From Clostridia bacterium (GTDB lineage: Bacteria > Bacillota > Clostridia > Christensenellales > Borkfalkiaceae): a stretch of DNA of 64,000 nt. The translations under genes and the position numbers were made by a program. The stretch lies in NCBI GenBank assembly GCA_024405475.1, contig JAKSOS010000001.1:11064-75063 (forward strand). The letters are read 5' to 3'. The notes beneath the pieces are model-generated. The model ran no database searches and was not told where the DNA came from. It saw only the letters and a program-made list of their open reading frames with translations. Of this stretch, positions 1 to 64,000 are shown in pieces (within the stretch, counting starts at the first letter, position 1; the number at the start of each line of letters is the position of its first letter).

Positions 1-5
1 GAAAT

Positions 6-716
6 TTAGTCATTTTTCTCTATCTCCAAGAAAATGCTTTCTAAGTTTTTATCGCCAACTATATCTTTTACCTTTCCTTCCGCAACGAGTTTTCCGCCTT
101 TGATTATTCCTACTCTATCGCAAAGTTTTTCGGCAACTTCCAAAACGTGCGTTGAGAAAAATATAGTTCCGCCTTTAGCACAAATTTCCTTCATAATCTC
201 TTTTAAGTTATGAGATGCTATAGGGTCAAGTCCGACAAACGGTTCATCTAACACCAAAAACTTCGGGTCATGAATAAGTGCAGATATTAAAACGAGTTTT
301 TGCTTCATACCGTGTGAGTAAGAAGATATTAAATCGCCTAAATTACCTTGTATTTCAAAAAGAGAAGAATATCTTGCTATTTTTTCATTTCTTTGAGCAT
401 TACCTATTCCGAAAATATCGCAAACGAAATTTAAGTATTGAATACCCGTTAAATACTCGTAAATATCCGGATTATCAGGAACGTATGCGGTTATTTTTTT
501 ACACTCTAACGGATTTGTTTTAACAGACATTCCGTCAATTAAAATATCTCCGCCTTCAAAAGCCAAAGTACCTACGATAGATTTTATAGTAGTACTTTTA
601 CCTGCGCCGTTATGACCGATAAAACCGTATATTTCGCCCGAATTCGCCGTTAAAGACAAATTGTCAACAGCCGTAAAATTACCGTATTTTTTTGTATAAT
701 TCTTAATTTCAAGCAT
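6..716 (-). CDS. ABC transporter ATP-binding protein
   Basis: 236-aa ORF with Walker A GHNGAGKST, ABC-signature-like SHGMKQKL and Walker B FLVLDEPFVGLD. The partner permease would lie left of the window. Confidence 0.85.
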   Translation of the reverse strand: MLEIKNYTKKYGNFTAVDNLSLTANSGEIYGFIGHNGAGKSTTIKSIVGTLAFEGGDILIDGMSVKTNPLECKKITAYVPDNPDIYEYLTGIQYLNFVCDIFGIGNAQRNEKIARYSSLFEIQGNLGDLISSYSHGMKQKLVLISALIHDPKFLVLDEPFVGLDPIASHNLKEIMKEICAKGGTIFFSTHVLEVAEKLCDRVGIIKGGKLVAEGKVKDIVGDKNLESIFLEIEKND

Positions 717-767
717 ATTTCACCTCTCATATTTTTTTCATTATACAACAATTTTAATTTTTTTTCA

Positions 768-800
768 AGAAAAAAGAGATAGGAAAATATCCTATCTCTT
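768..800 (-). terminator. Rho-independent terminator downstream of gap
   Basis: 10-bp stem agagatagga/tcctatctct with a 5-nt loop. It is followed on the minus strand by TTTTTCTT. Confidence 0.6.
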
Positions 801-817
801 TATACTTGATTATCAAA

Positions 818-1879
818 TTACTTTATTTCAGAGAAATACTTAATTGTTCTAACCATTTGGCTTGTATATGAGTTTTCGTTATCATACCAAGAAACAACTT
901 GAACTTGATAAGTATCGTCGTCAATCTTTGAAACCATAGTTTGTGTAGCATCAAAGAGTGAACCAAATCTCATACCGATAACGTCAGAAGAAACGATTTC
1001 ATCTTCGTTATAACCGAAAGATTCAGTTGCTTGAGCCTTCATAGCAGCGTTGATGCCTTCTTTAGTAACGTCCTTGCCCTTAACAACAGCAACTAAGATT
1101 GTTGTTGAACCTGTAGCTGTTGGAACACGTTGAGCAGAACCGATTAACTTACCGTTAAGTTCCGGAATAACTAAACCGATTGCCTTAGCAGCACCTGTTG
1201 AGTTAGGAACGATATTCATAGCACCTGCTCTTGAACGACGTAAGTCACCCTTTCTTTGTGGACCATCAAGAATCATTTGGTCGCCTGTGTAAGCGTGAAC
1301 TGTTGTCATAATACCAGATTGAATAGGTGCGTAATCATTAAGAGCCTTTGCCATAGGAGCGAGACAGTTTGTCGTGCATGATGCAGCAGAAATAATGTGA
1401 TCGTCCTTTGTCAATGTCTTGTGGTTTACGTTGTAAACGATTGTTGGAAGGTCGTTACCTGCAGGAGCAGAAATAACAACGTTCTTTGCACCGGCATCAA
1501 TGTGTGCTTGTGCTTTTGCTTTTGCTGTATAGAAACCTGTACATTCTAATACAACGTCAATGTCTAATTGACCCCATGGGAGTTCAGCGGCATTTGCTTT
1601 TGCGTAGATAGTAATTTTCTTACCGTCAACGATAATTGCGCCAGGAACTGTTACGGTCTTTCCATCTTCAGCATATTGAGCGTCAATGAATTCAACCTTG
1701 TGGTCTCTAGCATAGTTTCCTTGCATCGTATCATACTTTAATAAGTGTGCGAGCATCTTTGGGCTGGTTAAGTCGTTAATGGCTACTACTTCATAGCCTT
1801 CTGCACCGAACATTTGACGGAATGCAAGACGACCAATACGACCAAAACCGTTAATTGCAACTTTAGTTACTTTTGACAT
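818..1879 (-). CDS. gap: Type I glyceraldehyde-3-phosphate dehydrogenase
   Basis: NGFGRIGR Rossmann N-terminus, catalytic SCTTNCLAP and WYDNE near the C-terminus. Start moved to the ATG at 1879, which has GGAGG 7 nt upstream. The ORF-track TTG start at 1894 sits inside that SD. Confidence 0.95.
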
Positions 1880-1964
1880 ATTTATGTCCTCCAATCAATA
1901 TAAGTTTTATATTTTTTTAAATATTATATAATTTTACCGTTTTTTAGTCAATTGTTTTGACCTA

Positions 1965-3080
1965 CTATTTTAAATTTTCAGGGTTTAGGCACAATAAATC
2001 GCTCGGAATAAAGCGACCGTCCTTTCTAATCAGTTCTCCGTCAAGATAAATTTCACCACCGCCGTACTCTTTGGTTTGAATTTGCACCAAGTCCCAGTGA
2101 ATTGCAGAAGTGTTTCCGTTATAGCAATCGTCATAGCAAGCACCGGGGGTGAAATGAATAGACCCTGCAATTTTTTCATCAAATAAAATATCCCCCATAG
2201 GATTTTTTATATACGGGTTTATTCCAAAAGAAAACTCGCCCACGTATCTTGCACCTTCGTCGGTATCAAAAATTGCGTTTATCTTCTTTTCGTCGTTTCC
2301 GGTCGCTTTAATTATTTTTCCGTCCTTAAAAGTTAAAGAAACGTTTTCATACTTAAAACCACCTTGAATGCTCGGTGCATTATACGTTATTACTCCGTTT
2401 ACGCTGTCTTTAACAGGGGCAGTATATATCTCTCCGTCAGGTATATTATGTTCACCCGAACATTTTTTGCTTCCTATTCCTTTAATTGAAAAACTAATAT
2501 CTGTATCTTTTGCGATAATTCTGACTTTATCTGCCTTGTTTAATCTTTTTGCCAAAGCATCCATCGCCTTATCCATTTTAAAATAATCTAAATTACACAC
2601 GTTAAAGTAAAACTCTTCAAATGCGTCTGTGCTCATATTTGCAGATTGCGCCATTCCTTCGTTTGGATATCTGAGTATTACCCATTTGGTCTTTTTTACT
2701 CTCAATTCGTGATGAACGGGAAGTGAATACAATGCGCTTTCTATTGCCAACTTATCTTCGGGAATATCGCTGTTTTCCATAGAGTTGTTTCCGCCCCTTA
2801 TTCCGATGTACGCATCCATTTCTTGCATACGGAAAGAATCGTATTTCGCTTTTAACTTTGCCAACTCTTCAGTTTCGCCAAGCAATAATTCTCTACTAAC
2901 CCTATTGTCAAAAATTTCCACGAAAGGATATGCGCCTACTTTATACACCTCTTTTATTATTTCATTTACAAGCATATAGTCAACGCCCTTCGCTTCAATC
3001 AAGATCTTCTCGCCCTTTTTTAAATTGCAAGAATAATTTACTAATCCGCTTGCAAGTTTTTTTATTCTTTCATCTACCAT
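1965..3080 (-). CDS. Aminopeptidase, M29 (AmpS/PepS/aminopeptidase II) family
   Basis: 371-aa ORF with family-typical length and blocks (EIYTAPV, GEFSFGINP, GSIHFTPG, IHWDLV). Recognised by eye only. Confidence 0.75.
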   Translation of the reverse strand: MVDERIKKLASGLVNYSCNLKKGEKILIEAKGVDYMLVNEIIKEVYKVGAYPFVEIFDNRVSRELLLGETEELAKLKAKYDSFRMQEMDAYIGIRGGNNSMENSDIPEDKLAIESALYSLPVHHELRVKKTKWVILRYPNEGMAQSANMSTDAFEEFYFNVCNLDYFKMDKAMDALAKRLNKADKVRIIAKDTDISFSIKGIGSKKCSGEHNIPDGEIYTAPVKDSVNGVITYNAPSIQGGFKYENVSLTFKDGKIIKATGNDEKKINAIFDTDEGARYVGEFSFGINPYIKNPMGDILFDEKIAGSIHFTPGACYDDCYNGNTSAIHWDLVQIQTKEYGGGEIYLDGELIRKDGRFIPSDLLCLNPENLK

Positions 3081-3111
3081 ATTTCACCTTAATTTAAAAT
3101 ATAAAATACTA

Positions 3112-3139
3112 CCCACTAAAATCCGAAGATTATAGTGGG
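3112..3139 (-). terminator. Possible terminator after hydA
   Basis: 7-bp stem cccacta/tagtggg with a 14-nt loop, followed on the minus strand by a moderately U-rich tract. Weak. Confidence 0.3.
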
Positions 3140-3153
3140 CAATTATTTTTTTA

Positions 3154-4920
3154 TTAGTTAAAACGCTTTCTGTCTTTATTGTATGTTGTATGCAATAATT
3201 CGTGCGCTTTGTGTGAGTTTGGTTCACCTAAGAATTCATCATATAAAGCTTTAACTTGTGGGTTGTTATGTGATTGACGAATAACTTGTCTTTCGTCTTC
3301 AGAATACAACGCATTTGCTCTCTTTTCTTTATATGTGTCCATAATATTTACGTCTTCGTTAGGTAAGAACGCTTCTCTTACGTAAGGTTGACCGCCACCT
3401 TTGATACAACCGCCTGGGCATCCCATAATTTCAATAAACGTATATGGAGATTTGCCTTCTCTGATTTGGTCAAGTAAAACCTTAGCGCCCTTCATACCCG
3501 AAGTGATTGCAACCTTTATCTTTTGACCGTTTAAATCAAATTCGGCTTCTCTGATACTTTCAAAACCTCTTACTTCCTTAAATACGACGCCTTCTCTTTC
3601 TTTACCTGTTAATACGAAGTATGCAGTACGTAAAGCGGCTTCCATAACACCACCGGTTACACCGAAAATAACGCCGGCACCAGTATAATCGTGAACGATA
3701 TCGTTATCAAAATCTTCATCAGGAAGTTTATCAAATCTGATACCTGAACGCTTAATAAGTTTAGCAAGTTCTCTCGTCGTTAAAACTGCATCTACGTCAC
3801 GAAGACCGTTTGTAGTAAGTTCAGGACGTTGTTCTTCGTACTTTTTAGCCGTGCAAGGCATAATTGATACGACGAACATATCTTCAGGTTTAACGCCGAT
3901 TTTTTCAGCATAATAACTCTTTAATATTGCACCGAACATCTCGTGTGGAGATTTGCAACTTGATAAGTGGTCTAATTGATCAGGATAATAATATTCTGCA
4001 TAGTTTATCCAACCTGGTGAACAAGAAGTAATCATAGGCAAAGCGCCACCGTTTTTAATTCTTGATAATAATTCCGTTGCTTCTTCCATAATAGTAAGGT
4101 CGGCAGCGAAGTTCGTATCAAATACCTTCTTAAAACCTAATCTTCTTAAAGCGGCTGCCATCTTGCCTGTTACAGGAGTTCCGATCTTCATACCGAATTC
4201 TTCGCCGAGTGCTGCTCTTACAGCAGGTGCAGTTTGTACAACTACGTATTTGCCTTCAGCAAATGCTTGGTCAATCTTATCTATTTCAGAAACTTCCATT
4301 AAAGCACCTGTTGGGCAAACGCTTACGCATTGACCACACATGATACAAGGAGAGTTTGCAAAACTTCTGTTTTCTGCAGGTGCTACCATTGTGTTAAAGC
4401 CTCTCTTTTCAAAGCCCAAAACACCTAAGCCGTGAGCGTTCTTACAACGCTCTACACATCTTCCGCAAAGAACACACTTTGAAGTATCTCTCTTGATACT
4501 CGGTGTCAATTCGTCAACCGTAGTTGGTGTTTGTGCGCCTGAATATGCGCCAACTTTTGCACCTGTGAGTTCGGCTACGTGATATAATTCGCACTTGCCG
4601 TTCTTTTCACATTCTTGACAGTTTCTGTTGTGATTTGATAAAAGTAATTCAACTGACGTTCTTCTTGCCTTCGTTGCCTTTGGAGAAGAAATAGTAATTT
4701 CCATACCTTCTGAAATCGGATAAACGCAAGATGCAACAAGTCCTCTCGCACCGGTTGCTTCTACTAAACATACTCGGCAAGATGCTCTTGAACATTCGCC
4801 GTGATTAAAAGCGCAAAGTGATGGGATTTCAAAACCACATTGTCTTGCAGCTTCTAAAATGGTTAAACCCTCTTCTACTTGAAAAGGAATACCTTCAATT
4901 TTAATATTTATTTTAGCCAT
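3154..4920 (-). CDS. hydA: [FeFe]-hydrogenase catalytic subunit (HydA/HndD type, group A3-like)
   Basis: N-terminal 2Fe-2S ferredoxin-like fold, several CxxCxxCxxxCP ferredoxin motifs, then the H-domain. H-cluster motifs: L2 MPCTAKKYE, L3 EIMGCPGGCIKGGGQP, and L1 reading TSCSPGW instead of TSCCPxW. Follows the NuoE/NuoF-like genes. Confidence 0.9.
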   Translation of the reverse strand: MAKINIKIEGIPFQVEEGLTILEAARQCGFEIPSLCAFNHGECSRASCRVCLVEATGARGLVASCVYPISEGMEITISSPKATKARRTSVELLLSNHNRNCQECEKNGKCELYHVAELTGAKVGAYSGAQTPTTVDELTPSIKRDTSKCVLCGRCVERCKNAHGLGVLGFEKRGFNTMVAPAENRSFANSPCIMCGQCVSVCPTGALMEVSEIDKIDQAFAEGKYVVVQTAPAVRAALGEEFGMKIGTPVTGKMAAALRRLGFKKVFDTNFAADLTIMEEATELLSRIKNGGALPMITSCSPGWINYAEYYYPDQLDHLSSCKSPHEMFGAILKSYYAEKIGVKPEDMFVVSIMPCTAKKYEEQRPELTTNGLRDVDAVLTTRELAKLIKRSGIRFDKLPDEDFDNDIVHDYTGAGVIFGVTGGVMEAALRTAYFVLTGKEREGVVFKEVRGFESIREAEFDLNGQKIKVAITSGMKGAKVLLDQIREGKSPYTFIEIMGCPGGCIKGGGQPYVREAFLPNEDVNIMDTYKEKRANALYSEDERQVIRQSHNNPQVKALYDEFLGEPNSHKAHELLHTTYNKDRKRFN

Positions 4921-4934
4921 AATTCTCTATCCCC

Positions 4935-5642
4935 CTATTTCTTTGAAATTGCCTTAAACTTACATGAAGCCATACATAAACCACACTTAATACACTTTTC
5001 AGCGTTGATTTTAAGTGATGGAAGTTTATGACCTTCGGCAACGTAATCAGTCTTTTCTATTGCGCCGACAGGACATTGTCTTGCACAAAGTCCGCAACCC
5101 ATACATTTATCTTTATCAATTTCATATACCATAAGACTCTTACATACGTGTGCCGTACATTTCTTGTCTACGATATGTGAAACATATTCGTCCTTAAATT
5201 GAGCGAGTGTAGATAAAATAGGGTTAGGTGCTGTTTGACCTAAAGCACAAAGTGAATTTGCCTTTACGTTTGCTGCTAAATCTTGTAATGTATCAAGGTC
5301 AGCTAACGTTGCCTTGCCTTCCGTTATCTTCGTTAAAAGTTCAAGCATACGCTTTGTACCGATACGGCATGGTGTACACTTACCGCAAGATTCGTCGCAA
5401 ATAAAGTCCATATAGAACTTTGCTACGTCAACCATACAGTTATCTTCGTCCATTACGATAGCACCACCTGAACCCATCATTGAACCACGGGCAATAAGTG
5501 AATCGTAATCAATAGGAACGTCTAAGTCCTTACTCGTCAAGCATCCGCCTGATGGACCACCTGTTTGAATAGCCTTAAATTCTTTACCGTTAGGAATACC
5601 ACCGCCGATATCATAAATGAGTTCACGGAGTGTTGTTCCCAT
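4935..5642 (-). CDS. hydB: NuoF-like hydrogenase subunit HydB/HndC, C-terminal fragment (after in-frame stop)
   Basis: Carries the NuoF 4Fe-4S motif CGKCTPCR and two C-terminal CxxCxxCxxxC ferredoxin motifs. It is in the same frame as ORF 5673..6812, separated only by TAA plus 10 sense codons ([10 protein letters not shown]). Confidence 0.8.
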
Positions 5643-5672
5643 AGGAACTTCAACTAAACCTACGTTATTTAC

Positions 5673-6812
5673 TTATCCGCCGAGAGCGAAAACTTTTGTC
5701 CCCTTACTCTTTTCGGTACCGATATTATTAAACTTTTCAAAGCCTTCTCTCATAATGTAAGAAACGCATGCTAACGTTTCTACGTTATTTACGATAGAAG
5801 GTTGTTGCCATAAACCTTTAACTGCAGGGAACGGTGGACGAGGACGTGGATTACCACGTTGACCTTCAATAGAATTCAAAAGTGCTGTTTCTTCACCACA
5901 AACGAATGCGCCTGCACCTAAACGGATATGTACTCTGAACGAGAAACCAGTTCCTAAAATGTTATCGCCTATAAGACCTAATTCTTGCTTAATTGCGATT
6001 TTTAATCTCTTAACTGCAATAGGATATTCTGCACGAACGTAGAAATAACCGTCTTTTGCGCCGATTGCGTAGCCGGCTATCATCATACCTTCAATAACTG
6101 CTAAAGGATTACCTTCAAGAATTGATCTATCCATGAATGCACCCGGATCGCCTTCGTCACCATTACAAATAACGTACTTTTCGTCTGATACTTGATTGTA
6201 TGCGAATTGCCACTTTCTTCCCGTTGGGAAACCTGCACCACCACGACCACGAAGTCCTGAATTCAATATTTCGTTAATTACGTCTTGTCTATCCATTGAA
6301 AGTGCACGAGACAAACCTTGGAATGCACCTGCACCTATACTTTCTTCTATCTTTTCAGGGTTGATGCTACCACAACCGTGTAAAGCAATACGAACTTGCT
6401 TTTTATAGAAAGTAATATCTTCTTGCTTTTTAACTTTTTCTAACGTTTGTGGGTCAATATATAAAAGTCTTTCAACTACTTCTCCACCCAAAATATCTTT
6501 TTCAATTATTTCGTTTACGTCTTCAATTTTTACCATACGATAAAGAGTATCTTCAGGATAAATCTTTACGAATGGTCCTTGTGAACAGAAACCGAAACAA
6601 CCTACTTGGTTAACAGTTACTTTGTCTTCTAATTTTCTTTCAGCGATTTGCTTTTCAAATTCTGCTAAAATTTGTGCTGAATTTGAAGAAAGACAGCCTG
6701 TACCACCGCATAATACGATATGACGTTTTCCGTCGCTACCCGTAAACTTAGCGTCTAAACATTTTGAGCAATCGCAAGACATCTTTTTGAGTTCTTCAAT
6801 ATTCTTAACCAT
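5673..6812 (-). CDS. hydB: NuoF-like hydrogenase subunit HydB/HndC, N-terminal fragment (ends at in-frame TAA)
   Basis: N-terminal thioredoxin-like 2Fe-2S domain and the NADH/FMN block GRGGAGFPTGRKW...CNGDEGDPGAF. It stops at ...KVFALGG-TAA inside the SLBB domain, where homologues continue. Confidence 0.8.
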   Translation of the reverse strand: MVKNIEELKKMSCDCSKCLDAKFTGSDGKRHIVLCGGTGCLSSNSAQILAEFEKQIAERKLEDKVTVNQVGCFGFCSQGPFVKIYPEDTLYRMVKIEDVNEIIEKDILGGEVVERLLYIDPQTLEKVKKQEDITFYKKQVRIALHGCGSINPEKIEESIGAGAFQGLSRALSMDRQDVINEILNSGLRGRGGAGFPTGRKWQFAYNQVSDEKYVICNGDEGDPGAFMDRSILEGNPLAVIEGMMIAGYAIGAKDGYFYVRAEYPIAVKRLKIAIKQELGLIGDNILGTGFSFRVHIRLGAGAFVCGEETALLNSIEGQRGNPRPRPPFPAVKGLWQQPSIVNNVETLACVSYIMREGFEKFNNIGTEKSKGTKVFALGG

Positions 6813-7300
6813 TAGTTTGCCCCTCCCATTGCTTTATATTCATCAACTATCTTAGAAACAACGTCAACCGATACCTTTGGATATACCTTTCCGTTAATTG
6901 TAACGGCTGGAGCAATACCGCAAGCACCGATACAACGCAATGCGTCTAACGTAAATAAACCGTCTTCAGTCGTTTCACCGGGCTTAATCTTTAAAATGTC
7001 AGAGAACTTATCAATTACTTGTTGTGCGCCCTTAACGTAGCAAGCCGTACCCAAACAGCAACCTATTACGTACTTTCCTTTCGGTTTTAGCGAGAAGAAA
7101 GAATAGAACGTTACAACACCGTAAATCTCTGCTACGGAAACGCCTGTCTTTTCAGAAACTAATTCCTGAACTTCCAAAGGAATATATCCGTATTCCTTTT
7201 GAATATCACTTAAAATCATCATAAGTGGTGTCTTTTCATCTGCATATCTATCGCAGATTTCATTTATCTGCTTTACAGCAGCTTCACTTAACTTGGACAT
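6812..7300 (-). CDS. hydC: NuoE-like [2Fe-2S] hydrogenase subunit HydC/HndA
   Basis: 162 aa with thioredoxin-like 2Fe-2S motifs CLGTACYVKG and CIGACGIAP. AGGAGG SD. ATGA-type overlap with hydB. Confidence 0.85.
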   Translation of the reverse strand: MSKLSEAAVKQINEICDRYADEKTPLMMILSDIQKEYGYIPLEVQELVSEKTGVSVAEIYGVVTFYSFFSLKPKGKYVIGCCLGTACYVKGAQQVIDKFSDILKIKPGETTEDGLFTLDALRCIGACGIAPAVTINGKVYPKVSVDVVSKIVDEYKAMGGAN

Positions 7301-7361
7301 AAAGCCCTCCTTTTGTTGATATATAATTAAACTAAACAGTAAAATATTGTTTAACCAATAT

Positions 7362-7390
7362 ATTTTATCTCTTTATCTTAAAAAAGTCAA
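7362..7390 (-). promoter_or_regulatory. Sigma-70/SigA-type promoter for hydCBA
   Basis: On the minus strand: TTGACT (7385-7390), 17-nt spacer, TAAAAT (7362-7367). It lies about 60 nt upstream of hydC. Confidence 0.5.
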
Positions 7391-7434
7391 TGTATATATT
7401 GCACAACTTAATCTTTTTTTGACATTTTTTTAAA

Positions 7435-7468
7435 ATAAAAAAAGCATACGCCGTTAAGCGTATGCTTT
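7435..7468 (-). terminator. Rho-independent terminator ending the mdh...frd-transporter operon
   Basis: GC-containing stem gcatacgc/gcgtatgc with a 6-nt loop, followed on the minus strand by a 7-T run. It sits immediately after the transporter stop codon. Confidence 0.8.
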
Positions 7469-7486
7469 TATCTGTTTTTTTACTTT

Positions 7487-8896
7487 TTATAACAACGTTA
7501 CTATAAATTGTGATGCCAAAACGATTAAAACTAATGCGATAGGATACGTAGAAGCGTAAGCAGAAGCAACGTCGTCTGTTTCCGCAACTTTTACGAGTGT
7601 TCCTAATGCAGGAGTACTTGTCATACCGCCCGTTATTGAACCCAAAGTGTTAAGCAAAGGAATTCTCAATACTTTCGTTGCAAAGAAATATCCTACTACC
7701 ATAGGTGCTATCGTCATAATTATTCCTGCACCGAAACCTATTGCGATAATGCCACCCGTTACTTCTTTATTAGATATTTTAGCAACTAATTCTGCACCAC
7801 CTGCTACGCCTGCACCTATCAAGAACAACATTAAACCTAATTCACGCAAAACTTTTGCCGTATGTTCCGGAACTTCTAAAGATAATTTGCCAAAATGACC
7901 GAAATGTCCAAATACCAAACACATTATCAAAACGCCACCGGTCGTTCCTAATGAGAAACAAGTACCTTGATATCCCTTACCCGTTAGTGGAATCTTAATT
8001 GCACCGAATAACAATCCTGCGATAACTGCTAAACCGAAGGCCATTAAACCAAATGGGTCTGCCATGAATAAGCCTTCTTTTTTGCTTATCATCTCCGCAC
8101 CTTCAATCTTTAATAAGCCACGTTCTTTTTCCATATCTGCCTTTAAGAATTTCGGCATAAGTTGAACGAATAATACGACACCGACTACTCCAAACGGATA
8201 TGCTATTGCGTGCCCTAAAGTAACGAATGCATCCCCTGCGTCGTCTGCGGCTTCAAGTGCTGCGGAATACCCAGGCGTCGTTGTCAATGCACCTGATAAA
8301 ATACCTGCCGATAACTCCTTACCGTGATTTGCTTGACCTAAAATCAAGGCAAATATGACTGCGATAATCGCACCTATTACTATAATGATTACGCCGAGCA
8401 ATACGTATGATTTTGCATTTTTCTTTAAGTTCTTAAAAAAGTTAGGACCTGCAATAAATCCTACTGCACCGACGAATAAAACCAAACCTATATTTTGTAC
8501 TATTGAACTGTAATATTTATATAACGTTGCAGAAGAATCTTTAATATATAAATTGTTTAATATAGGCGTTGAATTTAACCATTTCATCGTTGATAAACAA
8601 CCAAAAGCGATAGCGACTAAAAATACGCCTGCCGTTCCGAGTGAAACGCCCTTAATGTTTATACTTCCGAGTAAATATCCCAAAGACGCAACTAAAAACA
8701 TACCGAATAACAACGCTACTACTGCTGAAAATCCGTAGGTTTTATTTTTAACTGCTATTTCGGCATTTGAAGGAACTTTTACAAGGTTAACGATACACCA
8801 AGCAATAATTCCGCATACTAAAACGCCGATTATTGACCAAAATACTATTTTTTTTGCATTATTTTTTTGTTGCAATTTATCATTTTGTTCAATCAT
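7487..8896 (-). CDS. AAEx (aspartate:alanine exchanger / YidE-YbjL-SucE) family transporter, short form without RCK_C domains
   Basis: 469-aa polytopic protein with two internally repeated halves. Each half carries the family block (SINIKGVSLGTAGVFLVAIAFG and CFSLGTTGGVLIMCLVFG...LRELGLMLFLIGAGVAGG). Only about 30 aa link the halves. Confidence 0.7.
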   Translation of the reverse strand: MIEQNDKLQQKNNAKKIVFWSIIGVLVCGIIAWCIVNLVKVPSNAEIAVKNKTYGFSAVVALLFGMFLVASLGYLLGSINIKGVSLGTAGVFLVAIAFGCLSTMKWLNSTPILNNLYIKDSSATLYKYYSSIVQNIGLVLFVGAVGFIAGPNFFKNLKKNAKSYVLLGVIIIVIGAIIAVIFALILGQANHGKELSAGILSGALTTTPGYSAALEAADDAGDAFVTLGHAIAYPFGVVGVVLFVQLMPKFLKADMEKERGLLKIEGAEMISKKEGLFMADPFGLMAFGLAVIAGLLFGAIKIPLTGKGYQGTCFSLGTTGGVLIMCLVFGHFGHFGKLSLEVPEHTAKVLRELGLMLFLIGAGVAGGAELVAKISNKEVTGGIIAIGFGAGIIMTIAPMVVGYFFATKVLRIPLLNTLGSITGGMTSTPALGTLVKVAETDDVASAYASTYPIALVLIVLASQFIVTLL

Positions 8897-8905
8897 AATT
8901 ATCTC

Positions 8906-10516
8906 CTAAATATTTTTTTGTTTCGTGTAGTTTGGCAATAATTTAGGTGATACTAAATCTGTCTTTATATTTGCTTTTGCTAATTCGTTTTCAAAATCTT
9001 TAACATGAGATAAAGTCAAGTCCTTTAATACCGTATTTTTAGCAGCCTTTGCAGATTCTTTACCGGCGTTTCTTCCGAATACTATAATATCTAATAACGA
9101 ATTGCCCATAAGTCTGTTTCTACCGTGAATACCTCCAACGGCTTCACCTGCTACGAATAAGTTTTTAATACCCGTCATACCGTTTGTAGAAATTTCCAAA
9201 CCGCCGTTTTGATAGTGAAGTGTCGGATAAACCAAAATAGGAACTTTTCTAATATCAATATCGTATTTAGCGAACATTCTGTACATTGCAGGAATTCTCT
9301 TTAATATCGTCCCTTCGCCACCTATCATTTCAATCATAGGAGTATCAAGCCATACTGCTTTGCCGTTGCCTGTTTCAACACCTTCGTCTCTATCAGAACA
9401 TTCTCTTATAATACCGGAAGCGTTTACGTCACGTGTTTCTAACGGATGAATATAAGCAACGCCATCACGGTTGACTAATTGTGCGCCGAGCGAACGAACC
9501 TTTTCAGTAACTAATGCACCTAATATTTGTTCAGGGAAAGCAGCTCCGTTCGGGTGATATCGGAACGTTTCCGGATATAAAAGTTTAGCACCTGCCCTAT
9601 AGCCTAAAACTAATCCGTCTGCCGTTGCACCGTAGTGATTAGACGTAGGGAAACCTTGATAGTGCATTCTTCCTGCACCGCCAGTTGCAATAACGACGCA
9701 TTTTGCTCTTGCAATCAAAATATCTTTCGTTTCCATATTGAGTAAAACTGCACCTGCAATCTTACCTTCGGTATCTTTAATAAGTTCAATGGCTGCGGTA
9801 AAATCTACGACTTTAATGCCACGATTTAATACTTCATCACGAAGCGTTCTCATTATTTCTGCGCCCGAATAGTCTTTACAAGCGTGCATACGCTTTCTGC
9901 TTGTACCACCACCGTGCGTTGTAATCATATTTCCGTTTTCGTCTTTATCAAATTCAACACCGAGATTAGATAACCATGCAATCGCTTCAGGTGCTTCGCT
10001 AACTAACTTTTTAACAAGTTCCGGACGATTTGCAAAATGTCCGCCACCCATAACGTCTAAATAGTGAATCGCAGGTGAATCGTTTGGCTTATCTGCGGCT
10101 TGGATACCACCTTCTGCCATCATAGAGTTAGCATCACCCATGCGGAGTTTAGTAACTACCATAACTTCTGCGCCTGCTTCGTTTGCTTCAATAGCGGCAG
10201 AGGCACCTGCGCCACCGCCACCTATAACTAAAACGTCAACGTCGTAATCGGGTTTTGTTAAATCTAAATCAAGGTTTGCTACTCTTGAGTGTGCTTGCAA
10301 CATATCGGCAAGTTCGTGTGGAACTTTCTCGCCCTTGTTTACACCTATTTTAAGATTTTCAAAACTCTCTTCTTTATAGTCAGGGTGATATTGCTTTAAA
10401 ATTGCGTCCTTTTCATCTGCACCCATTCTCTTTATATTATCTTTATTGTTGAATCTTTCTTGACGGGTTTGTTCAACCTTTTTAAGAGATTCAAGGATTT
10501 TTGAATCTGTATACAT
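8906..10516 (-). CDS. Fumarate reductase/succinate dehydrogenase-type flavoprotein (non-covalent FAD type) with N-terminal extension
   Basis: FAD dinucleotide fold VLVIGGGGAGASAA begins only at about aa 95. Frd/Sdh substrate blocks are present: YHPNG (HPTG), TEKVRSLG (catalytic Arg), HYQNGG and GRNRLMGNSLLD. Adjacent to an SdhB-like Fe-S subunit. Confidence 0.75.
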   Translation of the reverse strand: MYTDSKILESLKKVEQTRQERFNNKDNIKRMGADEKDAILKQYHPDYKEESFENLKIGVNKGEKVPHELADMLQAHSRVANLDLDLTKPDYDVDVLVIGGGGAGASAAIEANEAGAEVMVVTKLRMGDANSMMAEGGIQAADKPNDSPAIHYLDVMGGGHFANRPELVKKLVSEAPEAIAWLSNLGVEFDKDENGNMITTHGGGTSRKRMHACKDYSGAEIMRTLRDEVLNRGIKVVDFTAAIELIKDTEGKIAGAVLLNMETKDILIARAKCVVIATGGAGRMHYQGFPTSNHYGATADGLVLGYRAGAKLLYPETFRYHPNGAAFPEQILGALVTEKVRSLGAQLVNRDGVAYIHPLETRDVNASGIIRECSDRDEGVETGNGKAVWLDTPMIEMIGGEGTILKRIPAMYRMFAKYDIDIRKVPILVYPTLHYQNGGLEISTNGMTGIKNLFVAGEAVGGIHGRNRLMGNSLLDIIVFGRNAGKESAKAAKNTVLKDLTLSHVKDFENELAKANIKTDLVSPKLLPNYTKQKNI

Positions 10517-10530
10517 TTTTCCTATCTCCC

Positions 10531-11202
10531 CTATTTTTCAATTTCTCTATTGTTATATAGTTCTTTTAATTCTTCTATAGGTTTATTCATAACTTGTTCA
10601 AGTAAGCTTTCAAACTTGCCTTCTTTAATCTCATTAACTCTTTCTTTTAAGTGTTCGCAAGCAGGGGCTATATATTTACCATAAAGTCTTCTTGATAACA
10701 TTGCAACTTGTGGATGAGAAATACCTGCAGGACAACGTGATGAACAAATACCACACATTACGCAGTCAAAAGATTCTTCTGCGCACTTGTCGTATTCTCC
10801 CCTTTGTGCATATGCGATATATTGCATAACGTTTAAACTTTGTGGGCAAGCTTTAGTACAAGCATTGCAACCGATACAAGAATAAATTTCAGGATATAAT
10901 TGCATCATTATCATTTGATCGGGTTTGATTTTTTCTATATCGTAAACTTGTTTTACTAATGGGAAAAACGGAAGCGTTGCAATATACATTCCGTCTTCAA
11001 CCTTAGTTTGACAAGCAAGACAAGTTTTTAATTCCGGATTGCCTTTGATTCTGTAAATCGTTGCGCACGCACCACAAAATCCGTTTCTGCAACCGCAACC
11101 ACGAACTAATTGATAACCGCTGTATTCCATAGCTTTCATAATAGTAAGTTCTGCTGGAACTGTGTATTTTTTACCAAATAAAAATATATCTACGGTGTTC
11201 AT
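10531..11202 (-). CDS. SdhB/FrdB-like iron-sulfur subunit (2Fe-2S plus two CxxCxxCxxxCP motifs)
   Basis: N-terminal plant-type 2Fe-2S pattern CGCRNGFCGAC...C, then CIGCNACTKACP and CVMCGICSSRCP. Confidence 0.75.
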   Translation of the reverse strand: MNTVDIFLFGKKYTVPAELTIMKAMEYSGYQLVRGCGCRNGFCGACATIYRIKGNPELKTCLACQTKVEDGMYIATLPFFPLVKQVYDIEKIKPDQMIMMQLYPEIYSCIGCNACTKACPQSLNVMQYIAYAQRGEYDKCAEESFDCVMCGICSSRCPAGISHPQVAMLSRRLYGKYIAPACEHLKERVNEIKEGKFESLLEQVMNKPIEELKELYNNREIEK

Positions 11203-11224
11203 AAAATAACTCCTAAAAAATTTC

Positions 11225-12058
11225 TTAATATTCGTCAGGCAATTCGTCTAATTCCGTCATGCAAAAAACCGGACCGTCTTTACAAACGTATTTGCCACCA
11301 ACGTTACATCTTCCGCATTTGCCTATTCCGCATTTCATACGAAGTTCTAACGTCGTATAAATATTCTTCTTTTCAAAACCTAATTCAAGTAATCCTTGGA
11401 GAGTAAACTTAATCATGATAGGCGGACCACACAAAACTGCCGTGTACGTGTTCGGAATATTTACTTCCTTAACGTAATTCGGTACGAATCCTACGTGTCC
11501 CGTCCAACCTTCTTGCTCACGGTCTATCGTAAGATAAACGTCAAAGTCTTTTTCTTTTTGCCACTCGTCTATAATTTCTTTATAGTCAACTAAATCGTCT
11601 GCACTTCTGCTTCCGTAAACGATAGCAACTTTTCCGTAATCCTTTCTGTTATCTCTTATATAATTGATTACTGAACGAAGTGGTGCTAATCCGATACCAC
11701 CGGCTATAAAAAGCATATCTTTTCCCTTAAATACGGTATCTACGGGAAAACATCTGCCGTAAGGTCCACGAACGGTGATTTGTTGACCAACTTCAAACGA
11801 GTGCAACATTTCGGTTACACAACCACACTTCTTAATTGAAAATTCTACGTATTCCGTTTGTGTAGGCGAACTCGTAATTGAAAACAACGCTTCTCCAACC
11901 CCAGGGATACTCAACATAGCACATTGACCGGGCTTGTGAATAAACGGTTTCTTTCCGTCTAACGCAACTACTCTAAACGTCTTTACGTCCGGCGTATCTT
12001 TACGAATATCCGTTATAACGCATACTTGAGGAATCAATGCTTCAAATTCTTTTTCCAT
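11225..12058 (-). CDS. flxA: FlxA-like NAD(P)H-binding FAD/[2Fe-2S] oxidoreductase (PyrK/AsrB/sulfhydrogenase-gamma family)
   Basis: FNR-like fold with the NAD-binding block MLFIAGGIGLAPL and the C-terminal 2Fe-2S motif CGIGKCGRCNVGGKYVCKDGPVF. Confidence 0.75.
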   Translation of the reverse strand: MEKEFEALIPQVCVITDIRKDTPDVKTFRVVALDGKKPFIHKPGQCAMLSIPGVGEALFSITSSPTQTEYVEFSIKKCGCVTEMLHSFEVGQQITVRGPYGRCFPVDTVFKGKDMLFIAGGIGLAPLRSVINYIRDNRKDYGKVAIVYGSRSADDLVDYKEIIDEWQKEKDFDVYLTIDREQEGWTGHVGFVPNYVKEVNIPNTYTAVLCGPPIMIKFTLQGLLELGFEKKNIYTTLELRMKCGIGKCGRCNVGGKYVCKDGPVFCMTELDELPDEY

Positions 12059-13083
12059 TATTTCTTTTCACCCCCAAACGCTTTAATAACTTTAACTATA
12101 TTTAAGTGCGAAGGGCACTTTTTAACACATCTGCCACAACCTACGCAAGAATATAAACCGTCGTTGTTTTCGGGATAATAAACGAGTTTGTGCATAAATC
12201 TTTGACGGAACCTTTGCATTTGCGTCGGTCTCGGTTGACCGCCTGCAGTCTTTGTAAAATCTTTATACATACAAGAGTCCCAACATCTGAATCTCATTAT
12301 CTTATCGTTAGCGTTAAACTCTCTTATATCAAAACATTGACAGGTTGGACAAACAAACGTACAAGTTCCACAACCGAGGCAAGCCTCCGAAAGTTTACTC
12401 CATTTGTCAGACTTAAACGTATCTAACATTTCGTCTTTGGAAAGTGCATTTACGTCTATATTTGAAAATGGCAATTTGCTTATCGTTTCGGTTATTTCTT
12501 GCTTTGCTTTTTCAACTGTCTTTTCGTCGCCTTCGGTAAATAAATCTTTAATCTTTTCGGTTAAGTCTTTACCCTTTTGAGTGTTCGCTTTCCAGAAAAG
12601 TTTATCGCCGACTTTCCACGTAGTTATATCGCCTAACGGAGAAGATGCGTCTATATTAAACGCTTTGCAAAAACAACTTTCTTCAGGTCTATCGCAAGCG
12701 AGCGTTATAATAATACCTGCTTCTCTTTTAGTTTTATAATACGTATCAATAGGGTCAACTAAAAACACTCTGTCTAAAACTTCAAAAGCCTTATAGTCGC
12801 AAGCTTTAACGCCCATAACTACAAAAGGTTGTGCTTCCTTTCTCGTATCAATTATTTCAATCTTTTGACCGTCAACTTTAAACTTCATCAAGTCTTCGGT
12901 TTGTGGAAAAAACATATCCTTTGGAGACTTGTTCGTCTTTAACGTAAAGAGTGAAACTTCTGCGCCGTTAGAATACTTATCGTAATTAACTTCGTTGGCT
13001 TTCTTTATAGGTAAAACTAACGGATATAAACTTGCTATTTTTTCATAAAGCAAAGGTAAAGATGAAATATCAATTTTAAGCAT
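12058..13083 (-). CDS. flxB: FlxB-like iron-sulfur protein (AsrA/sulfhydrogenase-beta family)
   Basis: 341 aa with C-terminal CLGCGTCTFVCPTC and CVGCGRCVKKCP motifs. 1-nt shared stop/start with both neighbours. Confidence 0.65.
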   Translation of the reverse strand: MLKIDISSLPLLYEKIASLYPLVLPIKKANEVNYDKYSNGAEVSLFTLKTNKSPKDMFFPQTEDLMKFKVDGQKIEIIDTRKEAQPFVVMGVKACDYKAFEVLDRVFLVDPIDTYYKTKREAGIIITLACDRPEESCFCKAFNIDASSPLGDITTWKVGDKLFWKANTQKGKDLTEKIKDLFTEGDEKTVEKAKQEITETISKLPFSNIDVNALSKDEMLDTFKSDKWSKLSEACLGCGTCTFVCPTCQCFDIREFNANDKIMRFRCWDSCMYKDFTKTAGGQPRPTQMQRFRQRFMHKLVYYPENNDGLYSCVGCGRCVKKCPSHLNIVKVIKAFGGEKK

Positions 13084-14057
13084 TACTTTTTACCCCCTAC
13101 AACAGTATTCGCTTCAACGTCGTCCTTTTTAAAATCTACTATAGGATTTAACGGAGTTACTGTTTCGCCTGCTTGATATTCCCCATAGTTTGTATTCATA
13201 TCTTTTATTATCTTTCTATTGATTAAGTGGAGTGGTATTCCTTGTGGACATACTCTTGAACACTCACCGCAATCGGTGCATCTGCCTGCCACGTGGAAAG
13301 CACGAATTATATGATAAAGTTTTTCTTCAAAACTGTCTGCATTTGCCTTGCCTGCAATTCCCGACTTGTTATTGTCAAATACGCAGTTTGTACAAGTACA
13401 AGCAGGGCAAACGTTTCTGCAAGCATTACAACGAATACATTTAGATAATTCCGCTTGCCAGAAAGCAAACCTTTCTTCTTCGGTCATACTTTCAAGTTTT
13501 TCTACGATATCAAAACGCTTTTCCTTATTGTCTTTCATTTCGTTTAAGACAATCTTTTCATCAAATACTACTAACTTCTTACTCTTACAAGTTTCGCACT
13601 TTACTGAAAATACTTCGTCTTTTTTAACGGTTTTATCGCCGTATATCGTTTTTATCTTTAATTCGGAATCCGTTTCTTCAATATCTAAAATACCGTCTAT
13701 ACCCTTTGCATAAACTTTATTGATATCTAATTTACCTTGGCACTCTATACCAACTACGTAAACTTTTTCTCTGTTTATTCTGTGTTCCGAAAGAAGTTGA
13801 TTAAAACTGTATGTATCACAAGGCTTTAAGAAAACCAAAACCTTGCCTTCTTTTTTCGTTTCTTCTACTAAAAACTTTGATAAGTTTGCACCGCAAAAAG
13901 CGTTATACGTAAACCCATCAAAACTTTCCTTAAAAATTGCGGGTGAAACGTCAAAATAAGATTCGCCTTTTTTCCATGCTAAAACTCTGTCAACTTCTCC
14001 GCTTGCTATTTTCTTTAAAGCAAGTTCTTGCATTAAGGATTCTAATTTTTCTTGCAT
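13083..14057 (-). CDS. flxC: FlxC-like iron-sulfur protein
   Basis: 324 aa with CIRCNACRNVCPACTC and CTDCGECSRVCP motifs. The N-terminal half is paralogous in layout to flxB. Confidence 0.6.
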   Translation of the reverse strand: MQEKLESLMQELALKKIASGEVDRVLAWKKGESYFDVSPAIFKESFDGFTYNAFCGANLSKFLVEETKKEGKVLVFLKPCDTYSFNQLLSEHRINREKVYVVGIECQGKLDINKVYAKGIDGILDIEETDSELKIKTIYGDKTVKKDEVFSVKCETCKSKKLVVFDEKIVLNEMKDNKEKRFDIVEKLESMTEEERFAFWQAELSKCIRCNACRNVCPACTCTNCVFDNNKSGIAGKANADSFEEKLYHIIRAFHVAGRCTDCGECSRVCPQGIPLHLINRKIIKDMNTNYGEYQAGETVTPLNPIVDFKKDDVEANTVVGGKK

Positions 14058-14488
14058 CTTAAATCCTCCAACCTACGATTTTCTCCGAGAGAACAAATTG
14101 TCTTTGCAAAATCGTTCATAACGAGAGAAAACTTTTGACCTTCTGCGGCAGATACCCACTCTATTCTCGTTCTTTCTTTTTCAATACCGAAATAGTTTAG
14201 AAGCGAAAACAAAATGCCCATTCTTCTTCTCGTATGAAAATTACCCGTAGAATAATGGCAATCTCCGGGATGGCAACCGCATAGAATAACTCCGTCTGCT
14301 CCCCTTTGGAAAGCCTTTAATATAAATATAGGATTAACTCTACAAGAGCAAGGAACTCTGATAATCTTTACGTTTGCAGGGTAAGATAATCTTGACGAAC
14401 CTGCAAGGTCTGCACCGGCATAAGAACACCAGTTGCAACAAAAAGCAACTATCAAGGGTTTATGTTCTTTCTTTTCTATCTCTTGCAT
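14042..14488 (-). CDS. mvhD: MvhD/FlxD-type [2Fe-2S] electron-transfer protein
   Basis: 148 aa with the hallmark FCCNWCSY...RVPCSCRV...ILCGCHPGDCHY pattern. Overlaps hdrA by 13 nt and flxC by 16 nt. Confidence 0.85.
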   Translation of the reverse strand: MQEIEKKEHKPLIVAFCCNWCSYAGADLAGSSRLSYPANVKIIRVPCSCRVNPIFILKAFQRGADGVILCGCHPGDCHYSTGNFHTRRRMGILFSLLNYFGIEKERTRIEWVSAAEGQKFSLVMNDFAKTICSLGENRRLEDLRCKKN

Positions 14489-16467
14489 ATTGCTTCTATC
14501 TCCTTATTGATTTGTTCAAAACTGAATCCGTGAATATCCATTGCTCCCGACGGACAAGTAACTGTACAAGCGCCACAACCTTGACATACTGCAGGATTAA
14601 CGCAAGCAACACGCCTTTTCTCCGTTTTGCCACCACCGATTCTGAATTCTTTTTCTTCATAAGTGATTGCACCGTACGGACAAACTTGTTCACATTGACT
14701 ACAACCGATACAAGTATTCTCATCACAATGAGATACACAAGGATTGCCTTTTAATTTATCTTTTGCTAAAAGTCCTATAACTTTTGACGCTGCTGCCGAT
14801 GCTTGAGAAACGGTTTCAGGTACGTCTTTAGGTCCTTGACAAACACCTGCAAGGAATACGCCTGCCGTTGCACATTCAACCGGCTTTAACTTTGCGTGCG
14901 CCTCAGTTAAGAAATTGTTTGTATCTATACTTATCGTAAGTTTCGTCGCTATATCTCTTACTGAAGGGTCGGGTTCTATGGCAGTTGCTAAAACTACTAA
15001 ATCAGAAGGAATAGTAATTTGTTCGTTATCTAATAAATTACTTCCTTGAACCATCAACTTGCCGTTTTCGTTATAAACTTTACCAACCATACCTTTAATA
15101 TAATCTACGTTATATTGTTCTACTGCTCTGCGATAAAATTCGTCGTAATTTTTACCGGGAGTTCTTACGTCTATATAGAATACGTGTACTTCGGTATCAG
15201 GATATTTTTCACGAATAAGCATTGCGTGTTTTGCAGTGTACATACAGCAAATCTTACTGCAATACGGTTTTCCGCAACCTGAAACATCTCTTGAACCGAC
15301 ACATTGAATAAACGTTATAACTTTAGGGTGAGTTAAATCACTTGGACGAAGCAACGTGCCTTTTGTCGGACCTGCTGCGTTCATAAGTCTTTCTAATTCC
15401 AAAGAAGTGATAACGTCTTTATTATCTGCATAACCGTACTCGTTAAAATTATCAAGTTTTATAGGTCTGAAACCTGTTGCAACTACTATAGCGCCGTATT
15501 CTCTTTCAACGATTTCGTCTTTTTGAGTATAATCAATAGCACCTGCGCCACATTTCATTTGACAAAGACCGCACTTGCCAGTCTTTAATTTTAAGCATTG
15601 TTCAGGGTCAATTACCGCAACGTTTGGAATTGCTTGTGCAAACGGAATATATATAGCAGGTCTGTTATTTAAATCCATATTGAATTCGTTAAGTCCCTTT
15701 TTAGAAGGGCAGTTTGCCATACATACGCCACAGCCTGTACATTTCTTTTCATCAACGTATCTTGCTTTCTTTCTGATTTTAACCTTAAAGTTTCCGACGA
15801 AGCCTTTTACTTCTTCAATTTCGGAATAAGTAAACATATTGATTTTCTCATTTTGAGCACAATCAACCATTTTAGGCGTTAAGATACAAGCCGCACAGTC
15901 AAGCGTTGGGAACGTCTTATCAAGTTGAGCCATTCTGCCACCGATAGTCGGTCTTTTTTCAACGATATCAACTTCGTATCCTGCATCTGCAATATCTAAC
16001 GCTGCTTGAATACCTGCAATACCGCCACCTATTATAAGTGCACGCTTTGTTACGCCTGTTTCACCTGCGATAAGAGGCTTGTTTAAGGTCAATTTTGCAA
16101 TAGCCGTTCTTGCTAAAACAATAGCCTTTTCGGTTGCTTCTTCTATATCTTTATGTATCCAACTGCATTGTTCACGAATATTTGCAATTTCAACTAAATA
16201 CGGATTTAAGCCGGCTTCTTCCGCCGTCTTTCTGAAAGTTGCTTCGTGCATTCTCGGAGAACAAGAACATACAACAACGCCGGTAAGTTTATTTTCCCTA
16301 ATGGCAGTTTTTATGAGTTGTTGTCCATTTTCAGAACACATATATTGATAATTTTGAGCAAACACTACGTACGGTTCTTTTTTAACCGCTTCGGTCACTC
16401 TCTCTACATCTACCGTTGCTGCAATATTAGTACCGCAATGGCAAATAAAAACACCAATCCTTTGCAT
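14476..16467 (-). CDS. hdrA: Heterodisulfide reductase subunit A-like flavoprotein (bifurcating FAD subunit)
   Basis: 663 aa. N-terminal Cys-rich domain (FICHCGTN...VVCSCSPR), FAD fold ALIIGGGIAGIQAALD, an inserted ferredoxin motif CTGCGVCMANCP and C-terminal CIGCSQCEQVCP/CQGCGACTVTCP. Confidence 0.9.
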   Translation of the reverse strand: MQRIGVFICHCGTNIAATVDVERVTEAVKKEPYVVFAQNYQYMCSENGQQLIKTAIRENKLTGVVVCSCSPRMHEATFRKTAEEAGLNPYLVEIANIREQCSWIHKDIEEATEKAIVLARTAIAKLTLNKPLIAGETGVTKRALIIGGGIAGIQAALDIADAGYEVDIVEKRPTIGGRMAQLDKTFPTLDCAACILTPKMVDCAQNEKINMFTYSEIEEVKGFVGNFKVKIRKKARYVDEKKCTGCGVCMANCPSKKGLNEFNMDLNNRPAIYIPFAQAIPNVAVIDPEQCLKLKTGKCGLCQMKCGAGAIDYTQKDEIVEREYGAIVVATGFRPIKLDNFNEYGYADNKDVITSLELERLMNAAGPTKGTLLRPSDLTHPKVITFIQCVGSRDVSGCGKPYCSKICCMYTAKHAMLIREKYPDTEVHVFYIDVRTPGKNYDEFYRRAVEQYNVDYIKGMVGKVYNENGKLMVQGSNLLDNEQITIPSDLVVLATAIEPDPSVRDIATKLTISIDTNNFLTEAHAKLKPVECATAGVFLAGVCQGPKDVPETVSQASAAASKVIGLLAKDKLKGNPCVSHCDENTCIGCSQCEQVCPYGAITYEEKEFRIGGGKTEKRRVACVNPAVCQGCGACTVTCPSGAMDIHGFSFEQINKEIEAICKR

Positions 16468-16483
16468 AATATTTTCCTTTCAA

Positions 16484-16870
16484 TTATTTTTTGTATTTTC
16501 TGAAAGCCGAAACAAGTAATTGTTGTGGCAATAATTCTTCTACGATAGGTGGAATATCGTTTGCACTTATTCCATCTTTTCCTTGCATTCTCGCAACCGT
16601 ATCTCTTACGGCTTCAATAACGTTTGCAGGCGCTACTCCCCTTGGACAACGCTCTACACAAGCCATACAAGACAAACAGTTCCATATAGCCTTTGAATTT
16701 AATAGCTTATCTAACTTTCCTTGCGCTAAATAACTAACAAATTGATGAGGCTTTATATCCATTTCAGTAAAAGCAGGGCATCTTCCCGAACACTTACCGC
16801 ATTTCATACATTTTTTAACATCAGTTCCCGAAATTCTATTGATGTTTTCTAATTCGTTTTTATTAACCAT
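16484..16870 (-). CDS. hdrC: Heterodisulfide reductase subunit C-like (2x[4Fe-4S])
   Basis: 128 aa with CMKCGKCSGRCP and CLSCMACVERCP. Positioned between hdrB and hdrA. Confidence 0.8.
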   Translation of the reverse strand: MVNKNELENINRISGTDVKKCMKCGKCSGRCPAFTEMDIKPHQFVSYLAQGKLDKLLNSKAIWNCLSCMACVERCPRGVAPANVIEAVRDTVARMQGKDGISANDIPPIVEELLPQQLLVSAFRKYKK

Positions 16871-16874
16871 CTCG

Positions 16875-17654
16875 CTATTCCTTTACACCCAACGCTTCGG
16901 CTAAAACTTCGGTTATATATTTAACTTCTATTTCTCCGTTTGCTACCTTTTTTAAATTGTAATAACAAAGCGGACAAGCCGTTACGATTACTTCTATACC
17001 GAAACTCTTTGCGTTTTTAATTACGTTTTTACTCTTTTGTTCGGCAAGATCCGGATTCTTAATCTTTACGTAAGCGCCACAGCATTCGTTCCTGAACGGA
17101 TACTTTATAGGCGTACCACCTATTGCGCTGATAAAATCTTCTAAGACTTTTGGATTTTCGGGATTATCAAAAGCCATAACGCTACTTGGTCTAAGCAATA
17201 AACAACCGTAATATGCACCCACCTTTTTGTTAAGTGGATTTTTTACCGCTTGCTTGATTTTATCAAAACCTACCATATCTCTTAACATCTCTATATAATG
17301 AATAACTTTCGTTTCTCCGTTATAAGGTTCGTCAAGTTTCATATAGTTGTTTGCTTTGCTGTTTATCTCTTTATCGTTCGCCATGTCGTCATTAACTCTT
17401 TTAATAACGTTATGACAAGCCGAACACAAAGTCAAAAGCATACCGCCGTTATGCTTTGCATAGTCTAATGCACGAACGGCTGAAAGCTTTGTCGCAATTT
17501 CGTCTTTAGCAATGGGATAAACACCACCGCAACATTGCCAGTCTTTTATTTCTTCCATTTCTACGCCGAGCGCTTTTGCCGAAGCCCTTGCATATTTATC
17601 AAGTTCAACGGCTTGAGTTTTTAACGTACAGCCTGGAAAATAATTGATTTTCAT
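16875..17654 (-). CDS. hdrB: Heterodisulfide reductase subunit B-like, two CCG domains
   Basis: Two complete C-X31-CC-X34-CxxC motifs: PGC...WQCCGG...CSACHN and YGC...NECCGA...CPLCYY. Confidence 0.85.
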   Translation of the reverse strand: MKINYFPGCTLKTQAVELDKYARASAKALGVEMEEIKDWQCCGGVYPIAKDEIATKLSAVRALDYAKHNGGMLLTLCSACHNVIKRVNDDMANDKEINSKANNYMKLDEPYNGETKVIHYIEMLRDMVGFDKIKQAVKNPLNKKVGAYYGCLLLRPSSVMAFDNPENPKVLEDFISAIGGTPIKYPFRNECCGAYVKIKNPDLAEQKSKNVIKNAKSFGIEVIVTACPLCYYNLKKVANGEIEVKYITEVLAEALGVKE

Positions 17655-17672
17655 ATAAATACCTTTTTTAGA

Positions 17673-19052
17673 TTATTTCTTTTGATATATCATTTGTTCC
17701 GGATGGAATACTTCATCAAACTTTTCAGCAGTTAAGAAACCTAATTCTACGCACGCTTCTTTTAATGAGATATTATCCTTATGCGCTTTCTTTGCTGTCT
17801 TTGCGGCATTTTCATAACCGATATACGGATTGAGTGCCGTAACAAGCATTAAGGAATTATGAAGATTATGAGCCATTTTTTCTTTGTTTGCCTTAATCCC
17901 CGTTACGCAATTCTTTTCAAACGAAGTTATTCCGTCGGCGAGCAATCTTACCGATTGCAAGAAGTTATAAATAATAACCGGCATAAATACGTTTAATTCA
18001 AAGTTGCCTTGTGATGCGCCGAGTCCAACTGCCGTATCGTTAGCGATAACTTGAACGGCAACCATCGTCATTGATTCGCATTGAGTCGGATTAACTTTAC
18101 CCGGCATTATTGAACTACCCGGTTCGTTTTCAGGAATAAAGATTTCTCCAAGTCCATCACGAGGTCCTGATGCCAACCATCTTATATCGTTTGCGATTTT
18201 CATTAAGTTGCAAGCGAGTGCTTTTAATGCGCCGTGTGCAAATACCAAATCGTCTTTACTCGTTAAAGCGTGGAATTTATTTTCCGCCGTCTTAAACTCT
18301 TTACCGGTAATAACCGAAACTTGTTTTGCAACCTCTTCGGCAAAACCGATAGGAGCGTTTAAGCCAGTTCCTACTGCCGTTCCACCAAGTGCTAATTCAT
18401 TTAAGCCGTGGAGCGAATAAGAAATTTCTTCCTTGTTTTTTTCTATCATTGAACGCCAACCGCTAATCTCTTGCGAAAATCCGATAGGGACTGCGTCTTG
18501 AAGGTGCGTTCTACCACTTTTTACTACTCCTTCGTTTTCTTTTTCCAAACGACGGAAAGTAGCGATAATTTTATCCATTGCAGGCAATAATTTGTCTTCT
18601 ATTTCAACGACTGCCGCAATGTGCATTGCCGTTGGAAAAGTATCGTTAGATGATTGACTCTTATTTACGTCGTCATTTGGGTGAAGAAGTTTCTTTCCCG
18701 CAATTTCGTTGCCACGGTTTGCTACGACTTCGTTAACGTTCATATTAGATTGAGTGCCACTTCCCGTTTGCCATACTGCAAGTGGGAATTGACGACCGTT
18801 ATGAATACCTGAAATTATTTCGTCGCAAACTTCACAAATGATTTTCTTTTTTTCTTCGTCAATCTTTCCGAGATTGTAATTTGCGATTACCGCCGCCTTT
18901 TTCAAAATACCAAATGCCTTGATAACTTCAAGTGGTATTTTTTCCGTGCTTATCTGAAAGTTCTCATAACTTCTTTGAGTTTGTGCTCCCCAGTATCTGT
19001 CAACCGGAACTTTCATTTCTCCCATTGTGTCTTTTTCTATACGATACTCCAT
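17673..19052 (-). CDS. fumC: Class II fumarate hydratase
   Basis: 459 aa with the fumarate lyase signature GSSIMPGKVNPTQCE and a typical N-terminus MEYRIEKDTMGEMKVP. Confidence 0.95.
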   Translation of the reverse strand: MEYRIEKDTMGEMKVPVDRYWGAQTQRSYENFQISTEKIPLEVIKAFGILKKAAVIANYNLGKIDEEKKKIICEVCDEIISGIHNGRQFPLAVWQTGSGTQSNMNVNEVVANRGNEIAGKKLLHPNDDVNKSQSSNDTFPTAMHIAAVVEIEDKLLPAMDKIIATFRRLEKENEGVVKSGRTHLQDAVPIGFSQEISGWRSMIEKNKEEISYSLHGLNELALGGTAVGTGLNAPIGFAEEVAKQVSVITGKEFKTAENKFHALTSKDDLVFAHGALKALACNLMKIANDIRWLASGPRDGLGEIFIPENEPGSSIMPGKVNPTQCESMTMVAVQVIANDTAVGLGASQGNFELNVFMPVIIYNFLQSVRLLADGITSFEKNCVTGIKANKEKMAHNLHNSLMLVTALNPYIGYENAAKTAKKAHKDNISLKEACVELGFLTAEKFDEVFHPEQMIYQKK

Positions 19053-19069
19053 TTTTAATTTCTCCTAAA

Positions 19070-20011
19070 TTAGAAATTGATACTTGAAATAACTGTTTTA
19101 AGTGCTTCTGCAGAAGCTTGCATCTTCTTTACTTCTTCGTCAGAAAGTTTTTGTGCAACCGTTGACTTTAATCCGTTCTTACCGATAAGTGCCAACGTGC
19201 TTAAACATACATCTTTGATTCCGTATTCGCCTTCCATCAACGTTGATAAAGGAAGTACCGTTTCGCTTTCACCTTGTAAACACTTTAATATGTACATAAC
19301 TGAAGTTGCGATTCCGTAAACGGTGCAACCTTTCTTTGCGATAATCGTACCGCCTGATTTTTTAACGTATTCTTCTGCTTCTTCGTGTGTGTATGACTTA
19401 AAGTCAACGTTCTTTGCAGTGATGTCTTCAACGTATTCGTTGAGTGGAACGCCACCGATTGTTGCTGTTGACCAAGAAACGAAAGAACTGTCTCCATGTT
19501 CACCTAAAACGTTTGCATAAACTTGACTTTGATTTACTTTGTAGCATTCAGAAAGCATCGTGCGAAGTCTTATCGTATCTAAAAGTGTACCCGTGCCAAC
19601 TACTTGAGTTTTTGGTAAACCCGTAAACTTGATAAACGCATAAGTTAAAACGTCAACTGGGTTTGCTACTAATAAATAAAATGCCTTTGGAGCATACTTA
19701 ACGATTTCAGAAGAAACCGCTTTTAATATGTTTACATTTATTTGCGCCAACTCTAATCTCGTTTGACCAGGTTTTCTGCCAACACCAGAAGAAATTACAA
19801 CGACGTCAGAATCAACTGCGTCTGCATATTCTCCTGCTCTAACTTTGCTGTTAAAAAGCAATGGGGTTGCTTGAACCATATCTAACGCTTCGCCAGAAGC
19901 TTTGTCTTTGTTGACATCAATCAATACAATTTCTGAAGCGGCATTTGCTGCTAAAATTGCATACGCTGTTGTTGCACCTACTGCACCGGCACCAATAATT
20001 GTTACTTTCAT
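19070..20011 (-). CDS. mdh: LDH-like malate dehydrogenase (Arg at the substrate-discriminating position)
   Basis: Rossmann motif IIGAGAVG and catalytic GEHGDS. The loop reads GVGRKPGQTR, with Arg (codon at 19775-19777) where L-lactate dehydrogenases have Gln. The operon also contains fumC. Confidence 0.8.
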   Translation of the reverse strand: MKVTIIGAGAVGATTAYAILAANAASEIVLIDVNKDKASGEALDMVQATPLLFNSKVRAGEYADAVDSDVVVISSGVGRKPGQTRLELAQINVNILKAVSSEIVKYAPKAFYLLVANPVDVLTYAFIKFTGLPKTQVVGTGTLLDTIRLRTMLSECYKVNQSQVYANVLGEHGDSSFVSWSTATIGGVPLNEYVEDITAKNVDFKSYTHEEAEEYVKKSGGTIIAKKGCTVYGIATSVMYILKCLQGESETVLPLSTLMEGEYGIKDVCLSTLALIGKNGLKSTVAQKLSDEEVKKMQASAEALKTVISSINF

Positions 20012-20061
20012 TTTTTATTTCTCCTTTTTTACTTATAATTTTCCATTTTTATATTTTTTCT

Positions 20062-20091
20062 ATTATATCAATTTTGTGCTTTTTTTGTCAA
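20062..20091 (-). promoter_or_regulatory. Near-consensus SigA promoter for the mdh-fumC-hdr-flx-frd operon
   Basis: On the minus strand: TTGACA (20086-20091), 18-nt spacer, TGaTATAAT extended -10 (20062-20067 plus TG). It lies about 50 nt upstream of mdh, which has an AAGGAG SD. Confidence 0.65.
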
Positions 20092-20150
20092 TTTTTTGTG
20101 CTTAGAAAACAAACATTTTTCAGATATTTTCTAATTCTTTTTTATTGTAT

Positions 20151-20179
20151 AAAAAAATGCTTACAAACTTGTAAGCATT
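20151..20179 (-). terminator. Rho-independent terminator after nfnB
   Basis: Stem aatgcttacaa/ttgtaagcatt followed on the minus strand by a 7-T run, just downstream of the nfnB stop. Confidence 0.75.
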
Positions 20180-20191
20180 TCACATTTTTTG

Positions 20192-21586
20192 TTATTTAGT
20201 TTCAGTCTTATTAAGCAATTTAGCGTCTATTGCTTTAGCAGCGGTTTTACCTGCACCCATTGCAAGAATTACTGTTGCAGCGCCCGTCACGGCATCTCCG
20301 CCGGCATAAACGTAATCAACCGAAGTTTTACCGTTTTCGTCAACGATAATTCCACCGTGATTATTGACTTCTAATCCGTTAGTTGTATTTTTAATAAGCG
20401 GATTCGGTGAAGTACCCAAAGCCATAATCACAACGTCTGCTTCTATATCAAACTCACTGCCGTTGACGACGACAGGGCTTCTTCTACCCGAAGCGTCCGG
20501 TTCACCGAGTTCCATTTTAACGCAAGTAATAGATTTAACCCAACCCTTTTCATCTGCATTGATTCTGACAGGATTAGTCAAAAAATTAAATACGATTCCT
20601 TCTTCTTCTGCATGAAGCACTTCTTCTTTTCTTGCAGGAAGTTCGTTTTTGGTTCTTCTATACACGATAGAAACGTCTCCACCTAATCTGAGTGCCGAGC
20701 GTGCTGCGTCCATAGCGACGTTTCCACCACCTACTACGACAATCTTTTTGCCCCTTTTAATAGGTGTTGAAGAATCTTCTTTATACGCTTTCATTAAATT
20801 GATACGGGTTAAAAACTCGTTTGCAGAGTAAACGCCGTTCTTATTTTCGCCTTCAATATTCATAAACTTCGGAAGCCCTGCACCCGTACCGATAAATACG
20901 GCTTTAAAGCCTTCTTTATAAAGCTCTTCTATTGATAAAACTTTGCCTATTACCATATCCTTTTCAAACTTTACGCCAAGCGTTTGCAAGTTTTCAATTT
21001 CCTTTTCAACGATTGCCTTTGGAAGTCTGAATTCAGGAATACCGTAAGACAAAACTCCACCTGCAATATGAAAGGCTTCAAATACGGTAACACTGTATCC
21101 TTTTTTTGCTAGGTCGCCTGCGCAAGTTAACCCCGAAGGTCCACTTCCGACAACGGCAACTTTTATTCCGTTTTGTTTTATATCTATTTTTTCTACTTTT
21201 GAATTTGCATTATGTAAATCTGCAACAAACCTTTCAAGCCTACCTATACCGACAGGATCGCCCTTTATTCCACGAATACAATATTTTTCACATTGAGATT
21301 CTTGTGGGCATACTCTACCGCAAACGGCAGGTAGAGAAGACGTTTCGCTTATTATCTGATAAGCACCTTCAAAATCTCCTTCTCTTATTTTAGCGATAAA
21401 GTCAGGTATTTTTACCATTACCGGACAACCGTTCATACACGGCTTATTTTTACAATTTAAACATCTTTCTGCTTCCGATAAAGCTTGCTCTTTTGAATAG
21501 CCCAAAGCAACTTCGTTAAAGTTTTTATTTCTTACGTTTGCCTCTTGTACAGGCATCTCGTTCTTTTGTAAAGACATATTTGGCAT
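20192..21586 (-). CDS. nfnB: NfnB / GltD-like NADPH-dependent FAD and 2x[4Fe-4S] oxidoreductase subunit
   Basis: 464 aa. N-terminal CLNCKNKPC...GCPV and CGRVCPQESQCEKYC. Two dinucleotide folds (VAVVGSGPSGL, VVVGGGNVAMD). Paired with a PyrK-like small subunit rather than GltB. Confidence 0.8.
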   Translation of the reverse strand: MPNMSLQKNEMPVQEANVRNKNFNEVALGYSKEQALSEAERCLNCKNKPCMNGCPVMVKIPDFIAKIREGDFEGAYQIISETSSLPAVCGRVCPQESQCEKYCIRGIKGDPVGIGRLERFVADLHNANSKVEKIDIKQNGIKVAVVGSGPSGLTCAGDLAKKGYSVTVFEAFHIAGGVLSYGIPEFRLPKAIVEKEIENLQTLGVKFEKDMVIGKVLSIEELYKEGFKAVFIGTGAGLPKFMNIEGENKNGVYSANEFLTRINLMKAYKEDSSTPIKRGKKIVVVGGGNVAMDAARSALRLGGDVSIVYRRTKNELPARKEEVLHAEEEGIVFNFLTNPVRINADEKGWVKSITCVKMELGEPDASGRRSPVVVNGSEFDIEADVVIMALGTSPNPLIKNTTNGLEVNNHGGIIVDENGKTSVDYVYAGGDAVTGAATVILAMGAGKTAAKAIDAKLLNKTETK

Positions 21587-21597
21587 ACCTTTCCCTC

Positions 21598-22434
21598 CTA
21601 CGCTTTCTTGAAAAGATTACAAGTCTCTTCGTACTTGTGTCTTTCCCATTCTTTGTACATAGCGCCACGGCTCATTGCTTCGTCAAAATCAACAAGGTGT
21701 CCGTCAAAATCAGGTCCGTCCACACAAGCAAATTTGGTTTTTCCGCCAACCGTCAATCTACATCCGCCACACATTCCTGTGCCGTCTATCATAATAGGAT
21801 TCATACTTATAATCGTTTTGACGTTGTATTGCTTTGTTAAAGCGCAAACGAATTTCATCATTATAACTGGTCCTATCGCAATAACTTCGTCGTAATTTTC
21901 ACCGTTTTCTATAAGAGTTTTAAGTGCGTCGGTTACTAAACCTTTTTCGCCTGCACTTCCGTCATCACTCATTAAAATAAACTTATCGGAAACAGCCTTA
22001 AATTCGTCTTCTAAAATTACCAAATCTTTATTTCTGAAACCTGCTATCGTATGAACGGTAGCACCGAGATTATGCAATTTTTTTGCAATAGGATAAGCGA
22101 TAGCGCTACCGACACCACCGCCGATAATTGCCACCTTTTTTAAGCCTTCCGTTTCGGTAGGATTGCCAAGCGGACCTACAAAGTCTGCTAAACAATCTCC
22201 CTTCTTTAATTGATTGAGAGTAAACGTCGTTGCTCCCACGATTTGGAAAATGATTTTAACGCTTCCCTTTTCTCTATCGTAATCGGCAACTGTAAGCGGA
22301 ATCCTTTCTCCGTCTTCAATTGCTCTTACTATTACGAATTGACCTGCTTCAGCTTTTTTAGCGACAAGTGGAGCGTAAACTTCAATTTCGCTAACTGTTG
22401 GATTTAATTCTCTTTTACTTATAATTTCAAACAT
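21598..22434 (-). CDS. nfnA: NfnA / sulfide dehydrogenase-like FAD/NAD and [2Fe-2S] subunit
   Basis: 278 aa PyrK-like protein with the C-terminal motif MCGGCRLTVGGKTKFACVDGPDF. The gene lies directly upstream of nfnB. Confidence 0.8.
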   Translation of the reverse strand: MFEIISKRELNPTVSEIEVYAPLVAKKAEAGQFVIVRAIEDGERIPLTVADYDREKGSVKIIFQIVGATTFTLNQLKKGDCLADFVGPLGNPTETEGLKKVAIIGGGVGSAIAYPIAKKLHNLGATVHTIAGFRNKDLVILEDEFKAVSDKFILMSDDGSAGEKGLVTDALKTLIENGENYDEVIAIGPVIMMKFVCALTKQYNVKTIISMNPIMIDGTGMCGGCRLTVGGKTKFACVDGPDFDGHLVDFDEAMSRGAMYKEWERHKYEETCNLFKKA

Positions 22435-22436
22435 AA

Positions 22437-24536
22437 TTAATACTTCACACTATATAATATATCTTCATAGCTAGGGAAAGAACAAAAATCTCTGCCTATA
22501 ATAAGTTCCATTTCGTCTGCAACTTCTCTTACCTTTTTCATATCCAAAAGCAACGTGTCTTTGCAATATTTTGCTTTTAAAAGCGAAGTCTTTTTGCTAC
22601 TGATTTTTTCCGTATCTAAAACGAGTTTATCAAGTCTTACAGAATATTCGTCAGATAATTTACTTATCTTTTCAATCAAGCCTTTTTCTAACTTGCACGT
22701 AAGTTTTCCGTTGACTTTTTTCTTCTTTTCGTATTCCTTACACAAAAAAGCTTGATATGCAATGATAGAAGGCGTTATTTCCCTTCTTGCCATATCAATA
22801 GCCGTAAGTGCTTCTATATGAACGATATTTGCGTAGTTTTCAAGTAAAATTTCCGTTCTTGAACGAATTTCGCTTTCAGACAAGACACCGTGCTTAACAA
22901 ACATTTTAATATTCTTTTCGTCAGTATATTTAGGGAGTGCATCTACGGTAGTTCTTAAATTGAGTAAACCCCTTTTCTTTGCTTCTTCTTCCCACTCTTT
23001 TGTATAACTGTTGCCGGAATAAATAATTCTCTTATGCTTTATTATAGTTTCTTTAATAAGTTTATTGAGCGCCTTATTAAAGTCGGTTGCCTTTTCTAAT
23101 TCGTCTGCAAACTTTGAAAGTTCTTCTGCTACTATCGTATTGATAATAAATACGGGGCAAGCGATATTTGCCGAAGAACCTACCATACGGAATTCAAACT
23201 TATTTCCCGTAAACGCAAACGGAGAAGTTCTGTTCCTATCGGTTGTGTCTTTTGGAATAGGTGGCAATACCGAAACGCCGATTTTAAGCATCGTCTTTTT
23301 TGCTCCCGAGTATTCAGCGCCCTTTTCTATTGACTTTAAGATAGAATCTAATTCGTCGCCAAGATAAATTGAAATTATAGAAGGCGGTGCTTCTTTTTCA
23401 CCGAGTCTATAATCGTTTGATGCAGTCGCAACGCTTATACGCAATAAATCTTGATATTCGTCAACGGCTTTAATAACTGCCGAAAGGAATAACAAAAATC
23501 TTGCGTTCTTATTAGGCGTTTCACCGGGTTCTAAAAGGTTTTCACCTTTATCAGTCATAAGCGACCAGTTTACGTGCTTGCCACTTCCGTTTACAGATGC
23601 AAACGGTTTTTCGGAAAGCAAACATACTAAACCTAATTTGTTTGCAACGCTTTTCATTATTTCCATTGTCAACTGATTGTGGTCGGTTGCAAGATTTGCA
23701 TTAGTATAAAAAGACGCTAATTCGTGTTGAGAAGGTGCGACCTCGTTATGTTCGGTTTTTGCATAAACACCGAGTTTCCAAAGTTCTTCGTCAACTTCCT
23801 TCATAAAGAGAGCGACCTTTGATTTGATAGCACCGTAATAATGATCTTCTAACTCTTGACCTTTTGAAGGGCGTGCGCCAAACAAAGTTCTATTACAATG
23901 AATTAAGTCTATCCTTCTTTCATAAACTTCTTTTTCAATTAAAAAATATTCTTGTTCTGCGCCTACCATTGCACTTACTTGTTTAGAATTATCTCCAAAC
24001 AATTTTAGCAATCTTAACGCTTGCCTATTTAACGCTTCGGTTGAACGCAAAAGCGGAGTCTTCTTATCTAACGCTTCGCCACCGTAAGAACAAAATGCCG
24101 TGGGGATATAAAGAGTTCCGTCTTTAACAAAAGCGTATGACGTTGGATCCCACGCTGTATAACCACGTGCTTCAAACGTTGCACGAAGTCCACCCGATGG
24201 AAAACTTGACGCATCCGATTCGCCCTTAAACAAAGACTTTTCGGAAAACTTCATAATAGCTTCTCCGTCGCCATTAGGTTCAATAAAACCTTCGTGCTTT
24301 TCGGCTGTGATACCTGTCATAGGTTGGAACCAGTGCGTATAATGAGTTGCACCCTTTTCTATTGCCCACTCTTTCATAGCGTTGGCAATTTCCTTTGCAT
24401 ACTCTTTTGAAAGCGGTTTGCTTTCCTTTACGGCATCTTTAACAGAATTATAGGCGTTTTTTGATAATCTTTCTTGCATAACTTTATCGTTAAACACCAT
24501 TGAGCCAAAAATATTTGGAATACTATTTACTTCCAT
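22437..24536 (-). CDS. glnN: Type III glutamine synthetase
   Basis: 699-aa length typical of GS-III. Blocks include HYTHWFQP, TAFCSYGGEALDKKTPLLRS, EQEYFLI, HNEVAPSQHE and GSGKHVNWS. Confidence 0.9.
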   Translation of the reverse strand: MEVNSIPNIFGSMVFNDKVMQERLSKNAYNSVKDAVKESKPLSKEYAKEIANAMKEWAIEKGATHYTHWFQPMTGITAEKHEGFIEPNGDGEAIMKFSEKSLFKGESDASSFPSGGLRATFEARGYTAWDPTSYAFVKDGTLYIPTAFCSYGGEALDKKTPLLRSTEALNRQALRLLKLFGDNSKQVSAMVGAEQEYFLIEKEVYERRIDLIHCNRTLFGARPSKGQELEDHYYGAIKSKVALFMKEVDEELWKLGVYAKTEHNEVAPSQHELASFYTNANLATDHNQLTMEIMKSVANKLGLVCLLSEKPFASVNGSGKHVNWSLMTDKGENLLEPGETPNKNARFLLFLSAVIKAVDEYQDLLRISVATASNDYRLGEKEAPPSIISIYLGDELDSILKSIEKGAEYSGAKKTMLKIGVSVLPPIPKDTTDRNRTSPFAFTGNKFEFRMVGSSANIACPVFIINTIVAEELSKFADELEKATDFNKALNKLIKETIIKHKRIIYSGNSYTKEWEEEAKKRGLLNLRTTVDALPKYTDEKNIKMFVKHGVLSESEIRSRTEILLENYANIVHIEALTAIDMARREITPSIIAYQAFLCKEYEKKKKVNGKLTCKLEKGLIEKISKLSDEYSVRLDKLVLDTEKISSKKTSLLKAKYCKDTLLLDMKKVREVADEMELIIGRDFCSFPSYEDILYSVKY

Positions 24537-24660
24537 AAAAAAGACTACTCCTTGTAATTTTTAAGTTTATTTATTATTTTATCATTTATAATATAATTTT
24601 GTCAATACATTTATATGTTAAAATATAAGTAATTCTTTTAGTTAATCATTTTATATTTTA

Positions 24661-24689
24661 TTGACAAAAAAACAAAAAATAAATATAAT
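24661..24689 (+). promoter_or_regulatory. Consensus SigA promoter for the ygjV-like/guaA pair
   Basis: TTGACA (24661-24666), 17-nt spacer, TATAAT (24684-24689). It lies about 25 nt upstream of the GTG start, with a GAGG SD in between. Confidence 0.65.
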
Positions 24690-24713
24690 TACTTATGTGA
24701 TTGAGGTAAGACC

Positions 24714-25319
24714 GTGTGGGAATTTTTAACCGTTACTTTAGGCTTAAAACTTAATACGCCGTTAGAAATAGCAGGTCAATGCGTTGGACTTATCGCTTTA
24801 ATATTTGCAATTTCATCTTTTCAAATGAAAACGCAAAAAAAAATAAACGCTTTGCAATGTTGCGCTTCTGTCTTTTGGACGTTTAGTTATTTCTTTATAG
24901 GAAGTATCGTAGGTGCGTTATCCAACATTGTCGCAATATTCAGGGGTTTTGTTTATTCTAAAACTTATACAAAAAAATGGGCAGAACCATCTTACTGGTC
25001 TTATATTTTCAGTTTTGGATTTGTTATCGTTTATATTTTGAATTTCACAGTGTTTAAAAGCGAAGTTTCGTTTATAAACTTATTTAAGGAATCTTTACCT
25101 ATAATCGGTTCAATTATATTATGTTTCTCGCTTAGAATGAAAAAGGCAAAAACGGTTAGAATATTATTTTTCTGTTCTTCCCCTATGTGGCTTGTTTATA
25201 ACTACTGGGTTGGAAATATTTTTGCTACGATTGCAGAAATATCTTGCGAAGTATCTTCTATCGTTGGAATATTAAGATTAGATTTAAAAAAGAAAAACTC
25301 TATTGAAGAAGGAGAATAA
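24714..25319 (+). CDS. YgjV-family inner membrane protein
   Basis: 201-aa protein with multiple TM segments and the family-like block SSFQMKTQKKINALQ...FWTFSYFFIGSIVGALSNIVAIFRGF. Recognised from memory of the family, not searched. Confidence 0.5.
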   Translation: MWEFLTVTLGLKLNTPLEIAGQCVGLIALIFAISSFQMKTQKKINALQCCASVFWTFSYFFIGSIVGALSNIVAIFRGFVYSKTYTKKWAEPSYWSYIFSFGFVIVYILNFTVFKSEVSFINLFKESLPIIGSIILCFSLRMKKAKTVRILFFCSSPMWLVYNYWVGNIFATIAEISCEVSSIVGILRLDLKKKNSIEEGE

Positions 25320-25323
25320 AAAT

Positions 25324-26304
25324 ATGCAAACAGATATCAGACCGGAAAATATGAAAAGAATTACAAACAAAAAACTTGCGTTAAAATTCATTGACGAACA
25401 AGTTGAAGCCATCCGCAAACAAGTTGGAAAGAAAAAAGTTTTATTAGCTTTATCAGGTGGCGTTGACTCTTCGGTTTGCGCTGCACTTTTAATTAGGGCA
25501 ATAGGCAAAAAATTAACTTGCGTTCACGTTAATCACGGTTTACTCCGTAAAGGCGAACCTGAACAAGTTATTGAAGTTTTCCGCAACCAAATGGATGCCA
25601 ACTTGATTTACGTTGATGCTACCGATAGATTTTTAGATAAACTCGCTAAGGTATCCGACCCTGAAAAGAAGAGAAAGATTATAGGCGCAGAATTTATTGA
25701 AGTATTTAACGAAGAAGCAAAAAAATTAAAGGGAATTGATTTCCTTGCACAAGGTACGATTTACCCTGATATTTTAGAAAGCAAAGGCGTTAAAGCACAC
25801 CACAACGTAGGCGGACTTCCGGAAGGAATTACTTTCGGTTTAGTTGAACCACTTAAACTTTTATTTAAAGACGAAGTAAGAGTTGTTGGTAAAACGTTAG
25901 GTCTTCCTGACAATATGGTTTTCCGTCAACCTTTCCCAGGACCAGGATTAGGTGTTAGATGCGTTGGCGCTATAACGAGAGATAGACTTGAAGCAGTTAG
26001 AGAATCTGACGCTATTTTAAGAGAAGAATTTGATAAATGCGGTTTAGCAAAAAAAGTTTGGCAATACTTTACAGTTGTTCCACCTATTAAATCTACAGGC
26101 GTTAAAGACGGAGTTAGATACGAAGGTTGGCCTGTCGTTCTCCGTGCAGTTAACACAACTGACGCTATGAGTGCAACAGTTCAAGATATTCCGTTTAAGG
26201 TTTTACAAAAGATTACCGATAGAATATTAGCAGAAGTTAAGGGTGTAAACAGAGTTTTATACGATTTATCGCCAAAACCTGTTGCTACTATTGAATGGGA
26301 ATAA
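25324..26304 (+). CDS. guaA: GMP synthase ATP-pyrophosphatase/dimerisation module only (GuaA subunit-B-like, no GATase domain)
   Basis: PP-loop LALSGGVDSSV and a GuaA-specific C-terminus ending ...VATIEWE. The protein begins at the point where the ATP-PPase domain starts in fused GuaA. Start set to the ATG at 25324, behind GAAGGAG. The ORF-track TTG start lies within that SD. Confidence 0.85.
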   Translation: MQTDIRPENMKRITNKKLALKFIDEQVEAIRKQVGKKKVLLALSGGVDSSVCAALLIRAIGKKLTCVHVNHGLLRKGEPEQVIEVFRNQMDANLIYVDATDRFLDKLAKVSDPEKKRKIIGAEFIEVFNEEAKKLKGIDFLAQGTIYPDILESKGVKAHHNVGGLPEGITFGLVEPLKLLFKDEVRVVGKTLGLPDNMVFRQPFPGPGLGVRCVGAITRDRLEAVRESDAILREEFDKCGLAKKVWQYFTVVPPIKSTGVKDGVRYEGWPVVLRAVNTTDAMSATVQDIPFKVLQKITDRILAEVKGVNRVLYDLSPKPVATIEWE

Positions 26305-26324
26305 TAATTAGAAAAAGATAAAAG

Positions 26325-26358
26325 AAAAACAGCCTTGTTTTTACAAGGCTGTTTTTTT
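26325..26358. terminator. Bidirectional terminator between guaA and rny
   Basis: 13-bp stem aaaaacagccttg/caaggctgttttt with a 6-nt loop and T-runs on both strands. Confidence 0.8.
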
Positions 26359-26368
26359 GTTGTAATTT

Positions 26369-27979
26369 TTATTTTGCAAATTCGGTTGCACGCCATTCTC
26401 TAATTACGTTTACCTTAATTTGTCCCGGATATTCCATTTCTTGTTCAATCTTTTTAGCGATTTCTTTTGCCAAGAATAAAGTATCTGCGTCGTTTACTTG
26501 TTCAGGTTTTACCATAACTCTGACTTCTCTGCCTGCTTGAATTGCATAGCATTTTTCAACGCCCTTAAAGCTACTTGATATCTCTTCAAGTTTTTGTAAA
26601 CGCTTAATATAATTAGTTGTCGTTTCTCTTCTTGCACCGGGTCTTGCTCCGCTAATAGCATCTGCGGCGGCAACTAAAACGGCTTCAATACTCTTTGGCT
26701 CCACGTCACCGTGGTGAGATAAAATTGCATTTACAACCGTGTTGTTTTCTCTGAACTTCTTAGCAAGGTCTGCACCTATTTGCATGTGAGTTCCTTCCAC
26801 TTCAAAGTCAACTGCTTTTCCTAAATCGTGAAGTAAACCTGCACGCTTTGCCAAGGTTGCGTCAACACCTAATTCGTTAGCCATAACGCCTGCTAAATGC
26901 GATACTTCTATAGAATGCTTTAATACGTTCTGACCGTAGCTGGTACGGAATTTTAATCTGCCCAAAGTCTTAACGATTTCAGGGTGAAGACCGAATATTC
27001 CGCATTCAAACATAGCAGATTCGCCTGCTTCTTTAACTTGTTGATCAAGTTCTTTTTTAACTTTTTCAACTGTTTCTTCAATTCTTGCAGGGTGAATCCT
27101 TCCGTCTTGAATTAAACGCTCTAACGCTATTCTTGCCGTTTCTCTACGAACCGGATCAAAACCCGAAACGATAACTACTTCAGGTGTATCGTCTATTATA
27201 AGTTCAATACCCGTTGCGTTTTCAAGTGTTCTTATGTTTCTACCTTCTCTACCGATAATTCTTGCTTTCATATCGTCAGAAGGAAGCGGAACAACCGAAA
27301 CGGTGATTTCAGTAGCTTGTTCGGTACTGCATTTTTGAATAGCAAGGCTTACGATTTCTCTCGCCTTTCTTTCCCCTTCTTCTTTTGCTTCGGCTTCTAT
27401 ATTTCTTACCGTACCTGCTGCATCACGCTTTGCTTCGTCGGTTATTGCGCTAATAAGTTGAGCCTTTGCTTCTTCCTTAGACATTTGAGAAATTCTTTCA
27501 AACTCTTTAACCATCTTTTCGTGTTGTAAAGAAATATCTTCAAGTTTTTTATCTAACTCAATTTGTTTTTCCTTTAACGCATTTTGTTGACGGGTTGTTT
27601 CTTCGTTTCTCTTGATAAGACTTTCTTCTTTCTTATCTAACGTCTCTTCTTTTTGATTAAGTCTGTTTTCCGTTCTTTGAAGTTCTATACGCTTTTCTTT
27701 CGTTTCTCTTTCAAAGTCATTACGGATTTTTAACTCCTGTTCTTTCGCTTCTAAAATAGCCTCTTTCTTAATCTTTTCGCTTTCTTTTACTGCTTCGGAA
27801 CGCAATTCTTCCTTCCACTTTTCAAGACTGCCGTTTTCTTTTTCAAAAGACTTTTTCTTTAATATCCCACCGAAAATAAATCCTGCAACTGCAAGGATTA
27901 ACGCAACTACAAAACCTATTAAAAGTCCCGTAGTGCCGGTTAGTGCTAGGAACAGGGAGCAAATTTGATTAGTTTGCAT
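26369..27979 (-). CDS. rny: Ribonuclease Y
   Basis: N-terminal TM helix, long E/K coiled coil, KH domain ([13 protein letters not shown]) and HD domain (LLHDLGKA). Conserved position downstream of recA. Confidence 0.95.
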
Positions 27980-28042
27980 TTTTAATGCCCTCCTGTTTTT
28001 ATTTTAAGTGTTAATGAATTTTCACCATTACTTACTTATTTT

Positions 28043-28071
28043 ATTATATAACAATTTTGACTAAAAGTCAA
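28043..28071 (-). promoter_or_regulatory. Putative SigA promoter for rny
   Basis: On the minus strand: TTGACT (28066-28071), 17-nt spacer, TATAAT (28043-28048). The -35 sits inside a short hairpin that could also act as a weak recA terminator. Confidence 0.4.
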
Positions 28072-28074
28072 AGA

Positions 28075-29082
28075 TTATTTTCCTTCTTTACTCTTATCCT
28101 TAAAAGCCGACAAAATCTTATCCTTAACTTCTTCGGCTACTTGTGGATTAGTTTCTAAATATTCAACTGCCTTTTCTCTGCCTTGAGCAATTTTTTCGCC
28201 ATTATAAGAAAACCATGCGCCACTCTTTTCTAAAATGCCGTATTCAACGCCTAAATCAATTAAGCAACTTCCGTTTGAAATGCCCTTGCCGAATATAATA
28301 TCAAATTCAGCCGTCTTAAACGGTGGAGCAACTTTATTCTTAACAATCTTTGCCTTTGTATGGCAACCGTATGCGCCGTCAGTATCTTTTAATGCGTCTG
28401 ACTTCCTTACGTCAATTCTAACGCTTGCATAGAACTTTAATGCTTTGCCACCTGCCGTAACTTCAGGATTTCCAAACATTACGCCAACCTTTTCACGAAG
28501 TTGATTGATAAAAATAATACACGTCTTTGACTTTGACGTTATTGCAGTTAATTTTCTTAACGCTTGACTCATAAGTCTTGCTTGTAAGCCTACGTGAGCA
28601 TCTCCCATATCCCCTTCAATTTCTGCTTTTGGAGTTAATGCGGCAACGGAGTCAACAACGATTATATCAACTGCCTTACTTGCAACAAGTGAAGCCGTTA
28701 TATCTAACGCTTGCTCGCCGTTATCAGGTTGAGAAACGTAAAGTTCGTCTAAATTAACGCCCAAATTTTTTGCATACGTAGGGTCTAATGCGTGTTCTGC
28801 GTCAATAAACGCTGCAACGCCACCTGACTTTTGCGTTTCTGCTATACAGTGAAGTGCAACCGTCGTTTTACCTGAAGATTCAGGTCCGTATATTTCAATA
28901 ATTCTTCCACGTGGAAGTCCGCCGACACCGATTGCCAAGTCTAATGATAAACACCCCGTAGGCAAAACTTCTATGCCTTCGTCTGCGGCTTGTTTTCCAA
29001 GTCTCATTATTGCACCTTTTCCGTATTGCTTTTCAATTTGAGACATTACTCCATCTAAAGCTTTTAATTTATTTTCATCCAT
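28075..29082 (-). CDS. recA: Recombinase RecA
   Basis: Walker [10 protein letters not shown] plus the FIDAEHALD and [19 protein letters not shown] blocks. Confidence 0.97.
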
Positions 29083-29097
29083 TTGTTTTTCCTCTTT

Positions 29098-30234
29098 TTA
29101 CATCTTTTTTAATTTTTTTATTGCAAGAAACATTGCCGTGTTTTTGGCCGTTTCCGTAATTTCTTCTCTATCGCCTTTTAGGTTAAACTTATACGTGTGA
29201 ATCCCTTCAAACGTTCCTACTGCTATATAACATAATCCAACCGGTTTATTTGTATCGTCGCTTTTAGGTCCAGCTATTCCCGTGGTCGCAATCGCTATAT
29301 CGCAATTTCCTGCCCTTAATAACCCCAACGCCATTTGATACGCCACTATTGAACTCACCGCACCATCTTTTTCCAAATCTTCTTTTACTACGTTCAATCT
29401 GTGATTTTTACTGTAATTGCTATATGATACTATCCCTTCGTTAAACACTTCCGATGCACCGGAGTTCTTTATAATATTAAATGCTATTCTTCCACCTGTA
29501 AAAGATTCCGCACAAGACATTTTTAACTTTTTTAATTTTAATAAATCAAATAATCTCGTTGACAATTCTTCATCACTTTCTGCATAAATATATTCCTGCA
29601 AATTAGTGATTAAAAATCTTAAAACTTCTCTCACTTCACTTTGCTCTAAAAGTGAAAAATCAAAAACCACTTTACTATCTCCGTTCCTATACGTAATATC
29701 GTATCCGAAATTTTTTGATACTAAACTTTTTGCCTGCTCTAACGTTTGCATCAACAAACTTTGCTCGCCAAAATATTTTAGTATAGTTCTGCTCGTTTTA
29801 ATATTGTACTTTTTCTCCAAATACGGAAAAACGGTTTTTGATAAGTTGTTTACAATATCGTCTTTTTTTACTACGGCTATAACTTTTTCTTTATATTCTG
29901 TAACAAAACAAAAATTGTTTAACTCTTCCTTTTCATTAAAACAAATCCTGTTTACCACTTCTTCTGCGTTTATATCTGCAAAGGAAGTTGTGTTCGTTAA
30001 AACGTCAATCGTTTTCTTTACGTCAAATTCACAATTATCTAAAACGATAAAAATATTATCGCAAGAATCAACAAGATTTTCAATTCTGTTTAGAAGTCCG
30101 TTTTTATCGTTTTTGTTTATTGCACAAAAACTGTCTATCTTAAATCCGCCGTTAGCTAAATACGACAAGTATTTTTGAAAATCAATATTCTCTTCTTTTC
30201 CGAAATCAAAAAAAGTTATAAGTGAATTTTTCAT
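29098..30234 (-). CDS. cinA: CinA-family protein with PncC-like (nicotinamide-nucleotide amidase) C-terminal domain and degenerate N-terminal domain
   Basis: The C-terminal 155 aa carry CAESFTGG...GAVS...ATTGIAGP. Sits in the conserved pgsA-cinA-recA position. The N-terminal half lacks the MoCF-type GTELL/GGLGPT motifs. Confidence 0.75.
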   Translation of the reverse strand: MKNSLITFFDFGKEENIDFQKYLSYLANGGFKIDSFCAINKNDKNGLLNRIENLVDSCDNIFIVLDNCEFDVKKTIDVLTNTTSFADINAEEVVNRICFNEKEELNNFCFVTEYKEKVIAVVKKDDIVNNLSKTVFPYLEKKYNIKTSRTILKYFGEQSLLMQTLEQAKSLVSKNFGYDITYRNGDSKVVFDFSLLEQSEVREVLRFLITNLQEYIYAESDEELSTRLFDLLKLKKLKMSCAESFTGGRIAFNIIKNSGASEVFNEGIVSYSNYSKNHRLNVVKEDLEKDGAVSSIVAYQMALGLLRAGNCDIAIATTGIAGPKSDDTNKPVGLCYIAVGTFEGIHTYKFNLKGDREEITETAKNTAMFLAIKKLKKM

Positions 30235-30827
30235 TATTTACTTGATAAAACATCCTTATTTTTAAGTAAACACTCTAATCCTGAAATAACGGTAAGCAAA
30301 ACCGAAATCCAGAAGAAAACGTTTCCTATAATAAACAAAACGTTAACTAGAGGAGTCATTCCCAACTGATTGATAAGTTCAAATACAACAAGTAAGAAAA
30401 CAACCGTTATATCTTGTGAAGTCGTTTTAAACTTCCCAGACCAAATTGCCGCTAAGACTTTCCCTTTTGATGCAGCAATCATTCTGAAAGCACTTACGAT
30501 AAACTCTCTCGCTAAAATTACGATAACGCCTAACGAAGTGTACCACGGAAGCATAATTTGTTTTTCGCATGGAGGACAAATAATCATAATCACGTAAGCT
30601 GAAGCGACTAAAATCTTATCAGCAATAGGATCTAAAAACTTACCGAAATCAGTAATTAAATTGTATTTTCTCGCTATGTATCCATCTAATAAATCGGTGA
30701 TAGAAGCAATAATAAATATTGCAAGTGATATTGCAAATCTATATGGAATTGCAGGTATTACATATACTGCTAAAAAAATCGGAATTAAGATAACTCTTAA
30801 AATCGTAAGCTTATTTGGTAAATTCAT
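30234..30827 (-). CDS. pgsA: CDP-diacylglycerol--glycerol-3-phosphate 3-phosphatidyltransferase
   Basis: CDP-alcohol phosphatidyltransferase motif DLLDGYIARKYNLITDFGKFLDPIADK in a 197-aa membrane protein. Confidence 0.9.
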   Translation of the reverse strand: MNLPNKLTILRVILIPIFLAVYVIPAIPYRFAISLAIFIIASITDLLDGYIARKYNLITDFGKFLDPIADKILVASAYVIMIICPPCEKQIMLPWYTSLGVIVILAREFIVSAFRMIAASKGKVLAAIWSGKFKTTSQDITVVFLLVVFELINQLGMTPLVNVLFIIGNVFFWISVLLTVISGLECLLKNKDVLSSK

Positions 30828-30828
30828 T

Positions 30829-32151
30829 TTAATCTCCTTCTAACTCGCCAAAAAGGTCATACCCTTTTGCTCGCTTTATCCTAACGTTCACACTTTCGTA
30901 TAAACACAAATTTTTATTTGTCTTGAAAAATATTTTTCCATCTACGTCGGGCGCATTAAAATATGCCCTGCCATAGTATTCGTTCGTATATTCGTTATAG
31001 CCTTCTACGTTTACCTTGAAAATTTTATTTTTTAATGCTAAACCGTTTTCTTTAACCACCTGTTTTTGAGTAGCATATAAAGTTTTTAATCTGATATTTT
31101 TTTCCTTTTCGGAAACCTGATTATCTAACTTGTAGGAAGGTGTGTCTTCTTCTCTGCTGTACTTAAAAAATCCCACGTTGAACAGCTTTGCTTTTTTTAT
31201 AAACTCCACAAGATTATTAAAAGCCTTTTCGTCTTCACCCGGAAATCCAGTCATAAACGTTGAGCGAATTGCTATTCCGAAAACTTCTCTTTTTAATTTT
31301 TCAATTAAACTTAAATAGCCATCAAAAGTGCCTTGTCTATTCATAAGTTTAAGTACTTTATCATCTGCGTGTTGCAACGGAATATCAATGTATCTTATCA
31401 TTTTTGCGTTGCATTGAAATTCATGAATAAGCTCGTCCGTAATATTTTCGGGATAACAATAAAGTAGTCTTATTCCGAAAACGTTTTCTAATGCGGAAAG
31501 CTTTCTGATAAGTTCCACTAAACTTGTTTTAGGCGTTAAATCAAAACCGTATTTCGTGGTGTCTTGTGCGACTAAAATTAACTCTTTTACAGTTCCTATC
31601 CTTTTAACTTCTTCTATTAAATCGTCCGTTTTTATTGAACGATATTTTCCACGAATTTTTGGAATTAAACAATATGTACAATGATTAGAACAACCGTCCG
31701 CAATTTTTAAATAAGCATATCCGTCTGTCGTTAAAGTTCTATCAATTAACTTTTCGTTTTTAGCTTCGCCGACGGCGTTAACTCTTTCGCCTTTATATAT
31801 TCTGTCTATAACGGAAAGTATTTCGGTATAATCGGATACGCCCAAAAATGCGTCAACTTCAACTAATTCAGAAAAAATATCGTCTATAAACTTTTGTGGC
31901 AAACAACCTGTAACGATTATCTTTTTCACATTTCCCGTTTGCTTTAATTTTACGGCATTAAATATTTCCGATATTGCTTCTTTTCTCGCACTTTCTAAAA
32001 AAGCACAAGTGTTTATAACGATTATTTCCGCCTTTTCTTGATCGTTTACTATAATGTGATTTTGCCTTAGTAAAAAAATCATTTTTTCGGTGTCAACTCT
32101 ATTCTTATCGCACCCTAATGAAATAATCCCTATCTTTTTGTTTTTAATCAT
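30829..32151 (-). CDS. rimO: Ribosomal protein S12 methylthiotransferase RimO
   Basis: MTTase N-terminal domain (SLGCDKN...NTCAF), radical-SAM motif CSNHCTYCLIP and a C-terminal TRAM-like domain. Conserved synteny with pgsA. Confidence 0.85.
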   Translation of the reverse strand: MIKNKKIGIISLGCDKNRVDTEKMIFLLRQNHIIVNDQEKAEIIVINTCAFLESARKEAISEIFNAVKLKQTGNVKKIIVTGCLPQKFIDDIFSELVEVDAFLGVSDYTEILSVIDRIYKGERVNAVGEAKNEKLIDRTLTTDGYAYLKIADGCSNHCTYCLIPKIRGKYRSIKTDDLIEEVKRIGTVKELILVAQDTTKYGFDLTPKTSLVELIRKLSALENVFGIRLLYCYPENITDELIHEFQCNAKMIRYIDIPLQHADDKVLKLMNRQGTFDGYLSLIEKLKREVFGIAIRSTFMTGFPGEDEKAFNNLVEFIKKAKLFNVGFFKYSREEDTPSYKLDNQVSEKEKNIRLKTLYATQKQVVKENGLALKNKIFKVNVEGYNEYTNEYYGRAYFNAPDVDGKIFFKTNKNLCLYESVNVRIKRAKGYDLFGELEGD

Positions 32152-32157
32152 ATTTTA

Positions 32158-35118
32158 TCAATAGTATTCAGAACCGTTTATAGTTCCGTATTTTTGTTCA
32201 AATTCTTCCTTAGAAAGTAAAACTTGTCTTGGTTTTGCACCGTCTTTTGCAGAGACATATCCTAATCTTTCCATTTCGTCAACTAAACTTCCTGCCCTTG
32301 AATAACCTATTCTGAATTTTCTTTGTAGGTACGAAGAAGTAATATATCCCGTACTTACTGCAAGCCACAACGCCTTAACAAAGAACTCGTCACTTTCTAT
32401 AGAGAAATCGTCTTCGCCATCCATAAACTCGTCATTTTCTTCTACTTTCGGTTTTGTTTCTTTATCTAAGTATTGTGCCAAACCGTCGTCAAAATAAGCG
32501 GTATTGTGATCTCTTATATAGCTGACTACGTTATGAATTTCTTGATCGCTAATCCATGCGCCTTGATATCTTTCAAATTCAGGCATTGACGAATTCTTAT
32601 AAAGCATATCGCCGTTTCCCAAAAGTTTTTCAGCACCTGCTTCACCTAAAATAGTTTGCGAATCGTTGAAGTTCATAACTTTAAGTGCGATTCTTGACGG
32701 AAGGTTAGCTTTGATAGTGCCGGTAATAATATCTACTGACGGTCTTTGCGTTGCTAATACCAAATGAATACCTGCCGCTCTTGCCTTTTGTGCAAGCATT
32801 CTGATTTTAGAATCCATATCTTTTTTACACGTTTCCATTAAATCGGCAAGCTCATCTACGATAATAACGATTCTCGGCATCTTTGCAACTTTGCTTGACG
32901 CAATCCTTTGATTATAACCTTCTATATCGCTTATAACTTCGGTACATTCTTCAAACATTTTGTATCTTCTTTCCATCTCTTCGTATGCCCAAGTTAAAAC
33001 TGCTAAAACTCTTTGAGGTTCGGTGATAATTTCATCAATTAAAAGATGTGGTAAATGTTCGTAACATCTGAATCCTACACGCTTCGGGTCAACTAAAATA
33101 AACCTTAACTCTTCCGGACTATATCTCATTATCAAACTTACGATCATAACATTAAGACATACACTCTTACCTGAACCCGTTGCACCTGCAACAAGGAAGT
33201 GTGGACCTTTCGCTAAATTGTCAGTTATTGCGTTGCCGACTATATCTTTCCCTAATGCGAACATAAGTGAACCAGGCTTGCATTTTTTCGTTGAAGCAAG
33301 CTCTAAAACTTCTTTTATTCCTACCGTTATAGGGTGCTTATTCGCAACTTCAATTCCGACAAGGTTTTTGCCCGGAATAGGCGCTTCTATTCTTACGCCG
33401 TTTTTAGATGCAAGTCTCATACGCAAGTCGTTATCGTATTTTAAAACGTTGTTTACGGATACACCTGCCGGCATCATTATTTCATATCTCGTTATTGAAG
33501 GTCCTTGTACGTAGCCCTGTGGCTCCGCAAAAATCTTAAAGTCGCTTAAAGTTTGTTTTATAATCTCTTGCTTTTCTGCATGATTTTCTTCAGCTTCGTC
33601 AAACGCCATCTTATGAGATTCAAGTAAATCAAGTGGCGGAGCAAAATACTCTCTGTTTATCGGAATAGGCGGTTTTTCTTCTATAACCTTTTCTTTTATT
33701 TCTTCTTTTACTTCCTTCTTAACTTCTTTTCTCTCAAAAATAGAAGGCTTGATTTCTTCACTTACTTTATTTTCACTTGTAGGCATTTTTTGTTCAAGTG
33801 AAATTGTTTCTTCTGATTTTTTACTATTTGAAAAATCAAACTTGCTTATATTTGATTCGGGAATTATCTCTTCTATATCTTTGTTTTCAACACTTTCTTT
33901 CGTTTTATCTTCAAAGATATTTATAGACTTATTTTCAAAACTGACAGGTCTTTCAATTTCGGTTTTTTCTTCCGGCTTGATATTAATTTCGTCGTTTACG
34001 CTTGCATATTTTTCTGCAAATAATTTTGCTCTATTACTCGTCTCGTCCGATGCGCTATCGTCTTTAACTTCGTTGTGTTCAAAAAGCGGAATCTCTTTTT
34101 GTGTTTCCTTTTCCGTTTGTTGTTCTTCTTGCGGTTGTTTCTCTAACGGAATATAATTAGATATCGTAGTTGCTCCGTTATCGTTAGAAACTTCGCCACT
34201 TGCAGGATTTATTACTTTATTGTCAAGATTTATTTTTGCAGGCATCTTGATGTATTCAATCTTTTTTTCTAAATCCTTAACGGTTTGCTCGGCAAAAGAA
34301 TTAGTTAATCTCGCTTTAACTAATCCGTTTTTATCTTTTGCTACTTTTATCTGTGGACTTTCTTTGTCTTTTAATTCTTTTTTCGTCTTAAAAGCAAAAT
34401 TGTCTTTTTGTAAAATGAAAAGTTTTGCCTTGCTCTCTTTTTCTACAACGTTTTCAACAACGGTGTTAACGGTATTGTCCGTTAAATTTTCGGTTTTTTC
34501 TATCGTTTGTTCTACGATAGTTTCACTCGTTTCGTTAAATGCTCCATTTGGAGTTTTAACTTCTTCTTTAGGCTTTTTTGCTTTTGATATATCGTTAATG
34601 AAAAAATAAACGCAAGAAGCAAAAAGCAATCCCAAAACGACGGCACCGCCGACAACCGAAAGTTTATTAAACCAAAACGAATAAAGTCCGGCAATAAAGC
34701 CACCTGCCGAAGAACTTTCAAATCCGTCTAACCCCATTTTATACGAATAAGATAAATATTCGTTAAAACTGCTTGCTTGTATATTTTTTAGTGAGATAAT
34801 ATGAAGCATTCCCACGATAGTTAGGAAAGCTAAATTAATAAGCAATTTCCTTTTGAAAGAAATTTTAGGTTTAATGTTAAAGATTAAAAATATTCCTTTG
34901 ATAAAGCCAAAAATAGTTACTGCAACTGCAACGTAACCGAACACTCCGTATAAAAAACCACCAATAAGCGTTCCTAATTTTCCAAAAACTTTATCCCAAG
35001 TGATTAAAAATATAAAACAAAGAGTAGAAAACAATAGCAAAACTGCACCAAAGGTTTCTTTGGTGAAAATGTTTGACATATTCTTTACTTCTTGATTTTT
35101 CTTTTTTGCCCTTTTCAA
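32158..35118 (-). CDS. ftsK: DNA translocase FtsK/SpoIIIE
   Basis: N-terminal TM helices and a long E/K/N-rich linker. Motor domain with Walker A GATGSGKS and IVDELADL. C-terminal gamma winged-helix (YLQRKFRIGYSRAGSLVDEME). Confidence 0.95.
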   Translation of the reverse strand: MKRAKKKNQEVKNMSNIFTKETFGAVLLLFSTLCFIFLITWDKVFGKLGTLIGGFLYGVFGYVAVAVTIFGFIKGIFLIFNIKPKISFKRKLLINLAFLTIVGMLHIISLKNIQASSFNEYLSYSYKMGLDGFESSSAGGFIAGLYSFWFNKLSVVGGAVVLGLLFASCVYFFINDISKAKKPKEEVKTPNGAFNETSETIVEQTIEKTENLTDNTVNTVVENVVEKESKAKLFILQKDNFAFKTKKELKDKESPQIKVAKDKNGLVKARLTNSFAEQTVKDLEKKIEYIKMPAKINLDNKVINPASGEVSNDNGATTISNYIPLEKQPQEEQQTEKETQKEIPLFEHNEVKDDSASDETSNRAKLFAEKYASVNDEINIKPEEKTEIERPVSFENKSINIFEDKTKESVENKDIEEIIPESNISKFDFSNSKKSEETISLEQKMPTSENKVSEEIKPSIFERKEVKKEVKEEIKEKVIEEKPPIPINREYFAPPLDLLESHKMAFDEAEENHAEKQEIIKQTLSDFKIFAEPQGYVQGPSITRYEIMMPAGVSVNNVLKYDNDLRMRLASKNGVRIEAPIPGKNLVGIEVANKHPITVGIKEVLELASTKKCKPGSLMFALGKDIVGNAITDNLAKGPHFLVAGATGSGKSVCLNVMIVSLIMRYSPEELRFILVDPKRVGFRCYEHLPHLLIDEIITEPQRVLAVLTWAYEEMERRYKMFEECTEVISDIEGYNQRIASSKVAKMPRIVIIVDELADLMETCKKDMDSKIRMLAQKARAAGIHLVLATQRPSVDIITGTIKANLPSRIALKVMNFNDSQTILGEAGAEKLLGNGDMLYKNSSMPEFERYQGAWISDQEIHNVVSYIRDHNTAYFDDGLAQYLDKETKPKVEENDEFMDGEDDFSIESDEFFVKALWLAVSTGYITSSYLQRKFRIGYSRAGSLVDEMERLGYVSAKDGAKPRQVLLSKEEFEQKYGTINGSEYY

Positions 35119-35228
35119 TGTAATACCCCAACTTTTCCTTATATGGTTATTATACCAAAAAGTAAAGTGGTTTACAATATTTTTTCTCTATTTTTTTAAA
35201 TTATTTTAAATAAATATAATATATATAA

Positions 35229-35561
35229 CTAATACCCCAAAAACTCAACGCTTTTAAGTAAAATTTCAAGTATTCTTTCATCTTTTAGAGAATACAGTAA
35301 AACCTTTCCTTGCCTTTTAAAAGTGACTATGTTCATCGTTTTAAGTAGCCTTAATTGATGAGAAATGGTAGTTTGATTCGTCTTTAATAATCTGGAAAGG
35401 TCTGAAACACACATCTCCGATATTGAAAGTGCAGAAATCATTTTTATTCTCGTGTAATCGGAAAAAACGGAAAAGAAGTTCACAATACTTTCCAACGCTT
35501 CCCCTTCCGGCACGTAATCTATTATCATATTTTGTAGTCTTTTATCTAACAATATGTTCAT
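35229..35561 (-). CDS. ArsR/SmtB-family transcriptional regulator
   Basis: 110 aa with a winged HTH: FFSVFSDYTRIKMISAL...MCVSDLSRLL...QTTISHQLRLLK. Confidence 0.8.
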   Translation of the reverse strand: MNILLDKRLQNMIIDYVPEGEALESIVNFFSVFSDYTRIKMISALSISEMCVSDLSRLLKTNQTTISHQLRLLKTMNIVTFKRQGKVLLYSLKDERILEILLKSVEFLGY

Positions 35562-35672
35562 TTTTTTTCTCCTTTCTGCATATAATTATTGTACATATAA
35601 TATAACTATTTGCTTTTATTTTTTTTGTATAAAAATGAAAAAAAGAGCATATTTTGTTAAAAAGGAGGAATT

Positions 35673-35822
35673 ATGAATTCTAATAATATTGTGTTAATTG
35701 CACTGATGTTTTTACTTTTATCAAACAACAATATCTCTCCTGTAATTTTATATTTGCTGTTAGGATTTTTAGCTTCAACAGGATGCTGTAATTTGTTTAA
35801 TTCTTCTAACACCACCACGTAA
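35673..35822 (+). CDS. Small hydrophobic peptide (49 aa), uncharacterised
   Basis: Absent from the ORF track because it is under 60 aa. AAAGGAGG SD 5 nt before the ATG. Translation: MNSNNIVLIALMFLLLSNNNISPVILYLLLGFLASTGCCNLFNSSNTTT. The stop codon abuts a strong hairpin terminator. Confidence 0.5.
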   Translation: MNSNNIVLIALMFLLLSNNNISPVILYLLLGFLASTGCCNLFNSSNTTT

Positions 35823-35855
35823 AAAAAGAGCCGTGAATTTTCACGGCTCTTTTAA
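35821..35855. terminator. Bidirectional terminator (small ORF / pfkB-family gene)
   Basis: 12-bp stem aaagagccgtga/tcacggctcttt with a 4-nt loop and T-runs on both strands. Confidence 0.8.
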
Positions 35856-35872
35856 TTTATTTGATTTTTTTA

Positions 35873-36799
35873 TTATATTCTCTCTGCTTTTAATTTTGAA
35901 TATATTTCGTCGTATTTATCTTTGTAAAACAGATTCGTTCCGCTCGTAGTAACTGCGGCTGTTCCCGCAGCGACTGCCCTTCTTAAAACTTCGTCTTTAG
36001 GAAGATTGTTTACAAACGCAACGCAAGATGCAGCCACCATACTGTCGCCTGCACCAACGGTTGAATTTACCGCAACGTTTGCACTCTTACAATAAAAACT
36101 TTCAGTTCCATCTGTTATTATTGCGCCTTCCGAACCTATTGAAACTAAAACGTTTTTAACACCCAAATTTAAATATTTTTTCGTTGCGGTTAAAATATCT
36201 TTTTTTGTCCTTAAAGTCATTTCCGCAAACATTTCTAATTCCTTTAAGTTGGGTTTTACCATATATATTTCATGTGACTTTATTGCGGAAAGCACGTTCT
36301 CTCTTTCAGCATCTACTACAACTTTTTTATCACTGCTTACGTTCTTTAAAACTTCACCGTAAAATTCGGAAGGAACACCTTTTGGCAAACTTCCGCTCAT
36401 TACGACTACTTCTGCATCAACAGAGAGTTTTTTTACTAACTCTATTAACTCTAATTGCTTATCTCTCGCTACCGTTTCACCCTTATCGTTTATTTCGGTA
36501 AGCATTGACTTTTTATCTATTATTTTGTAGTTCGTTCTTGCCGAACCGGAGTTTAATACGAATTGATGTTTTACGTTTTCTTTATCTAAATTATGTTCAA
36601 ACATTCTTTTGTGATTTTCAAACATAAAGCCGGTTGCAAAACTGTCTTCGTTTAATCTGCCAACACCTATTGCGACGTTTAACGCTTTCCCCGAATAAGT
36701 TTCAACTTTACTGTCTATTCTGTTAAGCATGCCTACGTTTAAGCTGTCAAGTTCAATCGTACAATCAATGCTTGGATTAGGACAGATTGATAATATCAT
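35873..36799 (-). CDS. fruK: 1-phosphofructokinase / PfkB-family sugar kinase
   Basis: 308 aa with an N-terminus NPSIDCT typical of FruK/LacC and a C-terminal GAGDSMVAA...TSGT block. No fruA or fruR is adjacent, so the substrate is uncertain. Confidence 0.7.
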   Translation of the reverse strand: MILSICPNPSIDCTIELDSLNVGMLNRIDSKVETYSGKALNVAIGVGRLNEDSFATGFMFENHKRMFEHNLDKENVKHQFVLNSGSARTNYKIIDKKSMLTEINDKGETVARDKQLELIELVKKLSVDAEVVVMSGSLPKGVPSEFYGEVLKNVSSDKKVVVDAERENVLSAIKSHEIYMVKPNLKELEMFAEMTLRTKKDILTATKKYLNLGVKNVLVSIGSEGAIITDGTESFYCKSANVAVNSTVGAGDSMVAASCVAFVNNLPKDEVLRRAVAAGTAAVTTSGTNLFYKDKYDEIYSKLKAERI

Positions 36800-36910
36800 T
36801 ATTTTTTCTCCAACATATATTTTTCTTTTGATTTTTAATTAAAAAAATCAAGCCGAATTTTTTTTATTATAGCACAACACTCTTTTTTTTTCAAGCGTTT
36901 ATCGTCTTTA

Positions 36911-37252
36911 TTAAAAATTATCAAAACCGTCCGTTTTGCTATCATTATCGCAACACGGATTACAGCTGGGTTTTGGTTTTACAAGCGAAATACTATCACT
37001 GCAAGTGCTTCCACAATTAAGTTTTACGAGTATCGCATCTCCGCCTATTTTTATTATGTCTTTTTCAGCTATAAAAAGTTTGCCCCTATCAAAAATTTTA
37101 AATATGCAATTACTCTTTTTGCCGGGGACTGTTATTCCCGTTATTATTCCGGTTGGAAAAGACAGCGTCATATCAGTCATTTTACCCAAACACTTCCCAT
37201 CAACGATATTTATAACTTCTCTTTTTTTTAAATCATTAAACGATAATTCCAT
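36911..37252 (-). CDS. YlmC/YmxH-family (PRC-barrel) sporulation protein with Cys-rich C-terminal tail
   Basis: The N-terminal 75 aa match the YlmC/YmxH pattern (LKKREVINIVDGKCLGKMTDMTL...GKLFIAEKDIIKIGGDAILV). A 37-aa tail containing 5 Cys follows. Confidence 0.7.
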   Translation of the reverse strand: MELSFNDLKKREVINIVDGKCLGKMTDMTLSFPTGIITGITVPGKKSNCIFKIFDRGKLFIAEKDIIKIGGDAILVKLNCGSTCSDSISLVKPKPSCNPCCDNDSKTDGFDNF

Positions 37253-37290
37253 ATTCTATAAATATGAAAAATATTCTATTTTTATTCAAT

Positions 37291-37322
37291 AAAAAAATCC
37301 ACCCTTTTTAAGGTGGATTTTC
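37291..37322 (-). terminator. Rho-independent terminator after the cytidylate-kinase-like gene
   Basis: Stem aaatccacc/ggtggattt followed on the minus strand by a 7-T run. Confidence 0.7.
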
Positions 37323-37334
37323 TTTTTTTTGTTT

Positions 37335-37949
37335 TTATTTAATCATTGATGCTAAATGCGGAATTATTTCTTTTATTTCAATGTCGGTTGTGTTTATGCC
37401 GATATCGTAGTTGAGTTTATTACCCCACTTTTTGCCGGTGTAAAACGAATAATATTTTGCCCTGCCTTTATCAATACTCTTTATATATTTTCTAACTTTC
37501 TTTTCGGTTAAATCTTGAGTATTTGCATTTCTCTTTATACATCTTTTTACACGGCTATCTAAACTAGCGTAAACGAAAATCTTAAACGGATGATAATCTT
37601 TTAAGATAACGTCTGCACAGCGACCAACGATAACGCAGTTTGATTTTTCTGCCATTTCTTTTAATACTTTTTCTTGTGCCGAAAATACCGTTTGCGTTTG
37701 TTTCATTGCGTATGTATCAACAAAAGAAAATGAGTGCGCAACGGTTATAGGATACAATGCGTGTGGACTTTTTTCTATTATTTCTTGTACGTATTGTTCT
37801 GACAAAGACGTCTTTTTAGCGATTTCTACTATAATTTCCTTGTCGTAGTATTCGTAGCCTAATTCTTCGGCAAGTCTTCTGCCTAATTCACGACCGCCAC
37901 TTCCGAATTCTCTACCTATTGTTATTACTTTATTCATATAAGCCTCCAA
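37335..37949 (-). CDS. Cytidylate kinase-like family protein (P-loop)
   Basis: 204 aa with the N-terminus VITIGREFGSGGRELGRRLAEELGYEYYDKEII typical of the Cytidylate_kin2-type family. Confidence 0.7.
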   Translation of the reverse strand: MEAYMNKVITIGREFGSGGRELGRRLAEELGYEYYDKEIIVEIAKKTSLSEQYVQEIIEKSPHALYPITVAHSFSFVDTYAMKQTQTVFSAQEKVLKEMAEKSNCVIVGRCADVILKDYHPFKIFVYASLDSRVKRCIKRNANTQDLTEKKVRKYIKSIDKGRAKYYSFYTGKKWGNKLNYDIGINTTDIEIKEIIPHLASMIK

Positions 37950-38020
37950 CGGTTATATTTTATCACTACAACTTTTTGCTGTCAATAGACTTTCACTATT
38001 TTTTTATTTATTAAAATCGT

Positions 38021-38058
38021 AAAAAAGGAAAGATGCTTAAATTAAGCATCTTTCCTTT
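38021..38058 (-). terminator. Rho-independent terminator after tRNA-Thr
   Basis: Long stem aaaggaaagatgctta/taagcatctttccttt followed on the minus strand by a 6-T run. Confidence 0.75.
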
Positions 38059-38063
38059 AATTT

Positions 38064-38139
38064 TGGAGCTGATGACGGGACTTGAACCTGCGACCTAGTG
38101 ATTACGAATCACTCGCTCTACCAACTGAGCCACATCAGC
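38064..38139 (-). tRNA. tRNA-Thr (anticodon CGU)
   Basis: 76-nt cloverleaf read from the reverse complement: acceptor GCTGATG/CATCAGC, D-stem GCTC/GAGC, anticodon stem AGTGA/TCACT with loop TTCGTAA, T-loop TTCAAGT and an encoded CCA. There is one A-C mismatch in the T-stem. Confidence 0.9.
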
Positions 38140-38212
38140 ATAAAAAGTAAGTAAATTTTACTTCTAAATTCACTTACATATTTATATTAGCATAAATATT
38201 GATAAATATCAA

Positions 38213-39079
38213 TTAAATTAAAAACTTTTTATCAGTTTTTTTATTTTTATCTTTAAAAACAAAGCCACGCCCATTTAACCACGCTAAAGAAAGTTTAATC
38301 CATTCACTTACGGGAACGTTTACCGTATTTACTTCTTCATTTGCCAAAGATAATCCGTGTTGGCCATTAGCAAAAATATGCAATTCAAATGGAATGCCGT
38401 TTTCTTTATAAGCTTTTGCCATTAATAAACTGTTTTCACAAGAAACGGTACTATCTTCAAATGTTGACCAAATAAATGCAGGAACGGTTTTTTTATTAAC
38501 TCTTTTTTCTAAAGAAAGTTTTTCTTTTAAGGATAAATCTTCTCCGCAAAGAGCATTAAAACTTCCTTGATGCGCATTTACGCCACTAGAAATTACAGGA
38601 TATGATAAAATTACAGCGTTAGGTTTAACTTGCGACGGCGTTCTTTTTAATGTTTCTTTTACAATTTTTTCGTCTGTGATAGTTGCAAGCATACCTGCAA
38701 GATGACCGCCTGCGGAAAATCCTACTGCACAAACTTTATCTTTTAATACATTATATTTTTTTGCATTTTCTTTTATGTAAGCAACTGCCATTGCCCCTTC
38801 TAATAATTGACTGGGATGTTTTACGGGAGAGATGGAATATTCAAGCGAAAAAACGTTATAACCTGCGTTTAGATATGTTAAAGAAATAGGTTCGTTCTCT
38901 CTATCTGAGCGCCACGTATAACCGCCACCCGGAATAACTATCATTGCGGGGCGAAGTCTATTCGGACAATATTCCTTTGATTGATCTCTAATATATACAT
39001 TTAAAAATCCTTGTGCTGTTAAAGGTCTTTTTATACCGAAATATTTATATAAATCTATTCTCTCAATAAACATAAACAC
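38213..39079 (-). CDS. Alpha/beta hydrolase (esterase, AES/BD-FAE-like)
   Basis: 288 aa with the oxyanion-type PGGGY block and the nucleophile elbow GFSAGGHLAG. Confidence 0.75.
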   Translation of the reverse strand: MFMFIERIDLYKYFGIKRPLTAQGFLNVYIRDQSKEYCPNRLRPAMIVIPGGGYTWRSDRENEPISLTYLNAGYNVFSLEYSISPVKHPSQLLEGAMAVAYIKENAKKYNVLKDKVCAVGFSAGGHLAGMLATITDEKIVKETLKRTPSQVKPNAVILSYPVISSGVNAHQGSFNALCGEDLSLKEKLSLEKRVNKKTVPAFIWSTFEDSTVSCENSLLMAKAYKENGIPFELHIFANGQHGLSLANEEVNTVNVPVSEWIKLSLAWLNGRGFVFKDKNKKTDKKFLI

Positions 39080-39172
39080 ACTCCTGGAAATATTTTAACA
39101 CAACAACTTTCATTAAACAACTTTTTTGCGTTAAAACTTGAAAAATTATTTTTTATTTGATAAAATAAATAT

Positions 39173-39847
39173 ATGGAATATCATATAGACACAGGACTAA
39201 TAAAACAAAAAATGAATTCCAAAGCAGATTGTCCGCTTTGTGAAATAAGAAAAATCGTTGAAGAACAATTTATTCACGAATTTCTAAACGACGCTGTTAT
39301 GGAAGAAACGACAAGGCTTAAAGTAAACAGGTTAGGCTTTTGCAAAGACCATTTTAAAAAACTTTTTTCAGGGCAAAACAAACTTTCGGTTGCTTTACAG
39401 TTATCTACGAGAAGTGAAGAAATAAAAAAGCAATTACTAAACCCTATTAAAAATGTCTCAAATGCAAAAACTATTGCTAAAAAAATTGACGAATCAAGTA
39501 AAACTTGTATCATCTGCGATTTGGTTGAAGAAAGTATGATAAAATACTACAAAACTATTGCGCAAATGTTTTTAAAAGAAGAAGATTTTTTTAATACTTT
39601 AATGAACACGAAAGGATTTTGTTTAAATCACTACGCTCGCCTTTTGGAGTATTCTTCATTTGCAGGATTTTTGTCTAAAGAGTACGTAAAAGTTTTATCA
39701 GAACTTGAACTAAAATCTTTTAATAAAAACTTGGAAGACTTAAATGCGTTTTGTACTAAACACGATTACAGAAATGCAAATAAGCCTTTATTAAATGCCG
39801 AATCTGCATTAAAAAATATGGGGATAAAATTATACGGAAAAGATTAA
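39173..39847 (+). CDS. Uncharacterised protein with tandem CxxC...FCxxH repeat (putative double zinc-binding module)
   Basis: 224 aa. Repeat 1 is CPLCEIRKIVEEQFIHEF...GFCKDHFKKL. Repeat 2 is CIICDLVEESMIKYYKTI...GFCLNHYARL. No clear SD, so the start is uncertain. Confidence 0.55.
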   Translation: MEYHIDTGLIKQKMNSKADCPLCEIRKIVEEQFIHEFLNDAVMEETTRLKVNRLGFCKDHFKKLFSGQNKLSVALQLSTRSEEIKKQLLNPIKNVSNAKTIAKKIDESSKTCIICDLVEESMIKYYKTIAQMFLKEEDFFNTLMNTKGFCLNHYARLLEYSSFAGFLSKEYVKVLSELELKSFNKNLEDLNAFCTKHDYRNANKPLLNAESALKNMGIKLYGKD

Positions 39848-39855
39848 ATCAATAA

Positions 39856-39888
39856 AAAAGAAAGATATCGCCCAGATATCTTTCTTTT
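39856..39888. terminator. Bidirectional terminator
   Basis: 14-bp stem aaaagaaagatatc/gatatctttctttt with a 5-nt loop, located between convergent genes. Confidence 0.8.
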
Positions 39889-39891
39889 ATT

Positions 39892-40464
39892 TTATTTACG
39901 TATAACCTTATTAACTGCCGAAAAAATCTCGCTTCTACCTTGTCCCGTTTCACTTGAAGATGCAATAATATTGTCTATTCCAACTTTTAGTCTGCTTGCA
40001 ATATTAAGTAGTTGCGGCTTGATTTTACTCTTTGAAAGTTTATCTGATTTAGTAGCCACGATAATAAACGGAATATTATAGTGATACATAAAGTTTATCA
40101 TCATTAAATCGTCTTCGGTTGGGTCGTGACGAATATCAACTAAAGAAATAACAAGTTCAATTTTTTCATTTATTAAAAAGTTTTCTAAAAGTTTTCCCCA
40201 TTTTTCTTTTTCTTCTTTGCTTACCTTAGCATAGCCGTACCCCGGTAAATCAGCTAAAACAAAACTGTCAAAATCAAAATAATTTATAAGTCTTGTTCTA
40301 CCCGGAGTATCAGAAGTTTTTGCAAGTTTACTATTTTTAGCAAGCATATTTATCAAAGAAGATTTTCCTACGTTGGACTTGCCAACTATCGCTATAATGG
40401 GCTTGTCTGTTTTATAGAAATTATTTTCTTCTGCTACGCTCGTTATAAATGTTGGAGATTTCAT
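39892..40464 (-). CDS. engB: Ribosome biogenesis GTPase YihA/EngB (YsxC)
   Basis: G1 GKSNVGKSS, G3 DLPGYG and G4 TKSDK motifs. Conserved lon-ysxC synteny. Confidence 0.9.
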   Translation of the reverse strand: MKSPTFITSVAEENNFYKTDKPIIAIVGKSNVGKSSLINMLAKNSKLAKTSDTPGRTRLINYFDFDSFVLADLPGYGYAKVSKEEKEKWGKLLENFLINEKIELVISLVDIRHDPTEDDLMMINFMYHYNIPFIIVATKSDKLSKSKIKPQLLNIASRLKVGIDNIIASSSETGQGRSEIFSAVNKVIRK

Positions 40465-40469
40465 TTTTC

Positions 40470-42797
40470 CTACCAGTTTATTGCGTTTTTAAATACCGTA
40501 TCTATTTCGGAAACCGTAATAAACTTCATTTCCTTTTTAATTTCTTTTGGAATTTCCGTTAAGTCTTTTTCGTTAGCCTTTGGAATTATTATCTTTTTAA
40601 TTCCCTGTCTATACGCCGCTAAAACTTTTTCTTTTAATCCGCCTATCGGCAAAACTTTGCCACGGAGTGTTATTTCACCCGTCATTGCAACAGCCTTACT
40701 TACTGCCTTTTTTGTAAATGCCGAAAGTATCGCAGTTGCCATAGTTATACCTGCAGAAGGTCCGTCTTTGGGAGTTGCTCCTTCGGGAACGTGTATATGA
40801 ATATCTGTTTTTTCAAACATCTCTTCGCTAAGATTATATTTGCTTGCATTAGCCCTGATATAACTTATCGCAGCCCTTGCAGATTCCTTCATAACGTCTC
40901 CGAGTTTACCCGTCAATATTATTTCGCCTTTTCCCTTCATTAAGCTTACTTCTATAGTAAGAGTGACGCCACCTACACTCGTCCATGCTAAGCCTGTGCA
41001 AGCGCCGATTTCATCTTTACCCATCACTTCGTCTTTAGTATATTTTTTAATGCCGAGACACTTAAAAATATCTTTCTTTTCTATAATCTGCTTTGCGGTT
41101 TTAGGGCGTTCTACAAACTTAGTCGCAATTTTTCTTATAACGCTACCGACTTCTCTTTCTAAGTTTCTTACGCCTGCTTCCATTGTGTAGCTCTCTATAA
41201 TTTCGCTTATAGCCTCGTCGGTAAATTCAATTTTTTCTTCGTTTAATCCGTTGTTTTTAATTTGCTTCGGAATTAAATAACGCTTTGCAATTTCTTTTTT
41301 CTCTTCATCCGTATAACCTGTAAGTTCTATGACTTCCATTCTGTCTAATAAGGGAGAAGGAATTGTATCAACAGAGTTTGCAGTCGTTATAAACATTACC
41401 TTTGATAAATCAATAGGCACTTCCAAATATCTGTCTCTGAACGTTGAATTTTGTTCGGGATCTAAAACTTCTAAAAGTGCGCTTGCAGGGTCGCCGTGAA
41501 TATCCGAAGACATCTTGTCAATCTCGTCAAGCAAAAATACGGGATTATTCGTTTTAGCACTCTTTAATCCGTAAATAATTCTACCCGGCATCGCTCCGAC
41601 GTAAGTTTTTCTATGACCTCTGATTTCAGCTTCGTCTTTAACGCCACCTAAACTCATACGGACAAACTTTCTGTTCATTGCCCTTGCAATACTCATTGCA
41701 ACCGAAGTTTTACCAACTCCGGGAGGACCTACAAAACAGAGAATAGGTCCTTTGATTTCTTTCGTTAAGTGTAAAACTGCCAAATATTCTACTATTCTTT
41801 GTTTTACCTTTTGCAAACCGAAATGGTCGCTATCTAAAATCTTCTTCGCTTTATTTAAGCTTTCGGTATCTATAGTACTGTCATTGAAAGGTAAATCCAA
41901 AACCCAGTCTATATAATTTAATAAAATAGAGTAATCCGGCGAAGACGGGTTGATTCTATCTAACCTACTTGCTTCTTTTAATACCTTTTCTTCAACGTCA
42001 CTCGGTAAATGCTTTTCTTTTATTTTTTTAACGAGTTCGTCACCCGTATCTTCTTCGTCGCCGAGTTCGGAGTGAATTGCCTTTATTTGTTCTCTTAAAT
42101 AAAACTCCTTTTGACCTTGGTCAATACTGCTCTTTACCTTAGACGCAATTTTCTTTTCTATTTTAGCAATTTCAAGTTCTTTTGATATGAGTTTACTAAA
42201 CTCCGCTAATCTATCTAAAGTATTGTCTATTTCTAAAATATGCTGACATTCAAAATCCCTAAAAGGGCAAACCGATAAAGCATTGTCAACAAACTCGTCA
42301 GCATCTTTTAACTCGTTAACAGTTGACAACACGTCTTTCGTAATTCTCTTATCAAAAAGTGCGTATTCGTAAAACACCTTTTTAAGCTCTCTGAAATACG
42401 CTTCAACTTCTACTTCCTTTTTTGAAGTAGTGTAAGGCGCAGTTACTACCGATGCGGAGAAAAATCCTTTCATTGATAGAAAACTTACTATTCTTGCCCT
42501 TATTAAAGCTTCTGCGCTGACCTTCATTTCTCCGTTAGGCATTTTTATTATTGATTTTATTTTTGCAATAACGCCCGTTGTATAAAGGTCGCTTTCTTTT
42601 GGAGCATCAATAAATGCGCTCTTTTGCGTAGTTATAAATATTTCGTTACCCGTTTGTGCCGAAGCTTCTATCGCCTTAATTGAAATCGCTCTGCCGACTT
42701 CAAAATTCAATAGTGTTTTTGGAAACAAAACCTTGCCCCTTAATGCGAGAACAGGTAGCATTATTTCATTTAAATTTTCCTTTGTCTCATTTGCCAT
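40470..42797 (-). CDS. lon: ATP-dependent protease Lon (LonA)
   Basis: LON N-domain, AAA+ Walker A GPPGVGKTS, Walker B FLLDEIDK and protease catalytic PKDGPSAGITM. Start moved to the ATG at 42797, behind AGGTGA. The ORF-track GTG start lies inside that SD. Confidence 0.95.
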   Translation of the reverse strand: MANETKENLNEIMLPVLALRGKVLFPKTLLNFEVGRAISIKAIEASAQTGNEIFITTQKSAFIDAPKESDLYTTGVIAKIKSIIKMPNGEMKVSAEALIRARIVSFLSMKGFFSASVVTAPYTTSKKEVEVEAYFRELKKVFYEYALFDKRITKDVLSTVNELKDADEFVDNALSVCPFRDFECQHILEIDNTLDRLAEFSKLISKELEIAKIEKKIASKVKSSIDQGQKEFYLREQIKAIHSELGDEEDTGDELVKKIKEKHLPSDVEEKVLKEASRLDRINPSSPDYSILLNYIDWVLDLPFNDSTIDTESLNKAKKILDSDHFGLQKVKQRIVEYLAVLHLTKEIKGPILCFVGPPGVGKTSVAMSIARAMNRKFVRMSLGGVKDEAEIRGHRKTYVGAMPGRIIYGLKSAKTNNPVFLLDEIDKMSSDIHGDPASALLEVLDPEQNSTFRDRYLEVPIDLSKVMFITTANSVDTIPSPLLDRMEVIELTGYTDEEKKEIAKRYLIPKQIKNNGLNEEKIEFTDEAISEIIESYTMEAGVRNLEREVGSVIRKIATKFVERPKTAKQIIEKKDIFKCLGIKKYTKDEVMGKDEIGACTGLAWTSVGGVTLTIEVSLMKGKGEIILTGKLGDVMKESARAAISYIRANASKYNLSEEMFEKTDIHIHVPEGATPKDGPSAGITMATAILSAFTKKAVSKAVAMTGEITLRGKVLPIGGLKEKVLAAYRQGIKKIIIPKANEKDLTEIPKEIKKEMKFITVSEIDTVFKNAINW

Positions 42798-42821
42798 TTT
42801 TATCACCTGTAAGTAGTATGT

Positions 42822-43631
42822 CTAATTTTTTAAACAATATTTTTCTAAAACGTTTTTTACCGGTTGATTTTTATAATCTTCCGAAATTGCCTTTGCGTGT
42901 TTTTTTAATTGTTCGCTTCCGTCTCCCACGGCAACGCCAAACCATTTTCCATTAACTAAATCTATATCGTTCGTTGAATCACCTATCGTGATGACCTTTT
43001 CTAACGGAATATTATAATAGTTTGCTATTATTTCAACGCTCTTGCCCTTTGAACTCTTTGCGTTTACCGTTTCAAAAAGTCCGTCAGCACCACTGTTAAA
43101 AAGTGCGTATTCACCGAAAATCTTTTGATATTTTTCCACGTTTTCGCTTATTTTTTCTTGCTCACAATTTGCGACGATTTTAAGCACGCTGTTTGGGTTT
43201 TCTTTTATAAAGTTTACTAAACTTTTTATCTTTATGCAATCTATACAACCCATTTCTATATATCTTTGCGCATACTCGCTTAACCTTTCATAGTAAAGTG
43301 CGTTCTTATCAAATAAACAGGGAGAGAGATTTTCACTCTTCATTTTATTAATTATGTTTATTGCGGTTAAATCGTCTATATTTTGTATGTGAATTTGTTT
43401 TCCAGTTAAAGTATCCCTGACTTCTGCACCTTGCAAGCAACCTACAATTCCACTTAAATTATGCTTTTCCATAATTCTTTTTATTGACTGAAACGGTCTG
43501 CCTGTTGAAATGGCAAATTTTCCGCCTTTATTTATAAACTCTTGTATTTTTATAAGAGTTTCTTTTTCTATTATTTCCAAACAATCGCCAAGCGTTCCGT
43601 CGTAATCGGAAATAAGTAAATCGTATTTCAT
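42822..43631 (-). CDS. Cof-type HAD-IIB family hydrolase
   Basis: DxD nucleophile motif LISDYDGTL, a cap domain and the C-terminal GDSTNDIDL motif. Confidence 0.8.
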   Translation of the reverse strand: MKYDLLISDYDGTLGDCLEIIEKETLIKIQEFINKGGKFAISTGRPFQSIKRIMEKHNLSGIVGCLQGAEVRDTLTGKQIHIQNIDDLTAINIINKMKSENLSPCLFDKNALYYERLSEYAQRYIEMGCIDCIKIKSLVNFIKENPNSVLKIVANCEQEKISENVEKYQKIFGEYALFNSGADGLFETVNAKSSKGKSVEIIANYYNIPLEKVITIGDSTNDIDLVNGKWFGVAVGDGSEQLKKHAKAISEDYKNQPVKNVLEKYCLKN

Positions 43632-45451
43632 TTTAACCCTTCCTTTTTAAGTTGTTCAATTATGAGTTCGGCTTGAATATCGCCTATTCCGTCAACTTCT
43701 TTAAGTTCTTCTTTGTTTGCCGAAATTATACCGCCAAGGTCTTTAAATTTTTCTATAAGTGCCTTTTGTTTTGCCTTTCCTATCCCTTTTACTCTATCTA
43801 AAACGGAAGATAAATTTCTTTTATCGTGAAGCGACCTAAAATAAGTAATAGCAAATCTGTGTGCTTCGTCACGAATTCTCTGCAACAGTTTCAGGCAGTA
43901 TTCGTGCTTATCTAAAACGACAGGCTCTTGTTTTCCGACTAAATAAACTTCTTCGTTTTTTTCGGCAAGTGAAATTAAATCAATATCGGTTATTTTGTGC
44001 TTGTCAAATATTTCTTTTACCGAAGACAACTGACCTTTACCGCCGTCTATGATAATTAAGTCGGGTTTAGAAAAATGACTATCGCCCGAGTTTAACCTTT
44101 CTATTCTTCTATCTAACACTTCTTGAAGAGATTTAAAATCGTCTGCCCCTTCAAAAGTTTTTATCTTAAATCTTCTGTATTCCGTACCTTCTTTAACGCC
44201 GTCAATAAAAACGACCATACTCGCCACTTTATCTACGCCCGAAATATTTGAAATATCAAAGCACTCCATTCTATGCGGAAACTTTGATAAAGACAATTTT
44301 TCTTTTAATACTTCGCACGCTTTAATCGTCATATCTTCTTTATGAACGATTCTGTTTACGTTTGTGTTTAAGTGTTCTTCGGCGTTGGCTTCCGCCATTT
44401 CCGTCAACTGTTTTCTTACTCCCGTTTTAGCACAAATTATTGCAACCTGTTTATTAAAAGAGTTTTTAAAATATTCTTCAAGCAACTTACTATCGGTTAA
44501 TTCTATTCCCACGATTATTTCATCAGGGATCTCCGCGCCGTCTTTATAATAACGCATTATAAACTCTCTCAATGCGTCGTCAGAAGACAAAAATGCGTTC
44601 TCAAACGAAAAGTTTTTGCCACCCATCATTCTGCCGTTTCTTACGAACAAAATATTCACCGTGGAATATAATCCGTTCGTTGTATAGGCTAAAATATCGG
44701 CATTGATAAACTTGTTTAACGCAGTCAATCTCTTTAAGCCTATTTTTTCCAAAGACTCTAATCCTTGCTTATAGCGGAGCGCTAACTCAAACTCTTCGTT
44801 CTCGGCAGAAATCGTCATTTTTTCTTTTAGGATTTTTTCCACCTTACTCGTATCGCCAGATAAAAAATCTATCGCTTCGTTTACGTTTTCTCTATAAGTA
44901 TTTTCGTCGGCTAAAAATGCGCACGGCGCTAAACATTTTTTTAAGTGATAGTTTAAGCAAGGCTTAACTGGTTTTTTATAATCAAACTTTTTATCACACG
45001 GACGAATTAAGTAAACCATATTCAATATTTCTAATACAGAAGAAACGTTTACTCCGCCCATAAACGGACCACAATATTTTGCTCCGTCTTTTTTAATTTT
45101 TCTCGTCACCGTGATAGAAGGAAATTTTTCCTTAACGTTTACTTTTAAGTAAGGATATGTCTTATCGTCTTTAAGTAAAATGTTATATCTCGGTTTATGC
45201 TTTTTTATCAGGTTGTTTTCTAAGGACAATGCGTCAATTTCACTCGGAGTGATTATATAATAAAAGTCGGCAATGTTTTTTACCATTGCCATAACTTTTT
45301 CGGTCTTTACCGAATTGAAAAAATATTGCCTAACTCTGTTTTTTAAGTTTTTAGCCTTCCCTACGTATATGATTTGCTTATCTTTATTAAGCATAACGTA
45401 AACGCCGGGGTCGGTAGGCAAAAGTTTTAACTTGTCCTCTATTATACTCAC
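43628..45451 (-). CDS. uvrC: Excinuclease ABC subunit C
   Basis: GIY-YIG N-terminus (GVYVMLNKDKQIIYVGKAKNLKNRV), a UVR domain, an endonuclease V-like domain and C-terminal (HhH)2. Confidence 0.95.
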   Translation of the reverse strand: MSIIEDKLKLLPTDPGVYVMLNKDKQIIYVGKAKNLKNRVRQYFFNSVKTEKVMAMVKNIADFYYIITPSEIDALSLENNLIKKHKPRYNILLKDDKTYPYLKVNVKEKFPSITVTRKIKKDGAKYCGPFMGGVNVSSVLEILNMVYLIRPCDKKFDYKKPVKPCLNYHLKKCLAPCAFLADENTYRENVNEAIDFLSGDTSKVEKILKEKMTISAENEEFELALRYKQGLESLEKIGLKRLTALNKFINADILAYTTNGLYSTVNILFVRNGRMMGGKNFSFENAFLSSDDALREFIMRYYKDGAEIPDEIIVGIELTDSKLLEEYFKNSFNKQVAIICAKTGVRKQLTEMAEANAEEHLNTNVNRIVHKEDMTIKACEVLKEKLSLSKFPHRMECFDISNISGVDKVASMVVFIDGVKEGTEYRRFKIKTFEGADDFKSLQEVLDRRIERLNSGDSHFSKPDLIIIDGGKGQLSSVKEIFDKHKITDIDLISLAEKNEEVYLVGKQEPVVLDKHEYCLKLLQRIRDEAHRFAITYFRSLHDKRNLSSVLDRVKGIGKAKQKALIEKFKDLGGIISANKEELKEVDGIGDIQAELIIEQLKKEGLK

Positions 45452-45455
45452 TTTA

Positions 45456-46151
45456 TTATTTTTGATATAATAATCTACCGCACTGGTCGCAGTCTATTAT
45501 CTCTCCGTTCTTTAATCTGTTCAATTCGTTCATAGATAATTCCATATTGCATGCTCCACAAACTTTTTCGTTTACAGCATACACGATAGGATAAATCTTG
45601 TTTGCACGCTTTTTAAGATACCTTTCCATTAAGTCGGGATCAACCTTTTTCTTTAACGCTTCAAGTTCCTTTTCAACGGCTTCTCTTTCACCTTGCATTG
45701 ATGCCTTTAATTCGTTATATTTCTTTCCGTTTTCAGCGTAAGAGGCTTGTGCGTTTTTAGTTGCTACCTTAATTTGAGCGTACTCTTTGATTACCGCTTG
45801 AATATTTTCTGCTAAAGTATTGATATTTGCCGATACGTTTTTTAATACAACGAGCAATTCGTCAATCTTCTTTAAGATATAATTCGCTTCGTTTTCGTCA
45901 TTAGCGTTTTCGGCTGCCTTTATAAACTCTTGTTCTTGTTCTCTTAATTTTTCTTGTTCTTTTAATAATTTTTGATATTCGTTATTTAATGATTCGGAGC
46001 GAGAATCTAATGCGTTGATATTTTCTTCAACTCCTTCCAAATACTTTTTTGCGGCGACTGCCTTTTTTCTTTCTTCGCTACCTGCAAGTTCCATTTCTAT
46101 TTTACGGAGTTTTGCATCAGCTTCTTGATAAGTAAGCAATTCTTCTATCAT
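45456..46151 (-). CDS. Coiled-coil protein with C-terminal C4 zinc ribbon (COG1579/DUF164-like)
   Basis: 231 aa, long heptad-rich region, then CGACNMEL...CDQCGRLL. Confidence 0.7.
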   Translation of the reverse strand: MIEELLTYQEADAKLRKIEMELAGSEERKKAVAAKKYLEGVEENINALDSRSESLNNEYQKLLKEQEKLREQEQEFIKAAENANDENEANYILKKIDELLVVLKNVSANINTLAENIQAVIKEYAQIKVATKNAQASYAENGKKYNELKASMQGEREAVEKELEALKKKVDPDLMERYLKKRANKIYPIVYAVNEKVCGACNMELSMNELNRLKNGEIIDCDQCGRLLYQK

Positions 46152-46175
46152 AATATATTTCTCCTTTACCGTTTT

Positions 46176-46967
46176 TTACATAAATCTTTTATCTTCAAAA
46201 TAAAAGCATTCTAATTTGTTTTTAACTTCGTTTTTGATTCTTTCGTAATAATTACGCAATCCAACCGTTTCTGCCGAATAATGCGGAATAAGTATTATAC
46301 TCTTGCCCTTTTCTACGAGTGCTTTTATTACGTGATGTGGCATATCCGACGTGATTATTAAATCGGCTTTAACCTTATCTTCTAATACGTAATTAAATGC
46401 GTAGTTTGCTCCACCGCCACAAAAAGAAGCAACCTTTTTTATTACGCCGTTATTTTTGCCGTATGAAATAACCCTTCTTGATTTTATAGCCTTTCTTACG
46501 TCTTGTTTTACTTGCGTTAAAGTTTTACTCTTAATATCAAACTCCCTGCCATATCCGATTCCTTCTTTTATGGTGTCTAAAATCTGATATTTTTCTCCGC
46601 CTAGAACAGAACAAAGCGAAGCGTCTATTCCGCAGTCGGCTATATCTAAATTAAGGTGCATACTTATTACGTTTAATTTATTCTCTATCGCCAAAACTAC
46701 TGATTGAGTATCCTTTTCTATACTCAAATTTTTTAACGGCGTGTAAATTGCAGGGTGATGAGTCACTATCGTATCGCATTTAAGCCTTTTTGCTTTTAAT
46801 ACGGATTCGTTTGATAAATCCAAGGTAAATAACACCCTTTCAATTTTATCGTGAGTATTAATTAAAATACCACTGTTATCATAATCTCCCTTTTCAATAA
46901 GTTTATAACTGTATTCAATAGGAGCAAACTTATCTAAAACGGAAAAAAATTCTTTATTATTTAACAT
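46176..46967 (-). CDS. Nif3-like dinuclear metal centre protein (YqfO family)
   Basis: 263 aa with HHPAIY and PHYSAE-type blocks. Conserved trmK-nif3 synteny downstream of rpoD. Confidence 0.8.
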   Translation of the reverse strand: MLNNKEFFSVLDKFAPIEYSYKLIEKGDYDNSGILINTHDKIERVLFTLDLSNESVLKAKRLKCDTIVTHHPAIYTPLKNLSIEKDTQSVVLAIENKLNVISMHLNLDIADCGIDASLCSVLGGEKYQILDTIKEGIGYGREFDIKSKTLTQVKQDVRKAIKSRRVISYGKNNGVIKKVASFCGGGANYAFNYVLEDKVKADLIITSDMPHHVIKALVEKGKSIILIPHYSAETVGLRNYYERIKNEVKNKLECFYFEDKRFM

Positions 46968-47601
46968 AATCTTTTAACCTTTTTATTTTATTTAATATTT
47001 CCGATTTACTCTCACTACTGATTTTTTCGCCACACGAGAAGTTTTCTAACTTTTCTATTTTTTCTTTTATCATTTTTTGAAAGTCTATCGGTCTATCTAT
47101 TATATTCGTTCTGCCGAATAAAATTTCTTCTTCGGTTAAACTGTCTTTCCCCTTTTTAGCAATAATGAGAGTGTAAAATTGCTTTGCCGAATAAAAAACG
47201 AAATCCTTTTCTATTTTATATCCGACGTTAACGATACAACTTCTCACTTTGTCGGCGTTCTTCATAGGTTGAACGGCAATTCTTTTAGGTAGTTTTTTTG
47301 CACTATTAAGAATATGAATTATCTCTTCTCCGCCCATGCCGGCGATAAGCGCTTGGTCACACTTAGGCACGCTCGTAAATCCGTCTGAAACAACGGCGAC
47401 TGCCTTTTTACTGATCAACTCACGACTTAAAAGACTTTTTGCTTTTTCCAAACACTTTTCGCTAATATCGGAAACGATAACCTTTTTACAAAGTTTTTCC
47501 GTTATCATTTTTTTTGCAATATACCCATGGTCGCAACCGATATCCGCAAAAACTTTACAAGGCGAAAGTTCTTGAAATATTTTATTTAACCTGTCTGTCA
47601 T
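46957..47601 (-). CDS. trmK: tRNA (adenine(22)-N(1))-methyltransferase TrmK
   Basis: SAM-binding motif FADIGCDHGYI and the IAGMGGE block. Located directly after rpoD, as in Bacillus yqfN. Confidence 0.8.
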   Translation of the reverse strand: MTDRLNKIFQELSPCKVFADIGCDHGYIAKKMITEKLCKKVIVSDISEKCLEKAKSLLSRELISKKAVAVVSDGFTSVPKCDQALIAGMGGEEIIHILNSAKKLPKRIAVQPMKNADKVRSCIVNVGYKIEKDFVFYSAKQFYTLIIAKKGKDSLTEEEILFGRTNIIDRPIDFQKMIKEKIEKLENFSCGEKISSESKSEILNKIKRLKDYVK

Positions 47602-48686
47602 TAGTCAATGAAATCTTTAAATCTCTTACTGCGAGAAGGATGTCTTAATTTTCTTAAAGCCTTTGCTTCAATCTGACGAATTCTTTCTCTCGTAACGTTA
47701 AACTCTTTACCTACTTCTTCTAAAGTTCTCGGTCTTCCGTCTTCTAAGCCGTATCTTAATCTTAAAACCTTTTCTTCTCTCGGTGTAAGAGTATCTAACA
47801 CGCTGAACAACTGTTCTTTAAGCATTGATTGAGTAACGGCGTCAGTCGGTGCTGTGCTTCCTTCGTCTTCAATAAAATCTGACAAGTGGCTGTCTTCTTC
47901 TTCGCCGATAGGCGTTTCAAGTGAAACGGGGTCTTGTGCAATTTTTTGAATTTCCCTTACCCTTTCTTCGGTAACGCCCATTTCTGCGGCAATTTCGGCA
48001 GGTTGCGGTTCACGTCCTAATTCTTGTGATAACTTTCTTGATACTCTGACTAATTTATTGATAGTTTCAACCATGTGTACGGGAATACGAATCGTTCTTG
48101 CTTGGTCAGCAATAGCACGTGTGATTGCTTGACGAATCCACCAAGTAGCGTAAGTAGAAAACTTAAATCCTTTTTGATAATCAAACTTTTCAACGGCCTT
48201 CATTAAGCCGAGATTTCCTTCTTGAATTAAATCCAAAAAGTGCATACCCCTGCCCATATAACGCTTTGCGATAGATACGACAAGTCTTAAATTTGCTTCT
48301 GATAAAAGTCGTTTTGCAGCTTCGTCTCCATCCATCATACGCTTTGCAAGTTCCGTTTCTTCTTCCGGTTGCAAAAGCGGAACTTTACCTATATCTTTTA
48401 AATACATTTTTACAGGGTCATCCATGCTGACTTCTTGCAAAAGTGCATCGTAAAGTTCTTTATCTCTTTCGTATTCGTTTACAATTTGAATACCCGAACT
48501 TTCAATCATCTTATAAACTTCTTCAAGTTGGAGGGGCGTTGCTTCCACCTTTTCTAACTTGTCAAGAAGTTGAGCCGTCGTTATACTGCCACTCTTTTTG
48601 TATTCCAAAATAATATCGCTTACAAATACTTTGATTTCTTCCGAAAGCTCTACGTTTTCTTCTTCTCTAAATAATTCGCTACTCAC
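47601..48686 (-). CDS. rpoD: Primary RNA polymerase sigma factor (SigA/RpoD)
   Basis: Regions 1.2 through 4.2 are present, including [19 protein letters not shown], the RpoD box [25 protein letters not shown], and [25 protein letters not shown]. Confidence 0.97.
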
Positions 48687-48716
48687 TTTTTATTCTCCTT
48701 AACTAATAATTTTTTA

Positions 48717-50498
48717 TTAGTTTAACTTGTTCTTTTTTGTTAATAAACTTTGCAATTCCACTGCAATTTGTCGCCTTACGTTTTCATCCGTTTCAGCCTT
48801 AAACCTTGACGTCAACAACTGAATTTTTTCTTCTAAAAGCGAAGTTTTAACAGTCTTTACGCAATCGTTAAAATAATTTTCTTGATATGCAATATTCCTA
48901 CCTTCACTATTCGTATCGGTTTCTAATTCTGCTAACTTATTCAGTTCTTCCGCTTGATCATCTGCTAATATTTCGTAAAGGTCGGAAAAATTACATTTCG
49001 CATTTTCTTTCTTTTTTGAAATTATGTAGTCTGCAATTTCTTTATGAGTTGAAAGACTGAACTCTAATTCTTCTATATTCGTATCTAACGTGTACTCTTT
49101 ATTGAACAAATAAGAATACAAAATAAATCTTATCGCCTTTTTATTTTTATCTTCAATGTGCTCCGAAGACTTCGGTACGCTGTTTTGTTCTTTTATTACG
49201 TTTTCTTCTTGATAAAGTTCTCTCTTTAACGATTCAAAAGTAAAGCCTGTGTTATCTCTTACGATTTTTAACAAATCTTCTTGTTCCGTAGGAGAAGAAC
49301 TCTCTCTTATTATTCGGCAAGCGTTTTGTGCGTATTTTCTCTTTCCGTCAACCGTCTTTAAATCAAACGTTTTCTTCAACGAGTCCAACTTAAAATCAAT
49401 TAACGGTTTAGCTTCTAAAATAAGTTGACGATAATAATCTGCTCCGTATTGTTTTATAACGTCATCAGGATCTAATCCATCTGGGAGAGATATGATTTTT
49501 ACTTCAAGCCCTTCGTCACTTAAAATATCTATACCACGAAGCGTATTCTTCTGACCTGCCGAATCTCCGTCGTAAGAAATATAAACTTTATCAGCATATC
49601 TTTTAAGTATTCTCGCTTGGTCTTTCGTGAGTGCAGTTCCCATACTTGCCACCACGTTTTCTATACCTGCTTGTACCAAAGATACTACGTCTAAATGCCC
49701 TTCAACGATAATTACGCTATCTATACCCTTTTCGTTTTTTACCTTCTTTAAGTTGTTTATGTTAAATAAAGTTTTCCCCTTAAAGAATATTTGAGTTTCT
49801 TTCGTATTTATATATTTTTGTTCTTTTCCGCCGTCAATTCTTCTTCCGTCAAAAGCAACGACGTTATTGAACTGGTCTATTACGGGAATAATAAGTCTTC
49901 CGCCCAACCAGTCAAAATACCTGCCGTTTTTTTCTCCGCATGTCCCCGACTCTACCATTTCTTGATACGTATATCCCTTTTCTTTTAAATATTTAGGAAG
50001 CGAATTAAAATCAAGCGAAGCGCCCAGCCCGAACTTAACTATCGTGTCGGAAGTAAACTTTCTCTTATTTATATAGTCAATATGGCTTTCCGCCTTATCC
50101 GTTCTTAACGTATTGACGTAATAACGTGCGGTGTCTTTTAATAAAGAAAGCAACCTTTCTTTTTTTTGTTTTTGCTCTTTTAACTGTTCTTCGTCATACT
50201 TCATTTCGGGAATAGGCATTTTAGCTTTATCCGCTAAAATCTTAACTGCGTCTGCAAAATCTATTGATTCAATTGCCCTTACGAACGTTATAACGTCTCC
50301 CGATTTATGACAGCCGAAACAATAGAAAAACTGACCTTGTGGATTAACGCAAAAAGAAGGAGTCTTTTCGTGATGAAAAGGACACCTGCCCCAGTAGTTT
50401 CCACCTTTCTGCTCTAAATGAACGTACTTTGAAATGGTATCTACAATGTCGTTTTTACTCTTTAATTCGTCTAAAAACCTTGCGTCAAAACCCTTCAT
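48717..50498 (-). CDS. dnaG: DNA primase
   Basis: Zinc-binding CPFHHEKTPSF...CFGC, a TOPRIM domain (VEGHLDV, DGDSAG) and a C-terminal helicase-interaction region. Confidence 0.95.
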   Translation of the reverse strand: MKGFDARFLDELKSKNDIVDTISKYVHLEQKGGNYWGRCPFHHEKTPSFCVNPQGQFFYCFGCHKSGDVITFVRAIESIDFADAVKILADKAKMPIPEMKYDEEQLKEQKQKKERLLSLLKDTARYYVNTLRTDKAESHIDYINKRKFTSDTIVKFGLGASLDFNSLPKYLKEKGYTYQEMVESGTCGEKNGRYFDWLGGRLIIPVIDQFNNVVAFDGRRIDGGKEQKYINTKETQIFFKGKTLFNINNLKKVKNEKGIDSVIIVEGHLDVVSLVQAGIENVVASMGTALTKDQARILKRYADKVYISYDGDSAGQKNTLRGIDILSDEGLEVKIISLPDGLDPDDVIKQYGADYYRQLILEAKPLIDFKLDSLKKTFDLKTVDGKRKYAQNACRIIRESSSPTEQEDLLKIVRDNTGFTFESLKRELYQEENVIKEQNSVPKSSEHIEDKNKKAIRFILYSYLFNKEYTLDTNIEELEFSLSTHKEIADYIISKKKENAKCNFSDLYEILADDQAEELNKLAELETDTNSEGRNIAYQENYFNDCVKTVKTSLLEEKIQLLTSRFKAETDENVRRQIAVELQSLLTKKNKLN

Positions 50499-50499
50499 A

Positions 50500-51495
50500 T
50501 TATAATTCCCATTTGTTTGGAATAAATAGTCTTGTAAAATCTTTTACAACGAACGTATCTGACATACCCGAAATATAATCGCAAATAACTGTGTCTATAT
50601 CGTTCGTTTTTAATTCGTCTATATAAAATAACGGCAATTCTTCGGTATGCTTTTTGAAATATTCGTAAAGCGCAGAAATCATTCTGCTTGCTTTTTCTTC
50701 TTCTTCACTAAAAGTCTTTGCTTTATAAACTCTTTCAAACATAAAACTTCTTAAAGTATTTGTCGCTTCTTTTACGTCTTCTTCCATTTCAACTTTGTTT
50801 TTATTATCGCTCTCTCTGAAAATTGAAAATATCATTGAGTTGATTCTTTTAGAAGACGTTTCACCTAAAAGTTTTATCGCATCTTTCGGCAAGTCGTTTT
50901 GAGTGATAAATCCACCTGCTATTGCGTCGTCTATATCGTGATTTATGTATGCAATTCTATCTGCAATAGAAACTGCTTTTGCTTCTAACGTGTTTGGATT
51001 AGAATCGGCTTTGTGGTTGATTATTCCGTCTACAACTTCTCTCGTAAGATTAAGACCGTTTCCGTTATTTTCCAAAAAATCAACGACTCTACCAGACTGA
51101 ACGTTGTGTTTAAATCCTTTTGGATTTAATGCGTTCAGTATTCTTTCGCCAGAATGCCCAAACGGAGTATGTCCTAAATCGTGACCTAACGCAATAGCTT
51201 CGGTTAAATCTTCGTTAAGCGACAACGCTCTTGAAATAGACCTTGCAACTTGTGCCACCGTTAACGTGTGCGTTAATCTCGTCCTGAAATGGTCGCCTTC
51301 CGGTGAAAAAAATACTTGCGTTTTATTTTTTAATCTTCTAAACGATTTACAATGAATAATTCTGTCCCTATCTCTTTGAAAATCCGTTCTCATAGGACAA
51401 GGTTCTTCTTCTCTTAATCTACCTACCGTGTCTTTTGATTTTTTTGCAAACGGAGATAAGAATTTTTCTTCAATAAGTAAAGTTTTTTCTTTCAT
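50500..51495 (-). CDS. dgt: dGTPase-like HD-domain triphosphohydrolase
   Basis: DFQRDRDRIIH, RTRLTHTLTVAQ and the HD block GHDLGHTPFGH. 331 aa (short type). Confidence 0.85.
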   Translation of the reverse strand: MKEKTLLIEEKFLSPFAKKSKDTVGRLREEEPCPMRTDFQRDRDRIIHCKSFRRLKNKTQVFFSPEGDHFRTRLTHTLTVAQVARSISRALSLNEDLTEAIALGHDLGHTPFGHSGERILNALNPKGFKHNVQSGRVVDFLENNGNGLNLTREVVDGIINHKADSNPNTLEAKAVSIADRIAYINHDIDDAIAGGFITQNDLPKDAIKLLGETSSKRINSMIFSIFRESDNKNKVEMEEDVKEATNTLRSFMFERVYKAKTFSEEEEKASRMISALYEYFKKHTEELPLFYIDELKTNDIDTVICDYISGMSDTFVVKDFTRLFIPNKWEL

Positions 51496-51592
51496 ATTAT
51501 TCCTTCACAAACTTGTTCACATATATAAATACGACAAAAAAGTTTAAATCCCTTTTTTTATTTATATTTATTTTATAACAATATACTATAAC

Positions 51593-51619
51593 AAAAAACC
51601 CACTCGTTTGAGTGGGTTT
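51593..51619 (-). terminator. Rho-independent terminator after the EamA-family gene
   Basis: Stem aaacccactc/gagtgggttt with a 4-nt loop, followed on the minus strand by a 6-T run. Confidence 0.75.
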
Positions 51620-51632
51620 ACATTTTAATTTT

Positions 51633-52532
51633 TTAATACAACTTTTTATCTTCTTTTTTCTTAAAATTGATATTTAGAATCACTATTGACATTAGCACTA
51701 AAACTATACCTATAATCTTTAATGCACTATGTGATTCCTTAAAGACGAATATTCCTATCATTGTCGCCACGACGGGTTCAATCTCCGAAAGTATTGCTGC
51801 GTTGCTTGCACTCACGCCACCTAAACCCAGCGTATAGAAAAAATATGCTAACACCGAACACACAAGTCCTATTCCTACTCCGTAAGCTATCATATTCGGC
51901 GAATCAATCATCATTGAAAAAGTCAACTTGTAATTAGCAAGCGGAATAAAGAAAACGAAAGCAAAAATAAATGCGTAAAGCGTAGTCGTGTACGTATCGT
52001 ATTTTTTAATTGCGAGTTTTCCGAAAATTGAATATAATCCGTAGCATAGCCCCGAGCCTATTCCAGTGATAAATGCTAATGCCGATATTTTATGCTTGCC
52101 ACCTATAATTCCGGCAACGAATATGCACCCTAAAAAAGTTAAAATTATTACGATAATTTTTTTAACGGTGATTTTTTCCTTAAAAAATATTGCAGAGAAA
52201 ATTAAAACGAATATCGGCGAAGTGTACATTAAAACTACTGCAACCGACGCTTCGCTTTTTATGATTGTGAATATGTATAAAAAGTTTGTAAGTGCAACGC
52301 AAAGCCCACCGATACAAATAAACAGCCACAAGTCTTTTAACTGTATCTTAAACTTTGACGGCGAAATTATCGCTATCGCTAACGAGTAAACGACAACCGC
52401 TACCAAAACTCTTATGCCGACGATTTGCGTACCGCTAAACCCTGCGCCGTTTAAGACGTTGACGAATAAACTCATCATTCCCCAACATATTCCGCCAAGG
52501 AGAATAAAAATTATTGATAAGCTTTTCTTCAT
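51633..52532 (-). CDS. EamA/DMT-family transporter
   Basis: 299 aa, about 10 TM segments arranged as two EamA-like repeats. Confidence 0.75.
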   Translation of the reverse strand: MKKSLSIIFILLGGICWGMMSLFVNVLNGAGFSGTQIVGIRVLVAVVVYSLAIAIISPSKFKIQLKDLWLFICIGGLCVALTNFLYIFTIIKSEASVAVVLMYTSPIFVLIFSAIFFKEKITVKKIIVIILTFLGCIFVAGIIGGKHKISALAFITGIGSGLCYGLYSIFGKLAIKKYDTYTTTLYAFIFAFVFFIPLANYKLTFSMMIDSPNMIAYGVGIGLVCSVLAYFFYTLGLGGVSASNAAILSEIEPVVATMIGIFVFKESHSALKIIGIVLVLMSIVILNINFKKKEDKKLY

Positions 52533-53167
52533 TAATTATCTCCTATGAGAAGTTTAACCTGAACGCTTTTATCTACCGAGTTTTTGAAATCTATTCCGTC
52601 GGTTATTTTTCCGACGATACTACCGTAGTGAGTCGGAATAGCAATTTTAGGTTTTACGTCGTTTATAAATTGCGACGCATCTTTATAATCCATCGTATAT
52701 TTTCCGCCTATCGGCACGAGTGCGATATCACATTTTATTTCCTTCATTTCGGGAATATAATCGGTATCGCCTGCAACGTAAACTTTCGTCGTGAAAAAAT
52801 CAAATAAGTATCCCACGAATTTACTTTCTTTTTCGTGGAACTTTTCCTTTAAATTATAAGATGGAATTGCTATCGCCTTAAAACCTTCTAAAACGACTAT
52901 GTCGTTTGGAAATACTAAATATAAGTTTTCTTCTTTTACGTTTAATCTTAAAATCTCTGATTTCAAACTTACTGGTGCAACGAAAATTGTTTTTTTGTTT
53001 GCTACCTTTAAGATATCTTCAGGTGAAAAATGATCGTAGTGCGAATGGGTGATAAAAATATAATCGGCTTGATTTTTGCCATCTTTTATCATAAATGGAT
53101 CAACGAATATTTTTTTGTTTTTTTCAGCTATAAATATACTGCTATGTGCGTTTATTTTTATACTCAT
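52532..53167 (-). CDS. MBL-fold metallo-hydrolase
   Basis: 211 aa with THSHYDH metal-binding motif (HxHxDH). Confidence 0.8.
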   Translation of the reverse strand: MSIKINAHSSIFIAEKNKKIFVDPFMIKDGKNQADYIFITHSHYDHFSPEDILKVANKKTIFVAPVSLKSEILRLNVKEENLYLVFPNDIVVLEGFKAIAIPSYNLKEKFHEKESKFVGYLFDFFTTKVYVAGDTDYIPEMKEIKCDIALVPIGGKYTMDYKDASQFINDVKPKIAIPTHYGSIVGKITDGIDFKNSVDKSVQVKLLIGDN

Positions 53168-53168
53168 T

Positions 53169-55991
53169 TTACTTTAACATTTTCCTTAAAAATTGAGCAG
53201 TATAACTGCCGTCTATTTTCGCTATTTCTTCAGGACTACCTTGTGCGATAACCGTACCACCTTTATCGCCACCTTCAGGTCCTAAATCAATTATATAATC
53301 CGCAAGTTTAATAACGTCTAAATTATGTTCTATAACGACAATAGTATTTCCTGCTTGTTGAAGCTTTTTTAATACCGTGCAAAGTTTATCTACGTCGTAA
53401 GAGTGAAGCCCCGTAGTAGGTTCGTCTAAAATATACAAAGTCTTTCCCGTAGAACGCTTTGATAATTCAGTTGCAAGTTTTACTCTTTGCGCTTCGCCAC
53501 CCGATAGCGTCGTAGAAGATTGACCGAGTTTTATATAGCCGAGTCCCACTTCTTGAAGTGTTTTTATCTTATTATAAATAGAAGTGATATTCTTAAAGAA
53601 TTCACAGGCTTCGTCAACCGTCATATCCAAAACGTCGGCGATATTTTTACCTTTGTATTTTACTTCCAAAGTTTCTCTGTTGTATCTTTTGCCTTTACAT
53701 ACTTCGCATGGAACGAACATGTCCGGTAAGAAATGCATTTCAATTTTAATAATGCCGTCTCCCTCGCAATTTTCACATCTTCCGCCTGAAACGTTAAATG
53801 AAAATCTACCTGCTTTGTATCCCCTTTCTTTTGCGTCAGGAGTAGATGCAAACAATTCTCTTATAAACGAAAACGCACCGGTGTACGTTACAGGATTAGA
53901 ACGTGGAGTTCTTCCTATCGGCGACTGATCTATCGCAATGACGTTATCAAAATATTCTATGCCTTCAATTTTATCAAAAGCACCTTCTTTTATCTTTGCC
54001 CTGTTTAACGTGTTCGCAAGCGACGGATAAAGTATTTCGTTGATAAGCGAACTCTTTCCCGAACCCGACACGCCGGTTACGGCTGTAAATAATCCGACAG
54101 GGAATTTAACGTCAATATTTTTAAGATTGTTTTGTCTTGCACCGCAAACTTTTAGCCATCTTCCGTCAGGAGCTTTTCTGTTTAACGGCACTTCTATTTT
54201 TCTTCTGCCTGCTAAATAATCGCCTGTGATAGACTTTGGTTCGTTGATAATATCTTCTATCGTTCCCGAAGCTACGATTTCGCCACCGTGTACTCCTGCC
54301 TTAGGGCCTATGTCTACGATAAAATCTGCTTCACGCATCGTGTCTTCGTCGTGTTCAACGACGATTAACGTGTTTCCTAAATCTCTCAATTTTTTTAACG
54401 TGTTTAAAAGTTTTTCGTTATCTCTTTGGTGAAGTCCTATACTCGGTTCGTCTAAAATATATAGTACGCCCGTTAGTCCGCTTCCTATTTGCGTGGCAAG
54501 TCTTATTCTCTGTGCTTCGCCACCCGACAAAGAAACTGCTGAACGAGATAACGTCAAGTAAGATAAGCCTACGTCTTTTAAGAAACTTAATCTCGCTTTT
54601 ATTTCCTTTAAGATAGGTGCGGAAATCATCGTGTTGGTTTTAGAAAACTCTAACCCATCAATAAACTTTATAAGATTCTCTACACTCATATCGGTAAGAT
54701 CTGAGATATTTTTTCCACCTATCGTAACGGCAAGTGCTTCCCTTTTCAATCTCTTTCCGTGACAAGAATCGCACTCTTTTATATTCATGTACTTTTCAAT
54801 TTCACGCTTCGTCCAGTCACTCGTCGTTTCTCTGTATCTTCTCTCTAAATTAGGAATAATTCCTTCCCACGAAGAATCATAACTCGTGTTAAAAGTTTTT
54901 GTGTTATATTCCATACGGATTTTTTCGCCCTTGCTACCGTAAAGCAAAATATTATAAATTTCTTTCGGCAAATCTTTAACAGGCGTATCTAAACTGAATC
55001 CGTAGTGATTAGCAAGCGACTGAAAACTCATTTCGGCAATCTTTCCGCTTTCTAAGTTCCAGCCCGATACCGTCATTGCGCCTTGCCTTAAAGAAAGATT
55101 TTTATCTTTTACGATTAAGTTTTCGTCAATCTCTTCCTTAAAACCTAAACCGTGGCAATCGGGACAAGCACCGTACGGATTATTAAACGAAAACAATCTC
55201 GGTTCAATTTCTTCTATGCTTATTCCACAGTCAGGGCAAGAATACATCGTTGAATACAACGTTTTTCCTCCGCCGACTATTTCAATTTCCACAAGTCCGC
55301 TGGCTAATTTTATCGCCATTTCCAAAGAGTCGGTTAATCTTTTTTCTATTCCTTGCTTTACTATAAGCCTATCTACGACAACTGAAATTTCGTGCTTAAT
55401 ATTCTTATCAAGAATAGGCAATTCTTCGTCAAGATTATAAACTATTCCGTCTATTTCAACTCTTAAATATCCACTTTTTTTATAACTTTCAAGCTCTTTT
55501 TTATATTCGCCCTTTTTACCACGAACAACAGGCGCATTAACTAATATCTTCGTGTTTTCAGCATACGCCATAACTTTATCTGTAATTTCGTCAACGGTTT
55601 GCCTTGTTATCTCTTTTCCGCAATTTGGACAATGCGGAACGCCGACTCTTGCAAACAAAAGTCTAAAATAATCGTATATTTCGGTAACCGTTCCCACGGT
55701 AGAACGAGGATTGTGCGAAGTGGTCTTTTGGTCAATGGAAATTGCAGGCGACAACCCTTCAATAGAATCAACGTCAGGTTTTTCCATTTGCCCTAAAAAC
55801 ATTCTCGCATAAGAAGATAAACTCTCTACGTATCTTCTTTGACCTTCTGCATAAACCGTTTCAGATTCAAGCGTAGATTTACCACTCCCTGATAAGCCTG
55901 TAAATACGACATGCTTATTTCTCGGTATGGTTAGGTTTACATTTTTTAAATTGTTTTCTCTTGCGCCTTTTATAATTAAATTATCGTTCAT
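53169..55991 (-). CDS. uvrA: Excinuclease ABC subunit A
   Basis: 940 aa with two ABC modules ([18 protein letters not shown]), LSGGEAQR signatures and zinc-finger CxxC pairs. Confidence 0.97.
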
Positions 55992-55994
55992 TTT

Positions 55995-57956
55995 TTACTT
56001 TCTCATTTTAAGTTTTAATTTCGTGATCGTATCTCTTATTTCTATGCACTTTTCAAAATCAAGATTGCTTGACGCAACTTTCATAAGTGCCTTTAACTTT
56101 TCTATCTCTTCAGGAATATCTGCCTTCTTAATTTCTTTCGTCAAGTCCTTTTTCTTCGTTATTTCTAATGTATTTACAACGTCTTTTACAATAGTTCTCG
56201 GAATAATTCCGTTTGCCTTATTATAATCGTCTTGAATTTTTCTTCTTCTGTTAGTTTCGCTTATTGCCTTATCCATACTCTTTGTAATGGTATCTGCATA
56301 CATTATAACTTTTCCTTCGGAGTTTCTCGCAGCCCTACCTACCGTTTGAATAAGAGAAGTTTCACTTCTTAAAAACCCTTCTTTATCTGCATCTAAAATA
56401 GCAACGAGTTTTACTTCCGGAAGGTCTAAACCTTCTCTTAAAAGGTTGATTCCGCAAAGCACGTCAAACTCGCCCGTTCTTAAACCCGACACGATTTCTA
56501 TTCTATCCATCGTGTCTATATCGCTGTGCATATATCTTACTTTAACGCCCTTTTCTTTTAAATACTCGGTTAAACTTTCCGCCATTTTTTTAGTAAGCGT
56601 TGTGACTAACACTCTGCCTTTTTCTGCAACGACTTTGTTAATTTGTATAAGCAAATCGTCTATTTGATTTTTTGTCGGCTTAACGATAATTTCAGGATCT
56701 AATAACCCCGTCGGTCTTATAATTTGTTCAACGACTTGTCCTGCCTGATCTAATTCGTATTGTGCAGGAGTTGCAGAAACACATATCATTTGCCCTACCC
56801 TTTTATCAAACTCTTCAAAAGTTAAAGGTCTGTTATCGTAAGCGGATTTTAATCGGAATCCGTAATCTACGAGAGTGTTCTTCCTTGACCTATCGCCGTT
56901 AAACATTGCACCTATTTGCGGAATCGTTATATGCGATTCGTCAATAAAGACGATAAAGTTTTTCGGAAAATAATCCAACAGAGTAAAAGGCGGTTCGCCG
57001 ACCTTTCTTCCGTCAAAATATCTACTGTAATTTTCAATGCCTTTGCAAAAACCTATTTCTTGCATCATCTCAACGTCGTAGTCTGTTCTTTGATTAAGCC
57101 TTTGCGCTTCAATGAGCTTTCCGCTATCGGTGAAAAACTTTACTTCGTCTTCTTTATCTCTCTCAATCATCGTGATTGCGTTTTTCATTTTTTGTTCTTC
57201 AACTGCATAGTGGCTTGCAGGGAATATGACCGCATGGTTCAATTCGGAAATCGTATTGCCGGTTGTAAACTCCGCTTCACAAACTCTATCTATAGTATCG
57301 CCAAAAAATTCTACTCTAATAAATATTTCGGTGTTAGAAGACGGAAATATATCAAGCGAATCTCCCCTGACTCTGAAAGAAGAACGAGAAAAATCTATAT
57401 CTTTTCTCGTGTACTGAATTGCAATGAGTTTTCTTATTAACTCGTCACGTGAAATCTGGTCGTTAGGTCTAATAGAAACGGCAAGCCTATAATAATCTTC
57501 GGGAGCGCCGAGTCCGTATATACAAGAAACGGACGCTACGACGATAGTATCGCTTCTTTCGGCAAGCGAACAAGTCGCAGAGTGGCGAAGTTTATCTATT
57601 TCGTCATTTATTGATAAGTCCTTTTCTATATAAGTATCGGTAGAAGGAATATATGCCTCAGGTTGATAATAATCATAATAGGAAACGAAAAATTCAACTC
57701 TGTTTTTCGGAAAAAACTCTCTAAACTCGTTGCAAAGTTGTGCCGCAAGCGTTTTGTTATGCGCAATTACTAATGCAGGACGTTGAACGTTGTTTATGAC
57801 GTTTGCCATAGTAAAAGTTTTACCCGAACCTGTAACGCCGAGTAAAACTTGCGTGCGTAAACCGTCTAAAACGCCTTCGGTTAAATTTTTGATTGCTTCC
57901 GGTTGATCGCCTGTCGGCTTAAACTTTGATTGCAATTCAAACTTTCTTTGTTCCAT
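55995..57956 (-). CDS. uvrB: Excinuclease ABC subunit B
   Basis: Helicase motif [15 protein letters not shown], a beta-hairpin region and a C-terminal UVR domain. Start set to the ATG at 57956 (MEQRKFEL), behind AGGAAA. The ORF track extends 11 codons further upstream. Confidence 0.95.
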
Positions 57957-58038
57957 ACTTAATTTCCTATAATTATTATAGTATACCACAAATATTAAAA
58001 AAAGTCATTAAGTTATTTATTTTATTGCCCTGATATTA

Positions 58039-58066
58039 ACAAAAATCTTAACAGTTTCATAAAATA
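58039..58066 (+). promoter_or_regulatory. Possible SigK-type (late mother-cell) promoter for the collagen-like gene
   Basis: AC (58039-58040), 17-nt spacer, CATAAAATA (58058-58066) fits the degenerate AC-N16-17-CATAnnnTA pattern. This is a low-information match in AT-rich DNA. Confidence 0.2.
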
Positions 58067-58092
58067 AAATAGACTTACAAAGGAGGATTTTT

Positions 58093-58617
58093 ATGTGTTG
58101 TTTTTTTAATAACAACTGCCCAAGAAGAGCAATTAGCCCAAGATTTATCGTAGGACCTATGGGTCCGAGAGGCCCTATCGGTCCACAAGGTCCGGTCGGT
58201 CCGCAAGGTCCACAAGGTGCACCTGCTTCGTTTAATTCCGTTTACGCCGGAACAAACGCAACGACTACAGTTGCTACAAATTCGGCAATTCCGCTTTCTT
58301 TAATCACAAGCACACCGAATAACCCTTTCGTAGTTGCTAATAATACCATCACTTTGCCGACGGCGGGAACTTATCTCGTGTCTTTCTTTTCTAACGGATA
58401 CGTTGCAACGGGTATTTTTGACACTACGCTTTATCTAAACGGAACAGCGTTGCCTAACGAAACGATAAGTCAAGCAAATACGGGTGGCGAAAATATTGCA
58501 GGAAGCAAAACTATTTTAGTAAATACTTCTGCCCCTGCAACGTTGTCACTTTATAACACTTCGGCTGACACTGCTACTATTTCTAGCGCAAGCATAACAG
58601 TTTCTAAAATAGCATAG
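58093..58617 (+). CDS. Short collagen-like (GXY)8 protein with BclA/C1q-like C-terminal domain
   Basis: AAAGGAGG SD. Cys-rich N-terminus MCCFFNNNCPRR, eight uninterrupted Gly-X-Y triplets, then a 125-aa Thr/Asn/Ser-rich beta-type domain with the BclA-C-like pattern ITLPTAGTYLVSF...LYLNG...LSLYN...ASITVSKI. Confidence 0.75.
   Translation: MCCFFNNNCPRRAISPRFIVGPMGPRGPIGPQGPVGPQGPQGAPASFNSVYAGTNATTTVATNSAIPLSLITSTPNNPFVVANNTITLPTAGTYLVSFFSNGYVATGIFDTTLYLNGTALPNETISQANTGGENIAGSKTILVNTSAPATLSLYNTSADTATISSASITVSKIA
58153..58224 (+). repeat. Collagen-like GXY triplet repeat (8 units, 72 nt), locally GC-rich
   Basis: Encodes GPM GPR GPI GPQ GPV GPQ GPQ GAP. The run of GGN CCN codons stands out against the AT-rich background. 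Confidence 0.9.
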
Positions 58618-58625
58618 TCTAAATT

Positions 58626-58655
58626 AAAAAGCGCCACTAAAATTAGTGGCGCTTT
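58626..58655. terminator. Bidirectional terminator
   Basis: 13-bp stem aaaagcgccacta/tagtggcgctttt with a 4-nt loop, located between convergent genes. Confidence 0.8.
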
Positions 58656-59621
58656 TTATTGCCTTTCAGTTACAATATTAACATTATCATTATTTTCTAC
58701 TCTTACCGAAATAGTTCCATCCCTATCAGTTCTATAAATCATGCAATCAGGACAATTTTTATTGAACCTAATTAACGTTTCGTCAGACGGATGCCCGTAA
58801 TAATTATTTCCGCCGACAGATATGAGTGCGTTTTTAGGATTAACGGTTTGTAAAAACTTTTCGCAACTTGAATCACTTGCGCCGTGATGCCCTACTTTAA
58901 GAAAATCAACGTTAGTTAAGTTTACGTTAAACCTTTCGTATAAACCTAAATTATAGTTATTTATAACTTTGATTTCTTGTTCGCTTTCGGCGTCTCCCGT
59001 AAACAAAAATCTCACGCCTTTATACTCTAAATAAATTATCGGCGAAATATTGTTTTTTTGTTTTTCATTAGGGATTTCAGTTCTGTTAAAGTCTGCATAA
59101 GAACTATTAGTTGAAAACATATCTTCTTGCGATAAGAATAAAATATTTGCGTTTTCTATATTTATGCTTTGATAGATTAAGGAGATTTTCGTTGGAATAT
59201 CTTTTGAGTTTAATTCGTTTAACGCTAAATTAAAATCTTCGTATTTTTCCGGCTCTAAAATTTTAGGAATATACGCCGTTTTAACGTTATAGTTTTTTAT
59301 AATATCAAGTGCGTTTCCGGTATGGTCGCTATCAATGTGAGTTAAAATTAAATAATCAATATTTTCCACTTCAAAAAAGGAAAAACATTTCTTGATTTTA
59401 TTAAAGTTATTTTCACTTTTTTCGCCACAATCTATAAGTAAATTTTCTCCGCTTTCAAAGTGAACAAGTATTGCGTCACCTTCGCCGACGTCAATGATAT
59501 TAACGGCAAAACCTTTGTAATTTTCCGTTTCCTTCTTCTCGCTTTTATAACAACCTTGAAGATTTATAAATAAAAACAATATACAAAGTACCGTTAAAAA
59601 AGCTCTTCTTTTGTTTAACAT
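58656..59621 (-). CDS. ComEC-C-terminal-type MBL-fold hydrolase, predicted lipoprotein
   Basis: Signal peptide with lipobox NLQGC. MBL motifs DVGEGDA, THIDSDHTGN, TGDAE and VGHHGASDS match the beta-lactamase-like domain of ComEC/Rec2. No ComEC membrane channel domain is present. Confidence 0.7.
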   Translation of the reverse strand: MLNKRRAFLTVLCILFLFINLQGCYKSEKKETENYKGFAVNIIDVGEGDAILVHFESGENLLIDCGEKSENNFNKIKKCFSFFEVENIDYLILTHIDSDHTGNALDIIKNYNVKTAYIPKILEPEKYEDFNLALNELNSKDIPTKISLIYQSINIENANILFLSQEDMFSTNSSYADFNRTEIPNEKQKNNISPIIYLEYKGVRFLFTGDAESEQEIKVINNYNLGLYERFNVNLTNVDFLKVGHHGASDSSCEKFLQTVNPKNALISVGGNNYYGHPSDETLIRFNKNCPDCMIYRTDRDGTISVRVENNDNVNIVTERQ

Positions 59622-59625
59622 TTTT

Positions 59626-60471
59626 TTATTTTTGTTTTTTTATTTTCTCTTTCTTTATCTTTTTTGGCTTTGTCTTTTTTAATTTTTCAATTTCTTCTTT
59701 GATTTTCGGAATATTTTCTAAAGCACACTCATAACCGATTTTAAACATTTCGCTCGTTGCATTTACAGAAGTCGGTTTATACAAATGAAGGTCAGGATGA
59801 AGCATCATATTAGCATTTTCATATCCCTTTTCCCACGGTTTATCTTTGCCTTTATCATAGCCGGAAAAAATCCTTGACAAAAAGTTTATAGGTTTTGGTT
59901 CATGATTAGATAAATCAATTCCCACAACGTATTCAGCACCGAGATTTTTAACGACGTCACACGGAACGGAGTTCGTAAATCCGCCGTCTACGTACTGTTT
60001 GCCTTCTATATCTACAGGCTTAAAAAAGGGCGGATAAGAAGAAGATGCACAAAGTGCCTTCGCAACGCTTCCTTTTTCAAAAACGAATTCTTCGCCCGTT
60101 TGATACTCGGTCGCAATAGCCCTGAACGGTTTTTCTAAATCTTCAATATTTTTTGAACCTATGATTTTATCAATAACGCCAAACATCTTTGCGGTATCCA
60201 TTTTAATCATTAAAAAGTTTGTTACTTCTCTTAAATCAACCTTTTTAATTAACTCTATTATTTCGCTTGACGAATAGCCGTCAGCATAAAAAGCACCGAT
60301 AATGCTACCGATACTTGAACCTGCTATTATATCAAATTGTATTCCGTTTTCTTCAAACGCTTGAATTGCACCAAGCTCTGCAAAACCTTTTGCTCCGCCT
60401 GAACCTAATGCAAGACCTAATTTAACAACTCTCGGTTTTCTTTTAAAAAGCCATGAAAAAAATCCCATCAA
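59626..60471 (-). CDS. Patatin-like phospholipase family protein
   Basis: Oxyanion GSGGAKG, nucleophile GSSIGS and catalytic DGG. Lys-rich C-terminal tail. Confidence 0.85.
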   Translation of the reverse strand: MMGFFSWLFKRKPRVVKLGLALGSGGAKGFAELGAIQAFEENGIQFDIIAGSSIGSIIGAFYADGYSSSEIIELIKKVDLREVTNFLMIKMDTAKMFGVIDKIIGSKNIEDLEKPFRAIATEYQTGEEFVFEKGSVAKALCASSSYPPFFKPVDIEGKQYVDGGFTNSVPCDVVKNLGAEYVVGIDLSNHEPKPINFLSRIFSGYDKGKDKPWEKGYENANMMLHPDLHLYKPTSVNATSEMFKIGYECALENIPKIKEEIEKLKKTKPKKIKKEKIKKQK

Positions 60472-61097
60472 TTATCACCGACCTTTTTATTTTTTCTTGT
60501 GATTTTAATTATCGTTATAACTAATAAAACTATTGCAAGAATAAATAATCCCCATAAAACGTAATTCAAACTTTCTATATCCCAAATTGCAATACAAAGT
60601 GCGCCGAGTAGTGAGATAATCAGCCCTGCAACGAGATTTCCGATTACAACTGCAATAAGACTATCTTTAAATTTCATTTGCAAAAATACTGCGATTGCCG
60701 TTCCAGTCCACACCCCTGTCATAGGAAGTGGAATTGCAACGAAAATCAAAACGGTTAAAAACTTTATTTTTCTTTCGGTTAACGTGTTGGCTCTTCCGTT
60801 GCTTTTTTGTTTTTCTAATGCATCGCTTGCCCTTTTGCCGATATATGCTTCAATTTTTTGGGCAAAATTGTTTACAAACTTAATCTTTTTTAATAGGTTT
60901 AATATAGGAATAAACAAGAAAAATACAGGGAAAAATGCAATAGTTGAACCGAGATAAGATAATCCGTAAGCTTCAAAAAAAGAATAGCCAACGCTTCTTG
61001 CATAAATAATACCGCCCTTTAATTCTATAAGCGGAATAATGCTCATAAAAAGAGTTGACCATAACTCTCCGAATATTCCAACTAAAAATTCTTGCAT
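60468..61097 (-). CDS. Small multi-drug-export-like membrane protein (COG2426 type)
   Basis: 209 aa, 4-5 TM segments. The N-terminal block IPLIELKGGIIYA is reminiscent of that family. 4-nt overlap with the patatin gene. Confidence 0.45.
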   Translation of the reverse strand: MQEFLVGIFGELWSTLFMSIIPLIELKGGIIYARSVGYSFFEAYGLSYLGSTIAFFPVFFLFIPILNLLKKIKFVNNFAQKIEAYIGKRASDALEKQKSNGRANTLTERKIKFLTVLIFVAIPLPMTGVWTGTAIAVFLQMKFKDSLIAVVIGNLVAGLIISLLGALCIAIWDIESLNYVLWGLFILAIVLLVITIIKITRKNKKVGDN

Positions 61098-61185
61098 AAA
61101 TCACCTAAAATATTTTGTATTTTTCACTTTTATTAGTATAATAGAATTATAAGAAAAAATCAAGTTCTTTAACAAAGGATTTTTT

Positions 61186-61929
61186 ATGAGTGAAAAAAGA
61201 TTGCTTTCGGTAATGCGAAAAGGCATTGAAAAATATAAAATGATTAAAGACGGCGACAAAATTGCCGTCGGCATTTCGGGCGGAAAAGATAGCCTTACTT
61301 TACTAAAACTATTGTCAATGTATCAAAAGTTTTCTAACGAAAAATTTGAGTTAAAAGCAATAGCGATTGACCTTAACAATAACGATAAAAAAACCGATTA
61401 TTCAAAAATTCAAGAGTTTTGCGATTCAATTTCCGTTCCTTTTATAGTTGAAAGAACGGATATAAAAGAAATAGTTTTTGATGTGAGAAAAGAAAAAAAT
61501 CCCTGTGCGCTCTGTTCTAAAATGAGAAAGGGTGCGCTTTACGAAGTCGCCGTAAAAAACGGTGTAAACAAAGTTGCATTAGGTCATCACGCAGACGATT
61601 TGATTGACACCTTTATTCTCTCCCTTTTCTACGAGGGAAGACTTTCTACATTTGCACCGAAATCATATTTAGACAGAACGAAAATCACTCTCATTCGTCC
61701 TATGATTATGATTGAAGAACAAGACATTATTCCTTTTGCAAAAGATTTGCCCGTTTTAGTCAGCAGTTGCCCTGCAAATAAAAACACGCAAAGGGAATAC
61801 GTAAAGGAAATTATAAAAACTTTGGGAATAAAAATACCGAAAATCAGAGAAATGATTTATACTGCACTAACTCATCCCGAAAGATATAATCTCTTTGATA
61901 AATACGAAAAAGAAATTGACGTTTTATAA
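61186..61929 (+). CDS. ttcA: PP-loop ATPase, TtcA/TtuA-like tRNA thiolation enzyme
   Basis: PP-loop GISGGKDS, CALCSKMRKG and a second Cys pair (SSCPANK). 247 aa. Confidence 0.75.
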   Translation: MSEKRLLSVMRKGIEKYKMIKDGDKIAVGISGGKDSLTLLKLLSMYQKFSNEKFELKAIAIDLNNNDKKTDYSKIQEFCDSISVPFIVERTDIKEIVFDVRKEKNPCALCSKMRKGALYEVAVKNGVNKVALGHHADDLIDTFILSLFYEGRLSTFAPKSYLDRTKITLIRPMIMIEEQDIIPFAKDLPVLVSSCPANKNTQREYVKEIIKTLGIKIPKIREMIYTALTHPERYNLFDKYEKEIDVL

Positions 61930-61941
61930 TATTTAAAAATT

Positions 61942-61970
61942 AAAAACCACGGTTTTAACCGTGGTTTTTT
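61942..61970. terminator. Bidirectional terminator (ttcA-like / dnaJ)
   Basis: Stem aaaaaccacgg/ccgtggttttt with a 6-nt loop. Confidence 0.8.
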
Positions 61971-61974
61971 GTTT

Positions 61975-63111
61975 TTAATATGGATCTTTTCCATAAAGAG
62001 ATTGCATATTCTCTTTATATTTTTTCATTTCCGAACATTGTTTAATATCCGTTTCTTTATCAAAATCTTCTAAAGCCTGTCTTTGCGCTTTTGAAAGTTT
62101 ACTCGGAACTTCTACTAAAACTTCTATGTATAGATCGCCCGTTCCCCTATTTGTTTTTATTCCCTTTCCACGCACGAAGAACATTTTTCCACTTTGCGTT
62201 CCTTCCGGAATAGTATATTCAAGCGTTTCGTCAATTAAAGGAATTTTTACTTTTCCACCCATAGCCGCCGTCTTAAAGCTGATAGGAACGATGACGTAAA
62301 GGTCAAAGTTCTTTCTTTTTAAAATCTTGCTCGGTTCAACTTTAATAACGACTATAAGGTCGCCTACTTCACCGCCGTTAGAACTTGCTTCACCGAATCC
62401 TACCTTTCTTAAATAACTGCCCGTATCTGCACCTGCAGGAATATTAAGAGAAACCTTTGTTGACGTTCTAACATATCCTTTACCCTTACAGTCCGGACAA
62501 TGTTCTAAAATCTTTTTCCCTGTGCCGTGGCACTCATCACACGCTCTTACGCTTACCGAACGGAAAAATCCGTTATTTACGGCATATTCAACTTGACCTG
62601 TTCCATTACATTTTGGACAAGTTTTATAAGCAGTTCCGTTTTTAGCACCCGTCCCCTTACAAGACGAACAAGGTGCGTTTCTCGTATATACTACTTCCTT
62701 AACGCAACCTTTTGCGGCGTCTAAAAACGAAAGTGAAATTTCTATCGTAATATCTTCGCCCTTTTTCTTAGTTTGGGCTCTTGTTTTTCCGCCACCGAAA
62801 CCGCCGAAAATATCGCCGAAAATATCTTCAAAGCCACCGAAACCGCCTGAAAATCCCGAGAATCCCGCACCGTTTCCGCCAAAGCCACCCATATTTGGGT
62901 GTTCTCTTTCAAAATCGTATTGTTTTCTCTTTTTATCGTCAGACAAAACTTCGTTTGCTTCGTTAATTTCCTTAAACTTTTCAGCAGCGGCACTATCGCC
63001 GGGGTGAAGGTCTGGGTGATACTTTTTTACAAGTGTTCTATACGCTTTTTTAATATCGTCACTACTTGCGTTTTTATCAACCCCGAGTGTTGCATAATAA
63101 TCTTTTGCCAT
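61975..63111 (-). CDS. dnaJ: Molecular chaperone DnaJ
   Basis: J domain with HPD (KKYHPDL), a G/F-rich region and four CxxCxGxG zinc-finger repeats. Confidence 0.97.
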
Positions 63112-63133
63112 ATTTTACCTTTATTGATTAAAT

Positions 63134-63159
63134 AGCCTTCCCTTTGTCTAGGGAAGGCT
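63134..63159 (-). terminator. Intercistronic hairpin between dnaK and dnaJ (attenuator or partial terminator)
   Basis: 9-10-bp GC-rich stem agccttccc/gggaaggct. Only a weak U-tract follows on the minus strand. Confidence 0.4.
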
Positions 63160-63168
63160 TAACTGTTA

Positions 63169-64000
63169 TTATTGTTGGTCTCCGCCTTGATGGAATTCCG
63201 TTCCGTCTGCACTTGCGTTAGGATCGCCTGCGCCGTTTGGATTTGCTTGTTGATATAATTTTGCAAATACAGGTTGAATTTCGGTAGATAACTTTTCGGT
63301 TGCGCTCTTTATCTTTTCTGCATCGCCACTGTCTAAATCTGCTTTGGCAACTTTGATTGCTTCTTCTACCTTTGCCTTGTCTTCTTCACTAATCTTATCG
63401 CCTGCTTCTTTAATCGTCTTTTCTGCAGAGAAAATAAGTCCGTCAAGTTGATTTCTTGCATCTACGCTTTCCTTTCTCTTTTTGTCTTGTTCTTCGTATT
63501 GTTTAGCTTCGTTTACAGCCTTATCAATATCTGCATCAGAAAGGTTTGTTGAAGACGTTATCGTGATATTTTGACTCTTGCCCGTTCCCATATCTTTTGC
63601 AGAAACGTTTACGATACCGTTTGCGTCAATATCAAAAGTAACTTCTATTTGAGGAATACCTCTTGGAGCAGGAGCAATACCCGTCAATTCAAATCTACCT
63701 AAAGTTTTGTTGTCTGCCGCAAACTCTCTTTCACCTTGTAAAATATGAATATCAACTTGTGTTTGATTATCTGCTGCCGTTGAGAAAACTTGTGATTTCT
63801 TTACAGGAATCGTCGTGTTTCTTTCAATAAGTTTTGTGCAAACGCCACCTAAAGTTTCAATACCGAGAGAAAGTGGTGTAACGTCTAAAAGTAAAACGTC
63901 TTTAACTTCGCCACTTAAAACACCGCCTTGAATTGCTGCACCGATTGCAACGCATTCATCAGGGTTAATTCCCTTAAACGGTTCTTTTCCTGTGATTTGT
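63169..64000 (-). CDS. dnaK: Molecular chaperone DnaK, C-terminal part (5' end beyond window)
   Basis: The reading frame stays open upstream of the ORF-track TTG start. My translation of 63688-63810 gives [42 protein letters not shown], continuing into [24 protein letters not shown]. Confidence 0.95.

What the first reader, a model, noticed from the sequence alone, without database searches (positions are those of the whole stretch)
7487..20091. One 12-gene operon joins a Flx-Hdr electron-bifurcation module to an anchor-less FrdAB-type fumarate reductase, with mdh, fumC and an AAEx exporter: candidate NADH-dependent, ferredoxin-coupled fumarate reductase
Seen in sequence:
- A near-consensus promoter lies at 20062-20091 and the first strong terminator at about 7435-7468.
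- Between them are 12 same-strand genes with gaps of 22 nt or less or overlaps: mdh, fumC, hdrB, hdrC, hdrA, mvhD/flxD, flxC, flxB, flxA, an SdhB-like Fe-S protein, an FrdA-like flavoprotein, and an AAEx transporter.
- No membrane anchor (FrdCD or SdhCD) and no quinone-related gene is present.

Established knowledge:
- FlxABCD-HdrABC is an NADH-linked Hdr-type complex described in Desulfovibrio, proposed to bifurcate electrons between ferredoxin and a high-potential disulfide.
- Hdr-like modules are attached to other terminal reductases, for example HdrABC-MvhD with MetFV in acetogens and Qmo with AprAB.
- CCG-domain (HdrB-like) proteins already partner fumarate/succinate enzymes in methanogen thiol:fumarate reductase TfrAB and in type E SdhABEF.

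Inference:
- The operon encodes oxaloacetate to malate to fumarate to succinate.
- The exergonic NADH-to-fumarate step would be routed through HdrA so that it drives ferredoxin reduction, analogous to Bcd-Etf with crotonyl-CoA.
- Succinate would then be exported.
- I am not aware of a characterised bacterial Flx-Hdr-Frd complex, but I cannot search to confirm novelty.
Basis: partly seen in the sequence, partly recalled or inferred. Interest (0 to 1): 0.88.

Follow-up and report, generated by a model that had tools for sequence, protein, structure and literature searches.

The report
Hdr-Flx-linked soluble fumarate reductase operon
A real, tightly packed 12-gene operon in an uncultured gut Clostridia genome joins an NADH-oxidising, electron-splitting Flx-Hdr module to an anchor-less fumarate reductase; the arrangement is conserved in many gut and rumen species, but this idea was already published in 2019-2020 for Pseudoclostridium thermosuccinogenes and nobody has yet proved it biochemically.

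Summary
Twelve minus-strand genes (7487-20011) have gaps of 22 nt or less or overlap. They sit between a perfect sigma-70 promoter (20062-20091) and a strong terminator (7440-7469). Gene calls hold: MDH-type LDH-family enzyme, class II fumarase, HdrB, HdrC, HdrA, MvhD/FlxD, FlxC, FlxB, FlxA, a small Fe-S protein, a fumarate-reductase-superfamily flavoprotein and an AAEx transporter.

- **Conservation.** The nine-gene core hdrBCA-mvhD-flxCBA-frdBA is collinear in 55 of 55 related genomes with enough upstream DNA. At least 589 stretches in a one-genome-per-species collection encode relatives.
- **The flavoprotein is not a classical FrdA.** It is nearest TfrA but below every curated cut-off. It lacks the C-terminal domain and the covalent-FAD histidine, and has a conserved 90-residue N-terminal extension. 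All fumarate-binding and catalytic residues are invariant, and the NadB-specific Glu is replaced.
- **The Fe-S subunit** has three complete cysteine sets, so no 3Fe-4S cluster is expected.
- **A 46%-identical FrdBA pair in marine Gammaproteobacteria** pairs with a single NuoF-like subunit instead. The reductase module is therefore portable and needs no thiol-handling domain of its own.

Most likely mechanism: 2 NADH + fumarate + oxidised ferredoxin give succinate + reduced ferredoxin. It cannot be tested in silico. The same hypothesis is published (PMC7282089, PMC6315080). I file it as a new member of a known but uncharacterised kind.

The parts
20151..20180 (-). Hairpin plus T-run that terminates the upstream nfnAB-like/glutamine synthetase III genes; marks the upstream boundary of the operon
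   Evidence: Sequence read (aaatgcttacaagtttgtaagcattttttt); the palindrome was also listed
20062..20091 (-). Sigma-70-type promoter, TTGACA-18 nt-TATAAT with TG extension
   Evidence: 12/12 match; 2 perfect sites in the window against 0.05 expected
19070..20011 (-). LDH-family 2-hydroxyacid dehydrogenase with Arg at the Q102 position; predicted malate dehydrogenase
   Evidence: Ldh_1_N and Ldh_1_C domains; L-LDH model 326 bits, MDH equivalog below cut-off; motif GRKPGQTR with R79 conserved in 45/45 syntenic homologs
17673..19052 (-). Class II fumarate hydratase (fumC)
   Evidence: TIGR00979, 728 bits, above the cut-off of 664.75; Lyase_1 and FumaraseC_C domains
16875..17654 (-). HdrB-like protein with two complete CCG motifs (10 Cys)
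   Evidence: CCG domain twice; full-length match to methanogen HdrB 8rvv_B, E 6e-39; Cys 9, 41, 42, 77, 80, 151, 191, 192, 227, 230 conserved in 55/55
16484..16870 (-). HdrC-like protein, 2x[4Fe-4S]
   Evidence: Fer4_8 and related domains; best NCBIfam model is HdrC; two CxxCxxCxxxC motifs
14476..16467 (-). HdrA, FAD and multi-[4Fe-4S] flavoprotein; candidate site of electron bifurcation
   Evidence: Residues 3-660 align to 5-649 of M. wolfeii HdrA 5odc_A, E 9e-205; HdrA2 model 799 bits
14042..14488 (-). MvhD/FlxD, [2Fe-2S] electron-transfer subunit
   Evidence: PF02662 FlpD, E 2e-53
13083..14057 (-). FlxC-like Fe-S protein
   Evidence: 4Fe-4S dicluster domain at residues 203-274, 16 Cys
12058..13083 (-). 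FlxB-like Fe-S protein (sulfhydrogenase beta / AsrA type)
   Evidence: Fer4_22; ShyB model 194 bits and AsrA model 137 bits
11225..12058 (-). FlxA-like NAD(P)H-binding FAD/[2Fe-2S] subunit; electron entry point
   Evidence: FAD_binding_6, NAD_binding_1 and DHODB_Fe-S_bind domains
10531..11202 (-). Small Fe-S subunit of the reductase ('FrdB'): N-terminal [2Fe-2S] domain plus two CxxCxxCxxxCP motifs
   Evidence: Fer2_4 and Fer4 domains; residues 11-90 match the TfrB N-terminus; weak SdhB match and an RnfC-like dicluster; cysteines conserved in 74-78 homologs
8906..10516 (-). Fumarate-reductase-superfamily flavoprotein ('FrdA', TfrA-like). It has a 90-aa N-terminal extension, no C-terminal domain and non-covalent FAD
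   Evidence: FAD_binding_2 at residues 94-474 only; TfrA model best at 328 bits, below the cut-off of 718; H321, T337, E338, R341, R362, H434, R468 conserved in 80/80; best Foldseek hits are E. coli FrdA, Fcc3 and SdhA
7487..8896 (-). AAEx-family (Asp-Al_Ex) transporter; predicted succinate exporter or exchanger
   Evidence: PF06826 twice, E 1e-58; YidE_YbjL_dupl domain 155.7 bits, above the cut-off of 71.95; the family includes a succinate exporter (PMC9527358)
7440..7469 (-). Intrinsic terminator, 13-bp stem followed by a T-run

Best explanation
The operon encodes a quinone-independent, cytoplasmic reductive branch from oxaloacetate to succinate.

1. The LDH-family enzyme with Arg at the specificity position reduces oxaloacetate to malate. 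FumC then dehydrates malate to fumarate.
2. Fumarate is reduced by a soluble FrdBA module: a TfrA-like flavoprotein with non-covalent FAD, plus a [2Fe-2S]/2x[4Fe-4S] subunit.
3. That module is wired to FlxABCD-HdrABC. FlxA oxidises NADH. Electrons pass through FlxB, FlxC and MvhD to the HdrA flavin.
4. At the HdrA flavin each electron pair is split. One electron goes down the high-potential branch HdrC, HdrB, FrdB, FrdA-FAD to fumarate (+33 mV). The other goes up to ferredoxin. Net reaction: 2 NADH + fumarate + oxidised ferredoxin give 2 NAD+ + succinate + reduced ferredoxin.
5. Succinate leaves through the AAEx transporter. Reduced ferredoxin is re-oxidised elsewhere, for example by the HydABC-type hydrogenase encoded directly downstream.

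Shown here: gene content, operon structure, intact cofactor and catalytic motifs, and strict co-inheritance of the nine core genes.

Inferred: physical association of the subunits, direct Fe-S wiring without a thiol mediator, ferredoxin reduction, and the direction of the reaction.
For: - One promoter, one terminator, and gaps of 22 nt or less.
- All nine core genes are collinear in 55/55 loci with enough upstream DNA. fumC is present in 49/52, mdh+fumC in 45/52, and the AAEx gene in 50/74. The record titles name several Clostridia families.
- A 55%-identical FrdA homolog again sits behind hdrA-mvhD-hdrC-hdrB-frdB (L084).
- The fumarate-binding and catalytic residues H321, T337, E338, R341, R362, H434 and R468 are invariant.
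- The residue aligned to the covalent-FAD His is Asn130 in 80/80. By established FRD/SDH biochemistry this favours fumarate reduction over succinate oxidation.
- NadB Glu121 aligns to His201 in 80/80.
- HdrA aligns end to end with the structurally solved bifurcating HdrA. HdrB keeps both CCG cysteine sets.
- There is only one CCG protein in the operon and FrdB has none. The gammaproteobacterial FrdBA homologs work with a NuoF-like subunit and no CCG protein at all. This argues for direct wiring.
- Seven extra subunits, where one NuoF-like subunit suffices elsewhere, argue for an added function such as bifurcation.
- Thermodynamics: the potentials NADH -320 mV and fumarate +33 mV are quoted in PMC5861303.
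- The same model was proposed, with co-regulated transcription of the whole operon, in P. thermosuccinogenes (PMC7282089).
Against: - No biochemical evidence was found for any Flx-Hdr-Frd complex. A 2024 paper still calls the Hdr-Flx to Tfr link a theoretical model (PMC11636981).
- Even the founding FlxABCD-HdrABC complex is, to my knowledge, characterised genetically rather than enzymatically.
- HdrB keeps a complete disulfide-reducing cysteine set, which would be unnecessary for a pure electron relay.
- The 80 syntenic loci are all at least 71% identical in FrdA, so they sample one clade.
- The flavoprotein falls below every curated family cut-off, so its substrate is inferred from residues and context.
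- The AlphaFold model is of low confidence around the FAD and active-site loops.
- Orthology to the P. thermosuccinogenes genes rests on the published description, not on an alignment.
Confidence: 0.6

Rival explanations
1. Two enzymes coupled by a diffusible thiol/disulfide couple, as in methanogens. Flx-Hdr would reduce an unknown disulfide (a low-molecular-weight thiol or a DsrC-like protein) with NADH while reducing ferredoxin. The Tfr-like FrdBA would then re-oxidise the thiols to reduce fumarate.
For: - The flavoprotein is nearest TfrA.
- HdrB keeps both complete CCG motifs that build the disulfide-reducing noncubane clusters.
- Models involving a DsrC-like protein are mentioned for the symbiont clusters (PMC11636981).
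Against: - Thiol oxidation by Tfr needs a CCG domain on the reductase side. In TfrB that domain is fused, whereas here HdrB aligns to TfrB positions 262-487 and FrdB only to positions 19-99.
- The operon has only one CCG protein, so one site would have to both make and consume the thiol.
- No DsrC-like or other small thiol-protein gene can fit in the operon, because all gaps are 22 nt or less.
- Homologous FrdBA in Gammaproteobacteria functions with only a NuoF-like partner and no CCG protein.
Confidence: 0.12
2. A non-bifurcating soluble NADH:fumarate oxidoreductase. Flx-Hdr would serve only as an elaborate electron wire from NADH to FrdBA, with no ferredoxin reduced and no energy conserved.
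For: - The related FrdBA + NuoF-like three-gene clusters (L081-L083) suggest that simple NADH:fumarate reductases of this family exist.
- Soluble NADH-dependent fumarate reductases are known from my own recollection (Hydrogenobacter thermophilus five-subunit enzyme; Klebsiella FRD). This was not checked here.
Against: - Seven subunits with about 100 cysteines, including a full-length HdrA with its C-terminal ferredoxin-like domain, are kept under strict synteny in 55/55 genomes, although one subunit suffices elsewhere.
- This would waste about 350 mV in organisms living on fermentation.
- In P. thermosuccinogenes, added H2 abolishes succinate formation. The authors interpret this as ferredoxin coupling (PMC7282089).
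Confidence: 0.17
3. The complex runs in reverse as a confurcating succinate dehydrogenase: succinate + reduced ferredoxin + 2 NAD+ give fumarate + 2 NADH. Succinate would be taken up by the AAEx protein and passed through FumC and Mdh to oxaloacetate.
For: - Bifurcating enzymes are reversible in principle.
- AAEx members include exchangers such as AspT.
- Gut Clostridia meet abundant external succinate.
- A hydrogenase and Nfn-like genes lie next door.
Against: - The covalent-FAD histidine is replaced by Asn in 80/80. By established FRD/SDH biochemistry, non-covalent FAD supports fumarate reduction but not efficient succinate oxidation.
- P. thermosuccinogenes, which has the same type of operon, excretes succinate (PMC7282089).
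Confidence: 0.05
4. The flavoprotein is not a fumarate reductase but another FAD_binding_2 enzyme (L-aspartate oxidase, urocanate reductase or another enoate reductase). Mdh and FumC would then be neighbours for another reason.
For: - The protein is below all curated cut-offs. The NadB model scores 264 bits, not far behind TfrA at 328 bits.
- Many gut FAD_binding_2 reductases act on other substrates (my own knowledge).
Against: - The full His/Arg dicarboxylate-binding set and the proton-donor Arg are invariant.
- NadB-specific Glu121 is replaced by His.
- fumC lies directly upstream in 49/52 loci.
- The partner is an SdhB/TfrB-like 2Fe-2S subunit, which NadB and urocanate reductase lack.
Confidence: 0.05

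Closest known systems
'Succinate operon' of Pseudoclostridium (Clostridium) thermosuccinogenes (Koendjbiharie & van Kranenburg 2019 preprint; PMC7282089)
   Same: The published composition and order match: fumarate hydratase, seven Flx-Hdr genes, two fumarate reductase genes, then a putative succinate transporter. The hypothesis is the same: fumarate reduction coupled to ferredoxin reduction via Flx-Hdr. The P. thermosuccinogenes operon is transcribed and regulated as a unit.
   Different: The window operon has an additional LDH-family mdh as its first gene, and its transporter is identifiable as AAEx. The host is an uncultured mesophilic gut Clostridia MAG. Sequence-level orthology could not be checked here because neither the genome nor the preprint was reachable.
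FlxABCD-HdrABC of Desulfovibrio vulgaris (Ramos et al. 2015, as cited in PMC7282089 and PMC6315080)
   Same: All seven subunit types are present with the expected domains and are contiguous. NADH is the proposed donor and ferredoxin the proposed low-potential acceptor.
   Different: The gene order is inverted (hdrBCA-flxDCBA). The proposed high-potential acceptor is fumarate via FrdBA rather than a DsrC disulfide. No dsrC or adh genes are nearby.
Thiol:fumarate reductase TfrAB of methanogens
   Same: The flavoprotein's best family match is TfrA. The enzyme is soluble and anchor-less. An SdhB-like Fe-S chain is combined with an HdrB-type CCG module. The TfrB model is covered piecewise by FrdB (positions 19-99), HdrC (122-218) and HdrB (262-487).
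   Different: The score is far below the TfrA cut-off (328 against 718). The CCG module is a separate protein encoded six genes away. There is an extra N-terminal extension and no helical or C-terminal domain. CoM/CoB thiols are not expected in Clostridia.
tfrAB interspersed with flxABCD-hdrABC and korABCD in rTCA gene clusters of tubeworm symbionts and Thioflavicoccus mobilis (PMC6315080; PMC11636981)
   Same: The idea is the same: Hdr-Flx feeds electrons directly to a Tfr-like fumarate reductase. Locus L084, found here, has korDABC-hdrA-mvhD-hdrC-hdrB-frdB-frdA with a 55%-identical FrdA.
   Different: Those clusters serve autotrophic CO2 fixation and include OGOR and ATP-citrate lyase. The window operon is a fermentative branch with mdh, fumC and an exporter.
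Butyryl-CoA dehydrogenase/EtfAB and MetFV-HdrABC-MvhD (functional analogues)
   Same: Exergonic reduction of a C=C bond, or of another high-potential acceptor, with NADH drives ferredoxin reduction (Bcd-Etf: PMC5861303). An Hdr module attached to a non-disulfide terminal reductase (MetFV) is from my own knowledge.
   Different: Bcd-Etf uses a different bifurcating flavoprotein family. The terminal reductase also differs.
Membrane-bound quinol:fumarate reductase FrdABCD / complex II
   Same: The flavoprotein fold and catalytic residues are shared. The best Foldseek hits are E. coli FrdA at E 2e-23. The partner has a 2Fe-2S plus dicluster architecture.
   Different: There are no anchor subunits, no quinone involvement, no covalent FAD histidine, no Succ_DH_flav_C domain and no 3Fe-4S motif.

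Membership tests
FlxABCD-HdrABC NADH dehydrogenase/heterodisulfide reductase | HdrA, HdrB (two CCG motifs) and HdrC homologs encoded together | tested here: met
   HdrA aligns full-length to 5odc_A, E 9e-205. HdrB aligns to 8rvv_B, E 6e-39, with all 10 Cys. HdrC has two 4-Cys motifs.
FlxABCD-HdrABC NADH dehydrogenase/heterodisulfide reductase | FlxA with FAD, NAD(P)H and 2Fe-2S domains; FlxB and FlxC Fe-S proteins; FlxD = MvhD; all contiguous with hdr | tested here: met
   FlxA has FAD_binding_6, NAD_binding_1 and DHODB_Fe-S_bind. FlxB has Fer4_22 and matches ShyB/AsrA-like models. FlxC has a dicluster domain. FlpD scores E 2e-53. The genes overlap or lie 22 nt or less apart.
FlxABCD-HdrABC NADH dehydrogenase/heterodisulfide reductase | NADH-dependent reduction of ferredoxin together with a disulfide (DsrC) acceptor | not testable with these tools
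   This needs anaerobic enzymology. No dsrC-like gene lies in the operon.
P. thermosuccinogenes-type 'succinate operon' (Flx-Hdr-linked fumarate reductase) | Fumarate hydratase + 7 Flx-Hdr genes + 2 fumarate reductase genes + transporter in one operon | tested here: met
   The window gene order matches the description in PMC7282089.
P. thermosuccinogenes-type 'succinate operon' (Flx-Hdr-linked fumarate reductase) | Sequence orthology of FrdA/FrdB to CDQ83_RS03320-25 | not tested
Thiol:fumarate reductase TfrAB | TfrA-type flavoprotein above the family cut-off | tested here: not met
   NF004900 is the best model, but at 328 bits against a cut-off of 718, and only positions 6-425 of 546 are covered.
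Thiol:fumarate reductase TfrAB | TfrB: Fe-S subunit fused to HdrB-like CCG domains that oxidise CoM-SH/CoB-SH | tested here: not met
   FrdB is 223 aa and has no CCG domain. It matches only TfrB positions 19-99. The CCG protein is a separate hdrB gene.
Quinol:fumarate reductase / succinate:quinone reductase (complex II) | Flavoprotein with a C-terminal Succ_DH_flav_C domain and the covalent-FAD histidine | tested here: not met
   Only FAD_binding_2 is found, at residues 94-474. Asn130 aligns with the SdhA histidine in the RSHT motif, and this is Asn in 80/80 homologs.
Quinol:fumarate reductase / succinate:quinone reductase (complex II) | Membrane anchor subunit(s) and a 3Fe-4S cluster facing the quinone site | tested here: not met
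   No anchor gene is in the operon or window. Both dicluster motifs are complete CxxCxxCxxxCP.
Fumarate reductase/succinate dehydrogenase/NadB flavoprotein superfamily (catalytic core) | HPxG His, T-E-x-x-R, proton-donor Arg (RD), HY His and NRL Arg | tested here: met
   H321, T337, E338, R341, R362, H434 and R468 align with the Fcc3, SdhA and NadB residues. They are invariant in A1 and in 80/80 loci. Foldseek's best hits are FrdA, Fcc3 and SdhA.
L-aspartate oxidase (NadB) | Score above the NadB cut-off and the LASPO-specific Glu121 | tested here: not met
   TIGR00551 scores 264 bits against a cut-off of 452.75. NadB E121 (in 'TREGGH') aligns with His201 (in 'TTHGGG'), which is His in 80/80. 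The role of E121 is from my own knowledge of the LASPO literature.
Malate dehydrogenase (LDH-like type) | Arg instead of Gln at LDH position 102 | tested here: met
   The motif is GRKPGQTR. R79 is conserved in 45/45 syntenic homologs. By HMM alone the protein passes the L-LDH model and not the MDH equivalogs. The specificity rule (Q102R) is established knowledge.
AAEx (aspartate:alanine exchanger) transporter family | Two Asp-Al_Ex / YidE-YbjL duplication domains | tested here: met
   PF06826 matches twice, E 1e-58. TIGR01625 scores 155.7 bits, above the cut-off of 71.95. Succinate as the substrate is inferred from context and from the family's known succinate exporter (PMC9527358).

The most novel reading that the evidence does not exclude
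The nine-gene core would encode one soluble Flx-Hdr-FrdBA supercomplex that forms a distinct substrate class of HdrA-based flavin electron bifurcation (NADH + fumarate + ferredoxin). In it, HdrB's noncubane clusters would act as a pure electron relay to an SdhB-like subunit rather than as a disulfide-reducing site. This complex would be the main quinone-free route to succinate, and an overlooked energy-conserving 'fumarate respiration without a membrane', in many gut and rumen Clostridia species. The FrdBA module would be a portable terminal reductase that evolution has plugged into Flx-Hdr, Kor-Hdr or a single NuoF-like subunit.
Probability: 0.4. Interest if true: 0.75.

Novelty: new member of a known kind. 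Interest (0 to 1): 0.45.

Why it matters
If the complex bifurcates, succinate formation in many gut and rumen Clostridia yields reduced ferredoxin, and so extra H2 or ion-motive force via Rnf, rather than only consuming NADH. That would change redox and ATP balances in models of gut and rumen fermentation, hydrogen and methane budgets, and succinate cross-feeding.

It would add a new terminal acceptor to the short list of HdrA-type bifurcating enzymes. It would also test whether HdrB's CCG clusters can work without thiol chemistry.

The question is directly testable, because P. thermosuccinogenes is cultivable and now has CRISPRi tools (PMC9044749). What this analysis adds to the published idea:
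- the breadth of the operon (at least 589 matching stretches in a one-genome-per-species collection);
- strict synteny of the nine-gene core;
- the residue-level case for fumarate as the substrate;
- the portability of FrdBA between different electron-input modules.

Tried and rejected
- **The 2019 preprint.** I tried to read 10.20944/preprints201912.0288.v1, but it is not held. Its content is known here only through PMC7282089.
- **Later biochemistry.** Searches for 'bifurcating fumarate reductase', 'Flx-Hdr' with fumarate reductase, and HdrA with fumarate reductase from 2020 on found none.
- **Direct comparison with P. thermosuccinogenes.** This was not possible.
- **Rex-box search.** The pattern TTGTTAANNNNTTAACAA with up to 3 mismatches gave 24 matches against 20.7 expected, none near the promoter. 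There is no evidence for Rex control.
- **Genes replacing the AAEx transporter.** In the 24 of 74 loci without it, the downstream ORFs are variable. I did not annotate them.
- **AlphaFold2 model of the flavoprotein.** Mean pLDDT is 73. The FAD and active-site loops score below 50, so I used the model only for fold assignment. The N-terminal extension is confidently helical, but its role (docking?) remains a guess.
- **NadB identity.** Considered and rejected.
- **Classical FrdAB identity.** Considered and rejected.

Full report
**1. The observation**

The region holds twelve minus-strand ORFs between 20011 and 7487. Intergenic distances are 17, 18, 4, 16, -13, -16, -1, -1, 22, 14 and 9 nt. Each start codon is preceded by a GGAG/AGGA-type ribosome-binding site.

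- **Promoter.** A TTGACA-18-TATAAT promoter with a TG extension lies at 20091-20062. A perfect match to this pattern occurs only twice in the 64 kb window, against 0.05 expected from shuffles.
- **Upstream boundary.** Immediately upstream, a hairpin plus T-run (20180-20151) ends the preceding nfn-like genes.
- **Downstream boundary.** A 13-bp stem with a T-run at 7469-7440 follows the last gene. A new promoter-like site (7390-7362) then precedes the next gene.
- **Internal signals.** The only internal terminator-like hit on the coding strand is weak: 7 pairs at 14451-14430.

**2. Gene identities**

Pfam and NCBIfam scans support every call, with nuances.

- **Gene 1 ('mdh').** It has Ldh_1_N and Ldh_1_C domains and passes the L-LDH equivalog (326 bits against a cut-off of 303.55). 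It fails the MDH equivalogs. However, it has Arg in the motif GRKPGQTR at the position where LDHs have Gln102. This Arg is present in 45/45 syntenic homologs. By the established Q102R specificity rule it is an LDH-like malate dehydrogenase.
- **Gene 2.** Class II fumarase, TIGR00979 at 728 bits against a cut-off of 664.75.
- **HdrB.** It carries two complete CCG cysteine sets (Cys 9, 41, 42, 77, 80 and Cys 151, 191, 192, 227, 230). It aligns end to end with methanogen HdrB (E 6e-39).
- **HdrC.** Two 4-Cys motifs.
- **HdrA.** Residues 3-660 align with residues 5-649 of the structurally solved bifurcating HdrA of M. wolfeii (5odc_A, E 9e-205).
- **MvhD/FlxD.** PF02662, E 2e-53.
- **FlxB and FlxC.** Fe-S proteins of the sulfhydrogenase-beta/AsrA type.
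- **FlxA.** FAD, NAD and 2Fe-2S domains.
- **Last gene.** A two-domain Asp-Al_Ex (AAEx) transporter. The AAEx family includes a known succinate exporter (PMC9527358).

**3. The reductase is not a classical FrdAB**

*The flavoprotein (536 aa)*
- It has only FAD_binding_2, at residues 94-474. There is no Succ_DH_flav_C domain.
- Its best curated model is TfrA at 328 bits (cut-off 718). NadB follows at 264 bits (cut-off 452.75) and Sdh/Frd models at about 260 bits. It belongs to none of these families by their cut-offs.
- Alignments to SdhA, NadB and flavocytochrome c3 show the full dicarboxylate-binding and catalytic set: H321 (HPxG), T337, E338, R341, R362 (the proton-donor 'RD' Arg), H434 and R468. 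These are invariant in 37 aligned homologs and in 80/80 related loci.
- The histidine that carries covalent FAD in SdhA/FrdA is Asn130 in 80/80. From established FRD/SDH biochemistry, non-covalent FAD supports fumarate reduction but not efficient succinate oxidation.
- The L-aspartate-oxidase-specific Glu121 aligns with His201 in 80/80.
- A 90-residue N-terminal extension (conserved YHPDYK motif) and a short C-terminal tail (SPKLLPNY) are conserved.
- In an AlphaFold2 model the extension is confidently helical (mean pLDDT 73 overall). The best Foldseek hits are E. coli FrdA, flavocytochrome c3 and SdhA.

*The partner Fe-S protein (223 aa)*
- It has an N-terminal 2Fe-2S domain that weakly resembles SdhB/TfrB, and two complete CxxCxxCxxxCP motifs.
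- I therefore predict 2Fe-2S plus two 4Fe-4S clusters and no 3Fe-4S cluster.

*Context*
- No anchor or quinone-related gene was found among the ORFs scanned in the window; the rest is housekeeping.

**4. Conservation**

- The flavoprotein has thousands of relatives at more than 70% identity, mostly from Clostridia MAGs.
The record titles of the 80 best name Oscillospiraceae, Ruminococcus, Christensenellaceae, Acutalibacteraceae, Lachnospiraceae and others, from human, ruminant and chicken guts.
- All 55 of 55 loci with at least 7.4 kb of upstream DNA carry hdrB-hdrC-hdrA-mvhD-flxC-flxB-flxA-frdB-frdA, collinear and compact.
- fumC precedes the core in 49/52 loci. mdh+fumC precede it in 45/52. 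The AAEx gene follows directly in 50/74.
- The nine-gene core is thus the conserved unit. mdh, fumC and the transporter are frequent accessories.
- Caveat: these loci are all at least 71% identical in FrdA, so they sample one clade.

**5. More distant relatives show a portable reductase module**

Representatives clustered at 50% identity show that the subfamily with the N-terminal extension is compact.

- **55% homolog (L084).** It sits in korDABC-hdrA-mvhD-hdrC-hdrB-frdB-frdA, with hdrB next to frdB.
- **46% homolog, abundant in marine Gammaproteobacteria MAGs (L081-L083).** It sits in a three-gene cluster: frdB-like, frdA-like and a NuoF-like protein (51K FMN domain plus NADH_4Fe-4S). There are no Hdr, Flx or CCG proteins. 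The N-terminal motif and all catalytic residues are retained.
- **FrdB-FrdA fusion (L086).** A fusion protein of 727 aa also exists.

Two inferences follow.
- FrdBA accepts electrons through Fe-S wiring from whichever NADH module it is attached to, and needs no thiol-handling domain of its own.
- A single subunit can deliver NADH electrons. Retaining seven Flx-Hdr subunits therefore suggests an added function, most plausibly ferredoxin reduction by bifurcation.

**6. Mechanism**

The best-supported model is as follows.
1. FlxA oxidises NADH.
2. Electrons reach the HdrA flavin through FlxB, FlxC and MvhD.
3. The flavin splits each electron pair. One electron goes to ferredoxin. The other goes through HdrC, HdrB and FrdB to FrdA-FAD and then to fumarate.
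4. Net reaction: 2 NADH + fumarate + oxidised ferredoxin give 2 NAD+ + succinate + reduced ferredoxin.

The potentials (NADH -320 mV, fumarate +33 mV; PMC5861303) leave ample driving force, as with crotonyl-CoA in Bcd-Etf.

- **Shown:** genes, motifs, operon structure and co-inheritance.
- **Inferred:** complex formation, direct wiring, ferredoxin coupling and direction.

Rivals considered:
- **Thiol/disulfide mediator, as in methanogens.** It is disfavoured because the operon has only one CCG protein and no room for a carrier gene.
- **Plain NADH:fumarate reductase.**
- **Reverse, confurcating succinate oxidation.** It is disfavoured by the non-covalent FAD.
- **Another substrate.** It is disfavoured by the catalytic residues and by the fumC linkage.

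**7. Prior art**

The hypothesis is not new.
- PMC7282089 (2020) describes the P. thermosuccinogenes 'succinate operon': fumarate hydratase, a seven-gene Flx-Hdr, a two-gene fumarate reductase and a putative succinate transporter. It reports about 4-fold co-regulation. It assumes ferredoxin-coupled fumarate reduction, citing Ramos et al. [quoted passage not shown]
- PMC6315080 (2019) noted tfrAB interspersed with flxABCD-hdrABC in rTCA clusters and proposed direct electron delivery.
- PMC11636981 (2024) still calls this a theoretical model.
- A 2024 preprint lists HdrA-Sdh/Frd associations in Firmicutes, including Ruminococcus champanellensis.
- No paper in the searched library reports purification or assay of such a complex.

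**8. Verdict**

The feature is real and correctly read, and the mechanistic inference is the most likely one. It is a further member of an already described, though biochemically uncharacterised, kind.

What this analysis adds:
- the breadth and strictness of the synteny;
- the residue-level case for fumarate reduction with non-covalent FAD;
- the absence of a 3Fe-4S motif;
- the MDH-type residue in an LDH-scored enzyme;
- the modular use of FrdBA with Flx-Hdr, Kor-Hdr or a NuoF-like subunit.

Interest is moderate (0.45). A specialist would not be surprised by the idea, but the open question is important and directly testable.

Noticed in passing
window 4935-6812 (-), stop codon at 5673-5675: The HydB/NuoF-like gene of the downstream HydABC-type cluster is split by a single in-frame TAA. 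The context is [25 protein letters not shown], and from my recollection of NuoF/HydB sequences a Lys is expected at the stop (not checked here). This is either a nonsense mutation (pseudogene) or an assembly error in this MAG.
   Followed up: partly
window 3154-7300 (-) and 20192-22434 (-): The succinate operon is flanked by two other bifurcation-type modules. Downstream lies a HydABC-like cluster with a group A6 'NADH-dependent [FeFe] hydrogenase' (NF040763, 839 bits against a cut-off of 765). Upstream lies an NfnAB-like / GltA-like pair, followed by a type III glutamine synthetase. That makes three ferredoxin/NAD(P)H-linked systems within about 20 kb.
   Followed up: partly
L081-L083, 9366-12891 (+): Marine Gammaproteobacteria MAGs carry a three-gene cluster: frdB-like (212 aa), frdA-like (545 aa, 46% identical, same N-terminal motif) and a NuoF-like protein (418 aa). 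No Hdr or Flx genes are present. This is a candidate minimal soluble NADH:fumarate reductase.
   Followed up: partly
L084, 811-9771 (+): A contig from run SRR24270839 has korDABC-hdrA-mvhD-hdrC-hdrB-frdB-frdA, with FrdA 55% identical to the window protein. This is an OGOR-Hdr-Frd arrangement like the symbiont rTCA clusters.
   Followed up: partly
L086, 5250-7433 (+): A 727-aa natural fusion of the FrdB-like and FrdA-like proteins (52% identical over the FrdA part). No Hdr or Flx genes lie on the 7.7 kb contig.
   Followed up: no
protein P0286 (cluster of P0134): A 43%-identical homolog that includes the N-terminal extension is named as coming from 'Prochlorococcus sp. MIT 1201', on a 2.59 Mb contig. 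This is unexpected for an oxygenic phototroph. Its genomic context was not examined.
   Followed up: no
window 24661-26304 (+): The window's second perfect consensus promoter (24661-24689) precedes a YgjV-like membrane protein (24714-25319). That gene overlaps an ORF (25303-26304) that is only the C-terminal ATP-pyrophosphatase part of GMP synthase, with no GATase domain next to it.
   Followed up: no
window 19070-20011 (-): Automated family models would name the first operon gene L-lactate dehydrogenase (TIGR01771 above its cut-off). However, it has the MDH-type Arg at position 102, which is conserved in 45/45 syntenic homologs. This is a likely source of systematic mis-annotation in these genomes.
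   Followed up: yes
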